Positions 1 to 64,000 of a DNA stretch of 64,000 bases are shown here, piece after piece. How positions within the stretch are numbered: position 1 is the first letter of the stretch; each line of letters starts with the position of its first letter. Below the pieces are notes generated by a model, which was not told the DNA's origin, ran no database searches, and saw only the letters and a list, made by a program, of their open reading frames with translations. The stretch lies in contig CBDFJF010000002.1 in NCBI GenBank assembly GCA_965248265.1, forward strand, positions 2,190,699 to 2,254,698, given 5' to 3'. Origin of the DNA: Candidatus Latescibacterota bacterium. GTDB taxonomy: Bacteria; Latescibacterota; UBA2968; UBA8231. Position numbers and translations under genes: made by a program.

Positions 1-523
1 CCGTGGCGGCGCCGATCGGCCCGACAAACCGAGGCCTGTCGCCGATCACTTCGAGAAGCGGCCTGTAGTGGCTGAAAACGGACTCCTCACCGCTCACCCA
101 GATGGCGAGCGTGCCCGCAGCGGCACCGTGCGGCCCGCCACTCACCGGCGCATCCAGCAAGTGGACGCCTCGTCGGGCGAAGACCCCGTGGATGCGGCGC
201 ACGACGGTAGGCGAATTCGTCGATAGATCGAACAGCACGCCACCCGCTTTCATCCCCGCAGTCATTTCATTGACAAGACCGTTCTCGCCCAGGGCGACGG
301 CTTCCACTTCAGCTGGTCCTGGCAGTGAAGTGAACACGACCTGAGCAGCCCTGGCTACCCCGGCCGGTGACTCACCCCAGACGGCGCCCGCCTCCAAATG
401 AGGATCGGCTGCAGCCCGGGACACATCGTGCACGACGAGGTGGTACCCCGCTCTCTGGAGATTGGCGGCCATCTGCCCGCCCATCGTCCCGAGGCCGATG
501 AATCCGACTCGCTCCTCCGCCAC
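1..523 (-). CDS. NAD(P)-dependent oxidoreductase, 3-hydroxyisobutyrate / beta-hydroxyacid dehydrogenase family (partial; C-terminus lies beyond window start)
   Basis: Minus-strand translation from GTG at 523-521 gives VAEERVGFIGLGTMGGQMAANLQRAGYHLVVHDV...LDAPVSGGPHGAAAGTLAIWVSGEE, i.e. Rossmann GxGxxG plus the HIBADH/6PGDH NAD-binding signature. It is absent from the ORF track because it runs off the window edge. Its start lies 4 nt after the stop of the upstream CMD gene, which suggests an operon. Confidence 0.65.
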   Translation of the reverse strand, partial: MAEERVGFIGLGTMGGQMAANLQRAGYHLVVHDVSRAAADPHLEAGAVWGESPAGVARAAQVVFTSLPGPAEVEAVALGENGLVNEMTAGMKAGGVLFDLSTNSPTVVRRIHGVFARRGVHLLDAPVSGGPHGAAAGTLAIWVSGEESVFSHYRPLLEVIGDRPRFVGPIGAAT

Positions 524-524
524 G

Positions 525-848
525 TCAGGCCTGCTCGGCGAAGACGTCGACGGCGACACCGGCGGCGGACATCCCCGAGGGCCAGCCCGAATAGAACGCG
601 AGGTGGGTCATCAATTCGCTCAGCTCGTCCTTCGTGACGCCATTCTCGAGCGCCCGGCCCAGATGTACCCGCAGCTGCTCGGGCCGGTCGAGGGCGACGA
701 GGGCGGCCACCGTGATCAGACTCCGGTCGCGCTTGGAAAGCTCCGGGCGTTCCCAGACGTCGCCGAAAAGCACATCTTCCGTGAGCTCGATGAGCTTCGG
801 CACCACCGGACGAAGGCGCTCGCGACCTGCTGTCGATGTCTTGGCCAT
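525..848 (-). CDS. carboxymuconolactone decarboxylase (CMD/AhpD-like) family protein
   Basis: ATG at 848 gives a 107-aa product MAKTSTAGRERLRPVVPKLIELTEDVLFGDVWERPELSKRDRSLITVAALVALDRPEQLRVHLGRALENGVTKDELSELMTHLAFYSGWPSG..., typical of the CMD family. The 381-aa track ORF 525..1670 is an in-frame upstream extension whose extra 270 residues have no protein-like character. Confidence 0.7.
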   Translation of the reverse strand: MAKTSTAGRERLRPVVPKLIELTEDVLFGDVWERPELSKRDRSLITVAALVALDRPEQLRVHLGRALENGVTKDELSELMTHLAFYSGWPSGMSAAGVAVDVFAEQA

Positions 849-1055
849 CAGTCTCTCCCGTTTCCAGTTTCGTGAATGATCGTGCGCTGGTTTGCAGCAC
901 GAAAGGAGGCCGCTGGCGCGGCTCCTGTCAACGACGAAGAGCTCGACGATCAGGCTCTGCCCGGTGGCTCCAGCCCCTTGACAAACTACCGGTAAAAAAG
1001 TCCCTTTTCGTCTCTGTCCGTTATCCTTCCTAACCAAACGGAGCGAAACTGTGCA

Positions 1056-1562
1056 ATGAGCTTCCGATCGATTGACCATTTCGGTATCTCGGTGGAGAGC
1101 CTCGACCGCTCGATCCCCTGGTGGACGCGATTTCTCCAGAGCGAGCCGTTCCAGCGCGGCACATGGACGGCGTCCGAGCTGGACGATTACGTCGGCCGGG
1201 TACTGGCGTATCCCGAATGCGACATGTCGGCCGCGTTTTGGGCCTTGCCGGGGGGATCCGTCCTGGAGCTCATCGAGTACCACAACCCGCCCCCAGGACG
1301 CGTCGACATGGAGACGAACAACGTCGGCAACAGTCACCTGTGCCTGGAGACGGAGGACATGCGAGCTGAATACGAGCGCCTGCGCGATTTCGTGGAATTC
1401 CGCAGCCCGGAGCCAGTCGAAAGTGTGTGGGGGCCTTACAAGGGCACCCTTGTGTGCTACCTGCGAGATCCGGACGGCATCTCGATCGAGCTGGTACAGT
1501 TTCCGAAGATCGGACGGCCCTTCCAGGAATCCAGTCCGTTTTCGAGTCCTTATGTGAGGTAA
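1056..1562 (+). CDS. VOC family protein (glyoxalase/bleomycin-resistance/dioxygenase fold)
   Basis: 168-aa ORF MSFRSIDHFGISVESLDRSIPWWTRFL...HLCLETEDMRAEYERLRDF..DPDGISIELVQF shows paired beta-alpha-beta-beta-beta VOC modules. A 507-nt alternate-frame ORF over the same span (1072..1557) is rejected. Confidence 0.7.
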   Translation: MSFRSIDHFGISVESLDRSIPWWTRFLQSEPFQRGTWTASELDDYVGRVLAYPECDMSAAFWALPGGSVLELIEYHNPPPGRVDMETNNVGNSHLCLETEDMRAEYERLRDFVEFRSPEPVESVWGPYKGTLVCYLRDPDGISIELVQFPKIGRPFQESSPFSSPYVR

Positions 1563-1597
1563 GGGAAACCGGCGTGGCTTCTTGGGATCTGGAGGCG

Positions 1598-2671
1598 TCA
1601 AGGCAGTCGAGGCAGCACTTCCTCTTTCAGCAATTTCATCGAATGGAGTGACGGTTCCCTTGGCTCCCACTCGTGCCCCATCGCCAGCAGGACCCCGAAA
1701 CCACCGACCTCTTCGTAGATGTCCTGTATCTTCTGGACGACGTCGTCGGGGCTGCCGACAATCCAGACGTTTTCTAGCAGGTACTCCAATGTGACATCGG
1801 AATCCGGCATGTCTGGATCGGTCTTCATCAGGTCGAGCATCTTGACCTTGGGCAACAGATGTAGGAAGTAGTCGCGGTAGTCTCGGGCAAGCGTGCCACT
1901 CAGCGCCAGTTGCCGCGCTTCTTCAGTCGTGTCTGCGACCACCACCTCGCGGGCGATGCGCCATTGGGACCTGTCGGCGGCGATACCGGCCTCCTCAGCC
2001 CCCTCTTCAACCGCTGCCCAGTGCGTTTCGAGCACCCGCGTCGGCACGATGTTGATGCTCATCGGAATCCAGCCGCGCGCACCGGCCGTCACCAGCGTTC
2101 CCGACTTTACGGTCACGCCCGCTACGCCAATCGGCGGATGCGGCTTCTGGTACGGTTCCAGATGGAAACGCAGCCCGATTTCGTCGTCTTCCTCGGGGAC
2201 CCAGAACTTCCAGAACTTGTGCTCGTACAGACCCGGACTCGGATCGCGCCACAGTTTGAGCACCAGTTCGATGGCGTCAGCTGTCATCCCTCGCTGTTCA
2301 CCCGTCTTCGGGTCGAACCCGAAGACCTCGAAGTCCCCGGGGAAACCGCCCGAGCCGACGCCCCAGTAGAAGCGCCCGTGGCACATGTGGTCCAATTGTG
2401 CAATCCGACTGGCAATGACAAACGGATTGTGATTCGGCATGCAGGTGACGCCGGTGCCGAGCACGATGTCGCTTGTCTGGTTGATCGCGCTGGCGATCAG
2501 CAGGTCCGGGGCGGGGATATTCTCCCAAGCAGCGGTAAAGTGCTCTCCGATCCAGGCCTCTTTGAATCCGAGATCATCGAGTATGATGATCTGCTCGAGA
2601 TCGTCGTCCAGCCCCTTTGTGTAGTCCGCTCCGGGAGGATGGAGCGGCATGGTAAAGAATCCGAGTTCCAT
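1598..2671 (-). CDS. LLM-class (luciferase-like) flavin-dependent oxidoreductase
   Basis: 357 aa: MELGFFTMPLHPPGADYTKGLDDDLEQIIILDDLGFKEAWIGEHF...VLGTGVTCMPNHNPFVIASRIAQLDHMCHGRFYWGVGSGG, the classic LLM TIM-barrel motifs. Confidence 0.8.
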   Translation of the reverse strand: MELGFFTMPLHPPGADYTKGLDDDLEQIIILDDLGFKEAWIGEHFTAAWENIPAPDLLIASAINQTSDIVLGTGVTCMPNHNPFVIASRIAQLDHMCHGRFYWGVGSGGFPGDFEVFGFDPKTGEQRGMTADAIELVLKLWRDPSPGLYEHKFWKFWVPEEDDEIGLRFHLEPYQKPHPPIGVAGVTVKSGTLVTAGARGWIPMSINIVPTRVLETHWAAVEEGAEEAGIAADRSQWRIAREVVVADTTEEARQLALSGTLARDYRDYFLHLLPKVKMLDLMKTDPDMPDSDVTLEYLLENVWIVGSPDDVVQKIQDIYEEVGGFGVLLAMGHEWEPREPSLHSMKLLKEEVLPRLP

Positions 2672-2746
2672 GAGTTTACTCCTCGCGCGTACGCACCAAG
2701 CTAGTACCTACATTGGACCGCCACAAGCTGCAAAGCCGCAGTGCGG

Positions 2747-5700
2747 CTAATCGGCGTCGATCTCCATCGAGACCCGGTGGTACGGCACGAGTCGAACCGG
2801 CCCGACCAGGCCGTTGAGATCAATGGCGCCCATGTAGGGCGGTGCGTACCAGCCGCGCCACCCGTAGTGCCACAGGTCGAACCGCCCTTCGACCATGCGC
2901 TCAACACTGGCCTCGGCTCGCCGGTTGGCGTCGGAGTTGGTAACCGCGATCCTCAACCGGTTTGTCCCGGGACGGATCTGCGCGGACACATCCAGCTCGA
3001 AAGGGGCCCACAGTCGGGTGGCCACGAGCTCGCCGTTGAGCCAGACCTCAGCGGTGAGACCCACCGAGCCGAGATCGAGCATGACGTTGCGGCCGGCCAA
3101 TCCCGGGTAGAGGTCGAACTCCGTTTCGTAGACCACCTCCCCGGAGTAGTGCGTCAGACCGGTCCAGGTCCAATTGCCGAGCCGGTATTCGGTAGTACCG
3201 CTCTCGAAGATGAGGTAGTCGACGAGGTCCTGATCGGCCGGCATGCACAGGGCGACGCAGTTCGGTCGCTCGAAGTCGAGTTGACCAAAGCTCACCCGCC
3301 TCCTCCCCACATCGGCCTCCGCGAGATTCCCGTTTACGTAGACTCGCAGGTCTTGTGGTTTTTCGGGCACCACGAAGGACGTGGTCCCCGGCGGGATGTC
3401 GACGCGATACCACCGTTCCCTGCCGCCCGGGCGCGTGAAGCATCCCTCGCGGATCTCGGCGGGCGGAAAGGGTGGGAGAAAACGCATTCTCTCGCGCGGG
3501 ACTCCCCGCTGGCGCCTTTGCAACAGCTCTCGTGGGTCGCCCGGGCGCTCTGCGCTGATCAGTCCGGGAGCCGGGAAGCCCTCTCTATTCGTGAACCGGA
3601 AGACGAACTGGGAATTGAAGGCAGGAAAGGAGCTCTCGATTTTCAACAGAATTTCGTTCCACCCCTCGTCGAGCCGGACCGACAGCCGTTCGGCAAAGCC
3701 GTCGGTCATCTTGACGAACCCGATCTGGCCGTAGAAACGATACACCTGCTTGCCGTTGACCCAGATCTTGCCATTGCCGAGCTCGAACCGCGCCTGGACC
3801 TCCTGGGCCTGCGGCGAATAGACATACGTCGCCGCGTAGGCGACACCGGGTTGGCCTACGTAGTCGAGAATCTCCCCCACGTTCAACCATGGGTTGCGGC
3901 CGTGCACGTACTGCCACAGCAGCGTCGCGCCGCCGTCCGCACGACAGGGTCGATCCGGATCGAAGTCCTGTTCCGGTGGATAGACCGTGTCGAAGCCGCG
4001 GCCGTTGTCGCTGCGAAAAGGGCCGATGATCCACCAGTTCCGCACCGTGAGGCGCTCCCGCGACAGCCAGGTGAGCGGCCAGGCGCGGTGGTTGTAGGCC
4101 GCGTCGGCAAAACCGGCTGCCACTCCGCGTCCCTCCGCCTCGACCATCTCTGCCGCGTAGCGAATTTCCACCCGCGGCGCCGACGGCGTGAAGCTCCAGC
4201 CCGTGGCCGGAAGCTCTTGAATCGGCGGCTCCTCAATCGGTTTCTCCTGGTTGAACGCTTTGCCGCGCCAGCTGCCCCGGACGAATGCGGTGGTGGCAGT
4301 GCTGATCCGGCCCTCGATCCGTGGACGGTCCCCGCTCACCGTCAGCGAGCAGCACTCGAGATTGGTCTCCTCCAAACGGATCGGTCGGTCTTCTGTGGCA
4401 TGCTGAAACACCACGGCGAATCCGTCCCACGGTGCAAACTCCAGGTGGAGGATGGTCCGGCCATCTTCGACCCAGTACAGGGGCTCGCGTCGCTCCCCTG
4501 ATTCTGCATCCCAGATCTCCGGTGTGCCGAGGGCATCAAACGCGGCCCTGATCGAACGGGCATGGCCAGTGTCGCTGGCCAGCCAGTAGATATCCCGGCC
4601 CTCCTTTACTCGGTGACTGTAGAACAGGTGCTCCGACGGCCCCTTCACGACCGCGAAATCCGCCGGCAGAGTCTGCTCGATATGCCTGACAACTTTCTCG
4701 CGTCCTCCGGCGACAAACCAGGCCCTACCGCCGCCGGCATGCTCGATCGCCGCGTCCTCACCGTGATCGGGCGGCACGCCGAAGATCGCTTCCACGTGGT
4801 CACGTATCTCCGGATCGTTCCAGCCCTCGTCCGAGGAGCCGCGAGGCAGAACACCGTACGCGATGACCGCACCGCCCCCTTCACAGAATCGGCGGATCGT
4901 CTGCATCGATCGGCGGCTGATGATGCTCATCCGCGGCAGCACGACGATCTTGAAGCGGCTCTCGGCGATCTCTAATTCACCGGAGGCGATGGTCGAACGA
5001 GACAGATAGTGTTCGTCCGCAACCTCGAAGTCGCGCTGGGATTCGACCAGGAGCCTCATCAGCGCTTCGTAGTCGGTTTCCACCAGTTGCACGAAGTTAC
5101 TGCCCCGGTCCTGTTCGACGAGTACGGCGTCGACACCGGCGAACTCACCGGATCCTTCGAAGGCGGAGCTCGGCGCACTCACCGCGGCCGCTAGAGGCTT
5201 GAGTAGCAGAATCGGCGCCACGGATGTCCCCGCATCGTTCAAGAAGCCGATCCGCTGCATCAGGTCACCGTACTGATGGAAGAACTTCCAGTGCGGTTGC
5301 TCGGGTCCCCACATCGGATTTCCGTCCAGCATGTTGTAGCGGTCATAGGAGAGCATGGCCGTCTGAAAGGTGACGCCCCATGCGCCCAGCACATTGCCGC
5401 CCGCCCGCATTTTCTGAGGGCTGATAAACGACTCGACGCCCTCCAGCAGTTGGGCCTCGACCCACAACGGCTTGCCTTCGAAGTGGGCGATCGAGGCGAC
5501 TTCCTTGAAACCGCGCGGGCTGTGATGCCAGGAGAACAGGTCCTCCATGAACGGGTAGGTCATCGCCCGCTGCGACGCCATGAAGTCCCCGGCGCGTGTT
5601 GACTCCAGAACCAGGTTGTCCCCCCACGACTGCTGGATCGTCTCGATGCCGTGGCTCTCACACCAATCGGCAATCAGCTGCCAGTAGTTCTCGACGAACA

Positions 5701-6523
5701 GCTCGCTCACGATGCGGAAATAGTCGTTGCGGATCTTCGGCGTGACGGCGCCGCCCTCGTGCATCAAAAGCGGCAGGACCGGCCGCAAATCGTAGCCGCA
5801 CCGCTTGTGAAAAGTCTCGAAGAAGAGTGGGCTCCACGCGATCGGTCCGCCGAAGCTGCCTTCCGAATCGAGCAGGGCGTACTTGAAGGTCGTGCCCGCA
5901 TGGTCGGGAAAGCGACGGACCAGCTCCCCCAGGGTAAGATCGATATAGCGGCGGGTCGCATCCGGATTGAGCGGATCGACCCGCATGTTGATGGGGCCCA
6001 GATAATCGATGGGATGGTAGAAGCTGAGGAGCCACTCGCCCTCCCCCAGCTCGGTTGCGAAGTCTTCACCCTCGAGCGCCGACGACAAGTCCTGCAGGCT
6101 CTCAGCATCGAGCTCGCCGTTTGCCCTCACCCGCCCCGCGACGGCTATGACGCAGGAGTCCGGCAGCCCCCGAATCAACGCCCGGCCCGGTCCGCTGAAT
6201 CGTCGCTCGATCAGTTGCAGACGCTGGAGCCGGTATTCCGGATGGCCTTCCAGCACCCGGCTCGGATCCGGTGGGTCCATGCGTACATCCCGGGCATCTC
6301 CCTGAGGATGGAAGAAGTCGGGCACCATGCCGAGAGCCACGTCTGTGCGCCTGGCGTGATCGAGAAAGATGGCCCACAACTCCCACCATTCCTCGCTCAG
6401 GAAGTGAGGACGCATTCCGTGGGCGGGATAGACGATGACGGTGCCGATGCCCTGTTGGCGGAAGTCGTCGAGCTGCCGTTTGCCTTCGTCTGCTTCGATC
6501 GTCGTCGACCACCACCATAACAT
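2747..6523 (-). CDS. large multidomain putative glycoside hydrolase (GH2-like sugar-binding beta-sandwich at C-terminus; central GATase/trimerisation-like segment)
   Basis: The track gives a 1,281-aa ORF to 6592; I prefer the internal start MLWWW at ~6523, because the 5' 70 nt overlap a repeat shared with other loci. The C-terminal part (...HYSGEVVYETEFDLYPGLAGRNVMLDLGSVGLTAEVWLNGELVATRLWAPFELDVSAQIRPGTNRLRIAVTNS) resembles the GH2 N-terminal sugar-binding/jelly-roll domain. The central segment (KIVVLPRMSIISRRSMQTIRRFCEGGGAVIAYG) resembles the GH42-type trimerisation/GATase-like domain. No signal peptide is seen. The exact CAZy family cannot be assigned by eye. Confidence 0.5.
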   Translation of the reverse strand: MLWWWSTTIEADEGKRQLDDFRQQGIGTVIVYPAHGMRPHFLSEEWWELWAIFLDHARRTDVALGMVPDFFHPQGDARDVRMDPPDPSRVLEGHPEYRLQRLQLIERRFSGPGRALIRGLPDSCVIAVAGRVRANGELDAESLQDLSSALEGEDFATELGEGEWLLSFYHPIDYLGPINMRVDPLNPDATRRYIDLTLGELVRRFPDHAGTTFKYALLDSEGSFGGPIAWSPLFFETFHKRCGYDLRPVLPLLMHEGGAVTPKIRNDYFRIVSELFVENYWQLIADWCESHGIETIQQSWGDNLVLESTRAGDFMASQRAMTYPFMEDLFSWHHSPRGFKEVASIAHFEGKPLWVEAQLLEGVESFISPQKMRAGGNVLGAWGVTFQTAMLSYDRYNMLDGNPMWGPEQPHWKFFHQYGDLMQRIGFLNDAGTSVAPILLLKPLAAAVSAPSSAFEGSGEFAGVDAVLVEQDRGSNFVQLVETDYEALMRLLVESQRDFEVADEHYLSRSTIASGELEIAESRFKIVVLPRMSIISRRSMQTIRRFCEGGGAVIAYGVLPRGSSDEGWNDPEIRDHVEAIFGVPPDHGEDAAIEHAGGGRAWFVAGGREKVVRHIEQTLPADFAVVKGPSEHLFYSHRVKEGRDIYWLASDTGHARSIRAAFDALGTPEIWDAESGERREPLYWVEDGRTILHLEFAPWDGFAVVFQHATEDRPIRLEETNLECCSLTVSGDRPRIEGRISTATTAFVRGSWRGKAFNQEKPIEEPPIQELPATGWSFTPSAPRVEIRYAAEMVEAEGRGVAAGFADAAYNHRAWPLTWLSRERLTVRNWWIIGPFRSDNGRGFDTVYPPEQDFDPDRPCRADGGATLLWQYVHGRNPWLNVGEILDYVGQPGVAYAATYVYSPQAQEVQARFELGNGKIWVNGKQVYRFYGQIGFVKMTDGFAERLSVRLDEGWNEILLKIESSFPAFNSQFVFRFTNREGFPAPGLISAERPGDPRELLQRRQRGVPRERMRFLPPFPPAEIREGCFTRPGGRERWYRVDIPPGTTSFVVPEKPQDLRVYVNGNLAEADVGRRRVSFGQLDFERPNCVALCMPADQDLVDYLIFESGTTEYRLGNWTWTGLTHYSGEVVYETEFDLYPGLAGRNVMLDLGSVGLTAEVWLNGELVATRLWAPFELDVSAQIRPGTNRLRIAVTNSDANRRAEASVERMVEGRFDLWHYGWRGWYAPPYMGAIDLNGLVGPVRLVPYHRVSMEIDAD

Positions 6524-6571
6524 GCTCGGCCGGTACCTTTGTGGCGGCGATCGAAACGAATCAAAGAGCTT

Positions 6572-6648
6572 GTCGCTGCTTTGCACGATCAATGCTTGCG
6601 CTGTGCTCGTCGGGAAGACTCGGGTAGTCGAGCCGGCAGGTCACTTAG
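6572..6648. repeat. Repeat family R1, copy 1 (~77 nt core)
   Basis: tcgctgctttgcacgatcaatgcttgcgctgtgctcgtcgggaagactcgggtagtcgagccggcaggtc is ~85% identical to 13757-13830, and its core gggaaga.tc.ggtagt.cgagcc.gc.gg recurs at 28365-28412. In the other two copies this sequence lies immediately 3' of heparinase-like coding sequence. Confidence 0.6.
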
Positions 6649-6833
6649 GGAAATCTGTCGTGTCCAGACAGACCGCGAACTCGCCCTCTGCGTCGGCGTA
6701 CATCGCTCGGCGGACACGCCGTTGCGATCAGGACCGAGCCATTGCGGCCAGTCAGCTGCCGGCGTGTGCGCAGCACCGAAGAGAATGGCCGCACAAACGG
6801 CGAGAATGGCTCTTTTTTGTACACGAAGATAGT
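6640..6833 (-). pseudogene. N-terminal remnant of a secreted PQQ-like beta-propeller protein (signal peptide + DWPQWLGPDRNGVS motif), truncated
   Basis: Minus-strand frame after a TAG: ...LRVQKRAILAVCAAILFGAAHTPAADWPQWLGPDRNGVSAERC... The hydrophobic signal peptide followed by the hallmark D-W-P-x-(F/W)-x-G-x-x-x-R-T/N-G-x-S opening of PQQ-repeat/BamB-like propellers is clear. No start codon is present, and the frame decays after ~45 codons into the R1 repeat and then the start of the 1,281-aa gene. Confidence 0.4.
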
Positions 6834-7037
6834 GGTTCTATGAGAGCGATTGTCAAGAGCAGACTTCGCCCTTTTTGATGACCCAGCCGTTTTTTTTGGG
6901 CAATCAGCCCTGACTTCTTACCCGAGAGTCCCGTTTATTGCAATTCCCCACTCCGTGCAGTATGGTTTCGTCGTGAAATCTGGAGGTTTCCAGATGATCG
7001 TTGATAAGCCTAAACGTGCACACGAGGAGGGTCTTAC

Positions 7038-7922
7038 GTGGGTGAGAGTATCTACCTGAAGTGGCCGGCATGCGGCGCCTTTGAGATCAAACTCGGCGAT
7101 GTCAACGTCGCCGTGGACCCGTACCTGTTCGGTCCAGCCCTGGAGGCGGCCGAGCCCATCTTCGACTACATCTTCATCAGCCACGAACACTTCGATCACT
7201 GCCATCCCAAAACGCTCTTGAAACTGTGCCGCGGCGACCGCTTCAAGAAGCTGTTCGTCAACATCGGCTGTCTGACCCCCAACGAGCCGGTCGACGAGAA
7301 CTACGGTGACGCCGCTTTCGCCCGCGACCTGCCGATCACCAAGCACATCCCCGCCGACAAGGTGCAGGCCATCTACCCGAAGTACTGCGACGACGACGAT
7401 CGCAGCTGGCCCGGGCCGTTTGAGGTCGACCTGGGACCCATCCACGTCGAAGCGATAGAGAGCGGCGAGCAGGCGAGCCCCGATCTGGTTACCTGTGGCT
7501 ATCTGATCACCCACAAAGAGAAGGGGATTTCATTCTACCACACCGGCGATCTCCACAAGTCCTTTCCCTCGATGGAGAAGCTGCGGGGACGGGTCGACTT
7601 CCTCATCCACATGAAGACTTACGACCGGCGGCCCGGTGAGTTTGCCCGCTGGCTCGAGATGATACAACCTCGCTGCCTGATCCCGACTCACTATAGAACT
7701 GACAGAGAAAGCGAGCCGGTCCCGGCCGGACATTGGCCGCCGAACCTCACCGATGTGAACGCCTATCTTGAAGATTTGCGACAGCACCTGCCTGATGGTG
7801 TACGTCTGTTGCCGTTTACTGCTGGAGTCGAGTACGAAATCGAACTACCCGGAATGCAGGTAAGGTGGAATTGGGAGTGGTACAATTCCTGGACCGTACC
7901 GCTGTGGCGTGAGGAGGACTAA
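7038..7922 (+). CDS. MBL-fold metallo-hydrolase
   Basis: 294 aa with the HxHxDH motif (ISHEHFDHCHP). GTG start preceded by GAGGAGG. 14-nt overlap with the next ORF in the track. Confidence 0.75.
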   Translation: MGESIYLKWPACGAFEIKLGDVNVAVDPYLFGPALEAAEPIFDYIFISHEHFDHCHPKTLLKLCRGDRFKKLFVNIGCLTPNEPVDENYGDAAFARDLPITKHIPADKVQAIYPKYCDDDDRSWPGPFEVDLGPIHVEAIESGEQASPDLVTCGYLITHKEKGISFYHTGDLHKSFPSMEKLRGRVDFLIHMKTYDRRPGEFARWLEMIQPRCLIPTHYRTDRESEPVPAGHWPPNLTDVNAYLEDLRQHLPDGVRLLPFTAGVEYEIELPGMQVRWNWEWYNSWTVPLWREED

Positions 7923-7974
7923 GACCTCTGATTGGCGGGAAGTGCCTGCGGTTCAGAGGGAAAGAGATGGTGAA

Positions 7975-9351
7975 ATGATGAAAACTGAACAAACTCTTCT
8001 GTCTTCGCGCGGATGCCAAACTGCGACGTTCGGAACGGGCAACAAGATCATCACTCACGGGGGAAAGAGGCACGTAGCATGGCTGGATTCTACTGAAGAA
8101 GGCTACTTTGCCAGGATTCGGACGTTGGATCAAAAGAGCGGCGAGTGGTCCGAGACGTACACTTTGGGAGAAGCGAGTGACGATCACGGTCGTCCGGCGC
8201 TGACGATGGATAGCAAGGGGTATCTGCATGCGGTTTATGGGATACACTGGGATGAAGTTCCGTACCGGCGGTCGGTGAGACCGAATGACGCCTCTGAATG
8301 GACGGAGCCGGTCATCTTTGGTGTGGATATGACCTACCCTTCGTTTCTCTGCGGATTTGATGACACACTGTATCTGACGGGGCGTTCGAAGTGGGGAGGG
8401 GAGAGGATGTTTGCCAAGCCGGAGGGAAAGGGATGGGAGGATCGGGGGCTAATCATCCGGACGAGAGACGACTGCTTCAGCTATGTGGGTTTTCAGACAG
8501 GACTGGTGTGGGGGCCGGATCATCGCACGCTGCATCTGGCCTGTGAGACGTACCAGAGCAAGACCGAGCAGACGAACCTTTGGGGCACAATACAGTCGGC
8601 CAACTACATGGTTTCGAGGGATCTTGGGAAGAGCTGGGAGGGTGCGGACGGCAGGTCGATCGAGACGCCGGCGACTTCCGAGACCATGGATGTGCTTGCT
8701 GCAGGTGAGAGTTGCTATCCGAAGCCGGGGATACGGAACTCTGGAGCGATTGTAGTCGACTCTGAGGGGAAGCCGTATGTCCTGTACATGCGCTACAACA
8801 TGCCGTCGCAGCCGGGGCAGGTATTTCTCGTAACGCCTGATGAGGGAGGTGTGTGGCGGCAGCTGCCGATACAGGCTGCGATGGATGAGTGCTGGCCTGG
8901 AAAAGCCGTGGTAGACATTCGTGCCGGTTTCAGCATCACCGATGACGATGTGATATGTGTTGCGATGACGGTCATTCCGCGTGAGCATGGGGTGGCGGAA
9001 GAAGAGAAAGCGTCATGGGAGGCGGGCACGGGCTATTCCACGAATGCAGAAAATGCCCGGTATAGCTTCGAGTCGGCCGGCGTCTGGGACAGAGAGTTTC
9101 CGAATAAGCGAGAGATCGCCTGGTTGGAGTCGCATGACAGAGGAAGGACATTCGAAGCCAGAAGTGTGATCGAGCCAGATCCGGAAGCATTACAGAATCA
9201 GCCGAGTCTGGAAAGGCCTACGGGTTTCAACCGGATTCCTGCCGGCAGTTATCCCGGTCTCATTTATTTTCTCGGGGAGCGTAGAAACCCGCGCGAAAAC
9301 GAGGTCATCGACAACGACGTTTTTTGGGTCGATGTAGGGGCGGTGCGCTAA
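7975..9351 (+). CDS. BNR (Asp-box) repeat glycosidase, exo-alpha-sialidase (GH33)-like
   Basis: Asp-box motifs SRDLGKSW and SHDRGRTF plus a degenerate TPDEGGVW; beta-propeller-like sequence. ATG at 7975 (ATGATG) chosen over the track start 7909. Confidence 0.6.
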   Translation: MMKTEQTLLSSRGCQTATFGTGNKIITHGGKRHVAWLDSTEEGYFARIRTLDQKSGEWSETYTLGEASDDHGRPALTMDSKGYLHAVYGIHWDEVPYRRSVRPNDASEWTEPVIFGVDMTYPSFLCGFDDTLYLTGRSKWGGERMFAKPEGKGWEDRGLIIRTRDDCFSYVGFQTGLVWGPDHRTLHLACETYQSKTEQTNLWGTIQSANYMVSRDLGKSWEGADGRSIETPATSETMDVLAAGESCYPKPGIRNSGAIVVDSEGKPYVLYMRYNMPSQPGQVFLVTPDEGGVWRQLPIQAAMDECWPGKAVVDIRAGFSITDDDVICVAMTVIPREHGVAEEEKASWEAGTGYSTNAENARYSFESAGVWDREFPNKREIAWLESHDRGRTFEARSVIEPDPEALQNQPSLERPTGFNRIPAGSYPGLIYFLGERRNPRENEVIDNDVFWVDVGAVR

Positions 9352-9462
9352 CCGAGCCGCAGCACTCACCCATGACCTCCGAATACGGCTTCTTCGTCGA
9401 CAGCCTCGTCGCGGGGCTTCCTGCAAACGCTGCGGTGCGGACAATACAAGGGAGGATACAGA

Positions 9463-11427
9463 TTGCATTACGTGGCGAACCGTTTACCGCTACAGCAGAC
9501 CCGATTCGTACATCTTCCCCTGGGGGCTACTCGACCGGAAGGATGGCTTCGTCATCAATTGCTGATCCAGGCCGATGGGTTGAGCGGATATGTGTACAGC
9601 GCCTTCGATGCGCCTACCTGGGCTGACCGGAGCAATTACGAGGAAGGGATTGTGGCCCTGGCCTATGTTCTCAATGATCAAAGACTGGAGCAAATAGCAA
9701 AGGCCATTGTAGATCGGGTGTTGGCATCCCCCCCGCGACCACAGGGCATGAATGTCTGCTACCAGCATCGCATGCGCATGCTTATTGAGTACCACGAGGC
9801 CACTAGTGATGTCCGTGTTATTCTGTGGTTGACCTCGTACTTTGAGGAGATTGCCGACACACCACTCTCAAGGCAGGAGATGGCGTATGGCGGAGACAAG
9901 GACCGAGCCGGCGAACATTTGATTCCTGCCTACTGGCTGTACAACCGCACGGGGAACCCGAAAATACTGGAGGCCATTCGCGTTAATTTCAGATCAGAAG
10001 TAGGTCTGGATAATATCGAGAGAGCTGTGGAGAGCTTCCTGAGTCCAGGACGCCGGTCCGACTTCTGGAATAACCACAGTGTTACCCTTGCCCAGGCGAT
10101 AAAGTTTCCGGGACTTCTGTACCAACAGTTCCCGGAGACTCGCTACGAGGAAGCGGTCTTTCACGGCATTGACATACTGGACCAATATTGCGGGCAGGTC
10201 GGAGGGCGATATGCCGGCCATGAACACTTGCCGGAAAGCAATGGCCACTCTCCTGCCAACGGCACCGAGTTGTGCACTGTCGCAGAGCAGATGTACTCGA
10301 TGCAACGGCTGTTTGAGATTTATGGTGACGTCAGGCTGGCAGACCGCATCGAATACCTGATGTTCAACTCCCATCCAGGCACCTGCACGCCGGACATGTG
10401 GACGCATCAATATGATCAGCAGGCCAATCAGGTTTCGGTGAGTGTAGCCGAGCGTGTCTTTGACAACAGTGACACCGCCAATATCTATGGTTTGGTTCCC
10501 CACTATCCATGTTGTCTGTCCAACATGCACCAAAGCTGGCCGCGATTTGTCGAATACCTGTGGATGGCCACGCACGACAACGGATTGGCAACGGTCGCCT
10601 ACGCCCCCAGTCGAGTCACGGCCAAAGCAGGCACCGACGGCGACGTGGTCACAATAATCGAGGAAACGGACTACCCCTTCGGAGGAGAGATCCTCTTCAG
10701 GCTGAAGATGGTCAAGCCCGTGGTATTCCCCCTGCACCTTCGAATTCCGAGCTGGGCGCACGGAACCACCATCGTCGTCGATGAAGAGGAAGTCCATCCT
10801 AAAGCCGGCAGCATTTATGCTCTAAAACGGTCGTGGCGGAACGACGATGTTGTCAGGCTCGTCTTTCCGATGAAGGTGAGAGTTGAAGAGCGGCATAGAA
10901 GGGCCGTTTCGATCCTCCGAGGGCCCCTCTATTTCTGTCTGCGAATAGGCCAGGAGTACCGTGAGTGCGCACATCACGCCAGGTTGATCCGAGAACAGAC
11001 GGGGTTTCCAGTGTATGACTGGGAGATTCACCCGACGACGCCGTGGAACTACGGGTTGATTGTCGATTGCCGGCATCCGGAGCGTTCAATCGAAGTCGTA
11101 ACTCACGAAGTCGCTCGTGTCCCGTTTGCCCAGAGAGGGGAGCCGCTTTTTAGAAGGGAAGATCCAGATACGCTGCCGAACTCAGCGGCGTGTGTTCATA
11201 GACCGATGCCGGCCATCGCTTTCAGGAGGGTCGAATGCCAGCACAAAGAGCCGGTGATCTTGAAGGTCAAAGGTCGCCTGATTCCCAGTTGGAAAATGGC
11301 GAGCGCGAGCGCCGCTGATCCACCGGAATCTCCGGTTCAGTCTGACCAGCCGATTGAGGATCTCGAGTTGATTCCGTATGGCTGCACGCGGTTGAGGATC
11401 TCGGAGTTCCCGGTTACTGTCAACTGA
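9463..11427 (+). CDS. glycoside hydrolase family 127-like (DUF1680; beta-L-arabinofuranosidase-type Cys/Zn enzyme)
   Basis: 654 aa. It has a TELC (Glu-x-Cys) motif and, ~80 residues downstream, a PHYPCC Cys-Cys pair, matching the Zn-ligand/nucleophile spacing of the GH127 HypBA1 enzyme (Glu338/Cys340 ... Cys417/Cys418), as recalled from memory. The C-terminal ...LIPYGCTRLRISEFPV tail is GH127-like. Confidence 0.65.
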   Translation: MHYVANRLPLQQTRFVHLPLGATRPEGWLRHQLLIQADGLSGYVYSAFDAPTWADRSNYEEGIVALAYVLNDQRLEQIAKAIVDRVLASPPRPQGMNVCYQHRMRMLIEYHEATSDVRVILWLTSYFEEIADTPLSRQEMAYGGDKDRAGEHLIPAYWLYNRTGNPKILEAIRVNFRSEVGLDNIERAVESFLSPGRRSDFWNNHSVTLAQAIKFPGLLYQQFPETRYEEAVFHGIDILDQYCGQVGGRYAGHEHLPESNGHSPANGTELCTVAEQMYSMQRLFEIYGDVRLADRIEYLMFNSHPGTCTPDMWTHQYDQQANQVSVSVAERVFDNSDTANIYGLVPHYPCCLSNMHQSWPRFVEYLWMATHDNGLATVAYAPSRVTAKAGTDGDVVTIIEETDYPFGGEILFRLKMVKPVVFPLHLRIPSWAHGTTIVVDEEEVHPKAGSIYALKRSWRNDDVVRLVFPMKVRVEERHRRAVSILRGPLYFCLRIGQEYRECAHHARLIREQTGFPVYDWEIHPTTPWNYGLIVDCRHPERSIEVVTHEVARVPFAQRGEPLFRREDPDTLPNSAACVHRPMPAIAFRRVECQHKEPVILKVKGRLIPSWKMASASAADPPESPVQSDQPIEDLELIPYGCTRLRISEFPVTVN

Positions 11428-11553
11428 AACGTGGTCGACTTCCGCCACGCTGTAACACCTTGAGGATCTGAGTCACCTGCACGAGCTCCTCAACAAGAAT
11501 CCGGTTCTGATGATAAACGGCATTGGGGACATCCATTTAACTCACCATAGCCA

Positions 11554-13713
11554 TCAGTCACCCAGCTCGAGCTGCACGTGCTGGATGTGGTCGTAACCCG
11601 GAGGCGCGCGAACCGGCTGGCGCTGACCCACCACCTCAACCCGCCCTCCCTCAGAGCTGAACCCGTATTCCCCGGCCTCCGGTAACACGAACCAGCTCGC
11701 CCCAGTCCGGTCTGCCTGCACCCCGAAGGGAGTGATCCCCTGCCCCTCGCGCGGCTCGACGAAAACCTGGGCACCCGCCACCGGCTCACCTCCCCGTGTC
11801 ACGTGCACCATCACCTCTGGCACCCGCGTCTCAGCCAGCGGACCCACATCTCTGCCCGCAATCCGTCGATACAGCTCGCGCGACCACTCCCATGTCGCCG
11901 TTCGCCGCGACATCTGCTCTTCCGGATCACACCAGTTGATATACAACACCGCCTTCCCCCATGCCTCCTGCGTCCCCTCCCCAAAAGGATCGATGCGCGC
12001 ATTCAGGCCCGACTGCGATGGCCAACTGATCTTCGGATGGACCGGCGCCATGAGGTTGCCCGGGTTCGAGTCCGTGAAGCCCCGAGTATCCTGGTCGATG
12101 AAGTAGAATGTTTGCAGCCCGTGGATCTTGCGTTCCGGCATGCTCTCCAGGAAGTCCAGCCAATCCTCCCCCTCCTTCATGGGTGGCGCTTCGTCATACC
12201 CCCAGGTCTTCTGCTCGAAGATGCCCGCCTCGCCCACGCGGATCGGCTTGACTGGCATCTCCGGATTCGAGCGGATAAAGTCAATCGTCTCCTCGATGTG
12301 CTCCCTGTCGCTGAACAGCCGGTAGCTGTCGATGAGCTCAACCAGCTCAGGTGAGGCACTCGTGTGATCGTAGGTAACCTCCCTGATGCGGGTCGAATCC
12401 AGCCCCTTCGCCCGCCGCAGCAGCGGCACGGCGAATCTCGGTTCCCGCGAATCGGTCACGTCCCAGAACAGGATGCTCGGATGGTTGCGATCTCGCCTGA
12501 TCCAGGTCTCGCAGATTGCCAGGTCGTTCTCGAGCACGATCTCGAGATCCTCCCCCTCCAGCTCCTCGTCCACCATGCCAGTGGCGACACAGAAGTTCGA
12601 CGACACCACGAACACACCCAGCTCGTCCGCTACCTCGTAGAGCACCGGCGGCGGGTCGTGGCGATGGTTTTCGACGATGCTGACATTGCCGTCGGCCAGG
12701 TCCACGAGTTTGCGCATCAACCACTGCCGCTCGTGCACGTAGGGCAGAGAGTGATCACCCCACGGCAAAAGCGGCTGCCCGTTGAGCAGCAGCTCCTCCC
12801 CCTCCGTCCACACCTCCCTGAAACCAAAGCGCTCGACGCGCGTGTGTGCCAGTACAGAATCACCCTCATTCCGCAGCGCCCCCTGCAGGAAATACAATAC
12901 GGGGTCCCCGTACGGGGGGCGCCCCCAGAGCACGGGATCCGCCCACGGCACGGAGACCCGCACCACCTGTTCCGATCCCGGTTCGAGCCTGAGTTCCTGG
13001 GAGGGCAGCTCGAGCTCGACCCCTCCTTCCCGGGTCACCACCAGGTCCAACACCGCCGAGGTTGTCGCCGGTGTCTCATTGCGCACCGTTGCTTCGACTG
13101 TCAGTGCTTTTTCCCGCACCGATGTCACCACGTAGAGATCCTCGATGCGCAGCCGCTTCTCCAGTAGCAGCCACACATCCCCCTCGATCCCGATGGTGCT
13201 CGAACCCATCTTCCACGTGTACGTATCGAGACCCGTCGCGACCAGTTCGCTGACCTCGTCAAGCTCGGGATGGACATAAGAGCCCGCGGAGTTGTGCGTG
13301 TAAATCAGCAGCTCGTATTCGCCACCCGCCTCCACCACCCCACGTAGTTGTACCTGCCACGGCGTCCGCATGCCGTGATGCTCACCGACGATGCGGTCGT
13401 CCAGGTACACCCGGCCGTAATGTCTCACTCGCGTCAGGTCGAGCAGCGGATCACTGCCGCGAAGATCCCAGTGTTCGGGCACCTGCAGGATTGTCCGGTA
13501 CCAGCCCGATGCCGGCGCCTCGGGTTCGAATTCTCTGGATCGGTGCGGCACCCGCACCCGCTGCCAATCATGGTCACGGGCCGGTGGCGACCCATCGGGC
13601 CCCTCCGTGAACTGCCACTCGCCGTTGAGCAGCAGACGGCTGCTTCCTGCGGGGTGCTCCAGTGACAATCGTGCCAAAGCCTCGCTCCTTTTCATCGCGT
13701 CGGTTGGACTCAA
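11554..13713 (-). CDS. glycoside hydrolase family 2 protein
   Basis: 719 aa. N-terminal sugar-binding domain (LLLNGEWQF, WYRTILQVPEHW, RVYLDDRIVGEHHG). TIM-barrel motif NHPSILFWDVTDS (compare NHPSIIMWSLGNE). Confidence 0.75.
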   Translation of the reverse strand: MSPTDAMKRSEALARLSLEHPAGSSRLLLNGEWQFTEGPDGSPPARDHDWQRVRVPHRSREFEPEAPASGWYRTILQVPEHWDLRGSDPLLDLTRVRHYGRVYLDDRIVGEHHGMRTPWQVQLRGVVEAGGEYELLIYTHNSAGSYVHPELDEVSELVATGLDTYTWKMGSSTIGIEGDVWLLLEKRLRIEDLYVVTSVREKALTVEATVRNETPATTSAVLDLVVTREGGVELELPSQELRLEPGSEQVVRVSVPWADPVLWGRPPYGDPVLYFLQGALRNEGDSVLAHTRVERFGFREVWTEGEELLLNGQPLLPWGDHSLPYVHERQWLMRKLVDLADGNVSIVENHRHDPPPVLYEVADELGVFVVSSNFCVATGMVDEELEGEDLEIVLENDLAICETWIRRDRNHPSILFWDVTDSREPRFAVPLLRRAKGLDSTRIREVTYDHTSASPELVELIDSYRLFSDREHIEETIDFIRSNPEMPVKPIRVGEAGIFEQKTWGYDEAPPMKEGEDWLDFLESMPERKIHGLQTFYFIDQDTRGFTDSNPGNLMAPVHPKISWPSQSGLNARIDPFGEGTQEAWGKAVLYINWCDPEEQMSRRTATWEWSRELYRRIAGRDVGPLAETRVPEVMVHVTRGGEPVAGAQVFVEPREGQGITPFGVQADRTGASWFVLPEAGEYGFSSEGGRVEVVGQRQPVRAPPGYDHIQHVQLELGD

Positions 13714-13756
13714 GATAGAATCTTAGACTGATTGATTTTGCAGGGGTGGCAGCGCA

Positions 13757-13960
13757 TCGCTGCTTTGCAGCATCAATTCTTGCGCTGTGCGGTTTGTCGG
13801 GAAGAATCCGGTAGTTCGAGCCTGCAGGTCGTGTCAGTTTCCCCGTTGCACCAACGAGACACTGTCGTGCACGAGGGCAGTACCGTACAGGAGCTCTGTA
13901 CACTGGAGCCCGCCTTCTCCATCGACAGGAGCGACGCAGGCTGTCCCCTCGAGAATAGGT
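13757..13960. repeat. Repeat family R1, copy 2 (includes a heparinase-like 3' coding remnant plus 3'-flank)
   Basis: ~80% nucleotide identity to 28365-28540 (the 3' end and downstream of the heparinase-like gene 28413..30677), and ~85% identity to 6572-6648 over the non-coding part. Confidence 0.65.
13825..13960 (-). pseudogene. C-terminal remnant (~45 codons) of a heparinase II/III-like gene
   Basis: The minus frame reads ...ILEGTACVAPVDGEGGLQCTELLYGTALVHDSVSLVQRGN*, which aligns with the C-terminus of the intact paralog at 28413..30677 (SFEGTACVVRLDREGGLHSAELVHGTALERDGVSLVQPGI*). Upstream coding sequence is replaced by the 235-bp R2 repeat at 13955. Confidence 0.6.
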
Positions 13961-14189
13961 CAAATAAGGAGTATTATCGTTAGTCTATTTCGGTGGTGTT
14001 GTGTTGTTGAGGGGTATTCGAGGTGGTCTGACGGCCGAACGAGCAGGTGTCGGTCCCGAACTGGCGGGTGTGAGGGTCGATTGGTTGAGCAGGGGCGGCC
14101 GATTGGCCGATGTCGGTAAATGCAAGGGCGGATTCGGGCGCAGGGCTTGCTCAGCGGACGCCAACGCCCGACTATCACCGCCCCTGTAT
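13955..14189 (+). repeat. Repeat family R2, copy A (235 bp)
   Basis: 234/235 identical to 20782-21016, in the same orientation. AT-richer 5' end (ATAGGTCAAATAAGGAGTATTATCG) followed by a GC-rich body containing short hairpins (e.g. CGGCC-GATT-GGCCG). No convincing ORF; track ORFs 14001..14210, 13960..14178 and 14110..14379 are repeat-encoded low-complexity reads. Confidence 0.8.
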
Positions 14190-14425
14190 CACACGGCGAA
14201 TTCGGATTGAGGTGAGGGTCGTGCCGCTGCGATCGATGGAGGGCGGGCCGGCAGCCCTACCCCTTCCAGGTAGCGCCGGATCAAGTGCGGCTCGGTCAGG
14301 GCGAGTGATTCTGCTTTCGGCTTCAAGTCGCAGAGGACATGCTGAGCGCAGGGATGTCACAAGCGCCGACTGGCCTTGAGAGGCCGTTGCGATGGCCTCT
14401 TCCCTTTCCGAAGATTCTGTCTATT

Positions 14426-15193
14426 ATGGACGACACTATGACAGAAGAAGAGAGATTCCTCTTCGACCTCGAGGGTTACCTGGTGGTGCCCGGTGTGCTC
14501 TCATCGCAGGAAGTGACACAGCTGAACGAGCTCGCCGACGAAGCCTGGCCCGGAGAGCACGACGAAACAGGTTTGCGTCGCACGTCGAACGTGTCGCAGT
14601 GGGGACCCCGCTTCCGCGACCTCATCGACCATACCAACATCGTGCCGTATCTGATCGAGCTTCTGGGTCCCAAGTTCCGCATCGATCACGACTACTGCAT
14701 GTTCATGCGCCGCGGAACCTCTCGCAGCCGCCTGCATGGAGGTCCCTCACCGCATAGCTACGAAGGCGACCACTGGTATCGCTTTCACCCCGACGGCACG
14801 ATCCGCAATGGTCTCACCGTCTTCACATACAATCTGAGCGACTGCGGTCCGGAGGATGGTGGCTTCGCCTGCGTACCAGGCAGCCACAAAACCAATCTGA
14901 GGTCGGGCATTCCGCAGGACGTGATCCGCTTCGAACGGGATGCTCACTATGTGCGGCAGCCTCCCGTCAAGGCGGGAGACGTCATCATCTTCACCGAAGC
15001 GTTGGTGCATGGCACGCTGGCCTGGGATGCCGACCACGAGCGCCGGGCTTTGCTGTACAAATACAGCCCCGGGCACTCATCCTGGAGCAGCACCTACTAC
15101 GATCCCGATGACTACCCGGGCGCCACGGAGCAGCAGATTCGCATCATGGCGGCGCCCTCAGTGGGGTCCCGGCCCGATTCAGTGCAGGTATGA
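14426..15193 (+). CDS. phytanoyl-CoA dioxygenase (PhyH) family Fe(II)/2-oxoglutarate oxygenase
   Basis: MDDTMTEEERFLFDLEGYLVVPGVLS... with jelly-roll motifs (HxD...H). Start taken at the internal ATG 14426 rather than the track start 14339. Confidence 0.75.
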   Translation: MDDTMTEEERFLFDLEGYLVVPGVLSSQEVTQLNELADEAWPGEHDETGLRRTSNVSQWGPRFRDLIDHTNIVPYLIELLGPKFRIDHDYCMFMRRGTSRSRLHGGPSPHSYEGDHWYRFHPDGTIRNGLTVFTYNLSDCGPEDGGFACVPGSHKTNLRSGIPQDVIRFERDAHYVRQPPVKAGDVIIFTEALVHGTLAWDADHERRALLYKYSPGHSSWSSTYYDPDDYPGATEQQIRIMAAPSVGSRPDSVQV

Positions 15194-15387
15194 ATGGTAA
15201 GACGAACTGTGACAGCGGCGAAATGGGACGCTGCAGTTGTGCCGTCTGTGTCATCGTACGAAAACCATCCTCCCTCGCCGAATCCTGAGATGACGGGGAT
15301 CTGCGATCCCGCGGGCGAGATTGGCTGCGAGCAGCCGTCAGCAGTGCTCGTCGCTGGCCCCACGGATTGGGGGTAGGCTGTGCGGGG

Positions 15388-16557
15388 TTACGATGGGGTC
15401 GTTGCCAGGCGGCCCAGTCTGGCGTCTTCGGCGGCCAGCCATTCGTAGTAGGGCCGCGGCAGAGGCTCAGGCAAGCCCAGACCGGCTTCCTCCCGCCACC
15501 GCAGCAATGGGTTGCGGCGATCCTCCTGTGGCAGATCCACGCGGCAGCCGTACGCCCCCGATTCGAAAATGGCCATCAGGATCTCGATCACGTGCCGGGC
15601 CTCTTTGCCGCTGCACTCGTGCTCGCGATTCTGGTCCAGGGCCTGTACGTATTCGTCGGCAAAACAGTAGTCGGCTTCATCGGCTGCGCCGTCAGGGTCG
15701 TATGTTTGCGCTGAGATCGGTTCGAGCGCCTGCCATTGACCGTCGCCTGTTGGTACGTCGTGCGGGACCGGAAGGTAATACGCGGCTCCGCTCTTCCAGA
15801 ACAACCTGCCTTCCGTGCCGTAGATCTCCAGACAGTAACCTGTGGAATCCACTTTGGGGAAACGGTGCTGTAGCAGCGTTCCGGTGACGTTCCCCTCGAA
15901 CTCCAGTGACGCAGTCGCACGCTCTCCCGCCACGTACCCCATGCCGCTGGCGGCTGGAACCACGTCGTTCGGAGTGATACGGCGTCCGTCTGTGAGCACC
16001 GTCGACGAGACGCTGCGACAATGGCCGGCGACTCCGATAATGTTGTTGAGCATGTGGGTTCCGATGTTCCTCAGTCCGTAACCGGCGTAGTACCCCTTAC
16101 CGCTACCGAGGAGATACCTGAGCTCGCCGATGCGCCCTTCATGTAGCGCTCGCTGCACGGCTCTGAAATGCCCGCCTGTCCTGCCCTGGTGATGGACGGC
16201 GATTCGCACCCCTTGCGACTGCGCCCGTGCCAGTAGCTTGTCAGATTGCTCCAGATCGACGCACATCGGCTTTTCGACGTCGATGTGCACTTTGTGTTCG
16301 AGTACGCCCATGGCCAACTCGTAGTGAAACTCGGTCCCTGTCGGGATGGCGACGATGTCCGGCTTTGTCTGCTCGATCATCTCGTGGTAGTCGTTAAACC
16401 GCGCAGGTACACCGAATTCTTCCCCCATCGCATCGAGTCGTTCCTGGACCAGATCACAAAGGCCGACCAGCTCGGTGCGGAGGTGCTGATCGTATCCTCT
16501 GGCGGCAGCTGTCCCCCGTCCTCGACAACCCAGAATAGCCACACGATACATCTTCAC
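15388..16557 (-). CDS. Gfo/Idh/MocA family oxidoreductase
   Basis: MKMYRVAILGCRGRGTAAARGY... N-terminal Rossmann fold plus C-terminal alpha/beta domain. Confidence 0.8.
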   Translation of the reverse strand: MKMYRVAILGCRGRGTAAARGYDQHLRTELVGLCDLVQERLDAMGEEFGVPARFNDYHEMIEQTKPDIVAIPTGTEFHYELAMGVLEHKVHIDVEKPMCVDLEQSDKLLARAQSQGVRIAVHHQGRTGGHFRAVQRALHEGRIGELRYLLGSGKGYYAGYGLRNIGTHMLNNIIGVAGHCRSVSSTVLTDGRRITPNDVVPAASGMGYVAGERATASLEFEGNVTGTLLQHRFPKVDSTGYCLEIYGTEGRLFWKSGAAYYLPVPHDVPTGDGQWQALEPISAQTYDPDGAADEADYCFADEYVQALDQNREHECSGKEARHVIEILMAIFESGAYGCRVDLPQEDRRNPLLRWREEAGLGLPEPLPRPYYEWLAAEDARLGRLATTPS

Positions 16558-16761
16558 TTATCAACTCCTTTGTTCGCATCAGTAGAATAGTCGTCAACGA
16601 AGAGCTCGAGTCTGGATTCGATGTTTAGTGGTTGCATTCGTCTTAGGGCTAAATGGTGGCGACAGAGGAAATCGTCGAGGAGACCGACAAGTATTACGAC
16701 TGGCGCGGGCGGGGGATCTTGTGCAAGGACGTAATCAGCCCTATTCCTGTGGAATGCTGAC

Positions 16762-17376
16762 GTGCGCCAGAACCCCATAATGGCCCTTGCTGTGGCAGCG
16801 GAGAACGTCTTGGCAGAGCAGGCCAGCCGCGAGGGTTCCCTGGACATCGACTCCCGATTGCAGCTGTTCGTCGATGACTACCTGGTAGACGAGCTGCACG
16901 GGACTCGACTCGTCCTCCACCACCCTCGTCCGGCAGGGGTGGCCCTGAGATTCGATCGGCCCTGGGAGGGTGCCTTCTGTGCCTACGTGACCGTGCTCCA
17001 CGTCGGCGACATCTACCGCATGTACTACCGGGGACAGCCCAACGCCATGCCGGACGGAAGCTTTGGCGAGGTGACCTGTTACGCCGAGAGCCGTGACGGG
17101 ATCCACTGGGAGAAGCCCGATCTGGGGCTGTTCGAGGTCGCAGGGACGCGGAAAAACAACGTCGTTCTGGGCTCCGAGTATGCGCCCGTGCCCACAACTT
17201 CATCGCGTTCGTGGACACTCGGCCCGGGATTCCTTCCTCCCAGAGATACAAGGGCCTGGGGGGCATGTTCCCCATATCCGAGGAGCAGCGCTTCAGCAAC
17301 GGCCTCCTGGGCTTCACCTCCGCGGACGGGATCCGATGGAGGAAGATCCAGCAGGCACCGAGAATAGACAAATAAG
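16762..17376 (+). pseudogene. GH43/GH130-like beta-propeller family gene, frameshifted and truncated (paralog of 34166..35572 and 46788..48272)
   Basis: Frame 1 (LQLFVDDYLVDELHGTRLV...YVTVLHVGDIYRMYYRGQ...AESRDGIHWEKPDLGLFEV...VLGSEYAP) matches the N-terminal third of the 494-aa paralogs. The family-like sequence then continues in another frame (AHNFIAFVDTRPGIPSSQRYKGLGGMFPISEEQRFSNGLLGFTSADGIRWRKIQQAPRIDK*) and stops at ~17376, far short of the ~490-aa full length. Confidence 0.55.
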
Positions 17377-17713
17377 TGGCGTTATGGTGAGTTTAGATCC
17401 GTCTGGGCCGTGGTGTCGAGCGCTTTTTGAACGGCGGAAGCCGGGTTTGAGGCCATCGACGGGCATTGAGAAGGAGAGGAATCCAGGGCTGAGCGTGTTT
17501 TTGTATCGGCCGCAGTTCTACTGCTGCGAAGACATGGACGGGGCACTCGAGCGGGCTCGCGCCGATGGCATCGAGCTCGACGAGGAGACGATCGAGCTCG
17601 CCTCGATGAAGGAAAAGGGGTAGCTGAAGGAGATCGTGAAAAAGTACACCGCGCCGATGCAGGGCCTTGGCTGAAGCCACGGACGGCTTATCTGTCGGCG
17701 CCTGAGCTCTCGC

Positions 17714-18799
17714 CTATCCGAGTCGCAGCGAGCGATCCTCCAATGGCAGATTGACCCGGACGTTTCCGCGGCGGTGGGATTCTCTCATGGCGATGGCGAT
17801 CTCCAGCGCTTCGCGGCCGAACTCGCCGGGGCAGATGCGCTCCTTCCCGGCATCGATCGAGCGGCAGACTCCTTCGATGGCGTCGACCATGGAGCTGCGC
17901 GGATGCCAGGGGTTGGGAAACTGGCGCTGCACCGACGCTCCCGTTTCAGGATCCGTCGTCCACAGCTCGAACTGCGCGTGAGCGTTGCGCGACACGATGC
18001 GGCCGACGTCGCCTATGAACTCATGCGTCCATTGGCGACCGCCGTCACTCTCGGATCGTGAGTTGAGAAAACCTCGGACGCCGTTTTCGTACACGATGTA
18101 CCCGGAGCCGCACAGATCGCTCTCGGCGACCGCCTCTGCGTCGCTGTCCATGTGGCCGAAGACCCATTGGGCCGGAGCGTCGGCGAACAGTCGCATCAGA
18201 GAGAGCATGTGGCTGCCCATGTTTGACAGACCTGAGGCGCTGTGGCAGATCATCGAGCGCAACTCGCCGATGGTGCCGTCGGCGATGGCCTGACGGGCGT
18301 TCGTATACCAGCCGTACCAGTTCAGGTGGCAGGCCATGGCGAGAATGGTGTTGTGTCGACGGCAGGCGTCGATCATGGCGTCCGCCTCGGCCAGGGTGCG
18401 ACACATCGGTTTGGTGGCGAAGATCGCTTTCACGCCTGACTCGGCCAGACCGACGACGACATCGGCCCGCTCCGCCGGCCGCGTGGTCACGGCGACGAGA
18501 TCCGGCTTCTCCTTCTCGACCATCTCGCGGTAGTCGAGGTAGAGCGCCTCGACCTTCCAGCGGCGGCGGAAGTCATCGAGCTTGGCCTGGTCGATGTCGG
18601 CCGCGGCCACGAGCTCGGCGCCGCGCGCCTCGATGATGGCCGGCGCGTGGGCCCACGGCCACGGATAGTGGGCCATGCCGATGTGCTCGTCGTCAATGGT
18701 GCTGCCCATGCGGCCGCAGCCGACGACGGCGGCGCGGTAGATTTTTGACGGCCGCGTCTCCTCGATAATGCGAAACGCTTCGCCTCGGACTCGAGCCAT
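17714..18799 (-). CDS. Gfo/Idh/MocA family oxidoreductase
   Basis: ...KIYRAAVVGCGRMGSTIDDEH... 361 aa. Confidence 0.8.
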   Translation of the reverse strand: MARVRGEAFRIIEETRPSKIYRAAVVGCGRMGSTIDDEHIGMAHYPWPWAHAPAIIEARGAELVAAADIDQAKLDDFRRRWKVEALYLDYREMVEKEKPDLVAVTTRPAERADVVVGLAESGVKAIFATKPMCRTLAEADAMIDACRRHNTILAMACHLNWYGWYTNARQAIADGTIGELRSMICHSASGLSNMGSHMLSLMRLFADAPAQWVFGHMDSDAEAVAESDLCGSGYIVYENGVRGFLNSRSESDGGRQWTHEFIGDVGRIVSRNAHAQFELWTTDPETGASVQRQFPNPWHPRSSMVDAIEGVCRSIDAGKERICPGEFGREALEIAIAMRESHRRGNVRVNLPLEDRSLRLG

Positions 18800-18825
18800 G
18801 ATTGCGGATTAGTCGAAAGACCGAC

Positions 18826-20463
18826 TCAAGCGCCGGCGACGTGCAGTTGGACGCCGTCCACGAGAATGGGCGTCTGCATCGACTCGTCCCGCCTGCTCAG
18901 CTTGAGCTCGAGCGTGTTCCCGCCGCGCCGGACCTGGGACGGGTCCAGTCCGCACTCCAGCCATCCACCTCCCTGCGCCGTCCTTGCGACGGACTGGACC
19001 TCCTCGAGGGGCCGGTTGTTCAAAGCCACATTCAGCTCGTCGCCGTCGGTGAGATCCCACAGGTGCAGACGGAATCGCAGCCTCTGCGGATCCGCCGACG
19101 ACAGATCGTCACCCACCTGGAACGACAGCTCGACCGGGCGCCCCGGCGTCAGCCCGACGTTTTCTGCGGTCTCGAACCGCCCGCGTTCGCCCGTGACCTC
19201 GTCTCCGAGAAACCGGTCGACCCCGAAGAGCTTCTCCTTGCCCGCCATCGTCTCGGGATCGCCGATCTCGAACCAGGTCTCGGGCACGCCGAGGCCCGGA
19301 TTGAAAACGTAAACACCATCGGCACCGTCGTTGAAGACGTTCGTCGCCACCGCCCGCCACACCGCCGGCCGGCCCTCCCACTCGTTGAAGACGACGATGT
19401 ATGTGGGCTTGCCGAGGCGCTCTGGCTGGCCGCCGTAGAGCGTCTTGAGCCACGAACTGAAGGCCCTGTGCTCCCCAGCGCCCAGCGCCAGGTAGACCCA
19501 CTGGCCCCAGAAGGCCCACTGCAGGCAGGGGTAGACCGGTACTTCGTGTCGGTGTCCGAAGTCGATGATATCGCGGAACGAGTCGCACATCGGTGAATCC
19601 TCGTTGCCGCCCGGCATCAGCTTATCGATCAGATTCTCGCCCAGCCAGGTCTCCAGGTCGACGCCGACGAACAGCGAGTCCTCGAGTGTGGCCGGCGTGT
19701 GTGCTGCCAGCAGCAGCGGCCGGCCTCTTCTGGCGCCGACCTCGTCGGCCATCCGGCGAATGCGGCGCACGAAGTCGTTCATCACTTCCACGTGCTCCTC
19801 GCTCACCGGCAGACCCTCGCGCGACTCGCGGAAGTACGGGTGGTACTTGAAAAATTCCATGGCGATGACGTCGACGTCGTAGTTCTCGGCCACTTCCTCG
19901 ATGACGGCGAAGTAGTGATCCCGCACCTCCTTGGCGCCGTAGTCGAGGCCCGACCACGCCTCGCCGGACTCGAAGTCATCCAGCTCGCCCATCATGCATT
20001 CGGGATGCTCGCGCTTGAACGGGGCGAGACCGTAGGAAGTCCAGCGTCTCGAACCCGGGGCGTAGGAGTCGTGGATGTCGTTCATGCGCAGCGACCAGCC
20101 GAACTCCATGCCGTGCTCGCGGCTGAAGTCCTGCTGCACCTGCACCGTATCCTTGCCGTACTGGTCGATGAGCTCCTGCGGCATTCCCCTGCCGATGAAA
20201 CCGCCCAGTTTCGTGTGGTGGGAGAACGTCAGACCCGCCATGCAGCTGCAGAACCAGTTGCTGTCCACCTGGGAGCCGATCAGCGGCGTGCTTCGCGCCT
20301 GCAGGAAGTCACCCATAAGCTCCCCGCTGGTGCGCACCGTCAGGCCCTCGGCGACGTCGTGTTCGCTCTCGGCGCCGTCACGCGCGTAGATGGCATCGTC
20401 GCCGTCGTTGTTGTAGATGATCCGCCGGCGTCTCCAGCGCGCTGCCCTTCGAGCTTCGTCCAC
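18826..20463 (-). CDS. hypothetical protein, possibly glycosidase-like (N-terminal RIIYNNDGDD motif, C-terminal beta-sandwich-like tail)
   Basis: 545-aa ORF with coherent high-GC codon usage; no family recognised with confidence. Confidence 0.45.
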   Translation of the reverse strand: MDEARRAARWRRRRIIYNNDGDDAIYARDGAESEHDVAEGLTVRTSGELMGDFLQARSTPLIGSQVDSNWFCSCMAGLTFSHHTKLGGFIGRGMPQELIDQYGKDTVQVQQDFSREHGMEFGWSLRMNDIHDSYAPGSRRWTSYGLAPFKREHPECMMGELDDFESGEAWSGLDYGAKEVRDHYFAVIEEVAENYDVDVIAMEFFKYHPYFRESREGLPVSEEHVEVMNDFVRRIRRMADEVGARRGRPLLLAAHTPATLEDSLFVGVDLETWLGENLIDKLMPGGNEDSPMCDSFRDIIDFGHRHEVPVYPCLQWAFWGQWVYLALGAGEHRAFSSWLKTLYGGQPERLGKPTYIVVFNEWEGRPAVWRAVATNVFNDGADGVYVFNPGLGVPETWFEIGDPETMAGKEKLFGVDRFLGDEVTGERGRFETAENVGLTPGRPVELSFQVGDDLSSADPQRLRFRLHLWDLTDGDELNVALNNRPLEEVQSVARTAQGGGWLECGLDPSQVRRGGNTLELKLSRRDESMQTPILVDGVQLHVAGA

Positions 20464-20557
20464 GACTCAGCCTTTCTGCATTTCTATGCGTGGCGTGTCA
20501 AAATCCGCCATGGTCAGTTCAAATCGCGCCAGTAGTGCTCGAGCTCGACGGCTGCCG

Positions 20558-20781
20558 TCACCAGTCCACGACGGCACCGTCGTCTCCGCTGTACGATTCC
20601 GGATTTGCCCCGTTATCCTCATCGCCGTTCCGCAGTGCGTCGTCGAGATAGTCGTCGTCGAGCTCGACACCCAGCCCCGGTCCGGTCGGCAGTTTGAGGA
20701 ATCCGTCCTCCACTGCGAACGGTTCCTTCAACACGCCTTCCCCCGGCCGCAATACGCCGGCTCCTTCCTGGATCAGGGAGT
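20558..20781 (-). pseudogene. C-terminal remnant of an enolase-superfamily (mandelate racemase/muconate lactonising enzyme/sugar-acid dehydratase) gene
   Basis: The minus frame reads ...LIQEGAGVLRPGEGVLKEPFAVEDGFLKLPTGPGLGVELDDDYLDDALRNG...*, the characteristic C-terminal tail of MR/MLE-family enzymes. Only ~75 codons remain. Upstream coding sequence ends abruptly at the R2 copy B boundary (20782). Confidence 0.55.
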
Positions 20782-21016
20782 ATAGGTCAAATAAGGAGTA
20801 TTATCGTTAGTCTATTTCGGTGGTGTTGTGTTGTCGAGGGGTATTCGAGGTGGTCTGACGGCCGAACGAGCAGGTGTCGGTCCCGAACTGGCGGGTGTGA
20901 GGGTCGATTGGTTGAGCAGGGGCGGCCGATTGGCCGATGTCGGTAAATGCAAGGGCGGATTCGGGCGCAGGGCTTGCTCAGCGGACGCCAACGCCCGACT
21001 ATCACCGCCCCTGTAT
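20782..21016 (+). repeat. Repeat family R2, copy B (235 bp)
   Basis: 234/235 identical to 13955-14189 (single T/C difference in gtgttgt[t/c]gagggg). Confidence 0.8.
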
Positions 21017-21287
21017 GATTGGCACGGGAAGCTCCACGACGTCGTCTACGGCGCCTGCTCGTTCCCGCCCTCGTGCCGGGTCGATGACCCGCAGACACAG
21101 GAAGGCGCCATTCTCGCGCACGCCGTTGTTCTCAGGGGAGCAACAAATCGGCAGCTACGAGCGCTTCTGGGACGGGCGCGACGACGCCCGCAGGCTGGCG
21201 CCTCCGGGTGTATACCTGTATCAACTGACCACGAAGACCCACGAGCGCCGCTTCGTCGAGACCGGAGAGGTGCGCCTGGTTTACTGA
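21017..21287 (+). pseudogene. C-terminal remnant of a T9SS type-A sorting (Por-secretion C-terminal) domain protein
   Basis: ...LFSGEQQIGSYERFWDGRDDARRLAPPGVYLYQLTTKTHERRFVETGEVRLVY* fits the consensus tail of T9SS CTDs (..G.H...WDG.D..G..L.SGVYFY.L.AG.FVETKKMVLLK). The upstream half of the domain is in a different frame (degenerate). The gene is truncated on its 5' side exactly at the R2 end. Confidence 0.55.
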
Positions 21288-21288
21288 C

Positions 21289-23274
21289 CTACCAGACGTG
21301 GACGCGGTGGCCCTCGTCGGGGAACCAGATGCCGTCGACGATGCCGGACAGTGCTACGGCCGCAGCGTAACCCAGGCCTAATCCGTAGAACAGGGGCTTA
21401 CCTCTCTGGTAAGCCTGCACCCCTCCGTAGCGCAGCAGGGCGGCCTTGATGACCCACACGAGGAGCAGGCTGAACCAGTAGTTTGCCGGGCCCGCGGCGT
21501 TCTGGAAGGCGAGACCGACTGGATGCAGCGGGAACCAGTGAAAGCGGCTGCGCAGATAGGCGAGAGCTCCGGCCTCTGACATGCCCGCCACCCACACGCC
21601 CCACTTGCCGATGTCGAACACCCTGGGATGCTGCACCAGGTTGGCAGTCTGTGGGTAGACGTTGAAAGCGTGGATCAGGTGGACGGCGCCCCCCTGGTCG
21701 TAGGCGACTTCGATGCTGGCCCAGGCCGCCACCAGGCAGCCGATCGTGAAGGCGATGAGGACGACGGCGCAGACGCGGCCGCGTTGCCGGCGCAGCGAGA
21801 ATATGCGCAGGTGGTGGGGGATCGCGGGCCAGGCCGGAAGGCGGATGTTGCCGAAGAAGGCCTGGCTCGTGAACAGCTTGAACGCCACCACGTTCTTCGT
21901 CGATAGGATGCTGGAGCCGACCAGTTCGGTGATGAAGGAGCCGCCCTTCATGTTGGCCCAGCTCGGCATCAGGTAGGGGAAGCCCGTGGCGGCGATCAGC
22001 TTGACCGTGACGAAAAACGTCATCGCCATGAGCAGGAACGTGCACACGGCTAGGGGCACCGTCGCCCCGAGGCTGACGCCGAAGCCGATGACGTAAACGG
22101 CTGACAACGTCATTCCGATGAAAGCAAGCCGATACATTCCGACCTGTCCGGCATCGCCGGTGCCGCCCCTGACCTGTCGCCAGACCTGGCCGAGATGGCG
22201 TCGCGCCAGCCATACCGACCAGATGGCGATGAGGACGATGGCGCCGAAACTCTCCAGATGCAGGATGTCGGAACTGATCAAGCGCTGGCCGGAAGCGCCG
22301 ACGCTGACCCCGAATTGATCCATGGCCCCCAACTTGAAGACGGAGAGCAGGTAGAAGAGGATGATGCTGCCCAGGATGTCGAGCGGGCACAGGTAGGTCA
22401 CCGCCAGCACAAGGGGCAGGATGCGGATGGTCAACGCCGGAAAGGGCTGCGGCAAGGGGATGGTGTAGCGCTCGCGGAAGACCTCCACCATGGGCGCGCC
22501 CGGGCTGAAATAGGTGGCGATGTTGTAGAGCAACGGCAGGAAGACGATGCCGAAGCCGGCCCAGAACAGACTGGAGCGGAACAGCTCCGGCATGCGCCGG
22601 GGACCGTCGAAGCCGCGCGTCAGTTCGAGGGGCATCTGAGCCAGTGGAAAGGTGAGCTTCTCGTTGTCCACCCACTGGCGGTGGAAGAGGATCATCAGAC
22701 AGAGTCCGAACACGACCATGGCCAGCGAAGCTCCGCCCCACTGCGCGATGATGCCGATCCACACGTCCCACGGAATTGAAGCGCCATCCGGCAGGCCCAG
22801 CCACAGGGGATCGATGACGCGTGGCTCGGGCCCGGGAAAGGCGTTCCACGGCATGAAGGGGACGATGAGGGTGTCCCACTGGTTCTCCGGCGTCGGCATG
22901 AAGGACGGCGCGCCCAGTATGGCGACCCAGTAGTCGCTCCACCCCCACATCGGCAGCGCCCCGACGATCCAGGTCATCGAGAACACGGTGAGCAGCTCGC
23001 CGCGACTCAGGGCCACGCGCGGCCACACCCGTTTGAGGGCCACGTTGAAGAACAGCCACAGCACGAAGGGGATGACGGCCACCATCGGGTACTGCGACTG
23101 CACGAGGTTGATCCCCATGAACAGGATCAGGTAATAGAACCAGACTGCGATGGTAACGGCCCCGACGAGGACTCCGCGCCAGGTGATCGTCAGCTTGTCG
23201 TCTTCGGCCGGTAAGTCAGACCCCCGACTCGCGTGGGGCTGGGTTACGTCAGCTGCTTGAGCGGGGTCGGGCAA
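21289..23274 (-). CDS. uncharacterised polytopic membrane protein (~14 TM), paralog 1 of a two-member family in this window
   Basis: 661 aa, highly hydrophobic with many predicted TM helices. It shares conserved blocks with 31916..33832, e.g. TPENQWDTLIVPFMPW versus TPENNWETLIHPHIPTW, VALSRGELLTVFSMTWIVGALP versus LALKREELALIFVMMLVSASIP, and similar C-terminal tails. The start appears to be TTG (no in-frame ATG before the first TM helix). The 553-aa alternate-frame ORF 21398..23059 is a GC artifact. Confidence 0.6.
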   Translation of the reverse strand: MPDPAQAADVTQPHASRGSDLPAEDDKLTITWRGVLVGAVTIAVWFYYLILFMGINLVQSQYPMVAVIPFVLWLFFNVALKRVWPRVALSRGELLTVFSMTWIVGALPMWGWSDYWVAILGAPSFMPTPENQWDTLIVPFMPWNAFPGPEPRVIDPLWLGLPDGASIPWDVWIGIIAQWGGASLAMVVFGLCLMILFHRQWVDNEKLTFPLAQMPLELTRGFDGPRRMPELFRSSLFWAGFGIVFLPLLYNIATYFSPGAPMVEVFRERYTIPLPQPFPALTIRILPLVLAVTYLCPLDILGSIILFYLLSVFKLGAMDQFGVSVGASGQRLISSDILHLESFGAIVLIAIWSVWLARRHLGQVWRQVRGGTGDAGQVGMYRLAFIGMTLSAVYVIGFGVSLGATVPLAVCTFLLMAMTFFVTVKLIAATGFPYLMPSWANMKGGSFITELVGSSILSTKNVVAFKLFTSQAFFGNIRLPAWPAIPHHLRIFSLRRQRGRVCAVVLIAFTIGCLVAAWASIEVAYDQGGAVHLIHAFNVYPQTANLVQHPRVFDIGKWGVWVAGMSEAGALAYLRSRFHWFPLHPVGLAFQNAAGPANYWFSLLLVWVIKAALLRYGGVQAYQRGKPLFYGLGLGYAAAVALSGIVDGIWFPDEGHRVHVW

Positions 23275-23284
23275 GCGCGTTCAG

Positions 23285-23536
23285 CTACTCGAAGAAGGCT
23301 TCGTCGTGTGGACGCACGTCCACGGCATGGCGCAGCGGCGGCTGAGCGGCCGCTTGTACGGTGACGTTGGCGGCTTCGAGTGGCCGGCCCGAATCCACAG
23401 AGATGACGCGGCCTGCGATGCGCCCACCATCAGGGGGGGAGGCCTCCGTCTCAACGGGCGGTTCGGCTGACGCCGCCACAACGCTGAGCACGAGGACGGC
23501 GGCGGCGCCGCCGCGGATGGCTACAGCGGTCACCAT
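23285..23536 (-). CDS. small secreted protein with CarboxypepD_reg-like N-terminal strand; possibly the 5' remnant of a larger (TonB-dependent-receptor-like) gene
   Basis: MVTAVAIRGGAAAVLVLSVVAASA (signal peptide) ...GGRIAGRVISVDSGRPLEAANVTV... then a stop 8 nt before the membrane-protein start. It starts 3 nt after the amidohydrolase stop. Confidence 0.35.
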   Translation of the reverse strand: MVTAVAIRGGAAAVLVLSVVAASAEPPVETEASPPDGGRIAGRVISVDSGRPLEAANVTVQAAAQPPLRHAVDVRPHDEAFFE

Positions 23537-23538
23537 CG

Positions 23539-24807
23539 TCACTGCAAGGCGCAATTGTACAGCTTCGCGGGGTTATCGCGGAAGGCCGCGCGCGCCACAT
23601 CCAGGGCGACGGACTCCGACAGAGATCCTTCCTCTATCATCTCCGCCAGGACGTGAGCGAAATTCCACCGCGCCATCTTCAGGTGGCCGTAGACGGCTTC
23701 CAGATGCTGCAGGTCGTCGCCGAAGGCGATGATCTTGTTGCAGGGGACCATGCGCAGCCACTCGCGCAGATCGGCGCGGGCGCCGATGGGGGAGATGATG
23801 TGGATCCACGACATGTTCAAATAGACATTGGGAAAGGTCTTACCGAGGACGGCCCCCTCGCGCAGGTAGGGATAGCCGGCGTGCGACAGGTCGAAGCGAG
23901 CCTCGCGGAAGGTCGACATGAGCTCCGTCAGCGGTGCTGGACTACATCCTTCCATGCCGACGAAACTCGAGGCTCTCATACCCTGGTGAAACTGGACAGC
24001 GAGCCCGACTTCGGATGCCGCCCGGCAACACTCGAAGACGAGGTAATCCTCGAGCAGCGCGCCCTGAGGCGAATTGAGGCCGTCGTAGTCGTCGCGCATG
24101 AAGCGGTCGAATATCGCAGCCGCCTCCGCCGGGTCACGTCGCTGGAAATCCATGCGCCGATGGTAAGACTGAGAAAGCTTCACACCTGCCGCTTCGGCCT
24201 GCGCCCAGCTCTGGCAGGTCCGTGCGATCAAGTCGACGAGTCCCGGGAGGTCGGACACCGTGGCATCGTAGTCCTTCTCGATGCCGTGTATGTCTGCGGC
24301 CGAGTTCAGCATGCTGAAGCGGTTCAGGCGCGGCAGCGGCAGGAAGAATTCGCGATCCACCTCGACGAGGTCGTTCATGTTGACGACGGAGCGCTCGATA
24401 TTGCTGCGGCGCTTCAGCACGTCGGTGTAGAGCCCGGGCTGAGCCCGCTGACGCAGGGCTTCGTTGATCGGCTCGATTGTGCCGGCGCTCAGTCCGTCGA
24501 AGCCGAGGAGGTCCCGCACGCCTTCCACGATGGCTTGAGAGTAGCCCGTCAGCCGGATCGACTTCCAGAACTCGGAGAAGATCTCCCAACGCTGAGCCAG
24601 CGGCAGGCCCGGCTGCAAGGCCTGCTCTATCTGCTCCTCACTCATGCCGGCACAACGCAGGTCCGCCACCGGATAGGCGTGCTCGAAGTACTTGAGAATG
24701 TCGGGCTCGAGCTTCAGGTACGCTGCCTCCGGCATCATGTGGGAGTGAGAGTTGATGCAGGGGATCTTGCGAATCTCGTCGAACAGCTCGCTGCGCAATG
24801 GACTCAT
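23539..24807 (-). CDS. amidohydrolase-family TIM-barrel metal-dependent hydrolase (uronate-isomerase-like)
   Basis: 422 aa. N-terminal KIPCINSHSHM metal-binding His pair and overall layout as in amidohydrolase_2/UxaC-like enzymes. Confidence 0.65.
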   Translation of the reverse strand: MSPLRSELFDEIRKIPCINSHSHMMPEAAYLKLEPDILKYFEHAYPVADLRCAGMSEEQIEQALQPGLPLAQRWEIFSEFWKSIRLTGYSQAIVEGVRDLLGFDGLSAGTIEPINEALRQRAQPGLYTDVLKRRSNIERSVVNMNDLVEVDREFFLPLPRLNRFSMLNSAADIHGIEKDYDATVSDLPGLVDLIARTCQSWAQAEAAGVKLSQSYHRRMDFQRRDPAEAAAIFDRFMRDDYDGLNSPQGALLEDYLVFECCRAASEVGLAVQFHQGMRASSFVGMEGCSPAPLTELMSTFREARFDLSHAGYPYLREGAVLGKTFPNVYLNMSWIHIISPIGARADLREWLRMVPCNKIIAFGDDLQHLEAVYGHLKMARWNFAHVLAEMIEEGSLSESVALDVARAAFRDNPAKLYNCALQ

Positions 24808-25020
24808 CTTAGCGGTTGACTCCTGTCTGTGACCGGCTCTGGACGAGGTCGGGACGGCCGTGCGTGCATAACGAATTGATTTTATTCAGCATGCGCAAGT
24901 GCGATCGCCGGATTGCCGGACCGGGCACCGTCCTGATTACAACGCCGCCGGTGACACTTTTGCGCTTGGGAAGTGTCGCAATAGGGACCGCGACAATACC
25001 TTCTAAGAGGAGACACTACG

Positions 25021-25881
25021 ATGAAGACGACACTCTGTGCAATCGGCGCTTTGCTGGCCGCCACGGCGGGTTTCGCCGAGCCCGTCGACACGCAGTTCAA
25101 GTTCGACCGCCCGGCCGCCATCGAGTGGGTGACGGGAGAGCGCGTTGAGATCGAGTGGAATGAGGTAATCGACTCCCGCTGTGCCATCGGCGCGACCTGC
25201 GTGTGGGAAGGTCAGGTGACTGTGTCCATCGACGTCGTCGTCGACGGAGTCCGCAACGAGGACGTCGAGATCACCCTCCACGGTGAGGAGTTCGAGCGCG
25301 CCGTGGCCACGGTCGAAGGATTTCGGATTCAGCTGGCCGCCGTCGGTCCGTATCCCGTTCTCGACGTCGAGACCGAGCGCTCCCGCTACGTGGCGACCGT
25401 CGTCGTGTCTCCGGTGACCCCGACGGAGGAACTTCACGGAGTGGCCGCCCTCAACACGGAGTGGCATCTCGAGGCATTCGGCCGAATCGGAGCGGAGGAG
25501 CCGACCCTGCCCGGCACGGATGTCACGATCAACTTCGACGTCTCCGTGGAGGGTGTGGGGTCCGCGTGGGGGACCGGAGGCTGCAACGGGTTCACGGGTA
25601 CGGTCCAGGCGGCCCCGATCGGCGCCATCGCGCTCAGCGATCTGGGATTCACCGACATGGCGTGCGGCGATCCGGCCGGCGTCATGGAGCAGGAAGACCG
25701 CTTCTTCACCGAGCTCCCCAATGTCATCGGCTTCACCATGGACGAGGCCCGCCTGGTCCTGCCCTTCGCGGGCGCTGACGACGTGGTCGGCACCATGATC
25801 TTCAGCAGAATGACCGCTCCGACGGCTGTCGAGTCCGCTAGCTGGGGGCAGGTCAAGAAGCTGGATCGACTCGACCGGTGA
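25021..25881 (+). CDS. secreted DUF4377 + META/HslJ-domain protein
   Basis: Signal peptide MKTTLCAIGALLAATAGFA. The C-terminal half has META-domain hallmarks (W.L....G......VT..F......G..GCNGF.G.......I..LG.T.MAC). Preceded by a GAGGAG RBS. Confidence 0.65.
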   Translation: MKTTLCAIGALLAATAGFAEPVDTQFKFDRPAAIEWVTGERVEIEWNEVIDSRCAIGATCVWEGQVTVSIDVVVDGVRNEDVEITLHGEEFERAVATVEGFRIQLAAVGPYPVLDVETERSRYVATVVVSPVTPTEELHGVAALNTEWHLEAFGRIGAEEPTLPGTDVTINFDVSVEGVGSAWGTGGCNGFTGTVQAAPIGAIALSDLGFTDMACGDPAGVMEQEDRFFTELPNVIGFTMDEARLVLPFAGADDVVGTMIFSRMTAPTAVESASWGQVKKLDRLDR

Positions 25882-26636
25882 GGACGACGGGGATCCTCAT
25901 AGCAGTCCTGCTGCAGGCGGGTGCCCCCGTAGAAGCCGAGCGCAATCCGGCAGCCGAGGGGTTCGATCAGATTGGCTCGGACGCCCGCGCGATCGAAGTC
26001 GCCGACGCCGTGATGGAACGGCTGGGCGGCCGCCCCAACTGGGACAACACCCGCTACATCGCCTGGCGCTTCTTCGGTCGCCGGTTCCACGTGTGGGACA
26101 AATGGACGGGCGACCTGCGCTACGAGGCAGAGGACGGGCACGTCGTCCTCATGAACATCCACTCGCGGCAGGGCAAAGCCTGGGAGGCAGGCCAGCCCGT
26201 CACCGATCCGGATTCAACCGCCGCTCGGATCGAGGCGGGCTACCGGGCCTGGATCAACGACAGCTACTGGCTGGTGATGCCGTACAAGCTGAAGGATACC
26301 GGCGTCACACTGAAGTACAAGGGCGTTGGAGAAACCGAAGCCGGCGAGCCCTCGGACATCCTCGAGCTGACTTTCACCGACGTCGGGGTGACACCGCAGA
26401 ACAAATACGACGTCTACGTCGACCGGGAAGAGCGCCTCGTGCGCCAATGGGCTTTCTACGCCGATGCGGACGATCAGGATCCGCGCTTCACCAGTCCCTG
26501 GTCGAACTGGCGTCAATACGGAGACATCTGGCTGGCTGACGACCCCGGCCGCTACCAGCACACGGACGTGGCTGTGTACGACGAGCTGCCGCGCGCACTA
26601 TTCGAGGACCCCAAAGCCCGCTACCCGCGAAAATGA
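25878..26636 (+). CDS. hypothetical secreted protein
   Basis: A GTG start overlaps the upstream stop (GTGA). Signal-peptide-like MRTTGILIAVLLQAGAPVEA. No family recognised. Confidence 0.5.
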   Translation: MRTTGILIAVLLQAGAPVEAERNPAAEGFDQIGSDARAIEVADAVMERLGGRPNWDNTRYIAWRFFGRRFHVWDKWTGDLRYEAEDGHVVLMNIHSRQGKAWEAGQPVTDPDSTAARIEAGYRAWINDSYWLVMPYKLKDTGVTLKYKGVGETEAGEPSDILELTFTDVGVTPQNKYDVYVDREERLVRQWAFYADADDQDPRFTSPWSNWRQYGDIWLADDPGRYQHTDVAVYDELPRALFEDPKARYPRK

Positions 26637-26676
26637 CCGCGGTCGCCATCGCGGTGCCGGGTTCAGCGAACCGCTT

Positions 26677-27402
26677 TTAGCGGACGGCTCCTTTGCCGTA
26701 TCGGCAAAACCCCTCAGCGAAAGTGCACTCCTTCATGCCCGCCGTGATCTGCGCCTCCAGGGCGCGGTAGCGGGCCAGGACCTCGTACTGCGTCGGCAGC
26801 GCCGGCTGCGAGGCCAGCGCCTTCATGGCCTCGATCTTGCGGTCCATGGTGGTGCCGATGTCGACGTAGAAGTCGGGCAGGAACTTGGTCACGGGGCTGG
26901 CCCCCAGCTGGGTCTCATAACAGACGAATTCCGCCACGGGGCAGGGGTCGTGCTCCGTGTCGATGCCGGGAACGTCCGTATGCCGCGCTGCCCACAGCAC
27001 TCCCTGTGCCGTTTCGACGTGGTCTGGATGCAGGAAGTCGTCGATCCAGTGGCAGAGGATCATATCGGGCCGGAAAGCCCGCATCGCGTCGAGGACCTCG
27101 ATGCGTCGCTCCGGCCCCAGCAGCAGCGGTCCGTCGCCGTAATCGAAGCAGTCGATGGAGGCCCCCAGGATGCCGGCAGCCTTTTCCATCTCGGCTTTGC
27201 GGATCGCCTTGATCTCGTCTACCGACGGAGGCGGAGTTTGCGCCCAGAGTGCCGGCGATTCGAGCAGCTCGCCGTAGGTCAGGTCGTGGATGTGCACGGC
27301 GGCGCCGGCGTCGCTGAAGCGGGCGATCGTCCCCCCGGCGCGTGAACAAAAATCAGCTGCGTGGGCGCTGAACACGAGCACCCTCTCGCGGTCCAAGAAC
27401 AT
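26677..27402 (-). CDS. PIG-L/LmbE family N-acetylglucosaminyl deacetylase
   Basis: MFLDRERVLVFSAHAADFCSRAGGTIA... and the HPDH motif. Start taken at the internal ATG (27402) rather than the track start 27459. Confidence 0.7.
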   Translation of the reverse strand: MFLDRERVLVFSAHAADFCSRAGGTIARFSDAGAAVHIHDLTYGELLESPALWAQTPPPSVDEIKAIRKAEMEKAAGILGASIDCFDYGDGPLLLGPERRIEVLDAMRAFRPDMILCHWIDDFLHPDHVETAQGVLWAARHTDVPGIDTEHDPCPVAEFVCYETQLGASPVTKFLPDFYVDIGTTMDRKIEAMKALASQPALPTQYEVLARYRALEAQITAGMKECTFAEGFCRYGKGAVR

Positions 27403-27483
27403 GGCGAAGCTCCTGTGGAATTCTCGCAGGACACATGTCCTGCTGATCGGGACAGGCAAGATGTGACACAGGCCGCAGGCGGG

Positions 27484-28011
27484 TCAATCGCCCGGCAGTT
27501 CGATTCCGAGCGCGGTCAGCTGTTCCTCCACCTGCCGAGCCCAGCCGCGGTTGGCTGCCGGACTCGCCGGAGAGGGATGCAGGATGCCGCCGACCTCGAC
27601 GTCGCCGACCACGTTCCGGGCGCGGATCTCGCCGAATTTGCCGACGCCGAGCACGTGTGAAGGCCGCACGAACTCGACGAGGGCGCAGAGCGTGCGGTCA
27701 CAGACTTCGAACAGGGGATCCCGCTCCGTCACGGGCAGCTTGTCCGGGGTGCGGTTGCGGCCTGAGTCTTCCAGAAAGGCGAGGGGGCAGTAGTTCCACA
27801 TGAAAAAACGCGCAAAGAACGATTCGGGCGACCCGAAGCGATCGCAGGCCCAACCCCACAGCCGTTGCCCGCTCACCTCGCTGCGCCCACAATCGAAACC
27901 CTCGATCGGGCGTTTGGGGTGCTCCGATCGAGGCCGGCGCACGCCATCGCGGATGCCGAGCCAGTCCCGCACGAGCCCGACCTCACCGAAAGGCACGCCC
28001 GTCTGAGCCAT
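27484..28011 (-). CDS. SMUG1-family uracil-DNA glycosylase homolog, apparently lacking the N-terminal GMNPGP catalytic motif
   Basis: MAQTGVPFGEVGLVRDWLGI...HPKRPIEGFDCGRSEVSGQRLWGW...FFMWNYCPLAF...GRNRTP...HPSPASPAANRGW aligns almost residue-by-residue with eukaryotic/bacterial SMUG1 from its MAQTGVPFGEV block to the HPSPRNPQANKGW block. There is an in-frame TGA 19 codons upstream of the ATG and no alternative start, so the region that would carry the essential Asn motif is absent. Confidence 0.6.
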   Translation of the reverse strand: MAQTGVPFGEVGLVRDWLGIRDGVRRPRSEHPKRPIEGFDCGRSEVSGQRLWGWACDRFGSPESFFARFFMWNYCPLAFLEDSGRNRTPDKLPVTERDPLFEVCDRTLCALVEFVRPSHVLGVGKFGEIRARNVVGDVEVGGILHPSPASPAANRGWARQVEEQLTALGIELPGD

Positions 28012-28364
28012 CGGTCCAACCTCGCACGTCTCTGTGCCAGCGCGCGCACGTGCTCGATGATTGTATCAGTTAGCACACGTCGGTGTGTATGACTCGTCAC
28101 GCTGAGGCAATCCCCCCTCCAACGATCGTTTCCCGGGCCCGCCGTGATCTATGGGCTCACTTCATCCGCAGAATCCGGCTTGCGGGCGCCACGTCCAGCA
28201 GGCCGCCTGCTCTGAGCAGCCTGTGTTGCGTGCGATAACTGTCTCGTGGAGTCGTTCGTCTCGTCAGCCGACCTGTTGGGGATGCGAGACCTTCGTGTGA
28301 CGGCTCTCGTCGTGCCACCTCTGTGCGACTGCGCCCTGTGACCAATCCGGGACGCCAACGTCGC

Positions 28365-28540
28365 GGCGCGTTTCGTGGGAAAGATTCGGGTAGTCGAGCC
28401 GGCGGGTGGCCGTCAGATTCCCGGTTGCACCAACGAGACACCGTCGCGCTCGAGGGCCGTGCCGTGCACGAGCTCTGCCGAATGCAGCCCACCTTCTCGG
28501 TCGAGACGAACGACGCAGGCTGTCCCCTCGAATGAGACTC
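28365..28540. repeat. Repeat family R1, copy 3 (3' coding end + 3' flank of intact heparinase-like gene)
   Basis: Homologous to 13757-13960 (~80%), and to the core of 6572-6648. Confidence 0.6.
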
Positions 28541-30677
28541 CCTCATGTTCATACGTTCCGCGAGCGGGTGGCGAGCAGTAGAGATCGACGCCGCCATCGG
28601 GAAGGGTGATCGACAACCAGCCGCTGTCCGTCTCCGACAGTGCCTGCACGTGCGGCAAGGAGCCCTTGGCTGCGCAGGCTTCCGAATCGGGGCGCATCGG
28701 CCACAACACAGTCTGAATCATCGTGGGCGTGGGGCCAGACCGCCGGTAGATGACGCACGGCGCCGGCACAGGTCGACCGGCTCCACCAGGCCCGCAGTAC
28801 CAACCCTGCAGGTCCGGTTCCTCGCGACCTTCAACGACTTCAAGCTCCACGTATTCGGGAAGGGCTGGTAGAAAGGCGAGATTGGCTCCTTGTGAGGTTG
28901 TCCGCACCGTGCGTGCGGCCGCGTCAACGGCCACGTCGATCGGCACGAGGTGGAAGAGTTGCTCATAGGTATGGTCGCCGCTTCCCGTAAAGCGGTCGGT
29001 GATTATCCAGTACTCGGGTCCACCGGATTGGCGGGCTTTGACGAAAGCGATGCTGCGGTGATGGACGACCGAATTGCCCGCCGGAGTGCCGTATCCCTGC
29101 TCGTACTCGCCGGCGAGGTAGTCACAGGTTGTGCTGCTGTGCCAGGGATTCGTCAACGGCTCATCAGTCGTTTTCGGTCCGGCAAGCGACCGCACCTGGC
29201 TCTTGCCGTCGACGATGACCGTGTTGTGCGCGCTCGAGCCGTTGAAGAATTCTGTCCACGCCACGTCCCTGGGGTCTTTGCTGTAGCTATGGACGCCGAG
29301 ATCCTCTACGAGCGAGCGCCCGTAGGCCACCACCTCGACGGCCAGTTTACCCTCATGTCCGTGAACGACGCCGAAAGGGCCGACGTCGAAGAAGAGATAG
29401 TTGGTATCAGCGGCCCAGCTCGAGCGCATGATGCCGACCCCAGCCCATGAGTACCAGAACGAGATGTGAGCCGGCGCTTTGCCTCGCTCCCCCGACGTGG
29501 CTACGAAGCGCAGATCGTCGCGCTGTTCGATTTCGGCCATGCGCCTGACATAGGGGAATCCGGATCCGCGCCTGCTGTCCCCCGTCCACACGTAGTTGCC
29601 GTCCGGCTTGGAGGTGAAGGCGAGGAACTCGGCCCGCATTACCATTGCTTGGGACAGGCCCTCCGGCACGGCGAGACCGTTGCCTCTGGTCAGTTTGAGC
29701 GCTTGAAAGACATGCAAGGATGCCCCGGCGACATACCCGTATGAGTTTTCCGTGGATGAGCCGTCGGGGTAGGTCCCGGCGTTGAGATAGTAGTCGGTGA
29801 TCTCCCGGAGTCCGCGTTCGCGCCAACGTGGTGCAGCCTCGAATTCCGGCATGCCGACTCCGATCCATAGCAGCCCGAGGCCGTTGCACATCAGCTGATT
29901 TCCCGGTGCACCGATCACCCCCTCCATCGACTCGGCGCACGGGCCTGAGAGGAAATACTGGATCGTGCAGAAATCGCGCGGCGCCAACTCGTCCCAGGAG
30001 AGGATGAAGGGCATCACCTGCTGGTAGTGGATTGCCAGTTGCATGTCGGGAAGCCACATCCAGTCGCTCTTGCCCGGCAGGTAGACGACATAGTCGGTCG
30101 CCGTCCGGACCAGCTTGGCGACATAGCGCTCGTCGTCCGTGAGCCACCAGGCCTGCGCCAGGGCGCGCTGGAAATACTGGTAGACGAGACTCATCGGCCA
30201 CCGCCTCCCGGCGCCACCCGGCGGTGGATGGTGCTCCCAATCCCACTCCGGTCCGAGATCCTGGACGCCGTCCTCGGGGTGGTAAGGGATGAATACCTTG
30301 TTATCCAACAGCATATCAGCGTGATCGAGCAACGTGAAGTCCGAGCGCTGGAGACCTTCGCTCCGGTCCCATATAGAGCCGCGCTCATTGCTGATATATG
30401 GCCGCACTGCATCCCGATCACGCCAAGTGATCGTGTCCGGGCGGCGGCTCAGGAAGTCCCAATCCGCGGAGCTCGCCTTGACATTCGCCTCGGCTCCCCA
30501 GTCGAGGACGGGTTGCTCTCTCGCGCGGTAGTGCTGGAGGTAGGCCGCTTCGGCGGCTGCATAGTCACCGGCCCCGACCGCTGCGGATACGTCCTCGAGT
30601 CCGGGTGAGTCGAGTCGCATCTGGCCGAACATAGCGACGATGAGAGCATCATCGATTTTGGAGAAAGGCTCTGTCAT
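28413..30677 (-). CDS. heparinase II/III-like family polysaccharide lyase (alpha/alpha-toroid + beta-sandwich)
   Basis: 754 aa. C-terminal domain carries the Hepar_II_III signature GVVHGHEGKLAVEV (H-x-H-x-D/E). Paralog of 48277..50562. Confidence 0.7.
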   Translation of the reverse strand: MTEPFSKIDDALIVAMFGQMRLDSPGLEDVSAAVGAGDYAAAEAAYLQHYRAREQPVLDWGAEANVKASSADWDFLSRRPDTITWRDRDAVRPYISNERGSIWDRSEGLQRSDFTLLDHADMLLDNKVFIPYHPEDGVQDLGPEWDWEHHPPPGGAGRRWPMSLVYQYFQRALAQAWWLTDDERYVAKLVRTATDYVVYLPGKSDWMWLPDMQLAIHYQQVMPFILSWDELAPRDFCTIQYFLSGPCAESMEGVIGAPGNQLMCNGLGLLWIGVGMPEFEAAPRWRERGLREITDYYLNAGTYPDGSSTENSYGYVAGASLHVFQALKLTRGNGLAVPEGLSQAMVMRAEFLAFTSKPDGNYVWTGDSRRGSGFPYVRRMAEIEQRDDLRFVATSGERGKAPAHISFWYSWAGVGIMRSSWAADTNYLFFDVGPFGVVHGHEGKLAVEVVAYGRSLVEDLGVHSYSKDPRDVAWTEFFNGSSAHNTVIVDGKSQVRSLAGPKTTDEPLTNPWHSSTTCDYLAGEYEQGYGTPAGNSVVHHRSIAFVKARQSGGPEYWIITDRFTGSGDHTYEQLFHLVPIDVAVDAAARTVRTTSQGANLAFLPALPEYVELEVVEGREEPDLQGWYCGPGGAGRPVPAPCVIYRRSGPTPTMIQTVLWPMRPDSEACAAKGSLPHVQALSETDSGWLSITLPDGGVDLYCSPPARGTYEHEGVSFEGTACVVRLDREGGLHSAELVHGTALERDGVSLVQPGI

Positions 30678-30924
30678 CGGGTACCGGTCAGGAGATGCTT
30701 TGCCTGAGGGGTTTGAAGCGGATAGTATGATTCCTGGCAGGGGCTTTGTCGAGTGTGATTGGCGCGGTGGCAGATGGAGTTGAGCAGCTCGCTGATTGAC
30801 TGTTTACAGGTGTTTGTTATCAAAACATCGATTGAAGTATGTTGTGATGTATGCGAACCACCTTGGCCATCGACGGTCTGTTCCGGCAGGGCACCCGCCG
30901 AGTAGAAGCAGGAGGAATCAGGTG

Positions 30925-31860
30925 ATGCCCATCTCGATGACGAAGCAGCAGGAGAGAGATTTCGACGAGGAGGGATTCATCATTCTCGAGGACTTTTTGT
31001 CAGAGGACGAGCTGGGCCGACTGTTGTCGGCGGTGGACGAGGTTGTGGCCAAGGGGCGCAAGGCGAAGAGCATGGGTCCCGACGACCCTTTCGCCATTCG
31101 CAACCTGCTATCTCACCACGACGCCTTCCTCGATCTGGTCGACCACCCCCGAATTCTGCCACTCGTCGTCGACGCGATCGGATGGAACATCCAGGTTCGA
31201 ACCACTCACCTCGACTATCGGCCACCGTACCCCGAAAACATCCCGCCTGGCGATATCGGCAGCCCTGACGGAGCGGACAGTCAGGCCGGCTACGCCAATG
31301 TCAACTGGCACCCGGACCTCTCCGGCGATTACTTCTTCGAGGCGCCTTCCCTCGACGGACGACTGCCCTTCATGGAGATCAAGGTATTCTACGTGCTGTC
31401 AGATCTCAGCGAATCGAACCGCGGCAACCTGTGGATGGTGCCGGGCAGCCACAAACGACCGCCGCAGGAACTGCGTGACGGGGACGGCAAGGTCGATCCG
31501 GCCGAAGCCGTGGAATTCAGGCTGTCGCCTGGCTCCGCCGTGCTCTGGCGCACCGCCACCTGGCACTGCGTCGGCCCGAATCTGTCGAATATGATCAGGA
31601 AGATCGTGCACGTGGGTTACCACTACCGCTGGCTCCGCCCCGCCGACTACATCGAGCAGGACCCGAAACTCCTGGAGCGCTGCACGCCGATCCGGCGCCA
31701 GCTGCTGGGCGCCCTGCCCGCGGGTGCCCGTCCGCTGGGCGACGACCCGGACATACAACCACATTCGATGTACTGGATCTCGAAAGATTGGGACGCTGTG
31801 CCGTTGAAGGCCTGGGCTGAGAAACAGGCGGGATTCAAGCAGCCAACGGAGCCCCTCTGA
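30925..31860 (+). CDS. phytanoyl-CoA dioxygenase (PhyH) family oxygenase
   Basis: MPISMTKQQERDFDEEGFIILEDFLSEDEL... ATG at 30925 with an AGGAGG RBS; the track start 30796 is rejected. Confidence 0.75.
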   Translation: MPISMTKQQERDFDEEGFIILEDFLSEDELGRLLSAVDEVVAKGRKAKSMGPDDPFAIRNLLSHHDAFLDLVDHPRILPLVVDAIGWNIQVRTTHLDYRPPYPENIPPGDIGSPDGADSQAGYANVNWHPDLSGDYFFEAPSLDGRLPFMEIKVFYVLSDLSESNRGNLWMVPGSHKRPPQELRDGDGKVDPAEAVEFRLSPGSAVLWRTATWHCVGPNLSNMIRKIVHVGYHYRWLRPADYIEQDPKLLERCTPIRRQLLGALPAGARPLGDDPDIQPHSMYWISKDWDAVPLKAWAEKQAGFKQPTEPL

Positions 31861-31915
31861 TTAGGGCCAAAGGCGCGTATGGTGGCTGCGAAGCGGATGG
31901 GTGGGTGGCACCTGC

Positions 31916-33832
31916 CTACCATCCCCCCAGCGGAGAATTGCCCTGGTGACCGGTGACGTAGTCGATGACGAGCCAGGTCCCCGACGTGACGAAGGCCCCC
32001 AGGATCATCCCCATGAAAAGGTACCGGCTGTGGCTGTAAAGATTGCCGCCGCCATACTTCAGCACCACTACCTTGGTGAGCCAGGCGATGAAGACGCTGA
32101 ACCACATGAACCCGGAGGTAAATACAGTTCCGCTGATGGCCAGACCGAGGGGATGAACCGGCCACCAGGTGACGCGCTGCTGGACGAACATCAACAACCA
32201 CATGACGCCGGCGCCGAATCCGGTAAACAGCCAACCTGCCGCCTCCGTCACCGAGGGCGTCTGGATCATGGCGGCGATGTAGGTCAGGGGAAAACTGGAG
32301 GAATGTTTCCAGAACCAGGGCGACAGGTTGATGCCGCCGCGCGTGTACGACAGGTGGATGACCATCCAACCGGAGGCGCACAGCGTAACGACGACAGCCA
32401 GCATCATCCCCAAGAACGCCGCTCGCCGCTCTCTGCCGATGAACTCGGAGACCATCCTGAGTCCGTTGGCGGCTGCCGCCATCGGGAACGTGACGATGTC
32501 GGCCGTCCACGGATAGGTGTATGCCAGGCCGGTGAGGCCGGCGCCACCCAGCGTCGACGTGCCGAAGCTCGCCATGACAAAATCGGGAGCGATCAGCGGC
32601 GCTCGCAGCAGGGCGACCCCGGCCTCGACGACGATGCGTGTTATGGCCAGAAACAGCAACAACGCCACGGTGAGAAAAACCGGTACGACGAACAGCGGTA
32701 TGCCTGCCGCGTTGAGCCACAAGAGCATGACCGCCAGTCCGGCTAGCAGGCCGAACACGGCGGCCCTGTAAGACAGGATTTCGTCGTCATCCCTCACGCT
32801 GTCGTCACCGGTGAACGCCTTGCGAAGGACATCTCGCAGGTGGGATCGCGCGTTCCACAAGACGAAAAGGGCGAACATCAACATGGCGCCCAGAGCCTGA
32901 TGGGTGAGAAAGGGGGAGCTCGGGTTGCTGAACCATCCGAGTCGCTCGCTGGTCTGGAAACCGACGACGTTGAACAACTCCTGTTCCAGCAAGGTCAGCC
33001 AATAGAAGAGCCAGATTCCCAGCGCGAGAGACTGGTGGATGAAGTAGGAGAAGCCGGTCAACGGGAAGGAAAAGTGCAAGGGGACATTGCGGTCGCGAAA
33101 AACATCCAGGGACGTGGTGAGGTGAACGCTCGGCACGGACGGGAAGTAGCTGCTCAACCCGTTGAGTGTTCCCACGAGGACCGGCAGGGCAAAACCGACC
33201 CACATGACGGTGTTGCGGAAAAACCGCGATTCGCCTGAGGCCATGCGCGCCGGACCGACCAGCTCCATCGCCGTGAGCATCATCGGGTAGGCGAGACGCT
33301 CGCGTTCCATCCATTGCCGGCGCACGATCACGACTACACAGATGGACACGAGATAGAGGGCCAGCAGGAACAGGAGCCACCATGAGAGCGACTCGAGCCA
33401 ACCCCCCCAGGGAATCGATTCTCCGAGTGGCATACCTTCGTAGAATCCCCTGATCAATTGCGGGTCGCTCGGCGCTATCCAGGTGGGAATGTGCGGGTGG
33501 ATGAGGGTCTCCCAGTTGTTCTCAGGGGTCGCGTAGTAGAAAGCGCCAGTGATCATCGGCAGCAGATGCTGGACCAGGCCGAACGTCGGAATCGAAGCGG
33601 AGACGAGCATCATCACGAAGATCAAGGCCAGCTCTTCGCGTTTCAGAGCCAGCTGCCGCGACGCGCGGCGGACGAGCAGGTTGGCCGCCACGAGATAGAA
33701 GAGCAGGAAGAACGCCACCGGGCTGGCGAAGCTGGATGCCATGAAGGTGCCGCGGATGATGTTGCGGGCGTAGGGCGTTCCGGCCCCTATCAGGAGGCTG
33801 AGCAGAGAGCCGATCAGGAGTGCTCTGAGCAT
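31916..33832 (-). CDS. uncharacterised polytopic membrane protein, paralog 2
   Basis: Start MLRALLIGSLLSLLIGAG at ~33832, preceded by GGAGGA that overlaps the stop of the upstream small ORF. Homologous to 21289..23274 along its whole length. The 357-aa alternate-frame ORF 31647..32720 is a GC artifact. Confidence 0.6.
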   Translation of the reverse strand: MLRALLIGSLLSLLIGAGTPYARNIIRGTFMASSFASPVAFFLLFYLVAANLLVRRASRQLALKREELALIFVMMLVSASIPTFGLVQHLLPMITGAFYYATPENNWETLIHPHIPTWIAPSDPQLIRGFYEGMPLGESIPWGGWLESLSWWLLFLLALYLVSICVVVIVRRQWMERERLAYPMMLTAMELVGPARMASGESRFFRNTVMWVGFALPVLVGTLNGLSSYFPSVPSVHLTTSLDVFRDRNVPLHFSFPLTGFSYFIHQSLALGIWLFYWLTLLEQELFNVVGFQTSERLGWFSNPSSPFLTHQALGAMLMFALFVLWNARSHLRDVLRKAFTGDDSVRDDDEILSYRAAVFGLLAGLAVMLLWLNAAGIPLFVVPVFLTVALLLFLAITRIVVEAGVALLRAPLIAPDFVMASFGTSTLGGAGLTGLAYTYPWTADIVTFPMAAAANGLRMVSEFIGRERRAAFLGMMLAVVVTLCASGWMVIHLSYTRGGINLSPWFWKHSSSFPLTYIAAMIQTPSVTEAAGWLFTGFGAGVMWLLMFVQQRVTWWPVHPLGLAISGTVFTSGFMWFSVFIAWLTKVVVLKYGGGNLYSHSRYLFMGMILGAFVTSGTWLVIDYVTGHQGNSPLGGW

Positions 33833-33848
33833 GGGGCTCAGGTCCTCC

Positions 33849-34073
33849 TCACATGATGAATTCGTGCACGTCGTCGAGCCAGGCGAATCCCTCCGCATTG
33901 TCCAACTTGTAGGCTCCACCCATCAAAAAGATCCGATCTTCGGTGGCGGCTGCCGGCATCCAGGCTTTCTTGACCAGCCCCCCTTGCGCGGTACCTACTT
34001 TGGTCTCCAAACTTTGGTTACCGGGCTCGAGACCAAGCAAAGGATGCTGGCCGCTCATGACGTTTGCGAACAT
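33849..34073 (-). CDS. small ORF (74 aa) translationally coupled to membrane-protein paralog 2
   Basis: MFANVMSGQHPLLGLEPG...EDRIFLMGGAYKLDNAEGFAWLDDVHEFIM*. Its TGA stop is embedded in the RBS of the downstream membrane gene. No signal peptide and no recognised family. Coding status is uncertain. Confidence 0.3.
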   Translation of the reverse strand: MFANVMSGQHPLLGLEPGNQSLETKVGTAQGGLVKKAWMPAAATEDRIFLMGGAYKLDNAEGFAWLDDVHEFIM

Positions 34074-34165
34074 AACGATAGGCTTGGATGTGGACGAGCG
34101 TTTCTCTCAGGCACGGGGGCGCCCACAACCGCGTCGCGATCATCGAAAACAGGATCAGCTCTGCC

Positions 34166-35572
34166 ATGACGACGACGCTCTTGTTTGACGACCAGAGACT
34201 CAACCGGCTGCACAACGTGGAGCGAAAGCTCGGACGACCCGAGCGAGTCGAAGATGCGGTCTACCGGGACGAGTACGGCAACACGGCATTCGGCTATCCC
34301 TCGGTGTTCCGGCATGAGGAAAGCGGCATGTGGCGCATGGTGTACCAGACTGCCCTCACAGGCCAGGGCGGGCTGCTGTTTGCCCAGGTCATAGCCGAGA
34401 GCAAGGACGGCCTCGAGTGGCGACCGCTGGACACGACCGCACAGGTCGATCTGCCGGAGCGGCAGGTGCCGCACCAGATTGTGCCGATCCAGGATCAGAA
34501 GGAATGGGCCTCGTGCTTCGTCGACCACCGAGCCGGCGCCGAGGAGCGCATCAAGGCGTTCGAGACTACATTTCCGGAGGGTGTCGCCGGAGGTGGGCTT
34601 GCCTTGTTGCTCGTGTCACCCGACGGCATCCGCTGGACGCCCAAGAGTGATGGCGCCTGGCAGCAACCGACAGGCGATCCCGGCGTCTTTGCATTCTGGA
34701 ACGAGGTGCGTCAGAGTTACGTCATCCACACCCGTCCCGAGGTCCTCGACCGGCGCGTAGCCGCCGTGGAGACCGTGGACTGGCGCAACTACTCGGAGCC
34801 GGAACTCGTCATACATCCGGACGGACTCGATGCGCCCCTGACCGAGCCCTACGGCATGCCGGTGTTTCCGTACGAGGATTACTTCATCGGTTTGCTGTGG
34901 CTGTTCCACACGGTGCCCTGGGACCCGGCGATCCGCCGGTTTCGCGGCGGTCACATGGACTGCCAGCTCGCTTACAGCCTCGACGGCTGGCACTGGCAGC
35001 GCGGACTCCGCGAACCGTTCATCCCCAATGGCGCCCCCGGAGAGCCTGATTCCGGATGCGTCTACCCAGGTTCGGTTGCTGTCCAGGACGATGGCTCTCT
35101 CCTCATCTACGCGTCGGCGTGCACGCACGAGCACGGGGTGCCGCCCGACGGCGCGGGTTCCATCGTCGTCTACCGCTTGCGCCGCGACGGTTTCTGCTTC
35201 CTGGAGAGCGGCGGCGGGGCCGGTCTGGTCGGGATACGACCGGTGTATTGGCGCGGCGGGGAGGTCGAACTGAACGTCTCGTGCCAGGGCGGCCAGGTGC
35301 GGGCGCAGATCACCGATCAGATCGGCACCCCGATCGAGGGCTTCACTTTCGAAGACTGTCAGCCCTTCTCCGGCGACGACACCGCATGGACTCCGGTCTG
35401 GCAGACCGGGAAGAAGCTCGATTCGCTCACGGCTCAGTTCATCCGCGTGGAGATCGAGCTCGACAGTGCCCGCCTGTACGCCGTCCGAGGTGACTATATC
35501 AAAACGCTGCCGAGAGACATCGCCCGCCACAGGCAGTATGGCGACATTCCAGCTGACAGAATCGGTTGGTAG
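34166..35572 (+). CDS. GH43/GH130-like five-bladed beta-propeller glycosidase family protein
   Basis: MTTTLLFDDQRLNRL...GYPSVFRHEESGMWRMVYQ...AESKDGLEWRP.. Paralogs at 46788..48272 and pseudogene 16762..17376. The exact GH family is not resolved. Confidence 0.55.
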   Translation: MTTTLLFDDQRLNRLHNVERKLGRPERVEDAVYRDEYGNTAFGYPSVFRHEESGMWRMVYQTALTGQGGLLFAQVIAESKDGLEWRPLDTTAQVDLPERQVPHQIVPIQDQKEWASCFVDHRAGAEERIKAFETTFPEGVAGGGLALLLVSPDGIRWTPKSDGAWQQPTGDPGVFAFWNEVRQSYVIHTRPEVLDRRVAAVETVDWRNYSEPELVIHPDGLDAPLTEPYGMPVFPYEDYFIGLLWLFHTVPWDPAIRRFRGGHMDCQLAYSLDGWHWQRGLREPFIPNGAPGEPDSGCVYPGSVAVQDDGSLLIYASACTHEHGVPPDGAGSIVVYRLRRDGFCFLESGGGAGLVGIRPVYWRGGEVELNVSCQGGQVRAQITDQIGTPIEGFTFEDCQPFSGDDTAWTPVWQTGKKLDSLTAQFIRVEIELDSARLYAVRGDYIKTLPRDIARHRQYGDIPADRIGW

Positions 35573-35611
35573 CCGGAGCGGAGCCATTCGTATTCGTGTG
35601 AGGATCAAAAC

Positions 35612-36550
35612 ATGCTGACAGCTAAAGAGCTACACGACAGGCTGCGTGGTCCCGTCGTTGCCATGACGACTCATTTCATGGACGATTATTCGCTTGACTT
35701 AGACGCCATGAAGCGGCTGACAGAGTTTTACATCGAGCAGAAGGTTCCCACAGTCATCGTCACTGGTAGTACGGGCGAGTATGGTGCCCTGACGGACGAT
35801 GAGCGCCACCGGGTCCAAAAGACCGTCATCGATACGGCCCAGGGTAGCGGCATGACCGTGATCGCGGGTGCTTCGGCCATGGCGTCACTGCAGTGCGTCG
35901 AACTGACGAAGTATGCCGAAGGCGCCGGTGCCGACGGAGTGATGATCACCCCACCGCTGGCAGCGACCTGCGGTGCCGGCTTCCCCGCGATCCAGCATCA
36001 TTACGATACGGTGACCCGCGCTACCGACATCGGGATCGTCATCTACTTCAGCGGGGCCGTCCTATGGCAGGTGCAGGACGTGATCGCCAACCCCGGGATG
36101 ATGTTGCAGTTGGTGGAATCATGCAACGGACATGCCGGCGGGTTCAAGGATGGCTCGGGGAATTACACGTTTTACCGAAGCCACAGCGGCCTGCTAGCCG
36201 GAAAGGTGGCGACGATGGGCAGCAATGGAATGAGGTACTACCTGTGGGGATTCGATTTCGGTTCGCCCTGCTTTCTGACCGGTCTTGGAAATATCTGGCC
36301 GAAATGGGAAATCGATTTCTACCAGCACCTCGTGGAAGGCCGCCGCGCAGAAGCGTTGAAGATTGTGAAACAGCAAGACATTCCCTATGCCGATGTCACC
36401 ATAGGAACCAAGCGATATTGGTCCTGCGTCAAGGTGCTTCAGGAGATGGTGGGTCTGCCCGGCGGCCCCATGCGGCCACCCCTCATGGATTGCACTCCCG
36501 AGCAACGAGATGCGCTGCGCAAAGTGTGTACCGAGGCCGGTTTGATGTAG
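35612..36550 (+). CDS. dihydrodipicolinate synthase/N-acetylneuraminate lyase (DapA/NAL) family aldolase
   Basis: ...VIVTGSTGEYGALTDDERHRVQK... class I aldolase TIM barrel. 312 aa. Confidence 0.75.
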   Translation: MLTAKELHDRLRGPVVAMTTHFMDDYSLDLDAMKRLTEFYIEQKVPTVIVTGSTGEYGALTDDERHRVQKTVIDTAQGSGMTVIAGASAMASLQCVELTKYAEGAGADGVMITPPLAATCGAGFPAIQHHYDTVTRATDIGIVIYFSGAVLWQVQDVIANPGMMLQLVESCNGHAGGFKDGSGNYTFYRSHSGLLAGKVATMGSNGMRYYLWGFDFGSPCFLTGLGNIWPKWEIDFYQHLVEGRRAEALKIVKQQDIPYADVTIGTKRYWSCVKVLQEMVGLPGGPMRPPLMDCTPEQRDALRKVCTEAGLM

Positions 36551-36603
36551 CTGCAACGCGAGGGCACCGCAGTGACCGGCGTCGCTGTTGGATGAACGTT
36601 GCT

Positions 36604-36700
36604 TCAGTTTCCAACAGGCTCAGCAACGTGCCCGAAGGTTTGCCCAAGTCGTGAGATCGCATCCAGCGGAAGCGGGCCTTTCTCAATGTGCACGTCTTCT
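36604..36700 (-). pseudogene. 3'-terminal remnant (~30 codons) of an aldo/keto reductase gene
   Basis: ...SSEDVHIEKGPLPLDAISRLGQTFGHVAEPVGN* matches the C-terminus of the intact AKR at 40729..41697 (EEDVQIIEKGPLPPAAISRLGQTFGHIAEPVGN*). Nucleotide homology extends ~30 nt past the stop (36575-36700 versus 40690-40815). Confidence 0.65.
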
Positions 36701-36789
36701 GAGCTGATAGGACGCCCTGCGTTGAGTTTGAAGCGGGTGCTGCATATCGGCTCGTACCAGACCGCCTGGGCGATGCTACACCGGCTGCT

Positions 36790-36920
36790 CGGTGACGGAT
36801 AGCAACGATTAGGGACCATTACCGATAGACCAAACCGGCGGTTGAGGGCTGCGTTGGGGCGATCGAGGTGTGGGTGGGATGGTTTGGCGGGGGATGAGTG
36901 TCGTGGTCGGGCGACGACCC
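36790..36920 (+). repeat. Repeat family R3, copy a (~130 bp)
   Basis: ggatagcaacgat...ccattacc.atag.ccaaa.cggcggttgag.gct...ggtgtgggtgggatggtttggcgggggatg.gtgtcgtggtc.ggcgacgac is ~85% identical to 39908-40040, in the same orientation. Confidence 0.7.
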
Positions 36921-37067
36921 TCACCCGCCCCCGCAAGCCCAAAGTACCCATCCCGTCCATCACAAAAGCTCAGATTTTCATTCAACACCAAGCCGCGCGG
37001 GCGATCTTGACTACCTGTAACGGGCCCTTATCGTTCTTATCCGTGATAGTCGAGACGAGCCGTGTAG

Positions 37068-37268
37068 CGGTGGCGGCGGGTCGAGCGGGCTTACAGCTAC
37101 TGCGCCAGCAACGACCCTCGTGTCCACTGCGGGTTGGGAGCCGCGACGGTGGTGGACAAGGTCACCGTGTACTGGTCGGACGGCACCACGAGCGAATTCG
37201 GACCTCTCGAGGTCGACGGACTCACGTCCTCCACCGAGACTAGGAGCCTGTCCGAGTATTCGCTTTGA
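37068..37268 (+). pseudogene. C-terminal remnant of an ASPIC/UnbV (CRTAC1-like, FG-GAP) domain protein
   Basis: ...RAYSYCASNDPRVHCGLGAATVVDKVTVYWSDGTTSEFGPLEVDGLTSS...* matches the UnbV_ASPIC C-terminal consensus (SGYLSQ.D.RLHFGLG.AT.VD.VEVRWPSGTTQ...). It starts right after an in-frame TAG, and only ~65 codons remain. Confidence 0.55.
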
Positions 37269-37325
37269 CAGGCGGCATTACAGAATTCTCAGCGAAACAG
37301 GAGCCACGGCAGCTTCTGAAGCTCT

Positions 37326-39903
37326 CATGGTATATCTGATATTCTTCATCTCCGGCATCAGCGGTCTCGTGTATCAGGTCATATGGATCCGGCAGTTTGG
37401 ATTGGTCTTCGGCAATACCATCTATTCGTCCTCCATCGTCATCGGCACGTTCATGCTGGGCCTCGGGCTTGGCAGCTATGTAATTGGCTCATTCGCCGAC
37501 AAGAAGTACCGCCAGGGCCCCTCGCACGCATTGAAGCTGTACGCGATTTCGGAGGTCTTGATAGCCGGCCTCGGCCTGAGCATAGCCGTTTTGCTGCTCC
37601 ATCTGGAAGGGCTGTCGAGTACGATCACCGCCTACAGCACCGGAGAGCACGGTTGGCACTATGTCACCTTCTCATCCTATCTGATGAGGTATGTCATCGC
37701 GGTTGTCACCGTCTTTCCGATCACCTTTGTGATGGGAGGTACCCTTACCCTTCTCATCCGATTCTTGGTAAGAGCGAATCTCTTAAATGCGGGCTGGCAT
37801 GTCGGTCTACTCTATGGATTGAACACGGCGGGTGCGGCTCTGGGTTGTATCCTCGTTGACTTCTTCGCCATCCCCAACTTCGGCCTGTTCAGTGCCCAGG
37901 CTCTCGCCGCCCTGCTCAATCTGATCGCGGCCCTCGGTGCCTTATGGATGTTGAGGATTCAACGGCGTGAGCCTCAAGATGATCCCAGCCGCGATGCTCC
38001 AGGCGAGACTTCGGTCCGCGGCGATCGAAATCGTTCATTCACCTTCGTCGTCGTAGCTATTGTCCTGTCCGGTTTTGCCGCCATGGGAATGGAGATCGTC
38101 TGGTTCCGATTCTTGACCAGCGCTGTCGGACAACTCCGATCCGTATACTCCATAGTGCTCATGGTCGTACTGATCGGAATCTGGATCGGGTCCATGGCTG
38201 GAGGACATCTCACGCGTGTCTTCAAAAGGCCCGCCGATCTGTACATCCTCTCTCAGTTGCTGTTCGCGTTGACCTCTCTGATCGCCTTCTTGATCGTCGA
38301 CGGTGGCTCGTACGGATTCGATCAACGACATCTACGGTCATCGACCACCTTGACCCACATCTGGTCTATTCTGCATCCGACATTGGTGTTGATGTTTGTC
38401 CCGTCGGTGTTCATGGGAGTCGCGTTTCCTCTCGCGAATGCTATCGTCCAAGACAGTGAACACCAGGTCGGCCGCAGAGCCGGAGTGCTCTATCTGGCCA
38501 ATACCCTCGGTGCTCTGGGTGGAAGCATTCTGTCGGGTTTCGCTCTGTTGCCCATGCTGGGGATGAAGTGGAGCATACTGACGCTCCTGACCGTGGCAGC
38601 TCTGGTTGCAATCCCGCTCCTCCTCCTCTCCGACTCGGAAGAGAAAAAGACCACACCGAGCAGAAGACCTCTCAAACCGGCCATGGTGATGCTGTCTGCG
38701 ATGCTGATCGCCGCTCTCGTAAAATGGTGCCTGCTTCCCGCTGACACTCTGCTCAAGAGCTCCGTGGCCAGGGAGGGCAAGTCGTACTTCAAGCATCCCT
38801 ACCTCGTGAAAACGAGCGAGGGCATCCTCGAAACCATCGTTATATTGAATTTGCCGCGCGGTGAAAGAGCCCTGATCACCAATGGACACCTCATGTCCAG
38901 TACGAACCGGCAAACCCAGCGTTATATGAGGGCCTTTTCACACATTCCCCTGCTGCACCTGAGCGAACCCACGAACGCTCTGGTGATCTGCTTTGGTGTC
39001 GGGAACACGGCCCATGCGGCGGCCCTGCATCCATCCCTGACCAACATTGAGGTGGTCGAACTATCCAAGCATGTTCTCGAGCACGCAGGATACTTCAGGG
39101 AGGCCAATCAAGATGTCCTGAACGATCCCCGGGTTTCGGTATTCGTGAACGACGGGCGACAGCATTTGCGGATGCAGGAGCGTGACAAGTACGACCTCGT
39201 TACTCTGGAACCCCCGCCGATCAAGCACGCCGGAACCGCTTCACTCTACTCCCGTGAATTTTTCGAGTTGGTCAGAAGTCGCCTCAAGTCCGGAGGATTC
39301 CTGACGCAGTATTTGCCACTGAGCCAACAGCCCGCACCCATCATCAAGTCGATGATCCGCTCCTTCGTCGATGTATTTCCACATACGATTATGCTTTCCG
39401 GTGCCACGAGCGAGTGTATTCTGGTCGGGCGGAAAGATGAAAGAATTGATCTCGAGCCGGCCTCAGTGAGTGCGAGAATAGCTCGAAACCCGAAGCTGCA
39501 GCAGGATCTGAGCAAGATACGGATCAACTCTCTGACTGACATCGCTGGTATGTTCGTAGCGGATTCCGAGTCGCTGTCGGAGGCGGTCGAAGATGTCGCG
39601 CCGGTTACCGACGATTTTCCCATCATGGAGTACGGCACGGCGGGCTCTCATGATCCAGCTCCGCCAATCGACCTGATCAAGACCTGGAGGGCCAAATCGT
39701 GGTGCGCCAGCTGCTATGAAGAAGGGAGTCCAATCCCGGAACTTGCCGACCTGGATATCTATCTCCGGCTGATACAGGCGGTATTCGCAGAAAAGGCGAG
39801 AGACCCCACATCACCGAGTTATCTGTTGAAGATCGACAGTCCAAACATCATCAGAACCATCGAAAGCCATCCATTCCTGCAATCACTGTTCACCAAGAGA
39901 TAG
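37326..39903 (+). CDS. fused MFS-like polytopic membrane domain / spermidine-synthase-like (PABS, SAM-MTase fold) protein
   Basis: Start MVYLIFFISGISGLVYQVIWIRQF (ATG 37326, RBS AGGAG). About 12 TM helices, followed by ...ALVICFGVGNTAHAAALHP..IEVVELSKHV...VFVNDGRQHL...YDLVTLEPPP (spermine/spermidine synthase fold). The 69 codons upstream in the track ORF overlap the UnbV remnant and are rejected. Confidence 0.7.
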
Positions 39904-39907
39904 CCAA

Positions 39908-40040
39908 AACGGATAGCAACGATCTCTTTAGGCCATTACCAATAGTCCAAAACGGCGGTTGAGTGCTTGGTTGGTGCGATTGGGGTGTGGGTGGGATGGT
40001 TTGGCGGGGGATGGGTGTCGTGGTCTGGCGACGACGGGCG
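39908..40040 (+). repeat. Repeat family R3, copy b
   Basis: Begins 5 nt after the stop of the fused MFS/spermidine-synthase gene. ~85% identical to 36790-36920. Confidence 0.7.
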
Positions 40041-40159
40041 CCCGGTGGGGAAGGTGGGGGCGGATTTTCTGCGATCTTAGCCGGTTTTGAGGCCGACGGA
40101 TCAGAGCTGGACGCAGCCGTGCCCGGGCGCGCGGCCGTCGCATGTGCCGTGGCCTGGAT

Positions 40160-40690
40160 TCAACCGCGCTGAACTCGAGCTTGGTTTGCGGCGGTGATCT
40201 CGGTGGCGCGATGGGTGGCGGTTGATCGGGCAGGACCCACGCCCTGCAGGTATCGACGAATGGAGGCGGGCTCGGTAAGGGCGGCGATGACCCGCATGCG
40301 TCCGCCACAGCGATCGCAGGTGCTGACGTCGATGGAAAAAACCCTCGCCAGCAGGACAGCCCACGCGAGTCTTTGCGGCATGTGGTGGGGGCACGGATCG
40401 CGGTCCTCGCCGCACGGCTCGGGGGGCTCCTGCTGCGGCACGATCTTGTCGCGGTCGCGGGCGCTGGGGGCGAGGATGCCATGATAGCGGATGAGATTGA
40501 CCCGGGGTGGAGGCACGAGGGCGGCGAGTTTTTCCAGCAACTCATGGGGCGTGACACCGTGCACGGAGGCGGCGGTGAGGGCGGCCAGCAGGGGCTCCTA
40601 GTCGGCGAGGGGATCGGCCTGGGAATCGTCGAGCAGGCCGCGTTTGGTGCACAGCCGGATGACGCGACGAGCCGTGGTCTCGACGATCTG
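40160..40690 (-). mobile_element. IS91-family (HUH-Y2 rolling-circle) transposase gene fragment: C-terminal ~175 codons with an internal TAG; pseudogene
   Basis: The minus frame reads ...LRQIVETTARRVIRLCTKRGLLDDSQADPLAD*EPLLAALTAASVHG...NLIRYHGILAPSARDRDKIV...RLAWAVLLARVFSIDVSTCDRCGGRMRVIAALTEPASIRRYLQGVG.... These are hallmark C-terminal blocks of IS91/ISCR Y2 transposases (AASVQGR, RIRYYGFLANR, CP.CGG.MR.IA.I). The N-terminal two thirds (Zn-finger, HUH, catalytic Tyr pair) are missing; the fragment ends at the junction with the duplicated AKR 3' end. Confidence 0.65.
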
Positions 40691-40728
40691 CCGCAGTGAC
40701 CGGCGTCGCTCTTGGATTGAACGCTGCT

Positions 40729-41697
40729 TCAGTTTCCAACAGGTTCAGCAATGTGCCCGAATGTTTGCCCAAGTCGTGAGATCGCAGCCGGCGGCAGCGG
40801 GCCCTTCTCAATGATCTGCACGTCCTCCTCCAACTCGGCGGTCTCGATCGTACCGCACATGACGGTGGATACGGGGTCGGTATACGCTGCGTAGCGGTAA
40901 GCAGCCTCGACCAGCGACTTGCACTTCCCCAGTTCGAGCAACCAGCCCAGTGGGTCATCGTCCGGTATGGCGTTCTGGTCGAGAATTCTCCGCTGCTTCA
41001 AATCGGAGAGAACCTCCTTCAGACGTGGCGGATTCCAAAACAAATTGCGCACGGTAAAGACATTGATCACACCGATGCTCTTTTCCTGGCAGAGAGGAAA
41101 AACCGAATGGCGCGCAGATTGGTTGATCATGTTGTGGCCCACCATGGCGACTTCGATCCGATCGGTCGGCAGTATCCTTTGCAGCCATAGGTGCGCGCCG
41201 TCGGTGACTGTCTGTTCGCTGGAACCCAGGAAGCGGATTTTACCCTGCTGCTTGACCTTTTCCAGTTCAGGGATCAGCTCCTGGATCACCATGTCGAAAT
41301 GCTCGGGTACGTCCGCTACGCCGATGAGCATGACATCGATATAATCCATGTTGAGGCGTCGCAGACTGTCCTCGACCGCCGGAGCCACGTCCGACGGTTT
41401 CATGAAATTCACCTGCCCGTTGGGCATCGAACCAGCCAGGGCAATCTTCGTGGTGACGACAAGCTGATCGCGTGGCAGACTGGCCAGCGCGCGACCGAGT
41501 ACGTGTTCGCTGCGACCGGACCCATATCCGGGTGACGTGTCAAACAATCGGATCCCCAGGTCGAATGCGCGGTGCAACAGCGCTACCATCTCGGACTCCG
41601 GGCGGCCGCTTTCCGAGCCCAGCGGATCGTGGCCGCCGGTCCCCATGCCCAGTAACGATACCTTGAGTCCGGTCCTACCTAGCGAACGGTAGATCAT
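40729..41697 (-). CDS. aldo/keto reductase
   Basis: 322 aa: MIYRSLGRTGLKVSLLGMGTGG... AKR TIM barrel. Confidence 0.8.
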   Translation of the reverse strand: MIYRSLGRTGLKVSLLGMGTGGHDPLGSESGRPESEMVALLHRAFDLGIRLFDTSPGYGSGRSEHVLGRALASLPRDQLVVTTKIALAGSMPNGQVNFMKPSDVAPAVEDSLRRLNMDYIDVMLIGVADVPEHFDMVIQELIPELEKVKQQGKIRFLGSSEQTVTDGAHLWLQRILPTDRIEVAMVGHNMINQSARHSVFPLCQEKSIGVINVFTVRNLFWNPPRLKEVLSDLKQRRILDQNAIPDDDPLGWLLELGKCKSLVEAAYRYAAYTDPVSTVMCGTIETAELEEDVQIIEKGPLPPAAISRLGQTFGHIAEPVGN

Positions 41698-41862
41698 CCT
41701 GAATCCTCCTCCTGCGCTCCAGCGCCTTGACAGAGAATCGATTATAGGCCCTTATACTCCTGACGGTCGGAGCGCGAAACACAGATGCTGTGACGGTAAA
41801 CGACGACTTGGCGCACCTACGCGCCCCTCAAAGGTGATACGACACGCGGGCTGCAATGCGCA

Positions 41863-43008
41863 TTGAATCACCCTATCTGTCTAGGAGAAAAGAGTTTGAC
41901 TGACCCGAACGCCGAAGGGAAGTACCGAGTCGGAGCCATAGGCATCGGCAGGAAAGGGGCCCAGCATGCGAGGGCCTACCGTATCCACCCGTCGACGAGG
42001 ATCGTCGCGGCCGCCGACAACGACGAAGAGAATCTGGAGATATTCTGCCGCAGGTTCAACATTCCCGGTTATGCCGACCACCGGGAGATGTTGGAGAAGG
42101 AAGAGCTAGATATCGCGGCCCCTGTCTTGCCGGTGCAGCCGAACCCGGCCGTTGTCCTGGACTGCGCCGAGGCAGGCGTCAAGGCCATCCTGTGCGAGAA
42201 GCCCATCGCCGCCAGCCTGGAGGACGCCGATCGCATGGTGGCCGCGTGCAAGTCGAGGGGCATTAAGTTCGGCTCCGGCGACCTCGACGTCAACCTGCCC
42301 GATCATGCGAAAGCGCGAGGCATTATCGACTCGGGCGAACTCGGAGACGTGAAGAGCGTCACGTTCTACAGCGGCAGCGGCACTGAGATGTCGGGTGGGG
42401 GCTGCCAGCTATTCAGCCTCATGAGATTTTATGCCGGAAGCGTCGACGTGGCCTGGATGATAGGATGGGTTGCACACGACCCATGGAGCGACTACGACCA
42501 GGGCGGGGCGGGGTACGTGCGCTTCGTCAACGGCGTTGAGGGGTTCATCCACCGGGAGAGCGATTCCAGGACCGGCCTCGAAGTCGCTCTCACCGGAGGG
42601 GTCATCAGATACGCCGACACCATGGTCAGCATGTGGAAGGCCGATGGGTCGGGGGGGTATGACAAGGTCGATGCGGGGTTCCGCGAGACTCCCATGAGGA
42701 CGAGCGCCTCCTATGAACCCGACGGCTGGAAGTGGCCCGGCGACAGAAACCTGGCGAGCGTTGATGGCACCGTCGACGCCCTGGAGAACGACACTGAGCC
42801 AATAGGTAGCGGGGACAACGGGCGTCGCGTTCTGGAGATGGCCATCGCGATAAGGGAGTCCCACCGACAAGGGCACGCGCCCGTACGACTCCCTTTAGAG
42901 GACCGCAGCCTGCGAATGATTCCCAGCCGGTCGCGCTGGCAGTACAAGAAGCCACAAATGGGTCGGGAGGCGTACATGAGCCAGATCGCTGCGCAGGTAA
43001 GGGACTGA
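41863..43008 (+). CDS. Gfo/Idh/MocA family oxidoreductase
   Basis: ...KYRVGAIGIGRKGAQHARAY... The start may instead be the TTG at 41896, which follows GGAGAAAAGAG. Confidence 0.75.
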   Translation: MNHPICLGEKSLTDPNAEGKYRVGAIGIGRKGAQHARAYRIHPSTRIVAAADNDEENLEIFCRRFNIPGYADHREMLEKEELDIAAPVLPVQPNPAVVLDCAEAGVKAILCEKPIAASLEDADRMVAACKSRGIKFGSGDLDVNLPDHAKARGIIDSGELGDVKSVTFYSGSGTEMSGGGCQLFSLMRFYAGSVDVAWMIGWVAHDPWSDYDQGGAGYVRFVNGVEGFIHRESDSRTGLEVALTGGVIRYADTMVSMWKADGSGGYDKVDAGFRETPMRTSASYEPDGWKWPGDRNLASVDGTVDALENDTEPIGSGDNGRRVLEMAIAIRESHRQGHAPVRLPLEDRSLRMIPSRSRWQYKKPQMGREAYMSQIAAQVRD

Positions 43009-43188
43009 CGGAACACCATTCCCGTTGGCCGTAGCGGGCGCTTGTGCCGGATAATCGCCTTCAGCGAGAAAGGCGGAGAACGAGGATAGAATGGGTAGTA
43101 TTCGTGCCCACGTCTTGAGTGCTCGCGTCAATCGTATTCGATCTTCCCTTCTCAACTGCTTAATTTCTCGAACTGAGGGGTATCCGCA

Positions 43189-44781
43189 ATGTCACCGTCG
43201 ACATCAGTCACGACTAATTCGCTGACGGTTGCCATTCTCGCTTTTTTGTGCGCCTGTACTCAGGAGGTGGACCTCGGCGACTCCCGACGTCCGGACCTCG
43301 TCGAGTCAGTCCCGGGAACGACAGCCGCCGGGTCGGAGGATGCCGTCATCGCACTGCGCAGAAGCCTGATGGCTGCTCCGCTGTCCGTGACGCGACTCTA
43401 TATCACGGAGGACGCCACCGATCCGCGCCCACCCCCGGGAGGGATCTTGCGACTCAGAGCCCAAGTGCGGGCCGACTCCAGCAATCACCCGGCCCGATTT
43501 GCCCTTGCAGAAGCGTTGCGCCGGGACCGTGACTACGCAGGAGCCGAAGAGCACTACAGAGAGGCGATCCGTCTCAGGAGCGGCCATACCGAGTCTTACG
43601 TGGGCTTGGCGAGGCTGTTCATCTCATTGTCACGCGACGATGACGCCGCCGAGATCCTGGAGGCCGCCGCCAACGCCGCCGGACCAACCCTTGAATTTCA
43701 CTCGCTTCGTGGCACCCTCGCCCTGCGGCTGGAGCGATACGATCAGGCTTTGGCTTCCTTCCATGAGGTCGTCGACATGGATCCGTCACGCGACCGCGCC
43801 CACTACGATCTCGCCGGCGTCCTCGAACGTCAGGGTTCGATGTCCACCGCGATTTCCGCCCTGCGGCAGGGGCTGGCTCACATTCCCGGGAGTATAGAGC
43901 TGAGTCTGAGACTCGCCGAGCTGCTGGCAGCCACGGGAGACCACGATCAGGCCCTCGAGCAGCTGCGACAACTCATCGAGGCGAATCCTTTGACGCGCGC
44001 CTACCTCGCCAGCGCCAGGATCCACCGGCAGCGTGGTGACATGAAGTCCGCTCGTGATGCGGTCGACGAGGGTCTCGAAATCGAATCCTCGTACGCTGAC
44101 CTGATCGCCGAGCTCGGAATTCTACTCGTCGAGGAGGGAGAGGATGAGGAGGCGATCCCCCATCTCGAACGTGCCATCAGCAGCGATCCAGATCTGCTCC
44201 AGGCGTGCTCGGCCCTGGGCCTCGCTTACGAACGCACCGGTGATCTCCATCGGGCCCAGCTTGTCAAGGAATACACCGAACACCTGCGCGACCACAAAGA
44301 GGCGCTGCGCGCGCTCAAGACTTCGATTGCTCTGGACAAGCGTGACGCGGCCGCCTTTTTCGCCATCGGAGACCTCTACACCCACTTGGTGAGGCCTGTG
44401 GCGGCCGCTCAGGCGCTGGAGGTCGGCCTGCAGATCGTCCCCGACAACATCGAGGCGCTCAGCAACCTCGGACTCGTTTTTCTCAACCTCCAGCGGCTGC
44501 CGCGCGCTATCGAGACATACGAGAAGGTGATCGCCCTCGACTCGACCTCGGTGTCGGCCCATGCCAACCTCGCCAGCGCCCTCGCCGTCAGCGGTGAATC
44601 CGAGCGGGCGATCGCCGCATTCCAGCGCGCCCTGGCCCTGAAACCGGATTTAGCACCGGCACATCTGGGATTAGCCCGCCTCTATGAGAAGCTGGGGCGA
44701 GCGGAGGAAGCGCAGGCGGCCCGGTCCGAATTCGAAAGACTCGGAGAATCCGCTATGCGTGGGGCTGCCGAGGCTCCCTGA
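43189..44781 (+). CDS. tetratricopeptide-repeat lipoprotein
   Basis: Signal/lipobox-like N-terminus (VAILAFLCACTQ) followed by repeated TPR-like A/L-rich 34-mers over ~500 aa. Confidence 0.65.
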   Translation: MSPSTSVTTNSLTVAILAFLCACTQEVDLGDSRRPDLVESVPGTTAAGSEDAVIALRRSLMAAPLSVTRLYITEDATDPRPPPGGILRLRAQVRADSSNHPARFALAEALRRDRDYAGAEEHYREAIRLRSGHTESYVGLARLFISLSRDDDAAEILEAAANAAGPTLEFHSLRGTLALRLERYDQALASFHEVVDMDPSRDRAHYDLAGVLERQGSMSTAISALRQGLAHIPGSIELSLRLAELLAATGDHDQALEQLRQLIEANPLTRAYLASARIHRQRGDMKSARDAVDEGLEIESSYADLIAELGILLVEEGEDEEAIPHLERAISSDPDLLQACSALGLAYERTGDLHRAQLVKEYTEHLRDHKEALRALKTSIALDKRDAAAFFAIGDLYTHLVRPVAAAQALEVGLQIVPDNIEALSNLGLVFLNLQRLPRAIETYEKVIALDSTSVSAHANLASALAVSGESERAIAAFQRALALKPDLAPAHLGLARLYEKLGRAEEAQAARSEFERLGESAMRGAAEAP

Positions 44782-44860
44782 CCACTGCACGAAACCCGTA
44801 GCTATCTCGATCACTGATCTCGCCTGCCCACGAAACTGACGCTCTACCGACGAGGAAGAC

Positions 44861-46768
44861 ATGGAAAAAATCACCGCCACGGTACCCGTAACCGCCCCAC
44901 CATCATGGGCAGCCCAGCAGCGACTCCTGCTGCAGACCCTGGAGCAATCGGCGTATCCCTACTGGGATCGCTACGTCCGCGAGGACGGCGAGCTCTACTG
45001 GGACGACCGTTTTGGCGGCGGCAGCCCCGACGATTTCTACGAGGCCTTCTTCAGCTGGCCCCTCGTCTACGCGATGGGCGGCGGTAATCACCTGTTGGAG
45101 ATGGCGCATCGCGGCTGGGAAGGCATCACGCGATTGCTCACCCGTTGCGGCACCGTGCACAAGGAGTACGCCCGGGGCGAAGACCAATTCCACCAGTCCG
45201 AAAGCGACATCTTTTTCTACCACCTGTGCATGGCCGATCCCAGTAACACCAGCCTACAGATTCGCGCCCGCCGCTTCGCCGGCCTCTATCTCAACGAAGA
45301 CCCGGAGGCGATCAATTACGATCCGGAGCACAAGATTGTTCTCAGCCCGGTCAACGGATCTGGCGGTCCGCACTATCCTCCCGAGGGTTCCAAACCGGGT
45401 CTCTTCCGCGGCAGCGAGCGCTACGGTCTGCCCTCCTACGAGTTACCTGACGTGCAGTCATGGCAGGACACCGAGGACGACGACAAAGCGAGACGGCTGG
45501 GCGAAGTCATGCACGGACGCTGGGACAAGGGGGATGTCATTTCCAACCTCGGGCTCACCAGTCTGGCCACCAACGCCTTCCTGCTCACGGGCGAAGAGAA
45601 GTACCGCGACTGGGTCATCGAGTACACGGACGCCTGGATCGAGAGGGCCCGCGCCAACGACTGGATGATCCCCGACAACGTCGGCCATTCCGGCAAGGTC
45701 GGCGAGTACATCGATGGCAAATGGTACGGCGGGAAGTACGGCTGGACCCGGTTCCACGGCTGGTACAACATCCAGATGACGGCGACGGATGCCGCCGCCA
45801 ACGCCTACCTGCTGACGCGCGACGACCGTTACCTGGAACTGCCTCGGCGCCAGCTCGACCGCATTCTCGAGCTCGGCGAGGTTCGTGACATCAGCAAGGA
45901 GCACATGAGCCTGGACGTGCACTGGATCGGCCAGTTCATGGCCATGGGTGACAGAACCGAGACCTTGCTCGTCCCCTATCGCTACGGCGATTCCGGCTGG
46001 TTCGACTGGCAGCCTCCGTCACCTGTCTTCCTGGCCGCCCTGTGGAACCTCTCGATGGCGGACGAGGACTGGCAGCGCATCGAGCGCGTGCGCGAGGCCG
46101 AGGCCTACGACTGGAACGACGTCATCTCGTTCCGCAACAAGGAAGACGCCGGCCATGAGCCGCCCTGGTTGCGCTTTCTGGCTGGCGATAACCCCGATTA
46201 TCCCGAACGCTCGCTGCAGGCGAGCTACCAGCAGGTCGCCTGGCGTGTGGCCCTGGTCCGCAATGATGACGAGGTCGGCACGCACATGAACGTCCACCGC
46301 TGGCAGGAGACCAATCCGGTTTCCTCCGAGGCCCTTATCCAGCAGACCCTGGGTGCCCCGCAACCGATCTACAACGGCGGCCTCCTCCACTGCCGGCTGC
46401 GCTACTTCGATTGCCTGGCCAAACGGCCGGGCTTACCGCAAGATGTAGCCGCCCTCGTCGAGAAAGTCGAAGCCGGCCGCACGGTCGTCCGACTCATCAA
46501 CCTGAATCCACAGGAAAACCGCGAACTGATCGTGCAGGCGGGGGGTTACGGAGAGCACAGCTTCGGAGAGCTCGAGTTCAACGCCAGGACGAGCGACTAC
46601 CCGGGGCCCACGACCGACTACGCGCCCAAACCGATCACGACGGAGAAGCGCAAAGTCGCCGTCAACGACAAGCATGTGCAGGTCGCGTTGCCTGCGGGAA
46701 CCGAAATCAGTCTGGATTTGAGTACGCAGCGTTACGTCAACGAACCGACGTGTGGTGGGCCCTTCTGA
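44861..46768 (+). CDS. hypothetical protein (635 aa, cytoplasmic; W/Y-rich; possible alpha/alpha-toroid carbohydrate-active enzyme)
   Basis: Long ORF with codon usage consistent with its neighbours; no family recognised by eye. Confidence 0.45.
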   Translation: MEKITATVPVTAPPSWAAQQRLLLQTLEQSAYPYWDRYVREDGELYWDDRFGGGSPDDFYEAFFSWPLVYAMGGGNHLLEMAHRGWEGITRLLTRCGTVHKEYARGEDQFHQSESDIFFYHLCMADPSNTSLQIRARRFAGLYLNEDPEAINYDPEHKIVLSPVNGSGGPHYPPEGSKPGLFRGSERYGLPSYELPDVQSWQDTEDDDKARRLGEVMHGRWDKGDVISNLGLTSLATNAFLLTGEEKYRDWVIEYTDAWIERARANDWMIPDNVGHSGKVGEYIDGKWYGGKYGWTRFHGWYNIQMTATDAAANAYLLTRDDRYLELPRRQLDRILELGEVRDISKEHMSLDVHWIGQFMAMGDRTETLLVPYRYGDSGWFDWQPPSPVFLAALWNLSMADEDWQRIERVREAEAYDWNDVISFRNKEDAGHEPPWLRFLAGDNPDYPERSLQASYQQVAWRVALVRNDDEVGTHMNVHRWQETNPVSSEALIQQTLGAPQPIYNGGLLHCRLRYFDCLAKRPGLPQDVAALVEKVEAGRTVVRLINLNPQENRELIVQAGGYGEHSFGELEFNARTSDYPGPTTDYAPKPITTEKRKVAVNDKHVQVALPAGTEISLDLSTQRYVNEPTCGGPF

Positions 46769-46787
46769 GAGTAGCCGCGACGACCTA

Positions 46788-48272
46788 TCATTCTGGCGCG
46801 TTGTCCAGGAAATACGCATCGAGCGCCCGCGGCTCCGCACCCGCCGACTTGAACTTCTGGTAGTCGTACGGCCCCACTGGCGCAAAGTCCCCACGCATCG
46901 CGTAAATCGACCCATCAGTCAGCCGCACCGAGAATCGCACCACCTGCCCCGCCACCTGCGCCATCGACTTCCCGTCTTTCCACTGCGGTATCCAGTACAG
47001 CTCATCCCCCGCGAATGAAACGGCATCGTCGAAACCGTACCCGGCAAGCGGCTCCCCCATCGCATCCTCCACCTGCACGCGGATCTCACCCTCAGGCGCT
47101 TTCACATTGATCTGCAGCTCTCCCCCTTTCCAGTAGACGATCCGCGTCGTCATCGAACCCGCTTCCCCCTCCGACTCCAGATAGCAGAACCCGTCCAGCC
47201 GCAGCTCGTGCAGAAGGATGGCGCTTTCTGTCAACAGCGACGGATCCTGAGACACCTCACCGTGTTCCCCCTTGAACGAGCTCGAGTACACCCGGATCCG
47301 ATCATCCGCCGTGACCACCATACTCGACGCGTGAACGAGACCGGCGCCATGCTGACCCGGCTCGGAATTGGCAATGAACGGATCCCGCAGCCCCCGCTGA
47401 AAGTGCCAGCCGTTGTAGCTGTAGACGAGCTGACAGTCGATGGTGCCGTAGAGGAACTTGATCGGTCCGTCGATCTCCGCCGTTTCGCTGTACGCCGCCG
47501 ACACCTTGGGTGGCGTGTGATAAACCCACAGAAACCCGACGAACATCCCTTCGTAGGGAAACACCGGCATCCCGTAGAGCTCCGCCGCCGGCGTATCGAG
47601 GGCGTCTGCCTGCAGCAGCAGCTCCGGCTTCGAGAAGTTCCGCCAGTCCCTCGTCTCATAAATAGCCACCCGCCGATCCCCGATACTCGGCCGTGCCGTG
47701 ATGCAGTAACTGTTGCGGTATTCATTCCAGAACACGCACGCCGCCGGATCGATGCCGTGGGGATGCCACCGCGCCCCTTCGGGTCGTTTCCACGACCTCC
47801 CGTCTGTCGAGGTATGGAGTAGACAGTCGTGCCCCAGCCGATCCTCCGCCCAGCAGCAGACCAGTCCCTTGATCCGCTCCCCCGGGTCCTCCGCCTGCCC
47901 ATCGAAGTAGGCCGGCGCCCACTCGAAGAATTCCCCCGAGGGGATCACCTGGTGGGGTACCCGCCTCGGAAAGTCATCTCCCCCGCCGGACAGATCCGGC
48001 GTCTCCCAGTGCACCCCGTCGTCACTCTCCGCTACCGCGGCGACAAACCCGTCATTGTCATGGATCGGTCCCCCCTGGTAGAGACAGCGCCAGACCCCGC
48101 TGTCCGGATCGCGAAACACCGAGGGGTATCCCGAATGCACGTCGAGTTGGGGATCGACGAAGACCCCTTCTGGGACGAGCTGCGGAGTGCCGACCCGGCG
48201 CTCCATATTTTGCCGGTCATAGAGATGCCAGTCGTCGAAAAAAAGCATGACTCTGTTCTCCTTCGTCGGCAT
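46788..48272 (-). CDS. GH43/GH130-like beta-propeller glycosidase family protein (paralog)
   Basis: MPTKENRVMLFFDDWHLYDRQN...GYPSVFRDPDSGVWRCLYQ...AESDDGVHWETPDL... Its start lies 4 nt downstream of the upstream heparinase-like stop, suggesting an operon. Confidence 0.55.
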   Translation of the reverse strand: MPTKENRVMLFFDDWHLYDRQNMERRVGTPQLVPEGVFVDPQLDVHSGYPSVFRDPDSGVWRCLYQGGPIHDNDGFVAAVAESDDGVHWETPDLSGGGDDFPRRVPHQVIPSGEFFEWAPAYFDGQAEDPGERIKGLVCCWAEDRLGHDCLLHTSTDGRSWKRPEGARWHPHGIDPAACVFWNEYRNSYCITARPSIGDRRVAIYETRDWRNFSKPELLLQADALDTPAAELYGMPVFPYEGMFVGFLWVYHTPPKVSAAYSETAEIDGPIKFLYGTIDCQLVYSYNGWHFQRGLRDPFIANSEPGQHGAGLVHASSMVVTADDRIRVYSSSFKGEHGEVSQDPSLLTESAILLHELRLDGFCYLESEGEAGSMTTRIVYWKGGELQINVKAPEGEIRVQVEDAMGEPLAGYGFDDAVSFAGDELYWIPQWKDGKSMAQVAGQVVRFSVRLTDGSIYAMRGDFAPVGPYDYQKFKSAGAEPRALDAYFLDNAPE

Positions 48273-48276
48273 CAGC

Positions 48277-50562
48277 TCAACTCAAGGTCTTGCCATCGTA
48301 TGACAGTCCCGCGCCGTCGACGACGTCCCAGACTCTGGGTGTGCTGCTGCCGTCAAGCCGCACGACGGCTGCCGACCCTTCGAAGGAAATGGGCCGGTCG
48401 CTTTCATCGCTGAGTGCCTGGGATCCGCGTTGGGCGGCGGCGCAGATGATATCTTCGCCTCCACCCGGCAAAAGCACCCGCAGCCAACCTCCTTGGGCGT
48501 CTCCGAGTGGCTCGACTGTGATTATTCGATCTTCGTCTGGCCTCAGAGGCCACAGAACCGTCTGCATGAGAGTAGAGTCCGTTCCGTTTCGCCTGAATAT
48601 GGCGCATGGAGCCGGGATAATCTCTCCACCCTCCACGTGCCAGCCCTGAACACCCTCCCCACCATCATCGCGACCTTCGGCGATCTCCACCTCGAGACCT
48701 TCGCTACGCACCGGCACGAGGGCCAGATTCGCCTCGCCTGCCGTTGTCGTGCGCACCGTTTGCGACGCTTCGTCCAGTGCTGATTCCACCGGCACAAAAT
48801 GGAAAAGTTGCTCGTAGGCATGCTCCCCCGATCCCGACAGTCGGTCGCTCACGAGCCAGTAGTCGAAGTCGTCCGCCCCTGTCGCCTTCACGTAAATCAC
48901 CGTGCGCCGGTGCGTGACCCAGACGTCGATCTCCCCCTCGAAGGGTGGTGGCGGGAATCCGGTACGCATAGGCTCGGTGAACTGAACCGGTCCCCACCCC
49001 TCGTCGTACTCGCCGCTCAGACAGTCACAGACTGCGCTCGAGTGCCACTCGTTGTCGAGAGGTTCGCTTACGGACTTCGCCCTGTCGCTGACGAGTCTCA
49101 TCTGGCAGAGCCCGTCTACGGTGACCGTGCTGTGTCCCCTGGTGCCGCCCAGGAATCGGTACCAGCGGTGATGGCGCTCCTCGCGCGAATACGTGTGAAC
49201 CCCTTTGTCGGCGATGAGCGTTCGTCCGAATGCGGCAACTTCGATGGCGAGCTTGGCCTCGTGGGCGTGGATATCACCGAGGGGACCCATGTCGCACATG
49301 AGGAAATTGGCGTCTCTTCCCCAGCCGCTGCGCATGACGCAGGTTCCCATCCAGGGATAATAGGACGACTCGTGATCCGGCCGCGGACCGCGCTCCCCGG
49401 TGCTCACCACATGTTCGAGTGATGGGTCGGCGCCGAGGTCGATCATGTTCGAGAGGTAGATGTCCGGTTTGCCCTGCTGACCATCTCCCGTCTGCGGACA
49501 GAGTCCGTCCGGCCGCCGCATGTCGGCGAGGAACCGGGCTCGCTCGATCATGGCCTCTTGTATGTGGGGCGAACAGCTCCAACCGTTCTTGTCGACCAGC
49601 AGCAGCACCTCGAGCCCCGAATTCGAGGAACCAACGGTGTAGCCGAGGGAATTTTCTCTGGCGGAGCCGTCGGGGTAAAAGGCCCCTTCGGGAGCAAAAT
49701 AGCCACCGCAGCGGTCCAATCCCTTCTCTCTCCAGGCTGGCGAGCGCTCGAACTCGTGCAGGCCGACGCCTATCCACAGCAGGCCGATGCCGTTGTACAG
49801 CAGCCCATTCCCGCGCGCCCCTTCGACCGCCTCCATGCATTCGGCGCAGAAGGTACCCAGCCAGTGCGTGAGGGCGCACAGATCCTCCGCCGGCAGATTC
49901 TCCCACGAGAGGATGAATGGCAGAAGCTGCTGATAGTTGCGCGCCAGCTGCATATCCGGCACCCACATCCAGTCCGAGCGGTCATCGACGCAGTTGAAGT
50001 AGTGCCGGTAAATCCAGACCAGCTTGTCGATGTATTTCTCGTCATCCGTGAGCCAGAAGCTGACGGCCAGGGTCTTGAGGAAGTACTGATAGCACAGCGA
50101 CATCGGCCATCGATGCCCCTCGATGGGCGGCACCACTTCCCAATCCCAGTCCGCGCCGAGATCGACGGCACCGTCTGCGTGGTGATACGGAATGAACACC
50201 TTGTGCTCGAGGAGCAGATCGGCGAGATCGACAACGGTGTAGGGCGATGGACTGCCTGCGGCCGAGCGCGCCTCGATGTAGCCTTTGCCGGTGTGGATGT
50301 GCTCCTTGACGCGTTCCCGGTCGCGCCACGTGAAACCGAGGGGCGGATCGTCGAGGAAGTCGTAGTAGCTGGTGCGTGAGGCCAGGTCGTTTTCCCCTAT
50401 TGATGCCCAGGGCAGAACAGGTGCCTGCCGATTCCGGTAATAGTCCAGGTAGGCAGCCCCGGCCGCGTCGAGATTGCCCGCCTCAACGGCGACCTTTACT
50501 TGCTCCATTCCCGCTGTGTCGAGATTCAGCAGCGAGAAAATCTCCTTTTCGACTCCCGTCAT
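48277..50562 (-). CDS. heparinase II/III-like family polysaccharide lyase (paralog 2)
   Basis: Start MTGVEKEIFSLLNLD (ATG ~50562) aligns with the start of paralog 1, so the track start 50700 is rejected. It carries the DIHAHEAKLAIEV signature. Confidence 0.7.
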   Translation of the reverse strand: MTGVEKEIFSLLNLDTAGMEQVKVAVEAGNLDAAGAAYLDYYRNRQAPVLPWASIGENDLASRTSYYDFLDDPPLGFTWRDRERVKEHIHTGKGYIEARSAAGSPSPYTVVDLADLLLEHKVFIPYHHADGAVDLGADWDWEVVPPIEGHRWPMSLCYQYFLKTLAVSFWLTDDEKYIDKLVWIYRHYFNCVDDRSDWMWVPDMQLARNYQQLLPFILSWENLPAEDLCALTHWLGTFCAECMEAVEGARGNGLLYNGIGLLWIGVGLHEFERSPAWREKGLDRCGGYFAPEGAFYPDGSARENSLGYTVGSSNSGLEVLLLVDKNGWSCSPHIQEAMIERARFLADMRRPDGLCPQTGDGQQGKPDIYLSNMIDLGADPSLEHVVSTGERGPRPDHESSYYPWMGTCVMRSGWGRDANFLMCDMGPLGDIHAHEAKLAIEVAAFGRTLIADKGVHTYSREERHHRWYRFLGGTRGHSTVTVDGLCQMRLVSDRAKSVSEPLDNEWHSSAVCDCLSGEYDEGWGPVQFTEPMRTGFPPPPFEGEIDVWVTHRRTVIYVKATGADDFDYWLVSDRLSGSGEHAYEQLFHFVPVESALDEASQTVRTTTAGEANLALVPVRSEGLEVEIAEGRDDGGEGVQGWHVEGGEIIPAPCAIFRRNGTDSTLMQTVLWPLRPDEDRIITVEPLGDAQGGWLRVLLPGGGEDIICAAAQRGSQALSDESDRPISFEGSAAVVRLDGSSTPRVWDVVDGAGLSYDGKTLS

Positions 50563-50674
50563 CGGTCTCTGAGCCCGTCGACTATCATGTTCAGACCTCC
50601 GTAAACACGAGTCAGATCGTCGTCGCCGTACCACGCCGCCCACGGAAGCATGACACTTGACAATCCCGGCCCTG

Positions 50675-51973
50675 TCAGAACCGGGCCAACACATCATCAA
50701 CTACCGAAAGCACCTGATCGATATCTCCCCGCGTATGAGCAATGGAGAATCCGTGGTGACATGCCTTGCCACCGTACGGGTGGAAATAAACACCCTTCTC
50801 CATCGTCTCGCGGCAGAACCGAAGCATCATCTGAACGTCATGGGCTGCCGTGTCTCGGTAACAGGTCACTTCCCGCTCGATGCCGAAGAGGACACCGAAC
50901 TGAGAGCCAAAGTGTTGAATTCTCATGGGAATCGCTCGGCGTTGAGCGATCTCGGTCAAGCCGTTGTATAGCACATCCGCCGTCTCACGGATCTGTTTGA
51001 AGAAGGCCGGATCATCGTAGAGCCTAAGTGCCGCAAGCCCCGCAGCGATGCACGGGCTCGTACCGTTGTACGTACCGCTGTGTGCAGCCTTGCCAATCGG
51101 AGTGCAATGCTTCATCAGCTCGCGCCTACCGGCGAAGACACTGATTGGCGTTCCACCGCCCACGCATTTCCCAATCGAGCACGCGTCAGGAGTCACGCCC
51201 AGGTATCCTTGTGCGCAATCTGGTCCAGTCCGAAAGGCCGAGAGGATCTCGTCAAAGATCAACACAATGCCCAACTCGCCGGTCAGGTCTCGTAGCAGCT
51301 GCATGTATCCCTTTCTCGGATAAATGCATCCACAATTCAGATCTACAGGCTCGCAGATTACGGCTGCCAGCTCACCAGCGTGCTTTCGCAGCGCCAGGAT
51401 CCGCTCATCGTTAAAGGGAATGGTCATCGTTAACTCGGAGAGGCGGTGCGGGACTCCTGCAGATTCGGATCCGCTATAGAAAGGAAATTCGCTCGGCAGT
51501 GAATCAAATGGCGGAAACCCTCCAAAGGTGGCGTAGTCGAGAATCCCGTGATAATGGCCCTCAAACCGAAGTACCTTCTCCTTGCCCGTGGCCGCTCGCG
51601 CGAGCCGCACGCAGTACATCGTGGCTTCGGATCCGCTGTTGGTAAATCTCACCAACTCCGCACAGGGTACCATCGATGTCAGTTTCTCTGCGAACTCGAC
51701 ATGTAAGGGGCTGTCGTAACTATTAACCATGCCTCGTTCGAGAACGTCGTGAAGGGCTTCGGTAATGGCGGGATGCGCGTGACCCAGTTGCGACGCGCCG
51801 TGGGAAACGCACATGTCGATGTACTCATTGCCCTCGACATCCCAAATCTGCGCGCCCTTACCACGTTCGAAGTACGTCGGCCGGCTCAATGCTTCGTTGA
51901 ACCGGGCCGCCGCTGATACGCCGGCGACAATGGATCCGCGCGCCCGTTCCCAGAGTTGCTCATTTGTAACCAT
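50675..51973 (-). CDS. class III (GSA-aminomutase-like) PLP-dependent aminotransferase
   Basis: 432 aa. PLP-Lys motif SIGKCVGGG and the overall class III AT pattern. Confidence 0.8.
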   Translation of the reverse strand: MVTNEQLWERARGSIVAGVSAAARFNEALSRPTYFERGKGAQIWDVEGNEYIDMCVSHGASQLGHAHPAITEALHDVLERGMVNSYDSPLHVEFAEKLTSMVPCAELVRFTNSGSEATMYCVRLARAATGKEKVLRFEGHYHGILDYATFGGFPPFDSLPSEFPFYSGSESAGVPHRLSELTMTIPFNDERILALRKHAGELAAVICEPVDLNCGCIYPRKGYMQLLRDLTGELGIVLIFDEILSAFRTGPDCAQGYLGVTPDACSIGKCVGGGTPISVFAGRRELMKHCTPIGKAAHSGTYNGTSPCIAAGLAALRLYDDPAFFKQIRETADVLYNGLTEIAQRRAIPMRIQHFGSQFGVLFGIEREVTCYRDTAAHDVQMMLRFCRETMEKGVYFHPYGGKACHHGFSIAHTRGDIDQVLSVVDDVLARF

Positions 51974-51981
51974 GACGTCAC

Positions 51982-52420
51982 CTACATGGTCTTCTCGATT
52001 GCGGCCAGTAGCCTCATCAGTGCCAGCTCGATCGGCTGAATCACAGTTGTCGAGATCGGCGCGAAATTCGGTCGAAACGACGCAGGACTTTTGATACCTA
52101 CGACCTTGTACTCGGCCGGATCAAGACCCGTGCAGCAGTAGAGTCCGGATTCGCTGCACATTACAGGCCTCCGAGCCGCCAAAATATGAATGTTCCTGAT
52201 TCGGAGCACGACCGCACCGCCCATGTCCTGCTCGAGTCCTGTGAAGTACTTCAACAATGGCCGCCGCACGGAATGGACTGGTAAACCGACGATCGCAACC
52301 CTCGCCGAAAACAACCTGCGTCTTCTCGCCCAATTGGCTGCGGGCCGTCTGCTCCACCAATGCCAGATCGCACGTGAATACAAGCGACTTGGAGCGGATC
52401 CGGTTGAAAGCAGCCACTTC
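51982..52420 (-). CDS. hypothetical ORF, possibly a frameshifted gene fragment (the C-terminal ...TGLDPAEYKVVGIKSPASFRPNFAPISTTVIQ... is faintly MlrC-C-terminus-like)
   Basis: Protein-like sequence is split over two frames (track ORFs 52121..52417 and 51982..52506) with an apparent switch near 52290. It ends 9 nt before the aminotransferase start. Confidence 0.25.
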
Positions 52421-52504
52421 AGCGTATAGTTTGTGATGCTCGGCATGAATATATCAGATGCACAACATCCGGTCAGCCGATAGACATACATTCGAGGAGA
52501 GACC

Positions 52505-53227
52505 ATGCGGTGTATTTTCGCAGGTATCGAGTACGCGGGAAAATCGACGCTTATAGGGCTGCTCGCCCAGTACTACAAGAGGCGCGGCCGGCGAGTTCAC
52601 GCCGACGATCATTTCTCCATCCCGGATTCGACCTTGAGTCCCGACTCACAGGCGGCCATGGTGGGATACCCGCAGGATGTGAGGGAGCGCATGCAGCGCA
52701 TGCAGATCCAGTACCACATCGAAGTCATCAAGAATCACGAGAACGTGCTGCTAGGTGGATGGCACATCGAGGAGTACGTCTACTCTTCCGTCTACGGACA
52801 GGACCCGTCGAGTGCGTACTACCCCAACTATTCGTACGGCGTGCAGCGCGTGTACGAATCGCGCGTTCTGGAAGAACGCTTACCCGACACCGTCCTCGTC
52901 CACCTCAGCGCCAGCGACGAAGCGATCGTCGGGCGAATGAGAGGCCAGCCTCACCAATACCAAGTCATTCGAGAGAAGGACATCCCGGATTTGAAGAAGC
53001 GTTTCGATGAGGAGGTGGGACGCTCGCTTTTTTGCTGGGGTAACCGAAGACTCGACATGGATACGACGGACAAGACACCGCAGGAGTCCCTGGACGAGTT
53101 GCTAGAGCGCTCTGAACCACTCGTTACGGCCGGAGAAATCGCCATGCGGGCGCTGCCGGTTCCGGAGGGAGGCTTCGAGGTCCGCTACAGAGACGGCGTG
53201 CGCGAAGTCGTGCAGTCGAAAGCGTGA
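52505..53227 (+). CDS. P-loop NTPase / small-molecule-kinase-like protein
   Basis: An N-terminal Walker A motif (FAGIEYAGKSTLIG) begins 5 residues in. 240 aa. AT-rich upstream region with a GAGGAGAG RBS. Confidence 0.5.
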   Translation: MRCIFAGIEYAGKSTLIGLLAQYYKRRGRRVHADDHFSIPDSTLSPDSQAAMVGYPQDVRERMQRMQIQYHIEVIKNHENVLLGGWHIEEYVYSSVYGQDPSSAYYPNYSYGVQRVYESRVLEERLPDTVLVHLSASDEAIVGRMRGQPHQYQVIREKDIPDLKKRFDEEVGRSLFCWGNRRLDMDTTDKTPQESLDELLERSEPLVTAGEIAMRALPVPEGGFEVRYRDGVREVVQSKA

Positions 53228-53303
53228 TCGAATTGCCCGCTACTGATGGGACTGGTGCCCCAAAAATCAAAGGTCTTCAATTAAACGTTCTCCCGTCGCG
53301 CGC

Positions 53304-54137
53304 TCACTCTGCAAGATGCCGGAACAGGGGTTTCACCTCGTCGCTCAGCGCCGCGAAGACGTCCTTGGGAATTCGGGAAAGGTTCGCAGCCTTCCCTGCC
53401 CTCTCCACCACCATGCTCATGTTCTCGGGCGTACCCTCAATCTCGGGATTCAGATTGATCCACCAGGGTCCATAGCGGACCGAAATGGCGACGCGTGGCT
53501 CGGTGCTGCGGTTCGGCGCCACTGCGTGCCAGAGTCGGCTGTCATAGATCAAGACGCTGCCCGGATCGCCGGTAGCGGAAACCTCGGTGAGATATGGAGC
53601 ATCCCGATCGACGCCGTTGTCCCCGGAAGGGTTGTTGCTGGATCGATGGCTTCCAGGCACCAAGAAGGTGCCGCCGTTCTCGGCGTTGAATGGTGTCAGC
53701 ATCCAGATGGTGCTCAGATGCATCAGTGTGTCGGGATAGGGAGCCTCGATCCGTGCCGAGTTCGTCTGGTTGTAGGGCCAGTCGGCGTGCCAGTATCCGC
53801 GATCGTTACCTGGATGGGTGACGATCCCGCCGGCGCTCGAGATCCGCACGTCCGGGCCGAAGAAAGCCTCTGCCGTTCCGAGAACGCGGGGATCAGCCAG
53901 GTAGGCTGCGAATTCCTGAGTCGAGTTGATCAGAGACGTGCTGAAGGTGACCCCTTGAGCACCGACCCGATGTCCTTTGCTACGGATCTCTTCTTGGCGG
54001 CGCTGATTGATTTCTGCTTCACGCGCGTGGACTCGAAGCACACCTTGTTTGACACCATCGATCTGGTCGTCGGGAATGACGTCCTCGATCACGCAGAAGC
54101 CGTCCAGCTTGATGTGGTTTACTATGGTTTCGACCAT
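53304..54137 (-). CDS. phytanoyl-CoA dioxygenase (PhyH) family oxygenase
   Basis: 277 aa with jelly-roll His/Asp...His motifs (WHADWPYN..., ...LWHAVAPN). Confidence 0.75.
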   Translation of the reverse strand: MVETIVNHIKLDGFCVIEDVIPDDQIDGVKQGVLRVHAREAEINQRRQEEIRSKGHRVGAQGVTFSTSLINSTQEFAAYLADPRVLGTAEAFFGPDVRISSAGGIVTHPGNDRGYWHADWPYNQTNSARIEAPYPDTLMHLSTIWMLTPFNAENGGTFLVPGSHRSSNNPSGDNGVDRDAPYLTEVSATGDPGSVLIYDSRLWHAVAPNRSTEPRVAISVRYGPWWINLNPEIEGTPENMSMVVERAGKAANLSRIPKDVFAALSDEVKPLFRHLAE

Positions 54138-54150
54138 GCTGTCCTGAGTT

Positions 54151-54978
54151 TCATGAAGTGAATGGAAGAACAGCGTCGCGCATCTTGATCGTCTCTGTCA
54201 TAACATCGCACTTGTCCATGTCCCAGAATTCTTCGTGTTCGTACTCCAGAGTCGCGTAACCATCGTACCCGGTGTCCTGCAGGCGGCGCATCAGATCTGG
54301 AAAGTTGATCTCGCCTTCATCCCAGCGCGCTTGAATCTTTTTGTTGGCCCCCTGGCGCAGGTGCACGTGCCCGGCGTAGGGCAGCAGTGCATGCAGTTCG
54401 TCTTCCTTGTGGCCGATCGAGACGCAGTGAGCGTAGTCGATGCAGATCTTCAGATCCGGGTTCTGTTCCAGGAATTTCAGGGTTTCGTCCGGCCGCTCTA
54501 TGACCGACTCCCGGTGTGGCTCGAACACCATTTCGATACCGACGGCCGTCGTGATCTCAGCCGCGGCATGCAGTTCATCGGCGGCGATGCATTGCGAATC
54601 CTCGCGACTCATGCCCTCGTTCTCGACTCCGGGAAGCAGGGTAAGCGATTTCAGGCTGGCAGCGGCGCAGAAATCGGCGATGTGCCTGATCCGGTCCCTG
54701 TTCCGTTCGCGCACGGTGGCATCGGACGAATTGATAGCATTATCGCCAAACCCCTCACCCAGCAGGACGATCAGGTTGATTAGCTCGATGTCGAGATCCC
54801 GCACTTTTTTCGCCTGGCCCTGCGGATCGGCCCTCAGGCTGTCGGCCGTCAGCGCCGCGCCCGGCATGGCGATCAGGTCCATGGCTTCGACTCCAAGCGC
54901 CTTGTAAATACTGGCCGATTCGGCGAAGGAGGCTCCGACCCATGTCCACTGAGCTCCTGCCAGCACGATCTTGCTCAT
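54151..54978 (-). CDS. sugar phosphate isomerase/epimerase (xylose-isomerase-like TIM barrel)
   Basis: ...GYDGYATLEYEHEEF... with typical metal-binding Glu/Asp/His positions. 275 aa. Confidence 0.75.
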   Translation of the reverse strand: MSKIVLAGAQWTWVGASFAESASIYKALGVEAMDLIAMPGAALTADSLRADPQGQAKKVRDLDIELINLIVLLGEGFGDNAINSSDATVRERNRDRIRHIADFCAAASLKSLTLLPGVENEGMSREDSQCIAADELHAAAEITTAVGIEMVFEPHRESVIERPDETLKFLEQNPDLKICIDYAHCVSIGHKEDELHALLPYAGHVHLRQGANKKIQARWDEGEINFPDLMRRLQDTGYDGYATLEYEHEEFWDMDKCDVMTETIKMRDAVLPFTS

Positions 54979-55022
54979 TGCTCATCCCTGTGAAATTGTA
55001 TGTGCAGTCAGTCCCGTTTTAT

Positions 55023-55832
55023 TCATCCCGTCCCCGGAACTGCTGCCGTGCTCGTCATGCCGCCGTCCACATCCAGCGCCGTACCGGTGATGAAAGCGGA
55101 GGAGTCTTGTATGAAAAACAGGATGGCGTTGACGACATCGTCCTCGGAGCAATTGCGCCCCAGGGGAATATCCACAGCCGTGGCAGCCTTCACCTGCTCG
55201 GGTGAGAGTCCGGTCGCTTTCGTTTTCCATTCGAGGACGAATTCGCCCATACCAGTAGTCGGACAACCGACGGGACAGACGCAGTTGACGGTCACCCCGT
55301 CGTCGGCCAGCTCGCCGGCGATCGACTTCGTCAGGCCGACGACCCCGAATTTGGCTGCCACATAGGATGTGACCATCGGCCAACCGATTTTCGAAGCGTC
55401 CGAACCGATGTTGACGATGCGCCCACGGCCACTCGCGCACAACAGCGGGGCCGACCTTTGTGAGCACAGGAAGGTCCCCTTGAGGTCGACGTCGATGGTG
55501 CGATCCCACTCCTCTTCCGCCGTGTCGACGAACCTCGAAAACTCCAGGATACCGGCGCAATTCACGAGTGTATCAAGCCCGCCGAATGCATCCTGGCATG
55601 CGGCCACTGCTGCTTCTACTGAAGACGTGGACGTGACGTCCAGGCGCAACGTCAGCAGGCGATCGTTATCGAGGGTCGCGGCAGCGCTTTGCAGCTTGCC
55701 TTCATCGACATCGCCGATGGCAACCTGAGCCCCCTGGTTGAGCAAGGCACGGGCGGTTGCACAGCCGAAACCACTGGCACCGCCGGTGATGAGGGCTCGC
55801 CGGGGTCGGTCCTGAGAATTTGCGTTGGTCAT
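55023..55832 (-). CDS. SDR family oxidoreductase
   Basis: ALITGGASGFGCATARAL (TGxxxGxG) and YVAAKFG (YxxxK). ATG at 55832. Confidence 0.8.
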   Translation of the reverse strand: MTNANSQDRPRRALITGGASGFGCATARALLNQGAQVAIGDVDEGKLQSAAATLDNDRLLTLRLDVTSTSSVEAAVAACQDAFGGLDTLVNCAGILEFSRFVDTAEEEWDRTIDVDLKGTFLCSQRSAPLLCASGRGRIVNIGSDASKIGWPMVTSYVAAKFGVVGLTKSIAGELADDGVTVNCVCPVGCPTTGMGEFVLEWKTKATGLSPEQVKAATAVDIPLGRNCSEDDVVNAILFFIQDSSAFITGTALDVDGGMTSTAAVPGTG

Positions 55833-55926
55833 GTTCTCTGACACGGGTGCAGATGGGCGGTGCATCTGATTGTCTCGCGTGAGAAATCTAATGACACTCA
55901 GGTTACGTTCCAACCCTGGTAAGCGT

Positions 55927-56790
55927 TTAAATCCCTACGCCGAACTCGCTCTCGAACTCCACCCAGATCTCCGCCGGAACCCCCTGCGTGGCTGCTTTGT
56001 AGGCGTCCTCGAGTTGGCTGCGGTTCGCCGGCCCACTCATGACGATACCGTCAATCGGCGCGTCGAGACAGAACTCCATCGCCAGGTGTTTGATGTCGAC
56101 GCCGTTCTCCTGACACCACTGCCACATGGCGTGCGCGCGTGGTTTTTCGATCCTATCCGGTTCGACTCCGGTCAGACTTCCCATGCCGAACACACTGGCC
56201 AGGATCAGCCCGACGCCGTGTTGCTTGGCCAGAGGCATGGTCGTGCGCGCGACCGACTGGTTGAGCAGCGTGTAGTCCAGAAAAGTCAGAACGACTTCGG
56301 CGTGGCCGGCTTCGATGGCGGCTCGGTGGAAGTCTTGCTCGCGTACGCCCAGGCCGAGGTGCCGTACCAGTCCCTCCGCTTTCATTTTTTGCAACTCGTC
56401 AAAAGCCCGGTCGGGACCCAGGGGATCCTCGATCGTGAGCGGATCGTGGACCAGGACCGAATCAAGGTAGTCCACTCGCAGCTGGCGCAGGCTGTTTTCA
56501 ACGCTCCAGCGGGTCGCCTCTGCCGAGAAATCCTTCGGCCGGTCGGGGTGCGGACCCACCTTCGCTTGCAGGTAAAAGGTCGAACGCTCAACACCTGATA
56601 GGGCCTGACCCCAACGCTCTTCACCTCGGCCAGCGTAGGTGTCGAAGAAGTCGATACCCAGCTCGAGAGCACGCTCGACCGTGGCGATTGTCTCAGCCTC
56701 TGGGGCCTGACTGACAAACGCGGCGCCCATGCCCAGCGCTCGCGGCCGCATCTCTGTCCTGCCCATTCGTCTTCGTGGTAGTTCGATCAA
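55927..56790 (-). CDS. aldo/keto reductase
   Basis: 287 aa AKR TIM barrel (...GIDFFDTYAGRGEERWGQAL...). Confidence 0.75.
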   Translation of the reverse strand: MIELPRRRMGRTEMRPRALGMGAAFVSQAPEAETIATVERALELGIDFFDTYAGRGEERWGQALSGVERSTFYLQAKVGPHPDRPKDFSAEATRWSVENSLRQLRVDYLDSVLVHDPLTIEDPLGPDRAFDELQKMKAEGLVRHLGLGVREQDFHRAAIEAGHAEVVLTFLDYTLLNQSVARTTMPLAKQHGVGLILASVFGMGSLTGVEPDRIEKPRAHAMWQWCQENGVDIKHLAMEFCLDAPIDGIVMSGPANRSQLEDAYKAATQGVPAEIWVEFESEFGVGI

Positions 56791-56980
56791 TCAGGATCCC
56801 TCCTGCGGTCGCGAGCGAGTGGCGCTGAGGCAACCGCCGACGGTGTGATCAACTTGCTTCCGACCGTGGGACTGATCGATCGTCGTACTGCCGCCGAAAA
56901 CGGTATCGTGAATTCGTGTCGCAGTGTGGTGAGGAATGGGCCCGAGGGTAGACGTGCTCAAGGTCAGGACCGGATTGACC

Positions 56981-57592
56981 TTATGACATACGGTTGGCCT
57001 TGGGTGAGCCGACCACGTAGTCGCCGCCGCTGGCCTTGGCTTGGTAGAGGCGGTCGCAGAGTTCGTTGTAGAGCTTGTCCGTCGTCTCGCTGATCTTCAC
57101 TTTATCTATCTCACCAGTTATTTCGGCCGTGCCTACGCTACACGTCATACCCTTGAATTCAACCCCGTCGACGCTGAAGCTCTCATCTCTAAACAGATTT
57201 TTTACCGTCGCGGCACGACGCTTGGCATAGCCTTCGGTTTTAGTCGGGATCACGATGGCGAAGTTGGCGCCGTCGCAATGGTAGAGACGCTCACCGGACT
57301 CGAGTTGGTTCTTAAAAAATTGAGAAAACTGTTGGATGAGGTGGTCGCCAACGACCCGGCCATGGCCTTGGTTAATATCGCCGAGTTTATCGGGACAGAT
57401 CAGCATGCAGGCGAGGGCGAAGGTCGAGCCCTTGTCCTTGATCAGCTCTTTGGGCAAGACGACCTGGAAGAGCATCAGATTGTTGGGCAACTTGGATAGA
57501 CGGTTGACACCAGCCAACCGCATCCACTTCCGGTTTTCTTCCTCGAGTCGTTGGACGCGGGCTTTGAGCTGATTGAGAGATTGCTCGGCCAT
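56981..57592 (-). CDS. coiled-coil + degenerate GGDEF-domain protein (CDGAN in place of GGDEF; probably non-cyclase)
   Basis: 203 aa. N-terminal QLKARVQRLEEENRKW coiled coil, then GGDEF-fold blocks: ACMLICPDKLGDINQGHGRVVGDHL (the D-x-D...GD pocket), RLYHCDGANFAIVIP (in place of RYGGDEFaillP), MTCSVGTAE, DRLYQAKASGGDYVV. GC content is visibly lower (~52%) than in the flanks. Confidence 0.6.
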   Translation of the reverse strand: MAEQSLNQLKARVQRLEEENRKWMRLAGVNRLSKLPNNLMLFQVVLPKELIKDKGSTFALACMLICPDKLGDINQGHGRVVGDHLIQQFSQFFKNQLESGERLYHCDGANFAIVIPTKTEGYAKRRAATVKNLFRDESFSVDGVEFKGMTCSVGTAEITGEIDKVKISETTDKLYNELCDRLYQAKASGGDYVVGSPKANRMS

Positions 57593-57706
57593 GGAGTTCT
57601 CGTTTGCGCTCTGCCTTGCGGATTACTGACACCGATGACGAGAATATATCGCTGCTGATGGCGTGCATCAAGATGTGATCGAGCGCAAGGAAGCGCATCC
57701 CTATCA

Positions 57707-57744
57707 GGGCTCTTGAGGGCGCCATCCTCTATCAGCAAGAGCCC
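57707..57744 (-). terminator. GC-rich hairpin (9-bp perfect stem GGGCTCTTG...CAAGAGCCC, 20-nt loop) 7 nt downstream of the sulfatase stop
   Basis: Seen directly in the sequence. There is no U-tract, so this is a terminator candidate only, as is common in high-GC genomes. It also lies upstream of the GGDEF-like gene and could be an operator. Confidence 0.3.
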
Positions 57745-57751
57745 GAAGCAT

Positions 57752-59182
57752 TCACTGGCCGAACCCTCGAAAGCCAGGAACGACTCCCAATTCCTCGCGC
57801 AGCCCAAGGCATTCCACCTCCCACTGATCCACGCGCCGCCGCAGATCCGAGACCTCCGGCGGCTCCCGGCGCTTCCCGCTGCCGACCAGGTTCACTAGTT
57901 CCCCCGGATCCTGGAGCAAGTCGTAGGCCTCGTCACCGTAGTCTGGGTCTCGAACGTAGGAGAATGCCGCGGTGCGTACCCCCTGTACAAGCCCGGGATG
58001 CCTGCCGGCCAGCGGCAGGCCCGACGGCATCGTGGTCCCCAGCGAGCCGTGATACTCACCGACTTGAGCGAATACCGCATCGCGGAGAGGTCCGCGCAAC
58101 CCGCCCCGGAGCCATGAAACCAGATCGTGGCCCTGCGCGTACGCGGGGACCGGTGCACCGGCGAGCGTCAGTATGGTCGGGAACAGGTCCACGTGGTCTA
58201 CCAAGCCGGTAACCCTGCCGCCTCTGTTCCACTGGATATTCGCGGGAGGAACGATGATCAGCGGAACGTGAAGCAGACACTCGTACAGGGATTCGGTCTT
58301 GGTGAAGAGACCTTTCTCGCCGGCATAGTCGCCGTGATCAGAGCCGATAATGATCCAGGTGTTCTCGAGCAGTCCTCGTCGACCCATCTCTTCGCACAGG
58401 CGGCGCATCTGCGCATCGGCGTAGGCCAACATTCCCAGGTATACTGCCACCATCTTCACGATGTCGTTTTCAGTCGCCTTCTCCGTCCCCATCTGCTCGC
58501 GGGCCATGATCTGCCACTCTGGCCGGCCGCTCCCACCTTGCGCCGGAAGATCTACCGAGTCAGTCCGCACGAGGGTGTCATACGGTGGACTCGCAAAGTA
58601 GGGAGGATGCGCCTCGAGCAAGGCGAGGTGCAGGAAGTAGGGCGCGTCCGTCGATTCGATGCCGTCCAGTGCCTCGATGGTCCTGGAGACCAGCCGGTGG
58701 GCATGGCCCTCCTCCGGGGGATATTCCAGGGTGCCTGAGGACCACCCGACGTCCGAGTCTCCGTGTGAATACCAGAGCTTGAGTGCCTCGCCGACCGGGC
58801 CGTTCTCCTTCATGCTGATCTGCTCCTGCCATCCGCGCGTCAGCTCCCTGTCGTGCTCGTAGTGTCCCACCGCCGCGGTGTAGTAGCCCTGGCTGTCGAG
58901 CAGCTCGGAGAGCTGCGGCAGATTGTCCGGTGCCCGGTTCTGGTGACAGGTCACCTGGTGGACCAGGGGATGAACACCGGTGAACACCGACGCTCGGGAG
59001 GGCGTGCAGATGGGGCTGGTGGAGTAGGCCTGCTCGAACGACGTCCCCCGAGCTGCCATGGCGGTCATGAACGGGGTCGGAAAATGAACCCCGGAGGCCG
59101 AGGCCTTTTGCTGGTCGGTCATCAGGTAGAGGATATTGGGACGGTTGCCTGCCCCGCGTCCGCGGCTGCGCTCAGGGGCCAT
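57752..59182 (-). CDS. arylsulfatase-family sulfatase (formylglycine-dependent)
   Basis: CTPSRAS (C-x-P-x-R) motif and NILYLMTDQQ. No signal peptide, so apparently cytoplasmic. Confidence 0.8.
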   Translation of the reverse strand: MAPERSRGRGAGNRPNILYLMTDQQKASASGVHFPTPFMTAMAARGTSFEQAYSTSPICTPSRASVFTGVHPLVHQVTCHQNRAPDNLPQLSELLDSQGYYTAAVGHYEHDRELTRGWQEQISMKENGPVGEALKLWYSHGDSDVGWSSGTLEYPPEEGHAHRLVSRTIEALDGIESTDAPYFLHLALLEAHPPYFASPPYDTLVRTDSVDLPAQGGSGRPEWQIMAREQMGTEKATENDIVKMVAVYLGMLAYADAQMRRLCEEMGRRGLLENTWIIIGSDHGDYAGEKGLFTKTESLYECLLHVPLIIVPPANIQWNRGGRVTGLVDHVDLFPTILTLAGAPVPAYAQGHDLVSWLRGGLRGPLRDAVFAQVGEYHGSLGTTMPSGLPLAGRHPGLVQGVRTAAFSYVRDPDYGDEAYDLLQDPGELVNLVGSGKRREPPEVSDLRRRVDQWEVECLGLREELGVVPGFRGFGQ

Positions 59183-59319
59183 TTTCAGCTATTCCTTTGG
59201 CAAACTTGGTTCAAAAACACCCGCCGAGCACCCCCGCGTGCGACCGCCGTGCTGAGCGGCCCGAGGGCACGCATGCGCCAGGTCTAGCTGATCATACACA
59301 CTACTCGGTTTGCTGCGCG

Positions 59320-60267
59320 TCAGCCGTCTTGGTCCGAGGTGGCGAGTCGGAAACCCACAGTCTCCCGCGTATGCGTCTCCGGCGCGCTGCTGCGATGCGT
59401 CGTGCGTACATTGGGTCGAGTCTCGCCGAAGAACCCCCCGCGGATCACTCGTTCCTGACCGCCCTCCGGTCCTTTCGGGTTAACGGCCGGACTGAACTGG
59501 TAGTAGCTCTCTTCGTAGTAATCCCAACACCACTCGTAGACGTTGCCAGACATGTCCCAGACTCCGAACGGGCTGCGGCCCAAAGGAAACTCGTCGACGG
59601 GCAAGGTCGTGCCCACCATGTTGTTGGAGTTGCAGCGCTCGCCATCAACGAATCGGTTGCCCCAGGGGTACAGACGTTCATCGTCGCCGCGCGCCGCAAA
59701 TTCCCATTCGGCTTCGGTGGGCAATCGAGCGCCCATCCAGTCGGCGTACGCTCTGGCATCGTGGTAAGAGACGTTGACGACAGGATGCCGCGCCAACCCG
59801 GCGGGATAGGTTCCCCTCTGCCAGTGGATCGGTGTGACTTGACCGGTGCAATTGACGAACTCGCGGTAGTCTTGGTTCGTCACCGGATAGGTGTCGATGT
59901 AGAAGGAGGATAGTTGGACCAGGTGAGAGGGGCGCTCATTGTCCGGTGAGTCTTCCTCGCGGCCCCCCATCGAGAACGAACCTCCTTCGATGTGGATCAT
60001 CCTCCTCTTGTTGGCTTCGGGCAGCAACTCTACCCGGGCCTGCTCGAGCTCCTCCATCTGCAGATCAACATCATCCTGACGACTCATTATCTGAACAACA
60101 TCCTCTTTGATCTTGCCCAAACGCACTTCCATTTCCCGCCGCCGAGTCTCCTGGTGGTCGATCGCCTCCATAAGCTTCTTCGACGGTTTGTTAAAATCTA
60201 GCAGGAGCATGACAAAGTACAGACTGACAGCACAGGTCAATATCCACCACATCCAGCTGTCAGCCAT
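59320..60267 (-). CDS. formylglycine-generating enzyme (SUMF1/FGE) family protein with N-terminal TM helix and coiled coil
   Basis: FGE-sulfatase domain blocks (RGGSFxxxxxxxRxAxR-like tail ...VIRGGFFGETRPNVRTTHR; WEFAARG; NVYEWCWD). N-terminal MADSWMWWILTCAVSLYFVMLLL is a TM helix followed by a heptad-like charged segment. Confidence 0.8.
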   Translation of the reverse strand: MADSWMWWILTCAVSLYFVMLLLDFNKPSKKLMEAIDHQETRRREMEVRLGKIKEDVVQIMSRQDDVDLQMEELEQARVELLPEANKRRMIHIEGGSFSMGGREEDSPDNERPSHLVQLSSFYIDTYPVTNQDYREFVNCTGQVTPIHWQRGTYPAGLARHPVVNVSYHDARAYADWMGARLPTEAEWEFAARGDDERLYPWGNRFVDGERCNSNNMVGTTLPVDEFPLGRSPFGVWDMSGNVYEWCWDYYEESYYQFSPAVNPKGPEGGQERVIRGGFFGETRPNVRTTHRSSAPETHTRETVGFRLATSDQDG

Positions 60268-60625
60268 AACTGATTTCTCCTGTAGGGATCTCGTCCACTA
60301 ACGCCAGGTATTTTCAGAATACCGTAAGCGCTTGTTTTCATTGGTGCCCGAAGTCCGGACTCGAACAGGCACGGGCTGTTATGCCCAACGGATTTTAAGT
60401 CCAAAATCGACCCTTGTAGGCCGCTGGGCAAGATCCAACTGAGCCACTTCTGACTCGATCCGTCCGCTGTCCCAATCCTCCACAGTAGCAATGCGCGGGC
60501 CGCCGGTCACGTGAATGTGACCGACGGAGCGCACGATGTGGGCGGCGGCCTCGTGGTTGTGGGTCCCCGCCCTCATCGGATCCAGGTAGAACGCGCTCGA
60601 AGGCCTCCTCGAGCCGTGGCCTTCG

Positions 60626-61804
60626 CTAGGCGCGCTGCGGCCGCACCGCGAGGGCAAGACTCGAAGACCACACCAGCGGCGCCACAGTCGTGGCGGCCAT
60701 GGCCCAGCGCAGTCCGACGAAATCCGCCGTCATGCCGAAGGCGACCGGTCCGGTGAGGGCGCCGAGCAGACCCACGCTGTTGAGGGTGGCGAACATGGCA
60801 CTGCCGGCCGTCGGGAAGCGGTCCCCGGCATGGCCGTTGACCGACGGATAGATGCCCGATACGGCGAAGCCGAGCACGGAAAGCCAGGCCACCACGGCGA
60901 GTGGGTGATCGTGCCAGGCGGCCAACGGGGCGCTGATCAGGCAGGCCAGGCCGGCGGCGAGGACGACGGTCCGCAATCCGAAACGGCGCACCGCACGTGG
61001 CATCGTCAATCGGCCCACGGCCATCACCAGTGCGTAGACCAGCAGGCCGACGGCGCCGAATGAGCGGCTGCTGCCGATGCCGATCTCGAGATAATAAGGC
61101 AGCCATTGGGCGGCAGTCACTTCGGTGATGGTCGTGAAGAACAGACCCAGGATCAGAAGTTTGAAGCTCGCGTGACGGGCTATCTCCCAGAACGAGATGC
61201 GCTCGCCCGACCGTTCCGCTCGCGCCGCCCGCCGTCCGGGCATGCATTTGAGCAGGGCCACAGGCGCATACAGCAACATCAAAACGGCGAACAGTCCGAA
61301 GAGGCTGCGCCAACCGACGTCGAGTTGGTAGGCCACCAGCACGAGCAACAGGATGACGCACACGCCGATATACCAGCTGGCGTGGTGGATGCTGGCGACG
61401 CGGACGCGATTCTCGGCATACAGGTCGCACACGAGAGCCGTCATCGGCGCCGACACCATGCCGCGCCCCAGTCCCGTGATCGTGCCTCCCGCCAGCGCGT
61501 GCAGTGGCTCGCTCGCCGCCGCGACGAGGACGAGACCGGCGGCCTGCAGCAGCGAGCTGACCAGCATCTGCAATCGGTACCCGAGCCGATCGACCAGCCA
61601 CCCGGAGCCGAGGCTGGTGAGTGCCGAGCTGCACACGGGCGAGCTCAGGAACAGTCCCTTGTACAGCTCGGTGTCCATTCCGAGTTCGGCGGCGATGACG
61701 CTGAGGCACGAGGCGGCCCCCAGCATCATCATGCTGCCGGCGGCCATCGTGTAACAGGCGACGGCCAGGATGATCCCGCGCGAATCCGGCGCGCATGGTG
61801 TCAT
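60626..61804 (-). CDS. MFS transporter
   Basis: 12-TM pattern. Start MTPCAPDSRGIILAVACYTMAAG (ATG 61804); the track start 61918 is rejected. Confidence 0.75.
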   Translation of the reverse strand: MTPCAPDSRGIILAVACYTMAAGSMMMLGAASCLSVIAAELGMDTELYKGLFLSSPVCSSALTSLGSGWLVDRLGYRLQMLVSSLLQAAGLVLVAAASEPLHALAGGTITGLGRGMVSAPMTALVCDLYAENRVRVASIHHASWYIGVCVILLLVLVAYQLDVGWRSLFGLFAVLMLLYAPVALLKCMPGRRAARAERSGERISFWEIARHASFKLLILGLFFTTITEVTAAQWLPYYLEIGIGSSRSFGAVGLLVYALVMAVGRLTMPRAVRRFGLRTVVLAAGLACLISAPLAAWHDHPLAVVAWLSVLGFAVSGIYPSVNGHAGDRFPTAGSAMFATLNSVGLLGALTGPVAFGMTADFVGLRWAMAATTVAPLVWSSSLALAVRPQRA

Positions 61805-61865
61805 TCTCTCCGATCCCCTTGATTTGCCCGACGGAAACGTTGTCTGATCACCAGCCCGGCAGCTG

Positions 61866-62624
61866 TCAGAGCTTCCCCTCCGCTTCCCGCTGGGCCGCAA
61901 GCTGCCTGCGGTAGGCATCCCGCCGCTGTGTGTCTATGATGGCGCGCTTTGCGTGATAGACAAAACCGAGTGCAGTTCGGGGCCGATCGCTGGGATTGGC
62001 ATCGGCGCGGTGGATGATCAAACTGTGGTGGACGATGAGATCCCCGGGCTCGACGATCATCGACACCTCGGCGGCAAAATCTTCATCGCCGAAATCCGTG
62101 ATACCCTGAGAGAACCCGATGACCCCGCTCCGTCTGTGAGGTCTCAAACCGCGCCGGTGAGAGCCTGGGATATAGCGGATGCAGCCATTCTCTTCGTCTG
62201 CGGCGTCGATCGCCAGCCACATCGTCAGCGCCTCGTTCGGCTCCAGCATGAAATAGAACCCGTCCTGGTGAGGCGGGGTCGCCTGGCCGATCCGCGGTGG
62301 TTTGCTCATCCACTGCATCGCCGACTCTCGGGCTCCGTCCAGGAGGTGATGGGCAAGTCCGAAGAACTGTTCGTCGTTGTAGAGCTCGTTGAAGTAGTCG
62401 TCGTGCTCCGCCATCGCGCTCAGGCGCATGATGGTCTCGGTATCGTCCTTGACTTCGTAGAACGCCTCGTCATTCGGCAGCCCTGGCAATACGTCGGTCA
62501 CGTAACGCTCGACATTTTCGCGCACCTGTGCGGTTTCCTCCGCACTCAAGTAGTTGCGCAGGATGATGTACCCATCCCGGTCGAAGTCCCGTTTGATCTT
62601 TTCTGCGTTCTGTTTCCAGTCCAT
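61866..62624 (-). CDS. phytanoyl-CoA dioxygenase (PhyH) family oxygenase
   Basis: MDWKQNAEKIKRDFDRDGYIILRNYLSAEE... ATG at 62624. Confidence 0.75.
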   Translation of the reverse strand: MDWKQNAEKIKRDFDRDGYIILRNYLSAEETAQVRENVERYVTDVLPGLPNDEAFYEVKDDTETIMRLSAMAEHDDYFNELYNDEQFFGLAHHLLDGARESAMQWMSKPPRIGQATPPHQDGFYFMLEPNEALTMWLAIDAADEENGCIRYIPGSHRRGLRPHRRSGVIGFSQGITDFGDEDFAAEVSMIVEPGDLIVHHSLIIHRADANPSDRPRTALGFVYHAKRAIIDTQRRDAYRRQLAAQREAEGKL

Positions 62625-62744
62625 AGCGATTCGCCTCTGCGATATTCTTGACCACATTATTTGCCTGAAGGTTGCCGAGTTGCTGCGTTTACGCAAACGC
62701 CGCGAGAAGAGGTCTCACTTGGTACTGTGCCGAGACTGCGTCAC

Positions 62745-62776
62745 TCTTGCTGGCGGAGCACAGTGGCTATAATACT
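62745..62776 (+). promoter_or_regulatory. candidate sigma70-type promoter (CTTGCT - 16 nt - TATAAT) for the 62861 gene
   Basis: cttgctggcggagcacagtggcTATAATact is read directly from the sequence. The divergent intergenic region (62625-62860) between the PhyH gene and the hypothetical gene is comparatively AT-rich. Confidence 0.3.
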
Positions 62777-62860
62777 CAGACGCGAGCGACGTACCGTGTC
62801 TGCCAAGCCGCCAGACGCGGGTCGTCGCAGTGGTTTTTACCAAAACAGCCGAGGTGTCCC

Positions 62861-63421
62861 ATGCTGAATGAATATCAGGAATTCAACTATCACACCATCA
62901 GAAGCTTCACCACGTATGCCTGCAAGGTGGACGACGACACCGTGGAGAAGGAGATCAGTTTTCACGTCATGCTAGGGCCCCACACCGAGCGCAAGCAGGA
63001 CACGTTTCCGGTTTACCGCATACCGGAAGGCAAGATGGTGTGGCTGAGCGACTGGTCGTTCAATGCGGGGAATGTCAAATGTCCCGAGCTCTCCGTCGGC
63101 GGCAGCCTCGGCCGAATTTGCGGTGAAGGTCGGTACATCTACGTCCTCAACTGTGCCCTGGAAGCCGGCGAAATGGAGATCTTCTCGCCAGCGCGATCGA
63201 TCCGCTACCTGGCCGACGAATGGTTGGCAGTATGCTTTCACCACATGGGGGTTCCCATGGATCTGGGTGTTCGCGCGACTTTCCGGTTCACGGAAGTCGC
63301 GGGCCCCGACAAACCCTTCGAGACCGAAACCTTCAACTGGCAAGCCAGGACTGAAAGTGAGCGCTTCCCTCCGGCACACATGGCGAAGACAGCATGTTAT
63401 CACCAGCGGGCTTCTATCTAA
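62861..63421 (+). CDS. hypothetical protein (186 aa)
   Basis: ATG 62861 with a GAGGTG RBS: [26 protein letters not shown]... The 63 codons upstream in the track ORF are low-complexity. Lower GC (~55%). No family recognised. Confidence 0.45.
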
Positions 63422-63736
63422 GACAGCTCGAGGGGAGTCAGGGCTTCGATCTCGGCGGCCTTGTCACTCTGCAGGCCAAGCCAAAAATCAGCGGGCATAC
63501 CAAGTAGCCGTGCCAGTCTGAGCGCTGTATCGGGCGTTACCGAGCGGCGAGCCTTGATGATCTCATTGAGACGAGGAAAGGATACGCCAAGACGAGCGGC
63601 GAAGGCCGTCTGCGTGATGCCGAGAGGCTCAATGAACTCCGCCCGCAGCATCTCTCCCGGATGGGTCGGCGCGCGTTCGCTAGGCAGGCGGCGCGAGACA
63701 GGCGCGTTTGCCCGCTTAGTGGTAGTCGATGATCTG
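63418..63736 (-). CDS. higA: HigA-family antitoxin (XRE-type HTH)
   Basis: [98 protein letters not shown]... is a near-consensus HigA (PGEIL.EEFLEP.G.SQ..LA..LGV...R.NEI..G.R.ITADTALRLA..FG....FWLNLQ). The GGAGG RBS lies inside the 3' end of higB. Confidence 0.7.
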
Positions 63737-63978
63737 GACTTCGTACGCATGGCCATCCTCCCACGGAAACAGATACGATATTGTTGGTTGATCCGAATGC
63801 TGTATTGACCCCGACGATCTCCACGCAGCGACTCAAGTCGGTTCCTGGGAGGAATCGATAGATGTCGAAGATCCCGAATCCGATTGATCTGATCGAGTTT
63901 ACGTCGCGCAGTTGTCCATAGCGTGGATGGACAGACGGCACGTGCTGCCCGTGAGTTTCGAGAATGCGTCGTCGACAA
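63696..63978 (-). pseudogene. higB: higB (RelE/ParE-superfamily toxin) with a 1-nt frameshift
   Basis: The frame from TTG 63978 reads ...[46 protein letters not shown]. The conserved HigB C-terminus [15 protein letters not shown] is present but in the -1 frame, ending at TAA 63698-63696. One base is missing relative to an intact ...RICFRWEDG... junction near 63741-63746, so the track reports a single 186-aa HigB'-HigA fusion ORF. Confidence 0.55.
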
Positions 63979-64000
63979 CGCTTCTCGTTGTAGAACTCGA

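Follow-up and report, generated by a model that had tools for sequence, protein, structure and literature searches.

A 239-nt non-coding repeat at gene breakpoints, possibly a transposase-free insertion element, in an uncultured FCB-type bacterium

How did one short sequence come to lie at the broken ends of several different genes within 7 kb of a single contig? The question arose in a 64-kb window (the whole stretch of DNA analysed), in which an initial annotation had described two direct repeats, here called R2, of 235 nt with one mismatch (13955-14189 and 20782-21016), situated at three gene-truncation breakpoints. A repeat search and blastn alignment of the window extended the pair to 239 nt with two mismatches (13951-14189 and 20778-21016), located at 13954 (A in copy A; T at 20781 in copy B) and 14008 (T in copy A; C at 20835 in copy B). 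No further full-length copy was found by blastn in the 64 kb. The features relevant to the question are as follows:

13835-13952, minus strand: 3' stump of a heparinase II/III-like gene (last ~39 codons), cut at the head of copy A
13951-14189, plus strand: R2 copy A, full 239-nt unit, head GAGAATAGGTCAAATAAGG..., tail ...CACCGCCCCTGTAT
14120-14189 (20947-21016 in copy B), no strand: imperfect palindrome of ~68 nt (inverted repeat I1), ending at the very tail of R2
14190-20777, no strand: 6.6-kb block between copies A and B
16780-17357, plus strand: 5' fragment of a glycosidase-like gene (~195 codons, one frameshift near 17190), ending at the head of the third copy
17358-17432, plus strand: third, decayed R2-like copy, aligning clearly over its head alone (~75 nt) and starting with the same terminal bases, GAGAATAG-ACAAATAAG
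17432-17623, plus strand: stretch right of the third copy with plus-strand codon periodicity and a terminal stop, probably another orphan 3' stump
20558-20777, minus strand: 3' stump of a sugar-acid dehydratase gene (enolase superfamily; last 72 codons and stop), cut at the head of copy B
20778-21016, plus strand: R2 copy B, full unit, unlike copy A at the two positions given above
20809-20837, minus strand: sigma-70-like promoter match in the head of copy B (TCGACA-17-TAGACT; a consensus match only), reading out towards the GHL10-Gfo genes
21018-21287, plus strand: putative 3' stump, cut at the tail of copy B, of a gene with a FlgD-Ig-like / T9SS-type C-terminal domain, of which 21126-21284 is conserved

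The ends of the repeat were informative. The same first bases, GAGWATAG, stand against three different left flanks (copy A, copy B, and the third copy), and the same last bases, ...CCCCTGTAT, precede two different right flanks (copies A and B). The four flanks of copies A and B are mutually unrelated, and three of the four are 3' stumps of genes. Three copies with a common left end and two with a common right end, set in unrelated surroundings, thus define R2 as a discrete inserted unit; the homologous flanks expected of a simple segmental duplication of two sites were not present. Several properties read from the sequence at the outset were borne out. The head is AT-richer than the body (GC 0.58 overall, 0.66 in the body). 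There is no credible open reading frame, as judged by the absence of codon-position GC periodicity, of any Pfam match, and of any protein homologue when peptides from four frames were searched against 5.8 billion proteins. A search for head-tail inverted repeats detected no terminal inverted repeats (head GAGAATAGGTCAAAT against reverse-complemented tail ATACAGGGGCGGTGA). R2 had no match in plasmid and phage collections and is therefore not vector or control DNA.

All three truncations reported beside copies A and B were confirmed. The heparinase stump is 65% identical in amino acids and 83% in nucleotides to the 3' end of an intact gene at 28413-30677. The dehydratase stump matches Pfam MR_MLE_C at positions 189-218 of 219 (E 9e-7) and the NCBIfam galactonate dehydratase model at positions 330-382 of 382 (E 6e-7). 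The final ~53 codons to the right of copy B (21126-21284, plus strand) resemble FlgD-Ig-like repeats and the very C-terminal ends of other proteins; similarity to residues 541-593 of the 593-residue protein P0309 (57% identity, E 8e-9) speaks for the T9SS-type C-terminal domain first annotated there, while matches to Pfam FlgD_ig and CHU_C were weak, so that the assignment is plausible and moderately supported by sequence similarity. No recognisable gene remnant was found to the right of copy A (14190-14425). The stumps are in frame and open right up to copies A and B, which fits recent truncation.

The third copy was found by nhmmer at a fourth gene breakpoint. Its local alignment score (48-50) can be compared with a background mean of 23-25 (sd ~4) and a next-best score of 42; a 24-base pattern common to the R2 copies, chosen post hoc, gave three matches in the window and none in shuffles. 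An alignment of this kind is not overwhelming, and the case for the third copy, built on that score (48 against 42) and on coincidences of position, is moderate; its extension towards ~17510 is doubtful. The coincidences are that its head starts at the same base as the heads of copies A and B, and that this base is exactly where the glycosidase-like gene breaks off, far short of its full-length homologues (400-450 aa). Between 16843/16932 and 17355 the window is 84-89% identical to the related loci L005-L011, and the identity ends at 17355-17357. Beyond 17357 the window reads R2 head, while the relatives keep the reading frame (...EEPLIG..., in agreement with ...EEPLIT... in full-length homologues). 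Since these uninterrupted relatives read through, the breakpoint is confirmed; and since they read ACTG or CCTC at the junction, GAGW is part of R2. The stretch at 17432-17623 yielded no homologue. Neither the missing 3' part of the glycosidase-like gene nor the missing 5' part of the dehydratase gene occurs elsewhere in the window, which argues for deletion and not local rearrangement. Altogether, four or five truncated genes and three copies of R2 lie within 7 kb; the copies share one orientation, two being young (99% identical) and one old (head about two-thirds identical). Orphan open reading frames adjoining R2, such as the 67-aa P0241 called in the source genome, should be annotated as gene remnants.

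Given these observations, we lean, at about an even chance, to the explanation that R2 is a discrete 239-bp non-coding insertion element, free of transposase and of terminal inverted repeats, comparable to palindrome-associated transposable elements (PATEs) or small mobile repeats, and that adjacent gene segments were lost by element- or repeat-mediated deletion. The initial proposal of a non-autonomous mobile or recombinogenic element is strengthened by the third copy at its own breakpoint. The order of events would be as follows: R2 inserted into genes of a polysaccharide-utilisation cluster, and neighbouring DNA was lost afterwards, either by element-mediated adjacent deletion or by homologous recombination between copies in the same orientation, which would leave a single copy between flanks that have nothing in common. 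As near-identical direct copies, A and B predict instability of a 6.8-kb block, for the loss or amplification of which they would be a ready substrate. For its movement the element would depend on a transposase from another part of the genome. Pfam scans of all genes revealed no integrase, recombinase, or transposase in the block, as first noted, or in the remainder of the 64 kb, and no autonomous TnpA/TnpB element with R2-like ends was found in the window or in 11 related loci. If R2 is mobile, it illustrates how a repeat of very small size, with no transposase of its own, can prune and rewire clusters for carbohydrate degradation in a poorly known lineage.

An alternative without mobility is that R2 is filler DNA, copied from some master locus into double-strand-break repair junctions by templated insertion or gene conversion as the genes on either side underwent resection. 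No copy is a simple insertion flanked by the two halves of a single gene; every copy sits at a deletion junction, as filler would, and the absence of a transposase from the window agrees with this origin. So do the searches of public collections, in which the head 24-mer had no match in genome_contigs or metagenome_contigs, the tail-stem pattern none in metagenome_contigs, and the tail 28-mer none in viral_contigs; R2 was also absent from the 11 related loci. These negative results count against the mobile-element explanation as well. Filler should, however, have variable end points, whereas here three starts and two ends coincide, and a much older copy at another junction points to a recurring process linked with the R2 sequence itself. 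We consider filler DNA unlikely.

The contents of the block bear on a second alternative, that copies A and B are attL and attR left by a degraded integrative element, or else direct repeats at the ends of a composite or translocatable unit carrying the 6.6 kb. The block holds, in order, a PhyH gene (plus strand), a Gfo/Idh/MocA gene (minus; 15388-16557), the broken glycosidase-like gene with the third R2 copy, a second Gfo/Idh/MocA gene (minus; 17714-18799), a 545-aa gene (minus), and the dehydratase stump. This is the inventory first listed, without a recombinase, except that the 545-aa product is now recognised as GHL10-like. Near-identical direct repeats do bracket these genes, and the same arrangement would result if a circle bearing one R2 integrated, Campbell-type, at an R2 in the chromosome. 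Nevertheless, no recombination enzyme was detected in block or window, nor any tRNA gene in the window, and the outer flanks (heparinase and T9SS-type stumps) rebuild no target gene. The block shares its gene families with the paralogous clusters around it and has similar GC3 (0.71-0.86 within, 0.64-0.87 outside), and an R2-like copy lies inside the block. The integrative-element proposal of the initial annotation is thus unsupported, and we regard it as quite improbable.

Could the contig instead join non-adjacent loci through the repeat, or the assembler have duplicated it? The data are metagenome-derived, and related contigs bear long-read assembler names and frameshifted open reading frames. 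Yet the source is one contig of 4.14 Mb; if it was made like its relatives, individual long reads would span a 239-bp repeat. The segments on both sides are of one paralogous cluster type (heparinase, PhyH, and DUF6785 families), as found at 28.4-34 kb, and no assembler could have produced a third copy that diverged independently and lies at a junction of homologous kind. From the old copy and the single contig we conclude that R2 is a real genomic feature and that assembly collapse, or any other artefact of assembly, is very unlikely.

Folding was relevant to the last alternative, a duplicated small structured RNA gene or cis-regulatory RNA, for which the GC-rich body and strong tail hairpin might speak, as might a 13-bp helix rich in G-U pairs predicted on the plus strand only (14075-14108). 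The tail palindrome, which is the one significant hairpin, folds equally on both strands (z -3.4 and -3.5 as RNA; -1.9 and -2.6 as DNA) and is thus a DNA palindrome. Folding of the whole unit was no better than that of shuffles (z -0.8 and -0.5). Rfam covariance models gave no match at gathering score in the window, including none to group II introns or omega/HEARO-type RNAs; at E<=10 there was one chance-level match in 13800-14450 (14 bits against a gathering score of 45) and none in 17300-17720. What the old copy keeps, moreover, is the unstructured AT-rich head and not the structured body. The RNA-gene suggestion, which had been offered initially, is accordingly set aside as highly improbable.

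The conserved head may have another role. The promoter match in copy B has equivalents in copy A (13982-14010, with TCAACA at -35) and, at the homologous position in the alignment, in the third copy (17390-17419, TCGACA-18-TAAACT). Between copy B and the diverged copy, 11 of the 12 hexamer bases are kept while the spacer has diverged, which weakly suggests that transcription may be directed out of the head by a conserved sigma-70-like promoter. Such a promoter could perhaps transcribe the intact minus-strand genes beyond each stump, the candidate targets being a GH2-like gene, the first Gfo/Idh/MocA gene, and the GHL10-like gene with the second Gfo/Idh/MocA gene. The GH2-like gene has its own conserved upstream region, which counts against a promoter role for R2 there. 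At its most ambitious, the mobile-element reading would make R2 an undescribed family of transposase-free elements without inverted repeats in an uncultured FCB-type bacterium, one end being AT-rich, highly conserved, unstructured, and equipped with an outward promoter, and the other palindromic; by repeatedly removing the first genes of polysaccharide-utilisation operons and replacing their promoters, it would reshape these clusters, serving both as a mobile promoter and as a driver of deletions. We consider this version unlikely.

Known elements offer partial parallels to R2. Integron cassettes have GTTRRRY core sites at their boundaries; those of R2 (GAGWATAG... and ...CCTGTAT) have none, which does not fit an integron cassette or attC. 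Rolling-circle elements of the IS91/ISCR family resemble R2 in having no inverted termini, a structured end, and a tendency to rearrange adjacent DNA, and they produce no target duplication; one of their ends abuts a target of GTTC/CTTG (GAAC/CAAG) type. The left flanks of R2 end in ...CCCCTC, ...ATCAGG, and ...GGCACC, and the right flanks start with CACACG and GATTGG; with no such target there, and no Y2 transposase in the window, an IS91/ISCR derivation does not fit either. An IS91/ISCR-family Y2-transposase gene does lie near the homologous gene in L005, L007, and L008, loci in which no sequence similar to R2 was found. IS26 and IS1 cause adjacent deletions and recombine between same-orientation copies, with the outcome seen here (one copy with its original flank on one side, distant DNA on the other, and the intervening genes lost), but they encode a transposase and have inverted ends, and R2 has neither. 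MITEs, such as the Correia repeat-enclosed elements of Neisseria, are non-autonomous repeats of 100-300 bp beside or inside genes that can supply outward promoters and alter neighbouring-gene expression. R2 is similarly short and non-coding, with three copies in the window and none found in the public collections searched. MITEs are defined by terminal inverted repeats, which R2 lacks, and usually by target-site duplication; the flanks of each R2 copy come from different genes, so any duplication that was made would since have been separated or deleted.

The closest parallel is with PATEs of Haloquadratum walsbyi, transposase-free derivatives of IS200/IS605-type elements that have no inverted terminal repeats, carry near-terminal palindromes, make no target duplication, are too short for a transposase, and are prone to repeat-mediated deletion (PMC3119063). 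R2 differs in that its palindrome is at the tail only, whereas the PATE and IS200/IS605 pattern has one at both termini; its head forms no hairpin as DNA on either strand (z +0.2 and +1.1), nor does that of the third copy, so that R2 fits the IS200/IS605 pattern poorly. Nor do the left flanks (CTC, AGG, ACC) share a 4-5-nt target beside the head, and R2 is seen in three copies, in a bacterium and not a haloarchaeon, with no IS200/IS605-type partner in the window or the 11 loci. Like PATEs, however, R2 lacks both terminal inverted repeats and the length needed for a transposase gene, bears a palindrome near one terminus, has members of widely differing age and conservation, and is linked to repeat-mediated deletions. 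It is a modest find that opens no long-standing question, and amounts to one more example of an element of known kind.

A repeat search of the window returned one long near-perfect direct repeat, R2, a unit of 239 nt with its head at the left end and its tail at the right. Its two full copies and a decayed third one are as follows:

13951-14189, R2 copy A
20778-21016, R2 copy B
17358 to ~17432, decayed R2-like head (third copy), same orientation as A and B

The printed alignment of copies A and B has two differences in 239 aligned bases (A versus T at 13954 and T versus C at 14008), in agreement with the initial annotation of a 235-nt core with one base different between copies. No further full copy was found in the 64 kb by blastn with 7-nt words. 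The contrast noted earlier with diverged surrounding paralogues is real: the remaining repeats in the window are paralogous gene segments, 71-92% identical. Short in-phase direct repeats occur within R2 at 14035-14071, 14075-14106, and 14162-14189 (CCGAACnnGCnGGTGT twice, spaced by 21 nt; GGYCGATTGG twice, spaced by 22 nt; and, at the tail, two adjacent occurrences of CAMCGCCC..TAT); these could serve as sub-sites for protein binding.

The gene truncations described initially at both full copies were recovered. Left of copy A lie the last ~39 codons of a decapitated heparinase II/III-like gene (minus strand), which align with the intact gene at 28413-30677 over its 3' end (83% nucleotide and 65% amino acid identity); the similarity stops at 13952, within the first bases of R2. 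Left of copy B, the last 72 codons of an enolase-superfamily sugar-acid dehydratase remain; they cover model positions 189-218 of 219 in Pfam MR_MLE_C (E 9e-7) and 330-382 of 382 in NCBIfam galactonate dehydratase (E 6e-7). Right of copy B is an open frame of 89 codons, the final ~53 of which resemble the very C-terminal ends of other proteins as well as repeated FlgD-Ig-like domains. Its designation as a T9SS C-terminal domain has moderate support: the stump aligns to the very end of the database protein P0309 (residues 541-593 of 593, 57% identity, E 8e-9), but Pfam matches to FlgD_ig and CHU_C are weak. From these matches a T9SS-type C-terminal domain is plausible, and is the weakest of the three stump identifications. 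Because all three stumps are still open in frame up to the R2 edge, the truncations fit a recent origin. Right of copy A, no recognizable gene remnant was found in 14190-14425, upstream of PhyH; a heparinase N-terminus and a native heparinase-PhyH spacer were both rejected there, given no similarity. An ATG within R2 opens a frame that leaves through the tail in both copies (14110-14379 and 20937-21287), in copy B in frame with the T9SS-type stump, and the source-genome annotation calls a 67-aa ORF beside copy B (protein P0241, start 21084). Both frames, and P0241, are most likely spurious or remnants.

The third copy was detected by nhmmer as a weak match to R2 at 17361-17430. It begins with the very first bases of R2 (GAGAATAG-ACAAATAAGTGGCGTTATGGTGAGTTTA versus GAGAATAGGTCAAATAAGGAGTATTATCGTTAGTCTA), can be aligned over ~75 nt, and is about two-thirds identical over the head, the rest being lost or scrambled. 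In an exhaustive two-strand local-alignment scan it was the top non-self match (score 48, next-best 42; background mean 22.6, sd 4.2; z 6.7 versus shuffles). A 24-base pattern of shared positions, picked post hoc, matched the three copies only and none of the shuffles. A head-profile search of the window and related loci gave no additional copies, and weak R2-like matches at 36806-36870 and 39935-40066 were rejected as within background (z 2.4-2.8).

This copy sits exactly where a plus-strand glycosidase-like gene breaks off. The true frame of the gene reads ...ADGIRWRKIQQAP and then enters the repeat head; full-length homologues (400-450 aa) continue ...EEPLITEGAFDSQN... The nearest approach to a comparison of occupied and empty sites is provided by related loci that carry this gene, L005-L008 (89% identity to 16932-17355) and L009-L011 (84.5% identity to 16843-17355). 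Identity to all of them ends at 17355-17357, where the relatives stay in frame (...EEPLIG...) and the window enters the repeat head; the comparison also shows GAGW to be part of the putative element and not its target. The missing 3' part of the gene was found nowhere else in the window. The stretch to the right of the third copy (17432-17623) shows codon periodicity on the plus strand and ends in a stop, so that it is probably a further orphan 3' stump. In the closest relatives, L005-L008, around 10001-11726 (ENA long-read contigs), the glycosidase-like gene (89% at the nucleotide level) is divided into 2-3 ORFs and has as neighbors an IS91-type Y2 transposase, DDE transposases, and two or three reverse-transcriptase genes; given these neighbors, and with no relative above 64% amino acid identity for the adjacent 545-aa gene of the window, it may travel with mobile DNA.

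The starts of the three copies (13951, 17358, and 20778) are nearly evenly spaced, at 3407 and 3420 nt, with that of the third copy at most 7 nt from the midpoint between A and B. Tandem 3.4-kb units were rejected as the cause: the two intervals lack collinear homology, and the Gfo genes in them share 26% identity and occupy different offsets. No copy was found at the next positions predicted from the spacing, which is probably due to chance.

Three different left flanks join one first base of R2, and two different right flanks join one last base. Because these end points are shared against different flanks, we infer that R2 is a discrete insertable unit; both ends would not be expected from independent deletions, filler DNA, or segmental duplication. 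Common ends, together with the third copy, lead us to favor the proposed non-autonomous mobile or recombinogenic element, a reading in which our confidence is about even. The process that produced the copies recurred, since they differ in age (A and B are 99% identical, the third copy far less so). None of the three copies is a clean insertion; each joins DNA that was originally non-adjacent. The most economical mechanism is insertion and then loss: R2 would first insert into a gene; adjacent DNA would then be lost, either by element-mediated adjacent deletion or by homologous recombination between copies in the same orientation. Insertion sequences are well known to cause deletions in both ways. 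Repeat-mediated deletion has been described for palindrome-associated transposable elements (PATEs), which are transposase-free (PMC3119063). Local translocation of the lost gene parts was rejected, as proteins of the relatives find none elsewhere in the window. With three copies in the same orientation within 7 kb, A and B are a substrate for deletion or amplification of the 6.8-kb block.

Other explanations of R2 fared less well. A small structured RNA gene, suggested initially, is not supported. The single significant structure is an imperfect hairpin of ~68 nt that finishes on the last base of the unit; because it folds equally well on both strands, it is a DNA palindrome. Folding of the whole unit was no better than that of shuffles (z -0.8 and -0.5 on the two strands), Rfam gave no match anywhere in the window at gathering score, and at E<=10 the sole match in the R2 region, 14 bits, was at chance level. 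R2 is also non-coding, in line with the earlier statement that it holds no credible ORF: GC content of the body is flat across codon positions (0.65, 0.68, and 0.64), real genes and stumps being strongly periodic; ORFs crossing R2 have no Pfam match; and a query of all four long frames joined found neither a protein homologue nor spurious ORFs over other R2 copies among 5.8 billion proteins. An inverted-repeat search confirmed the absence of terminal inverted repeats, and blastn against plasmid and phage collections gave no match to R2. The attL/attR pair of a degraded integrative element is not supported either, as the window has no tRNA and Pfam found no integrase or transposase across essentially all of its genes, those of the bracketed block included, as first reported. 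That scan returned glycosidases, oxidoreductases, PhyH, DUF6785, sulfatases, transporters, and a HigB/HigA pair; the last is one open frame at 63418-63999, cut by the window edge, that matches HigB-like toxin and HTH (HigA-like) antitoxin domains and may be two adjacent genes.

An attractive reading of the head is that of a putative outward promoter, which would substitute for the promoter removed when the gene was decapitated. A sigma-70-like consensus scan of 13500-21500 gave three sites, versus 1.3 expected. Those in copy B and the third copy are at homologous positions, with hexamers kept at 11 of 12 bases and a diverged spacer; the A/B difference at 14008, the sole one in the body, falls in the -35 box. 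The predicted promoters point out of the head toward the stump, and beyond each stump lies an intact minus-strand gene:

20837-20809, minus strand, sigma-70-like site in copy B, TCGACA-17-TAGACT, consensus match
17419-17390, minus strand, sigma-70-like site in the third copy, TCGACA-18-TAAACT, consensus match
11554-13713, minus strand, GH2-like gene beyond the copy A stump
15388-16557, minus strand, Gfo/Idh/MocA gene beyond the third copy stump
20463-17714, minus strand, GHL10-like and Gfo genes beyond the copy B stump

The outward-promoter reading is weaker for copy A, where the GH2-like gene has its own conserved upstream region. A conserved non-coding stretch of ~95 nt lies upstream of both the GH106-like and GH2-like genes (6569-6650 and 13753-13835; 34-nt core 91% identical), and its right-hand part recurs after the stop codon of the intact heparinase gene (28373-28411, 89%). 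This stretch resembles an operon-junction or promoter region common to paralogous clusters, and a further decayed heparinase 3' end may be present at ~6645-6700. Three paralogous clusters (13.8-23.3, 28.4-35.6, and 46.8-50.7 kb) have heparinase II/III-like, PhyH, DUF6785/DUF6784 membrane protein, and glycosidase-like (34088/46788) families in common at 26-44% amino acid identity; the R2-carrying cluster is the decayed one. Elsewhere, 36567-36688 and 36816-36927 match 40691-40813 and 39933-40044: short copies of two gene 3' ends are found next to each other, with their order swapped, ahead of a 927-aa spermidine-synthase-like gene (37120-39903) in a region with a GC content of 0.54-0.57 (~0.62 elsewhere). 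One derives from an aldo-keto reductase (40729-41697, 92-96% identity) and the other from a 209-aa gene (39928-40557, 87%). The paired ends flank the 927-aa gene as direct repeats and give rise to a chimeric ORF of 119 aa (36604-36963); the site has no significant similarity to the R2 head.

Exact-pattern scans found no match to a 24-mer of the head in genome_contigs or metagenome_contigs; the tail-hairpin stem pattern had none in metagenome_contigs, nor a tail 28-mer in viral_contigs. The closest retrievable relatives carry no R2 copy. The window itself belongs to a contig of 4,141,828 bp deposited in NCBI/ENA. The best relatives of the 545-aa gene are just 56-64% identical (none above 64% at the amino acid level) and non-syntenic, and thus provide no empty site.

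Among known kinds of element, R2 differs from a strict MITE in the absence of inverted termini, from the IS91 type in the absence of an IS91-type target, and from an integron cassette in the absence of integron core sites. The PATEs of Haloquadratum walsbyi are short and non-coding, without inverted termini, with a terminal palindrome, no evident duplication, and a link to deletions (PMC3119063), and R2 has a similar outline; unlike PATEs, it has no palindrome near the head and no common target oligonucleotide beside it. In general kind, R2 is best filed as a putative small transposase-free insertion element, without assignment to a family.

Follow-up and report, generated by a model that had tools for sequence, protein, structure and literature searches.

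We asked why a glycan-rich stretch of a Candidatus Latescibacterota genome carries four genes for PhyH-family oxygenases, and on what these enzymes could act. The window (the whole stretch of 64,000 nucleotides analysed) had been described in a sequence-only reading as a sulfated-glycan island with four scattered PhyH paralogs. All four ORFs were found at the positions and on the strands that this reading gave them (Table 1), and in a Pfam search all four (4/4) matched PF05721 above its gathering score of 22 bits. The iron and 2-oxoglutarate ligands are kept in every one of them and conserved within each orthologue group. The longest ORF of PhyH1 begins at 14339, although homologues suggest that translation starts at Met 14426 or 14438; PhyH2 and PhyH3 are 100% identical to recorded proteins of 311 and 277 aa (P0261 and P0121), and PhyH4 has the length of its orthologues. 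Pairwise identity among the four is 20-23%. Judged by their sequences, the four ORFs are intact PhyH-family Fe(II)/2-oxoglutarate oxygenases and anciently diverged paralogues. Despite this divergence the close homologues of each number in the hundreds to thousands; the four do not form a single coordinated system, each being a member of its own widely conserved orthologue group. None of these groups contains a characterised member, and all four proteins score far below every NCBIfam equivalog cut-off, so that no substrate can be read from sequence. At the same time none (0/4) lies in a clade of known unrelated function, whereas the placement of all four in such clades, together with an unconserved co-localisation, was the outcome that the sequence-only reading had named as speaking against it. 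The nearest relatives across the four are HygX, EvdO2, PHYHD1, KanJ, SptF and EctD. By eye, the four N-termini have no obvious signal peptide, indicating that the enzymes are probably cytoplasmic.

Table 1. PhyH genes and other features of the window
Feature	Position	Strand	Evidence or arrangement
GH2-like glycosidase	11554..13713	-	Glyco_hydro_2_C + Glyco_hydro_2_N; divergent from PhyH1
PhyH1, PhyH-family Fe/2OG oxygenase	14426..15193	+	PF05721, 54.5 bits
GFO_IDH_MocA oxidoreductase	15388..16557	-	PF01408, 76 bits; convergent with PhyH1
'fam3' short copy	16762-17367	+	
Second GFO_IDH_MocA oxidoreductase	17714..18799	-	
GH156-like candidate exosialidase	18826..20463	-	phmmer match to 6rzd, E 6.5e-15; no Pfam match
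DUF6785+DUF6784 paralogue	21289-23274		
Heparinase II/III-like lyase	28413..30677	-	Hepar_II_III_N + Hepar_II_III_C; divergent from PhyH2
PhyH2, PhyH-family oxygenase, 311 aa	30925..31860	+	PF05721, 58.2 bits; WHPD...H...R site
DUF6785+DUF6784 membrane protein, candidate transporter	31916..33919	-	PF20581, 424 bits; convergent with PhyH2
'fam3', uncharacterised GH130/GH117/GH32-like beta-propeller protein	34088..35572	+	profile A5 matches 5a7v at 2e-7; no match in Pfam search
'fam3' paralogue	46788-48272	-	
Second heparinase II/III-like lyase	48277..50700	-	
PhyH3, PhyH-family oxygenase, 277 aa	53304..54137	-	PF05721, 84 bits; WHAD...H...R
Xylose-isomerase-like TIM barrel (AP_endonuc_2)	54151..54978	-	PF01261, 96 bits; 13 bp upstream of PhyH3
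SDR	55023-55913	-	upstream in PhyH3 run
Aldo/keto reductase (AKR)	55927-56790	-	upstream in PhyH3 run
FGly-type sulfatase	57752-59182	-	CTPSR motif, SGSH_C domain
FGE	59320-60267	-	with the sulfatase, the only such pair in the window
MFS transporter	60626..61918	-	MFS_1, 108 bits; immediately downstream of PhyH4
PhyH4, PhyH-family oxygenase, 252 aa	61866..62624	-	PF05721, 121.8 bits; PHQD...H...R

The surroundings reported earlier were also correct: GH2 and GFO genes by PhyH1, a lyase and a DUF6785 gene by PhyH2, the TIM barrel by PhyH3, and MFS, FGE and sulfatase genes by PhyH4, with no lipid-metabolism genes in the window. Glycan genes abound in the region (two heparinase II/III-like lyases, GH2, GH127, GH106-like, GH156-like and GH130-like proteins and a PIG-L deacetylase), but calling it sulfated was an overstatement, since a single sulfatase and a single FGE are present.

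Could the four oxygenases lie among these genes by chance? PhyH genes make up 4/53 ORFs in the window and 42/1287 (3.3%) in the regions flanking related loci. In Poribacteria no other Pfam family is as abundant as PhyH, which accounts for >1.9% of genes genome-wide (305 sequences in 193 clusters), and the only function assigned to a poribacterial member is PhnY-like, in the use of 2-aminoethylphosphonate (PMC3909097). Very large PhyH repertoires are typical of marine sponge-symbiont-type bacteria (Poribacteria, Latescibacterota, Caldilineaceae, some Spirochaetia and Opitutales). The Poisson probability of at least four PhyH genes is 0.02-0.10 per window, so that a 4-Mb genome would be expected to contain between one and several windows of this kind. 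Where PhyH is so abundant, finding four copies within 64 kb is thus not beyond chance, and the earlier argument that their co-localisation is unlikely to be accidental did not take this massive known expansion into account. The families found as neighbours (GFO, SDR, AKR, sulfatase and Amidohydro_2) are likewise very common in these genomes. One alternative to be weighed is that the co-location merely follows from family expansion: the four would act on non-carbohydrate host or seawater molecules (phosphonates, osmolytes/betaines, amino acids, nucleosides), and their proximity to glycan genes would be incidental, given how numerous genes of either kind are. We regard this as unlikely on balance, though as the strongest of the alternatives; PhnZ, ectABC or acyl-CoA genes are found beside none of the four, which speaks against it.

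PhyH1 has a variant iron site, H104-x-G106...E191-x3-H195 with R206 (LHGG...TEALVHG), which is conserved and kept in 91 clade members. This is the same rare H-x-G...E-x3-H type as in HygX (motif as defined in PMC13374393), with the motifs aligned, and HygX (4xc9/4xcb) is also the best solved relative of PhyH1 (E 4e-12). The gene is monocistronic, with GH2 on one side and GFO on the other, both encoded on the opposite strand. Around its orthologues in 80 loci from marine and soil metagenomes we counted MR_MLE dehydratases (14), SDR (11), GFO (9), sulfatase (9) and MFS (7) genes, along with SMP-30 lactonases and AKR. Such recurrence of sugar-acid pathway genes argues against incidental proximity, whereas the amino-acid permease adjoining some PhyH1 orthologues would suit a non-carbohydrate substrate. 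Separate true TauD-family genes adjoin PhyH1 orthologues in some loci.

In the PhyH2 orthologue group H129, D131, H214 and R225 are invariant, and members are ~70% identical across about six (at least five) bacterial phyla, with identity flat between phyla. The AF2 model (pLDDT 61) gave SptF, TlxI, AsqJ and EctD as best Foldseek matches. Among 80 named loci retrieved, PhyH2 orthologues occur in several different gene orders. GH130-like 'fam3' proteins adjoin them in four phyla, and a GFO_IDH_MocA oxidoreductase is their direct neighbour in Poribacteria type A and Caldilineaceae and lies at a distance of two genes in Opitutales and Moanabacter; these GFO positions in differing gene orders are hard to ascribe to chance. 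Neither does chance explain well the compact operon of Caldilineaceae, in which two Polysacc_deac genes, a sulfatase, a CUT1 binding protein and two permeases of a sugar-type ABC importer, GFO, PhyH2 and an ALDH lie together. In Spirochaetia the orthologue is flanked by ABC importers and GH130-like genes, and in Latescibacterota it adjoins Cus-type efflux genes, which counts against a sugar substrate. The caldilineacean ALDH is close to L-piperideine-6-carboxylate dehydrogenase (707 bits against a cut-off of 730), a hint of amino-acid or betaine-aldehyde chemistry rather than sugars that favours family expansion. Sugar-gene neighbours thus recur by PhyH1 and PhyH2 orthologues; what we claim is recurrence within the loci retrieved rather than genome-wide enrichment.

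The GFO partner raises the question of whether PhyH2 could be a catabolic counterpart of KanJ/KanK, in which a de-N-acetylated amino sugar would lose its amino (or N-sulfo) group oxidatively to give a keto-sugar, with the hydroxyl then restored by the reductase. The PhyH-type KanJ turns a 2'-amino sugar into its 2'-oxo form, which KanK reduces (PMC5533434). Deacetylases are at hand both in the caldilineacean operon and in the window, which also encodes a lyase of the heparinase II/III-like type and a sulfatase of the SGSH_C type, and the solved proteins related to PhyH3 include KanJ (E 3e-6). However, PhyH2 itself has no KanJ match, no GFO gene adjoins it in the 64-kb window, and the GFO partner may just as well catalyse a separate step, as a sugar 1- or 3-dehydrogenase. 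We therefore hold this specific chemistry to be improbable.

PhyH3 has H117, D119, H204 and R215 in 121/121 sequences, and its AF2 model (pLDDT 84) matched SptF, DhiD, TlxJ, FtmOx1 and AsqJ best in Foldseek. It is the last gene of an AKR-SDR-TIM barrel-PhyH3 run, whose TIM barrel has weak NCBIfam matches to hydroxypyruvate isomerase, oxo-tetronate isomerase and IolE-like models. The TIM barrel, SDR and AKR partners are missing beside PhyH3 orthologues at 79%, 62%, 56% and 55% identity, and the close relative L001 lacks the PhyH3 cassette.

In PhyH4, H119 and R216 are present in 121/121 sequences and D121 and H205 in 120/121. The protein is of the PHYH/PHYHD1/EvdO2-like type (solved relatives EvdO2, 5e-20; PHYHD1, 8e-20; PHYH, 1e-14), and its gene is the first of a PhyH4-MFS run, with FGE and sulfatase further on. 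The PhyH4-MFS pair is retained in L001 (94% identical) and gone in orthologues at 72% and 56-57% identity, which often lie among transposases or by Amidohydro_2, CBM9 and BNR_2 genes, so that the context is only loosely conserved. In a 95-99% identical relative the PhyH3 cassette is missing and the PhyH4 segment inverted. The earlier expectation of a conserved co-localisation thus has support for PhyH1 and PhyH2, whose orthologues in other lineages again lie by sugar genes, and fails for PhyH3, with PhyH4 in between; the unconserved contexts and this rearrangement speak for family expansion.

PhyH4, and possibly others, could also be a PHYHD1/FJS-like O-demethylase whose substrates, 2'-O-methyl nucleosides or O-methylated sugars, would enter through the adjacent MFS transporter. 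The ability to demethylate 2'-O-methylribose is widely distributed across PF05721, in divergent members that include a poribacterial enzyme as well as PHYHD1 and FJS (PMC12709175). PhyH4 shares 27% identity with the active enzyme from tobacco (over 240 aa) and 32% with that of Fadolivirus (over 115 aa). Yet identity to every tested demethylase is low (24-32%), EvdO2 and human PHYH score similarly although PHYH is inactive on these substrates, no nucleoside-salvage genes lie near PhyH4, and the MFS pairing is not kept. This reading, too, has in our view only a small chance of being right.

The sequence-only reading had pointed to AtsK-like desulfation, in which a sulfate-bearing sugar carbon would be hydroxylated, freeing sulfate and leaving a carbonyl. 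The chemistry exists in the wider Fe/2OG superfamily (AtsK and Rv3406, SulfAtlas S2; PMC5066984), the product could pass to nearby carbonyl-processing GFO, SDR, AKR or ALDH enzymes, and the neighbours of PhyH1 and PhyH2 orthologues are frequently sulfatases. But AtsK is a TauD/TfdA-type enzyme rather than a PhyH protein, S2 membership requires at least 30% identity to it, and the S2 activity known so far is confined to alkyl sulfates (PMC5066984). At E <= 0.01 none of the four matched AtsK chains or the Pfam model for TauD, neither AtsK nor TauD featured among the 50 best fold matches of the PhyH2 model or of the PhyH3 model, and true TauD genes exist separately in some PhyH1 loci. As the same loci already encode hydrolytic sulfatases, an oxidative route is not needed. 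The analogy comes down to a shared superfamily fold, and we consider desulfation quite improbable. Still less probable, to the point of being barely credible, is a role in a secondary-metabolite pathway (orthosomycin, aminoglycoside-like or meroterpenoid-like). The best PDB matches are indeed biosynthetic (HygX, EvdO2, SnoK/N, SptF, TlxI/J, AsqJ), but identities are 17-30% and the PDB is biased towards such enzymes. Moreover, the window has no PKS, NRPS, terpene synthase, glycosyltransferase or sugar-nucleotide biosynthesis cluster, and the neighbours are catabolic enzymes and importers.

Finally, we return to what the four enzymes may do. The broader suggestion of the sequence-only reading, hydroxylation of sugar derivatives, is plausible given the sugar-rich context and a recurrent link for two of the four, unlike its desulfation branch. 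The solved proteins closest to PhyH1 and PhyH4 (HygX, EvdO2, SnoK/N and PHYHD1) act on sugar moieties, as does KanJ, a weaker relative of PhyH3. The orthoester synthase HygX is an experimental precedent for PhyH-family action on sugar C-H bonds (PMC13374393), as are KanJ/KanK for deamination of an amino sugar followed by reduction of the keto product, and PHYHD1, FJS and the poribacterial enzyme for 2'-O-methylribose demethylation. The most likely role, which we give about an even chance, is that each of PhyH1 to PhyH4 hydroxylates small imported glycan-derived molecules in the cytoplasm. The substrate of each would be a mono- or oligosaccharide, an amino sugar or a sugar acid, hydroxylated at a C-H bond beside a heteroatom substituent. 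For PhyH2 and its GFO partner, whose recurrent pairing fits a dioxygenase-then-reductase logic, the dioxygenase would yield a keto-sugar and the reductase would restore the hydroxyl. In each of the four cases hydroxylation would strip or change a decoration (O-methyl, amino or sulfate) that may otherwise block the routes encoded around the PhyH genes, namely those of dehydrogenases (GFO/SDR/AKR), lactonase, dehydratase and aldolase.

All four ORFs named in the sequence-only reading belong to the PhyH family, as it had proposed. Against the curated gathering threshold of PF05721 (PhyH), which is 22 bits and was applied over the full-length domain, PhyH1 scored 54.5 bits, PhyH2 58.2, PhyH3 84.0 and PhyH4 121.8, with profile positions 1-213 covered, and the start sites assigned to them fit the lengths of database homologues. 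Exact database matches (100% identity) exist for PhyH2 (311 aa) and PhyH3 (277 aa), both on one contig; among GTDB species representatives the best match to PhyH2 was 72%. Because pairwise identity among PhyH1-4 is only 20-23%, we regard them as ancient paralogues and not as recent duplicates. The canonical Fe(II)/2OG site (an H-x-D/E...H triad plus a 2OG-binding Arg) is present in PhyH2, PhyH3 and PhyH4: H129/D131/H214/R225 of PhyH2 are invariant among orthologues, and the iron/2OG ligands of PhyH3 and PhyH4 are retained in 120-121 of 121 orthologue sequences per position. PhyH1 carries a variant site, LHGG...TEALVHG (H-x-G...E-x3-H, plus Arg), which aligns residue for residue with LHGG/NEALMHG of HygX, the hygromycin B orthoester synthase (4XC9/4XCA/4XCB), and which is largely conserved in the PhyH1 clade (H 89/91, G 74/91, E 83/91, H 87/91). 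Only PhyH1 shows this HygX-type iron site, in which H-x-G replaces H-x-D/E and the acid is relocated to E-x3-H; the 2026 review from which we took the motif definition treats the triad with a relocated carboxylate as peculiar to HygX (PMC13374393). Judged by sequence, we are therefore dealing with four functional-looking PhyH-family oxygenases, one of them with a HygX-type iron site. Signal peptides, assessed by eye, are absent from the PhyH proteins, the sulfatase and most CAZyme-like proteins of the window, which suggests that imported fragments may be processed in the cytoplasm.

A codon-bias-guided ORF map of the window (G+C about 62%) gave about 50 genes, and the remaining ORFs were scanned with Pfam, NCBIfam and PDB profiles (see the table). 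The neighbours earlier ascribed to the PhyH genes were correct, and the region is indeed rich in genes of glycan and sugar catabolism; lipid genes, said not to adjoin the PhyH genes, did not appear in the Pfam scans of the window, nor did acyl-CoA ligase or beta-oxidation genes. The label 'sulfated-glycan island' is an overstatement, because the window holds a single sulfatase. A Bacteroidota-type PUL can also be dismissed, as a TonB-dependent receptor, SusC or SusD was found in no Pfam scan of the window; the transport candidates there are the DUF6785/6784 proteins and MFS. The former, one of which also lies near PhyH2 in a Moanabacter locus (L083), are candidate oligosaccharide transporters. 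The structure matched by the candidate sialidase, 6rzd, is a GH156 exosialidase from an uncultured bacterium, and BNR_2 sialidase-like genes occur near PhyH3/PhyH4 orthologues too (L003, L087, L088); together, the GH156-like and BNR_2 genes hint at sialoglycan use. For the unannotated family that we call fam3, a profile built from 15 members matched the GH130 'PH1107-related' glycosidase structure 5a7v (E 2e-7), with weaker matches to beta-propellers of GH117 and GH32. Members of fam3 are repeated neighbours of PhyH2 orthologues in Poribacteria, Spirochaetia, Latescibacterota and Dehalococcoidia (L016, L023, L036, L045, L054 and others); fam3 could represent a new family of glycoside hydrolases or phosphorylases. 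The stretches of lower G+C may be recent acquisitions.

Features of the window, with coordinates where available
Feature	Position	Strand	Remarks
PhyH1	14426-15193	+	
PhyH2	30925-31860	+	
PhyH3	53304-54137	-	
PhyH4	61866-62624	-	
GH156-like candidate sialidase	18826-20463	-	545 aa; without significant Pfam match; 6rzd, E 6.5e-15
DUF6785+DUF6784 large membrane proteins	21289-23274, 31916-33919	-	inside the lyase, deacetylase, PhyH2 region
fam3 proteins	34088-35572 (+), 46788-48272 (-), 16762-17367 (+)		about 500 aa, one copy short; without Pfam match
Glycosidases			GH106-like giant, BNR_4, GH127, GH2
Heparinase II/III-like lyases			n=2
GFO_IDH_MocA oxidoreductases			n=3
Amidohydro_2 and PIG-L deacetylase			
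DHDPS-family aldolase or dehydratase			
AKR (two), SDR, xylose-isomerase-like TIM barrel, class-III aminotransferase			
FGly sulfatase			n=1; CTPSR motif, SGSH_C domain; with FGE
MFS transporter			
MlrC_C-only fragment	51982-52506	-	174 aa
ORF with HigB-like toxin (16-72) and HTH_3 antitoxin-type domain (115-165)	63418-63978	-	186 aa; a toxin-antitoxin fusion, or else two genes that the ORF reading joined
Lower G+C (0.55-0.59 vs about 0.62-0.65 elsewhere)	7909-11427, 37120-39903, 50000-57000		cover BNR_4 and GH127, a 927-aa spermine-synthase-like protein, and the aminotransferase-to-AKR region

The repeated co-localization of the PhyH genes had been called unlikely to be chance. PF05721 is the most abundant Pfam family of the sponge-symbiotic Poribacteria, with >1.9% of genes vs <0.05% in the other genomes then available (Kamke et al. 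2014, PMC3909097), where 305 sequences fell into 193 clusters and a PhnY-like case was the only function assigned (PMC3909097). The window shows this phenomenon again: sponge-symbiont genomes each carry numerous, very diverse PF05721 genes, and PhyH2, PhyH3 and PhyH4 are linked to them by poribacterial or latescibacterial orthologues. That study drew no connection to glycan-catabolic loci, however, and the cross-phylum PhyH2 group and the HygX-type clade are undescribed there. In the 10-kb flanks of 80 PhyH2 loci we counted 42 further PhyH among 1287 ORFs (3.3%), and the PhyH1 loci often held two to four PhyH genes each. Taking the PhyH density in the flanks (up to 10 kb) and the genome frequencies given in the literature, we estimated the probability of at least four PhyH genes among 53 ORFs at 0.02-0.10 per window. 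With base rates of 1.9-3.3%, one or more such windows are therefore expected per 4-Mb genome, and the argument against chance is weak. The main rival explanation builds on such abundance: the substrates would be metabolites other than carbohydrates, and the adjacency would reflect nothing but the sheer number of both gene classes.

Nor do the four genes form a conserved unit. L001, a contig of a close relative with 95-99% nucleotide identity (compared over window 50619-62710), joins window 50.6-53.2 kb straight to inverted 62.7-60.6 kb; its 56.9-62.7 kb segment is inverted, the 53.3-56.8 kb cassette of PhyH3, TIM barrel, SDR and AKR is missing, and the IS elements DDE_Tnp_ISAZ013 and DDE_Tnp_1 occupy the place that FGE has in the window. 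Because this near-identical contig is rearranged and lacks the PhyH3 cassette, we rule out one coordinated island, and orthologues of all four PhyH genes occurred together in 0/80 PhyH2 loci. Where the window has the MlrC_C-only fragment, the same contig encodes a full-length DUF1485+MlrC protein of 497 aa; truncation has probably made the window copy a pseudogene. The 94% identical PhyH4 gene of L001 recurs in a further IS-rich setting (L002).

What recurs is the surroundings of individual groups, namely those of PhyH2 and PhyH1. We compared PhyH2 at 80 loci from named genomes, which show several unrelated gene orders. Its orthologues come nearly all from Candidatus Poribacteria, Latescibacterota, Caldilineaceae and other Chloroflexota, Spirochaetia, Opitutales, Moanabacter and Gemmatimonadaceae MAGs. 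At 14 Caldilineaceae loci the order is two Polysacc_deac-like genes, sulfatase, CUT1 binding protein, two permeases, GFO, PhyH2 and ALDH. One poribacterial order reads PhyH, PhyH, SDR, PhyH2, GFO, an unknown gene, Amidohydro_2, epimerases, cupins and ADH; another reads Amidohydro_2, Rieske, SDR, TPP enzyme, PhyH2, DMFA2_C-like, fam3, PhyH, 2-hydroxyacid dehydrogenase, HpcH aldolase and GFO. In Spirochaetia PhyH2 is flanked by two ABC importers and several fam3 genes, with a sulfatase, and in Latescibacterota it adjoins Cus-type efflux genes, which are uninformative. A GFO_IDH_MocA oxidoreductase of one family (fam1) adjoins PhyH2 in Poribacteria of type A and in Caldilineaceae, the orders differing, and lies two genes off in Opitutales and Moanabacter. 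Of all the signs of functional coupling, this adjacency across gene orders is the strongest. PhyH2 keeps an identity of about 70% among Poribacteria, Latescibacterota, Chloroflexota, Spirochaetia, Verrucomicrobiota and Gemmatimonadota, and the median identity between phyla (70-73%, L007-L086) equals the medians within Chloroflexota and within Latescibacterota. Such flat identity points to strong constraint, to horizontal spread among sponge-associated bacteria, or to both.

One partner bears on the non-carbohydrate explanation. The ALDH directly downstream of PhyH2 in Caldilineaceae scored 707 bits vs the 730 cut-off for L-piperideine-6-carboxylate (aminoadipate-semialdehyde) dehydrogenase, and a score this near the cut-off makes a non-sugar substrate of PhyH2 possible. 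Overall, we consider non-carbohydrate substrates somewhat unlikely. The ALDH7/antiquitin-type enzyme was seen in an otherwise sugar-like operon at ten loci (L052, L056, L062, L071-L074, L077, L081, L082; located at about 10.9-12.5 kb).

The PhyH1 clade comprises 777 clusters at E <= 1e-10 among 50%-identity representatives, and its orthologues at 44-67% identity come from many marine and some soil metagenomes. At 80 metagenomic loci its neighbours included MR_MLE enolase-superfamily dehydratases (14 loci), SDR (11), GFO (9), sulfatase (9), PhyH4-like (8), MFS (7) and TauD-family genes (7), as well as SMP-30 lactonase and AKR. This is a toolkit of non-phosphorylative sugar and sugar-acid catabolism; the sugar-catabolic embedding thus recurs for the orthologues of both PhyH2 and PhyH1. 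For PhyH3, the TIM, SDR and AKR partners were not found at orthologues of 79%, 62%, 56% and 55% identity; these orthologues often lie near transposases, one of them among planctomycete-type PSD, PSCyt and DUF1501 genes. Of the PhyH4 copies, the 94% identical one alone retains the MFS partner, and the orthologue at 72% is surrounded by transposases. More distant PhyH4 orthologues lie beside SDR and BNR_2 (56%) or beside two Amidohydro_2 and two CBM9 genes (57%), and these 56-57% loci, from Latescibacterota and Gemmatimonadota, have an upstream aminotransferase-epimerase pair in common.

To judge relationships to characterized enzymes, we compared HMM scores with curated cut-offs and searched for related sequences in the PDB and for similar folds. 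None of the four approached an NCBIfam equivalog cut-off. Ectoine hydroxylase EctD (TIGR02408) is ruled out, with 21-44 bits for PhyH2, PhyH3 and PhyH4 vs a cut-off of 336.5, no match of PhyH1 at E <= 0.01, and no ectABC in the window. The phosphonate hydroxylases PhnY/PhnY* (NF052437) fail as well (PhyH1 23 and PhyH4 48 bits vs 500; PhyH2 and PhyH3 without a match at E <= 0.01; phnZ/HD-domain neighbour absent); EctD and PhnY/PhnY* are bacterial PhyH-family hydroxylases of small polar molecules, but PhyH1-4 match them only weakly. PtlH reached 42 bits vs a cut-off of 550. Halogenases of the SyrB2/CytC3 type have H-x-A/G without a compensating carboxylate and act on carrier-protein-tethered substrates. 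PhyH1 is not one of them, since its conserved E-x3-H gives a carboxylate and carrier-protein/NRPS genes are absent from the window; the halogenase model TIGR01762 gave 16-30 bits for PhyH2-4 vs a cut-off of 226 and no match for PhyH1 at E <= 0.01. Phytanoyl-CoA 2-hydroxylase was likewise rejected: PHYH (2a1x) was matched by PhyH4 only, at E 1e-14 and in the C-terminal half only. A secondary-metabolite reading of the four genes was rejected too.

The best solved relatives were HygX for PhyH1 (E 4e-12 in the PDB sequence search), DhiD, TlxI and EctD for PhyH2 (6e-8 to 7e-6), SptF, DhiD and, weakly (3e-6), KanJ for PhyH3 (4e-9 to 3e-6), and EvdO2 (5e-20), PHYHD1 (2OPW, 8e-20), PHYH and SnoK/N for PhyH4 (down to 2e-12). 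AF2 models of PhyH2 (pLDDT 61, mediocre) and PhyH3 (pLDDT 84) matched the folds of SptF, DhiD, TlxI/J, FtmOx1, AsqJ and EctD. HygX and the orthosomycin oxygenases EvdO1/2 and AviO1 act on sugar-ring C-H bonds, HygX, EvdO and AviO forming sugar orthoesters, and SnoK and SnoN modify an amino sugar. The identity of PhyH1 and PhyH4 to HygX/EvdO2 is only about 25-30%, however, and whereas the HygX gene is part of a cluster for antibiotic biosynthesis, catabolic genes (dehydrogenase, lactonase, dehydratase, sulfatase) surround PhyH1 and its orthologues of 44-67% identity. The HygX likeness does not imply orthoester formation: HygX Lys137, near the iron, aligns with Val in PhyH1, and an aminoglycoside cluster is also absent from the window, so that a HygX-like orthoester former acting on an aminoglycoside seems improbable.

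Two further systems offer a chemical precedent. KanJ carries out oxidative deamination of an amino sugar (kanamycin B 2'-position), and KanK then reduces the keto product (PMC5533434); this succession of PhyH-type dioxygenase and keto-reductase resembles the recurrent PhyH2-GFO pairing. The similarity is distant, though, with no detectable sequence match of PhyH2 to KanJ, KanJ is biosynthetic, and in the window GFO is not adjacent to PhyH2. PHYHD1, FJS and a poribacterial homologue demethylate the 2'-O-methylribose of nucleosides in a 2-oxoglutarate-dependent manner (PMC12709175). They share the Pfam family with PhyH1-4 and act on a decorated sugar, and PhyH4 is PHYHD1-like, with an H-Q-D motif. 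It is 24-32% identical to five members tested in that work (plant, Fadolivirus, Poribacteria, Acidisoma and S. colocasiae; sequences OCR-derived from the supplement, PMC12709175), while PhyH1-3 matched more weakly (about 20-30% over shorter stretches); the active 2'-O-methyl-nucleoside demethylases are themselves very divergent. These enzymes are relatives, not orthologues, of PhyH1-4, whose context is glycan genes and a transporter and not nucleoside salvage.

The sequence-only reading had also proposed oxidative desulfation of the AtsK type. AtsK, a TauD/TfdA-related enzyme, defines SulfAtlas S2, whose members share >=30% identity with it over about 300 residues (PMC5066984), and the known S2 activity is only on alkyl sulfates, none on sugars (PMC5066984). 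The proposed chemistry, hydroxylation followed by sulfate loss, is that of AtsK, and AtsK/Rv3406 share with PhyH1-4 the Fe/2OG double-stranded beta-helix superfamily and the H-x-D/E...H logic, but they belong to PF02668 and PhyH1-4 to PF05721. None of the four matched PF02668 (TauD) at E <= 0.01, PDB searches with each returned no AtsK/Rv3406 chain at E <= 0.01, and AtsK/TauD were not in the top 50 Foldseek matches of the PhyH2 and PhyH3 models. PhyH1-4 thus fall outside S2, so that the desulfatase idea draws on superfamily-level chemistry only; this framing is weak, and we consider AtsK-like desulfation by PhyH1-4 highly improbable. True TauD genes (PF02668, 207 bits) adjoin PhyH genes in several marine metagenome PhyH1 loci (L128, L129, L132, L148, L168), where both Fe/2OG families therefore co-occur.

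How, then, might the four enzymes act? The broad reading, to which we give an even chance, is that they are cytoplasmic enzymes working on imported small molecules derived from glycans. They would hydroxylate a C-H next to a heteroatom substituent, after which the substituent (methyl, amino, sulfate) would be lost or the sugar activated, and the carbonyl products would pass to the surrounding GFO, SDR, AKR and ALDH enzymes. The individual chemistries, i.e. KanJ/KanK-like deamination by PhyH2-GFO, O-demethylation by PhyH4 and the desulfation just discussed, each appear quite improbable at best. A joint reading, which we regard as unlikely, holds that PhyH2 and GFO form a KanJ/KanK-type catabolic module spread horizontally among sponge-symbiont phyla, and that the PhyH1 clade carries the rare HygX-type site from antibiotic biosynthesis into sugar catabolism. 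PhyH2 would strip an amino, N-sulfo, O-sulfo or O-methyl group off a sugar derived from host glycans, and the GFO-family reductase would then reduce its keto product. If true, the PhyH2-GFO module and the PhyH1 clade would for the first time explain the PhyH expansion of sponge symbionts in biochemical terms.

The hypothesis that the PhyH enzymes modify sugars is reasonable and testable. The PhyH expansion in sponge symbionts and PhyH-family enzymes acting on sugar moieties are already known; the four genes are new, uncharacterized members of the family. A literature search on PhyH with sulfatase, polysaccharide or PUL found nothing relevant, and the searchable literature appears to lack any description of particular PhyH groups that are repeatedly embedded in sugar-catabolic operons, of the pairing of PhyH2 with GFO across phyla, or of a large environmental HygX-type clade. 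These patterns are leads, not demonstrations. No gene family of Poribacteria is more expanded than PF05721, which is plentiful in further lineages of sponge symbionts and marine heterotrophs as well, and since 2014 the PhnY-like case has been its only assigned function. Two entry points are now at hand: the strongly conserved cross-phylum PhyH2 group with its recurring GFO partner and compact ABC importer/sulfatase/deacetylase operon, and the large environmental PhyH1 clade with its HygX-type iron site and catabolic contexts. If PhyH enzymes remove methyl, amino or sulfate groups from sugars, the breakdown of marine and host glycans would include an oxygen-dependent layer that present censuses of CAZymes and sulfatases overlook; otherwise PhyH1-4 simply add four members to a family whose expansion is already known.

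Follow-up and report, generated by a model that had tools for sequence, protein, structure and literature searches.

Two long membrane proteins encoded in the window, the whole 64-kb stretch of DNA analysed here, are, by their profile matches, canonical DUF6785 + DUF6784 proteins. Fold and profile-profile comparison place this catalogued but unstudied family as a distant, deeply divergent and prokaryote-only branch of the OPT/YSL superfamily (TC 2.A.67). We lean, with some reserve, towards the reading that the two proteins, P1 and P2, are OPT-superfamily secondary transporters, elevator-like and cation-driven, which would here import carboxylate-bearing sugar products, and that the small ORFs lying upstream of them are uninvolved.

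P1 and P2 are real paralogs, encoded on the same strand (-); BLASTP aligns them over almost their entire length (593 aa) with 27% identity and E 5e-51, and the motifs TPENQW and TPENNW pointed out earlier are both present. The maximal ORF of P2 spans 31916..33919 (-), and translation from the ATG at 33832 gives a product identical to the database protein P0001. AF2 models of the two proteins contain about 14-17 membrane helices, or about 16-17 helical segments when short re-entrant ones are counted, and a crude hydropathy scan finds 10-14 strongly hydrophobic segments. The earlier note, made from the letters of this DNA, had rightly described two long, polytopic paralogs, but its view that they fit no family does not hold. 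The DUF6785 model (PF20581, gathering score 25 bits) is matched by P1 with 272.6 bits over its full length (positions 2-498 of 498) and by P2 with 423.7 bits, also over its full length; the scores for the C-terminal DUF6784 (PF20580, gathering score 26.4 bits) are 77.5 and 89.9 bits, respectively. DUF6785 is likewise matched by all 47 aligned relatives. More than 600 relatives were detected, most of them from Latescibacterota and Gemmatimonadota; single genomes have up to six copies. The family's own invariant motifs are TPENxW, WWPxHPxG, and KxxxLxYGG. A literature search found no publication on the family.

Table 1. Features around P1 and P2, in window coordinates.
Feature	Position	Strand	Remarks
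GH156-like (exosialidase-like) protein	18826..20463	-	545 aa; downstream of P1, with the convergent remnant between
Convergent remnant, apparently the final 51 codons of a gene for a secreted protein that ended in a sorting-type domain	21132..21284	+	ends beside the P1 stop codon
P1, DUF6785 + DUF6784 protein, predicted divergent OPT superfamily member	21289..23274	-	661 aa, TTG start
Small ORF1, orphan, probably a fragment	23285..23536	-	83 aa from the best start, ATG 23536
Amidohydrolase_2-type TIM-barrel enzyme, uronate-isomerase-like	23539..24807	-	422 aa; co-oriented, directly upstream of ORF1/P1
Heparinase II/III-like polysaccharide lyase	28413..30677	-	754 aa; between P1 and P2
P2, DUF6785 + DUF6784 protein, predicted divergent OPT superfamily member	31916..33832	-	638 aa, ATG start
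GGAGGA, predicted ribosome-binding site of P2	33843..33848	-	10 nt before the ATG, right after the ORF2 TGA; sequence reading
Small ORF2, apparent Kelch gene remnant, no partner gene	33849..34073	-	74 aa
Five-bladed propeller, GH130/GH117/GH32-like, of a family without a Pfam model	34088..35572	+	494 aa; divergent neighbour of P2
DHDPS-family enzyme, closest to 5-dehydro-4-deoxyglucarate dehydratase (KdgD)	35612..36550	+	312 aa; Pfam, NCBIfam

The relation to OPT transporters emerges from structure models and from comparison of profile with profile. In the model comparison, the fold of P1 and P2 matched an OPT/YSL-type transporter only. At the level of single-profile searches, neither protein matched the Pfam OPT model PF03169 at E 1 or lower, none of 47 DUF6785 family members did so even at E 10 or lower, the NCBIfam OPT models left both proteins unmatched, and HMMER found no link between them and the barley transporter HvYS1. 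With hhalign, the DUF6785 profile aligned to a set of 13 annotated OPT proteins (a re-check of three confirmed them as PF03169 members, E 1e-50 to 1e-124) with a probability of 88.8% (E 2.5e-6, 438 columns), and a 96-sequence profile reached 94.6% (E 6.6e-8) over 533 collinear columns. Reversed and column-shuffled controls (n=22) scored 12-25 with E 0.07-0.94, and a profile built from P1 only gave weak scores (E 0.005-0.02).

The OPT/YSL signatures used for comparison were L-x-[YF]-P-[SE]-G after TM3, the acidic QD[LF]KTG, and 16 (occasionally 17) TM segments. Motifs paired by hhalign between DUF6785 and OPT, respectively, include TxRAxxxG with ELTxRGxxxG, TPENxW with LENNxxQT, and RRQWxExERLxYP with PLRRxxVxxxLPYPEG, the last corresponding to DYKLVYPSG in HvYS1. 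The ERLxYP of DUF6785 thus aligns with LPYPEG and DYKLVYPSG, its S/E-G portion being lost. The acidic motif QDLKTG is not clearly retained: hhalign pairs it with NGLK[LM], while ADIRTF, 11 residues before, looks more alike, so that the residue-level alignment is ambiguous there. From YSL sequences and the four-residue spacing, we take QDLKTG to hold Asp490 and Asp494 of HvYS1, the residues proposed to bind protons there. P1 has an Asn at the site of a near-invariant Asp of P2-type proteins, so that the coupling chemistry may differ.

Each membrane protein had previously been proposed to belong to a two-component permease system, its partner being a small accessory protein whose gene lies immediately in front. 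Small ORFs co-oriented with P1 and P2 do exist, and the gaps are short, at 10 nt for ORF1 and 16 nt for ORF2, although only the former falls within the fewer than 15 nt claimed. ORF1, whose maximal extent is 23285..23554 (-) with a TTG start at 23554, begins like a signal peptide and is called a gene in the source annotation (P0241). Its previous description as a signal-peptide protein carrying the start of a CarboxypepD_reg domain is reasonable, the Pfam match covering profile positions 2-27 of 82 with E 0.0064 and 17.3 bits against a cut-off of 32.3. This amounts to about one third of a single repeat of beta-sandwich type, after which the ORF stops. An exhaustive phmmer search over 1.84e9 (1.84 billion) representative proteins returned ORF1 itself as the only full-length relative; the other 30 matches were proteins of 309-1754 aa, covering parts of residues 3-74 only, and the four examined were tandem-repeat CarboxypepD_reg surface proteins rather than TonB receptors. 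At L083-L085, the loci with the closest relatives of P1, the upstream DNA showed no similarity to ORF1. With its signal-peptide-like start and first CarboxypepD_reg-like strands, ORF1 resembles SusC-type TonB-dependent receptors, but it has neither a Plug domain nor a beta-barrel in its 83 aa. Both an assignment as a CarboxypepD_reg protein and one as a SusC-like receptor were rejected, the domain being incomplete, the ORF short, and full-length relatives lacking; ORF1 is probably a gene fragment and not a partner of P1.

ORF2 has the length of 74 aa previously given, and its TGA (33851..33849) adjoins the GGAGGA of P2 (33848..33843). Its residues 34-73 match the C-terminus of a 307-aa Kelch gene in a close relative (L081:7444-8367) with 67.5% identity (E 2.6e-16, tblastn), and the corresponding DNA is 76% identical over 134 nt (blastn). 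The matching segment, 33845..33978, makes up the 3′ two-thirds of ORF2, or about 44 codons, and corresponds to the last repeat of the Kelch protein. As aligned, ORF2 is what remains of the 3′ end of a Kelch-repeat gene, of which L081 has an intact copy. A functional Kelch-repeat propeller was rejected for ORF2, which retains only that last repeat and has no Pfam match. In the junction alignment, the window DNA matches the last part of the L081 Kelch gene as far as 33845, and in L081 the Kelch gene is followed by a 520-aa gene absent from the present genome; by this alignment, the ribosome-binding site of P2 is one that precedes another gene in the close relative. Upstream of their P2 orthologs, L081 and L082 lack ORF2, and so do 80 other loci.

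The case for an accessory role rests on the short co-oriented spacing, the contact between the ORF2 stop and the P2 ribosome-binding site, the signal-peptide-like start, and the gene call. Against it, ORF1 and ORF2 are mutually unrelated, both are fragment-like, and tblastn finds neither of them in front of the membrane gene at 80 homologous loci or in the closest relatives at 71-86% identity. Conservation of the small ORFs beside homologs, the test set beforehand for the two-component model, was found in 0 of 85 related loci, and the upstream neighbours of the DUF6785 gene differ in every close relative. The model is refuted as a conserved system, and we give it almost no credence. Judging from these comparisons, the small ORFs are debris of deletion and rearrangement with no role alongside P1 and P2, and should not be propagated in annotation as components of a system.

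The glycan-degrading setting described earlier is confirmed. In the window, GH106, GH127, GH2, BNR_4, two heparinase II/III-like, GH156-like, and two GH130-like genes occur together with several GFO/IDH/MocA genes, two PhyH genes, and the KdgD-like gene. The enzyme upstream of ORF1 and P1 matches Pfam Amidohydro_2 (E 2.5e-7) and the PDB sequences 2qpx (6.8e-8), 4i6v (2.7e-7), and uronate isomerase 1j5s (2.5e-3), and the NCBIfam glucuronate isomerase model at E 1.9e-4, far under its cut-off. The lyase between P1 and P2 carries Hepar_II_III_N and Hepar_II_III_C (Pfam) and matches a HepC-like NCBIfam model (E 3.8e-25, under cut-off), and the GH156-like protein, which has no Pfam match, resembles exosialidase 6rzd (E 6.5e-15, phmmer against PDB sequences). 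Beside P2, the propeller has no Pfam or NCBIfam match and no signal peptide evident by eye. Its family profile (A4) matches the PDB sequences 6n1a (1.8e-8), a GH130 1,2-beta-oligomannan phosphorylase (6.1e-5), and further GH130, GH117, and GH32 structures, so that its previous labelling as GH43/130-like was reasonable; a second copy, 40% identical, lies at 46788..48272. The adjacent enzyme matches Pfam DHDPS (E 1.1e-25) and the NCBIfam KdgD models (E 8e-29 and 1e-27, under their cut-offs). The convergent remnant beside P1 is 57% identical to the C-terminal 51 aa of the convergent neighbour in L083 (E 3.5e-13, tblastn), which is 493 aa on record and incomplete at a contig end. Apart from P1 and P2, the 64 kb encode only two strongly polytopic products: an MFS-spermine-synthase fusion and, at 60.6 kb, a distant MFS-like protein.

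Among relatives, those of P1 in L084 and L085 adjoin MR_MLE enolase-superfamily enzymes, and those of P2 adjoin GH130-like genes, GH123, GH32, Amidohydro_2, and a CBM9 protein; propeller paralogs adjoin DUF6785 genes in L081 (three copies), L033, and L065. The genomes concerned are rich in glycan genes everywhere, not just near DUF6785. The operonic neighbours vary greatly: at 80 loci, 153 proteins represent about 150 Pfam families, none of them a dominant partner. The family as a whole therefore probably has many substrates. One alternative is that P1 and P2 import peptides or nitrogenous carboxylates, such as oligopeptides, glutathione-like compounds, or metal chelates, the glycan setting being incidental. 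The substrates of characterised OPT members are in every case peptides, glutathione, folate, peptidoglycan fragments, or metal-chelate complexes, and prokaryotic OPTs have mostly been inferred to be peptide transporters (PMC3061005); moreover, one DUF6785 subfamily always adjoins an M28-MacB-FtsX fusion, often with an M42 peptidase, and other loci contain amidase, sarcosine oxidase, or GCV_T genes. However, the ORFs scanned include no peptidase neighbour of P1 or P2, sugar and sugar-acid enzymes are encoded directly beside both genes and beside their closest relatives, and peptidase clusters occur at 9 of 80 loci, compared to 36 of 80 with a sulfatase, aldo-keto reductase, MR_MLE, SDR, PhyH, GFO, or similar sugar/organic-acid gene within 6 kb. 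We regard this alternative as unlikely. Export or flipping of envelope or exopolysaccharide precursors, or membrane enzymes acting on them, could be imagined from loci with GT2 glycosyltransferases, heptaprenyl-diphosphate-synthase component I, SurA/PpiD-like PPIases, and many secreted FG-GAP/ASPIC proteins. Such roles are very improbable for P1 and P2, whose window neighbours are catabolic rather than biosynthetic and whose sole fold match is a transporter with characterised relatives that are all uptake symporters.

Import of sugar-derived compounds, already suspected in the earlier note, is the best reading of permease-like proteins inside a glycan-degrading region. By analogy with OPT transporters, P1 and P2 are very likely elevator-type, cation-coupled importers, and the gene neighbourhood suggests acidic sugars or oligosaccharides as substrates, although glycan genes are common genome-wide. 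With transport direction, coupling ion, and elevator mechanism thus taken from analogy and substrate class from context, the two proteins would sit in the inner membrane as secondary transporters. The substrate-binding core domain of each protomer would move elevator-like against a scaffold domain, as in barley Yellow Stripe 1, driven by a co-transported cation, probably H+. Nearby lyases and glycosidases would release carboxylate-bearing products (uronates, other sugar acids, and small acidic oligosaccharides), which P1 and P2 most likely import. Co-located enzymes without an evident signal peptide would then process them: before P1 the uronate-isomerase-like amidohydrolase, and next to P2 the KdgD-like enzyme together with the GH130-like propeller.

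Placement in the OPT/Yellow-Stripe superfamily gives DUF6785/DUF6784 a testable mechanism, the cation-coupled elevator, and a structural template. The strong paralog expansion beside sugar-acid and glycan genes suggests that an uptake route has been overlooked in Latescibacterota and Gemmatimonadota, which are abundant, uncultured polysaccharide degraders and for which metabolic reconstructions now make a single ExuT-like MFS transporter responsible for taking up uronates. A wider proposal, which we hold only tentatively, is that the family is a large, unrecognised OPT clade whose substrates changed from peptides and metal chelates to carbohydrates, namely acidic sugars and oligosaccharides. 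As such, it would be a principal inner-membrane importer of glycan products in Latescibacterota, Gemmatimonadota, Planctomycetota, and related uncultured phyla, its paralogs each tuned to their own polysaccharide-utilisation locus. If so, the elevator-type OPT fold would join the known sugar transporter families, and a function would be given to hundreds of genes now labelled 'hypothetical' in bacteria that take part in environmental carbon cycling.

The characterised OPT members are cation:solute uptake symporters, and the prokaryotic ones were without biochemical characterisation as of 2011 (PMC3061005). HvYS1 of the YSL clade (PDB 7WSR/7WST), proposed to be a proton-coupled elevator (PMC9691689), shares 10-12% sequence identity with P1 and P2, a relation to which HMMER and Pfam OPT are blind. 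HvYS1 is eukaryotic, whereas DUF6785 is prokaryotic; its proposed proton-site acidic residues are not clearly conserved in DUF6785, and its substrate, Fe(III)-phytosiderophore, is implausible for P1 and P2. Prokaryotic OPT proteins (PF03169; for example P. aeruginosa WIK44202.1 and Halobacterium WP_010904125.1) share with DUF6785 nearly full-length profile homology (533 columns), a size of about 560-680 aa, and several collinear N- and C-terminal motifs. DUF6785 differs from them in its separate Pfam pair, invariant motifs of its own, extra extracytoplasmic loops, strong paralog expansion, a distribution centred on Latescibacterota, Gemmatimonadota, and Planctomycetota, and a neighbourhood chiefly of sugar and organic-acid catabolism instead of peptidases. 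A precedent for assigning oligosaccharide uptake to OPT members purely from genome context is subcluster 4C, predicted by Gomolplitinant & Saier 2011 to transport beta-xylan oligosaccharides (PMC3061005), although its members are canonical PF03169 proteins. In Latescibacteria, uronate uptake has been assumed to occur through an ExuT-type MFS hexuronate transporter (PMC4454575). Such transporters would have the same physiological role as that proposed for P1 and P2, the uptake of uronate and unsaturated uronate in polysaccharide-degrading FCB-group bacteria, but their MFS fold is unrelated to the OPT fold, and the analogy is functional only.

The two membrane proteins that the earlier note regarded as homologous, P1 and P2, lie in a window with a G+C content of about 62%, and their products are present verbatim in a public protein collection as P0121 and P0001, which derive from one contig. 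BLASTP confirmed the homology, with 27% identity over 593 residues (E 5e-51), and a family HMM search found exactly these two copies in the 64-kb window; on the sequence evidence, they are real paralogs. The view that they cannot be placed in any family did not hold, because Pfam assigns full-length DUF6785 (PF20581) to both P1 and P2 (E 7.5e-81 and 1e-126, respectively), with DUF6784 (PF20580) lying C-terminal to it (E 1e-21 and 1e-25). The family had thus already been catalogued. NCBIfam has no family model for either protein, the source names of relatives are just "hypothetical protein" or "DUF6785 family protein", and a literature search found no paper on DUF6785 or DUF6784.

Features at and around the two DUF6785 genes in the window
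Feature	Coordinates	Strand	Length	Remarks
GH156-like protein, downstream of P1	18826..20463	-	545 aa	PDB 6rzd exosialidase (uncultured bacterium), E 6.5e-15, residues 115-283; no Pfam match
Convergent remnant	21132..21284	+	last 51 codons	End of a secreted protein with a C-terminal sorting-type domain; 57% identity to the end of a gene at L083, a P1-related locus
P1	21289..23274	-	661 aa	TTG start
ORF1, upstream of P1	23285..23554	-	83 aa	Best start ATG at 23536
P2	31916..33919	-	638-aa product	Maximal ORF; ATG at 33832
ORF2, upstream of P2	33849..34073	-	74 aa	
Propeller-family protein, divergent from P2	34088..35572	+	494 aa	GH130/GH117/GH32-like; profile against PDB 1.8e-8, 6e-5
Polytopic protein with spermine/spermidine-synthase domain	37120..39903	+	927 aa	About 3.3 kb from P2
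Second propeller-family copy	46788..48272	-		Beside the second heparinase-like gene; 40% identical to the first copy

Among scored candidates, P2 has 610 matches and P1 has 192, and species-representative genomes carry at least 597 DUF6785 loci. The labelled relatives among the matches listed are chiefly from Latescibacterota and Gemmatimonadota, with further members from Planctomycetota, Poribacteria, Handelsmanbacteria, Armatimonadota, Omnitrophota, and Chloroflexota. Within the best 80 of these at least 597 loci, six copies occur in OZ220690.1, five in OZ242005.1, and four in each of two other genomes, and a second copy is found at nine loci, mostly as tandem pairs. The tandem genes (L002, L003, L006, L042, L044, L060, and others) are separated by gaps of -4 to ~90 nt, which points to recent duplication or possibly to hetero-oligomeric pairs. 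Weak Pfam matches to UPF0182, an uncharacterised actinobacterial membrane family, were seen in 7 of the 47 DUF6785 proteins of a P2-centred profile (A1; best E 0.0054), and could be due to chance or to another distant relative of the fold.

AlphaFold2 models of P2 (47 sequences; pLDDT 88.9, pTM 0.91) and P1 (54 sequences; pLDDT 90.7, pTM 0.91) were obtained, and the sole significant Foldseek matches were 7wsr and 7wst (E 3e-6, probability 1.00, TM-score 0.63/0.67), the structures (7wst with bound Fe(III)-DMA) of barley Yellow Stripe 1 (HvYS1), which belongs to the YSL clade of the OPT family. In direct searches of solved structures, phmmer with P2 gave no match and hmmsearch with A1 gave one irrelevant match, and none of the 47 members matched Pfam OPT even at E <=10. 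Since HMMER was blind to the relation, 13 bacterial and archaeal proteins annotated as "oligopeptide transporter, OPT family" were gathered from plasmid and chromid records for profile-profile comparison, three of which were verified as PF03169 (E 1e-50 to 1e-124). In hhalign, A1 aligned with this set over 438 collinear columns (probability 88.8%, E 2.5e-6, score 59.7), and a 96-sequence profile containing both paralog types aligned over 533 columns (94.6%, E 6.6e-8, score 72.6), covering positions 13-651 against 6-602. The controls, in which either alignment was reversed or columns were shuffled 20 times, scored 12-25 (E 0.07-0.94). A P1-only profile was weak alone (E 0.005-0.02), and an internal repeat of the N-terminal and C-terminal halves was undetectable in sequence (hhalign E 0.15).

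The aligned columns pair several conserved motifs: the N-terminal TxRAxxxG with OPT ELTxRGxxxG, TPENxW (a motif quoted in the earlier note) with LENNxxQT, and RRQWxExERLxYP with PLRRxxVxxxLPYPEG. The HvYS1 segment matching the last of these regions was confirmed as DYKLVYPSG (193-201); in an hhalign comparison of A1 with a 45-aa HvYS1 fragment, RERLAYP pairs with DYKLVYP, at a non-significant probability of 0.3%. For OPT QDLKTG, hhalign pairs NGLK[LM], and ADIRTF, 11 residues upstream, is more similar by look. Collectively, we can conclude that DUF6785/DUF6784 belongs to the OPT superfamily as a distant but true member, outside Pfam's OPT family, and that P1 and P2 are very likely OPT-superfamily transporters.

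The proton sites proposed for HvYS1 are Asp446, Asp490, and Asp494, of which the last two presumably lie in the QDLKTG motif, judging from YSL sequences and from the four-residue spacing. Residues taken as invariant in DUF6785 are, in P2 numbering, E67, E104/N105, E178, R399/E403, D445, H560, K587, and D624. The Asp of ADIRTF, which resembles QDLKTG, is near-invariant in P2-type proteins (D445 in the 638-aa numbering of P2, ~32498..32500), and P1-type proteins read GNIR, with an Asn aligned to that Asp (N476 of P1, ~21847..21849). If the two positions are equivalent, the P1 and P2 types may differ in ion coupling.

A small same-strand ORF is physically present before each paralog, as had been claimed, and each pair had been proposed to form a permease with an accessory small protein. 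The ORF2 TGA directly abuts GGAGGA, and the ATG of P2 lies 10 nt beyond it. At L081, a homologous locus whose transporter is 86% identical to P2, the gene order is a Kelch gene (307 aa), a 520-aa gene, and then DUF6785, and at L082 (76% identity) a Metallophos and CBM9 gene lies upstream. Residues 34-73 of ORF2 match the final repeat of the Kelch protein at L081 (67.5% identity, E 2.6e-16), and the DNA of this region is 76% identical over 134 nt. In the junction alignment, the Kelch tail (33978..33845) is followed by 11 nt and then by the P2 ATG, where L081 has ~1.6 kb comprising the 520-aa gene. From the Kelch-tail match and the junction alignment, ORF2 is a truncated Kelch remnant, and what looked like an overlap with the ribosome-binding site is the junction of a deletion (or insertion). 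No sigma-70-like site turned up when the region upstream of P2 was scanned for promoters, a result that says little in this lineage.

ORF1 ends 10 nt before the TTG of P1. At the nucleotide level, the similarity between P1 and its three nearest relatives (82, 75, and 71% identical as proteins) ends inside P1 at ~23208, and the genes upstream of these relatives are all different. When 1.84 billion representative proteins were searched exhaustively with phmmer, the sole full-length match was ORF1 itself; the 30 other matches, proteins of 309-1754 aa, were confined to ORF1 residues 3-74, mostly ~20-65. The proposed signal-peptide-like start and first part of a CarboxypepD_reg repeat are present, the latter as 27 of 82 Pfam positions, which on this alignment is too little for a domain. 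The reading of ORF1 as the beginning of a SusC-like receptor did not stand, because the four matching proteins examined are tandem CarboxypepD_reg repeat proteins. On these comparisons, ORF1 is an orphan and probably a gene fragment. Neither ORF1 nor ORF2 gave a tblastn match upstream of a DUF6785 gene in any of the 80 related loci, and the 153 operonic neighbours at these loci fall into ~150 Pfam families, with no conserved operon partner. The proposed two-component system is thus refuted by the remnant, the orphan, and the lack of recurrence, and a pairing of each membrane protein with an accessory small protein is highly improbable.

Immediately after the P1 stop codon lies the convergent remnant; the corresponding L083 gene is 493 aa on record, broken by the contig end, and nothing of the remainder was detected within the 825-nt gap 20464..21288. 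This remnant is, after ORF1 and ORF2, the third gene fragment around the two transporters, which supports a history of rearrangement; the transporter loci are under active reshuffling. Near the P2 orthologs, an RVT_1 (reverse-transcriptase) fragment occurs at L081:17961-18425 and a Transposase_20 gene at L082:5488-6141. Nucleotide synteny with window positions 20001..45000 comprises P2 and the 134-nt Kelch remnant in L081, and the transporter gene alone in L082.

The surroundings are those of a glycan-degradation region, as had been proposed: the window encodes GH106, BNR_4, GH127, and GH2 enzymes, two heparinase II/III-like lyases, several GFO/IDH/MocA oxidoreductases, two PhyH proteins, and a DHDPS-family enzyme that most resembles KdgD. 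The gene immediately preceding P1, in the same orientation, encodes an amidohydrolase-fold enzyme whose nearest solved relatives include uronate isomerase, and two GFO/IDH/MocA oxidoreductases follow the GH156-like gene. The GH130-like guess for the P2 neighbour was reasonable in view of a profile of its family (~400-510 aa, no Pfam or NCBIfam match, no evident signal peptide, repeated S-x-D-G-I-x-W motifs), which is related to the five-bladed propellers of GH130, GH117, and GH32 in PDB sequences. Each window copy adjoins a transporter or heparinase-like gene, three copies surround two DUF6785 genes at L081 (860-2389, 5764-7221, and 18831-20024), and another is at L033:2305-3831. Apart from P1 and P2, the 64 kb encodes just two strongly polytopic proteins, a fusion of MFS and spermine synthase and, at 60.6 kb, a distant MFS-like protein, so P1 and P2 are the obvious candidate permeases of the region. 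A role other than import is improbable. MFS_1 and Spermine_synth fusions (849-855 aa) also lie near P2 orthologs at L081:13221-15788 and L082:2139-4688, despite rearranged surroundings.

In other genomes, close P1 relatives adjoin MR_MLE enolase-superfamily enzymes, and P2 relatives adjoin Amidohydro_2, GH32, GH123, and AXE1. Sulfatase, aldo-keto reductase, MR_MLE, SDR, PhyH, GFO, or similar genes occur within 6 kb at 36 of the 80 loci, secreted FG-GAP/ASPIC/CHU_C proteins at 30, and peptidase clusters at only nine; as raw counts, these can only suggest a link to sugars. Import of peptides or other nitrogen compounds, with which the nine peptidase clusters would fit, is unlikely. The commonest neighbours are the large secreted proteins (30/80 loci; e.g., L084:2250-7818), some with FG-GAP and UnbV_ASPIC and FlgD_ig/CHU_C C-termini and others of 900 aa without Pfam match, and they may provide an extracellular step feeding the transporter. 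A longer DUF6785 subfamily of ~715 aa (L038, L043, L045, L046, L048, L061, L072, L074, and L076, also L013 and L015) repeatedly adjoins a ~1470-1620-aa fusion of Peptidase_M28, a MacB periplasmic core, and an FtsX permease, as well as a ~520-aa protein of unknown kind, and the opposite flank often carries an M42 aminopeptidase; the module is clade-specific and unlike the context in the window.

P1 and P2 show OPT-superfamily fold and homology, belong to a family with expanded paralogs, and lie among genes of sugar and sugar-acid catabolism. We infer that they would be inner-membrane uptake carriers coupled to a cation, probably H+, in which a core domain could move in an elevator-like manner against a scaffold, by analogy with the movement proposed for HvYS1. 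Their substrates would be sugar products that bear carboxylates and are set free by the neighbouring lyases and glycosidases, with uronates, unsaturated or sialic-type sugar acids, and short acidic oligosaccharides as candidates, which could then be processed by the uronate-isomerase-like, GH130-like propeller, KdgD-like, and GFO/IDH/MocA enzymes, none with an evident signal peptide. According to published reconstructions, Latescibacteria break down uronic-acid-rich and sulfated polymers of algae (PMC4454575). The chances that the substrate is sugar-derived are about even, and OPT-superfamily import of carboxylate-bearing sugar products is, as a whole, the reading we somewhat favour.

The family was already known as a DUF, and the finding is not categorically new; its function is one that we infer. 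The DUF6785-OPT link is absent from the sequence libraries searched, and Pfam clan or TCDB records may already have it. The result is of use in studies of how transporters evolved and of carbon-cycling genomics in uncultured phyla. Transport of xylan oligosaccharides has already been suggested, on context alone, for one OPT subcluster (PMC3061005). The DUF6785 proteins represent a divergent OPT-superfamily clade, probably with a different substrate class.
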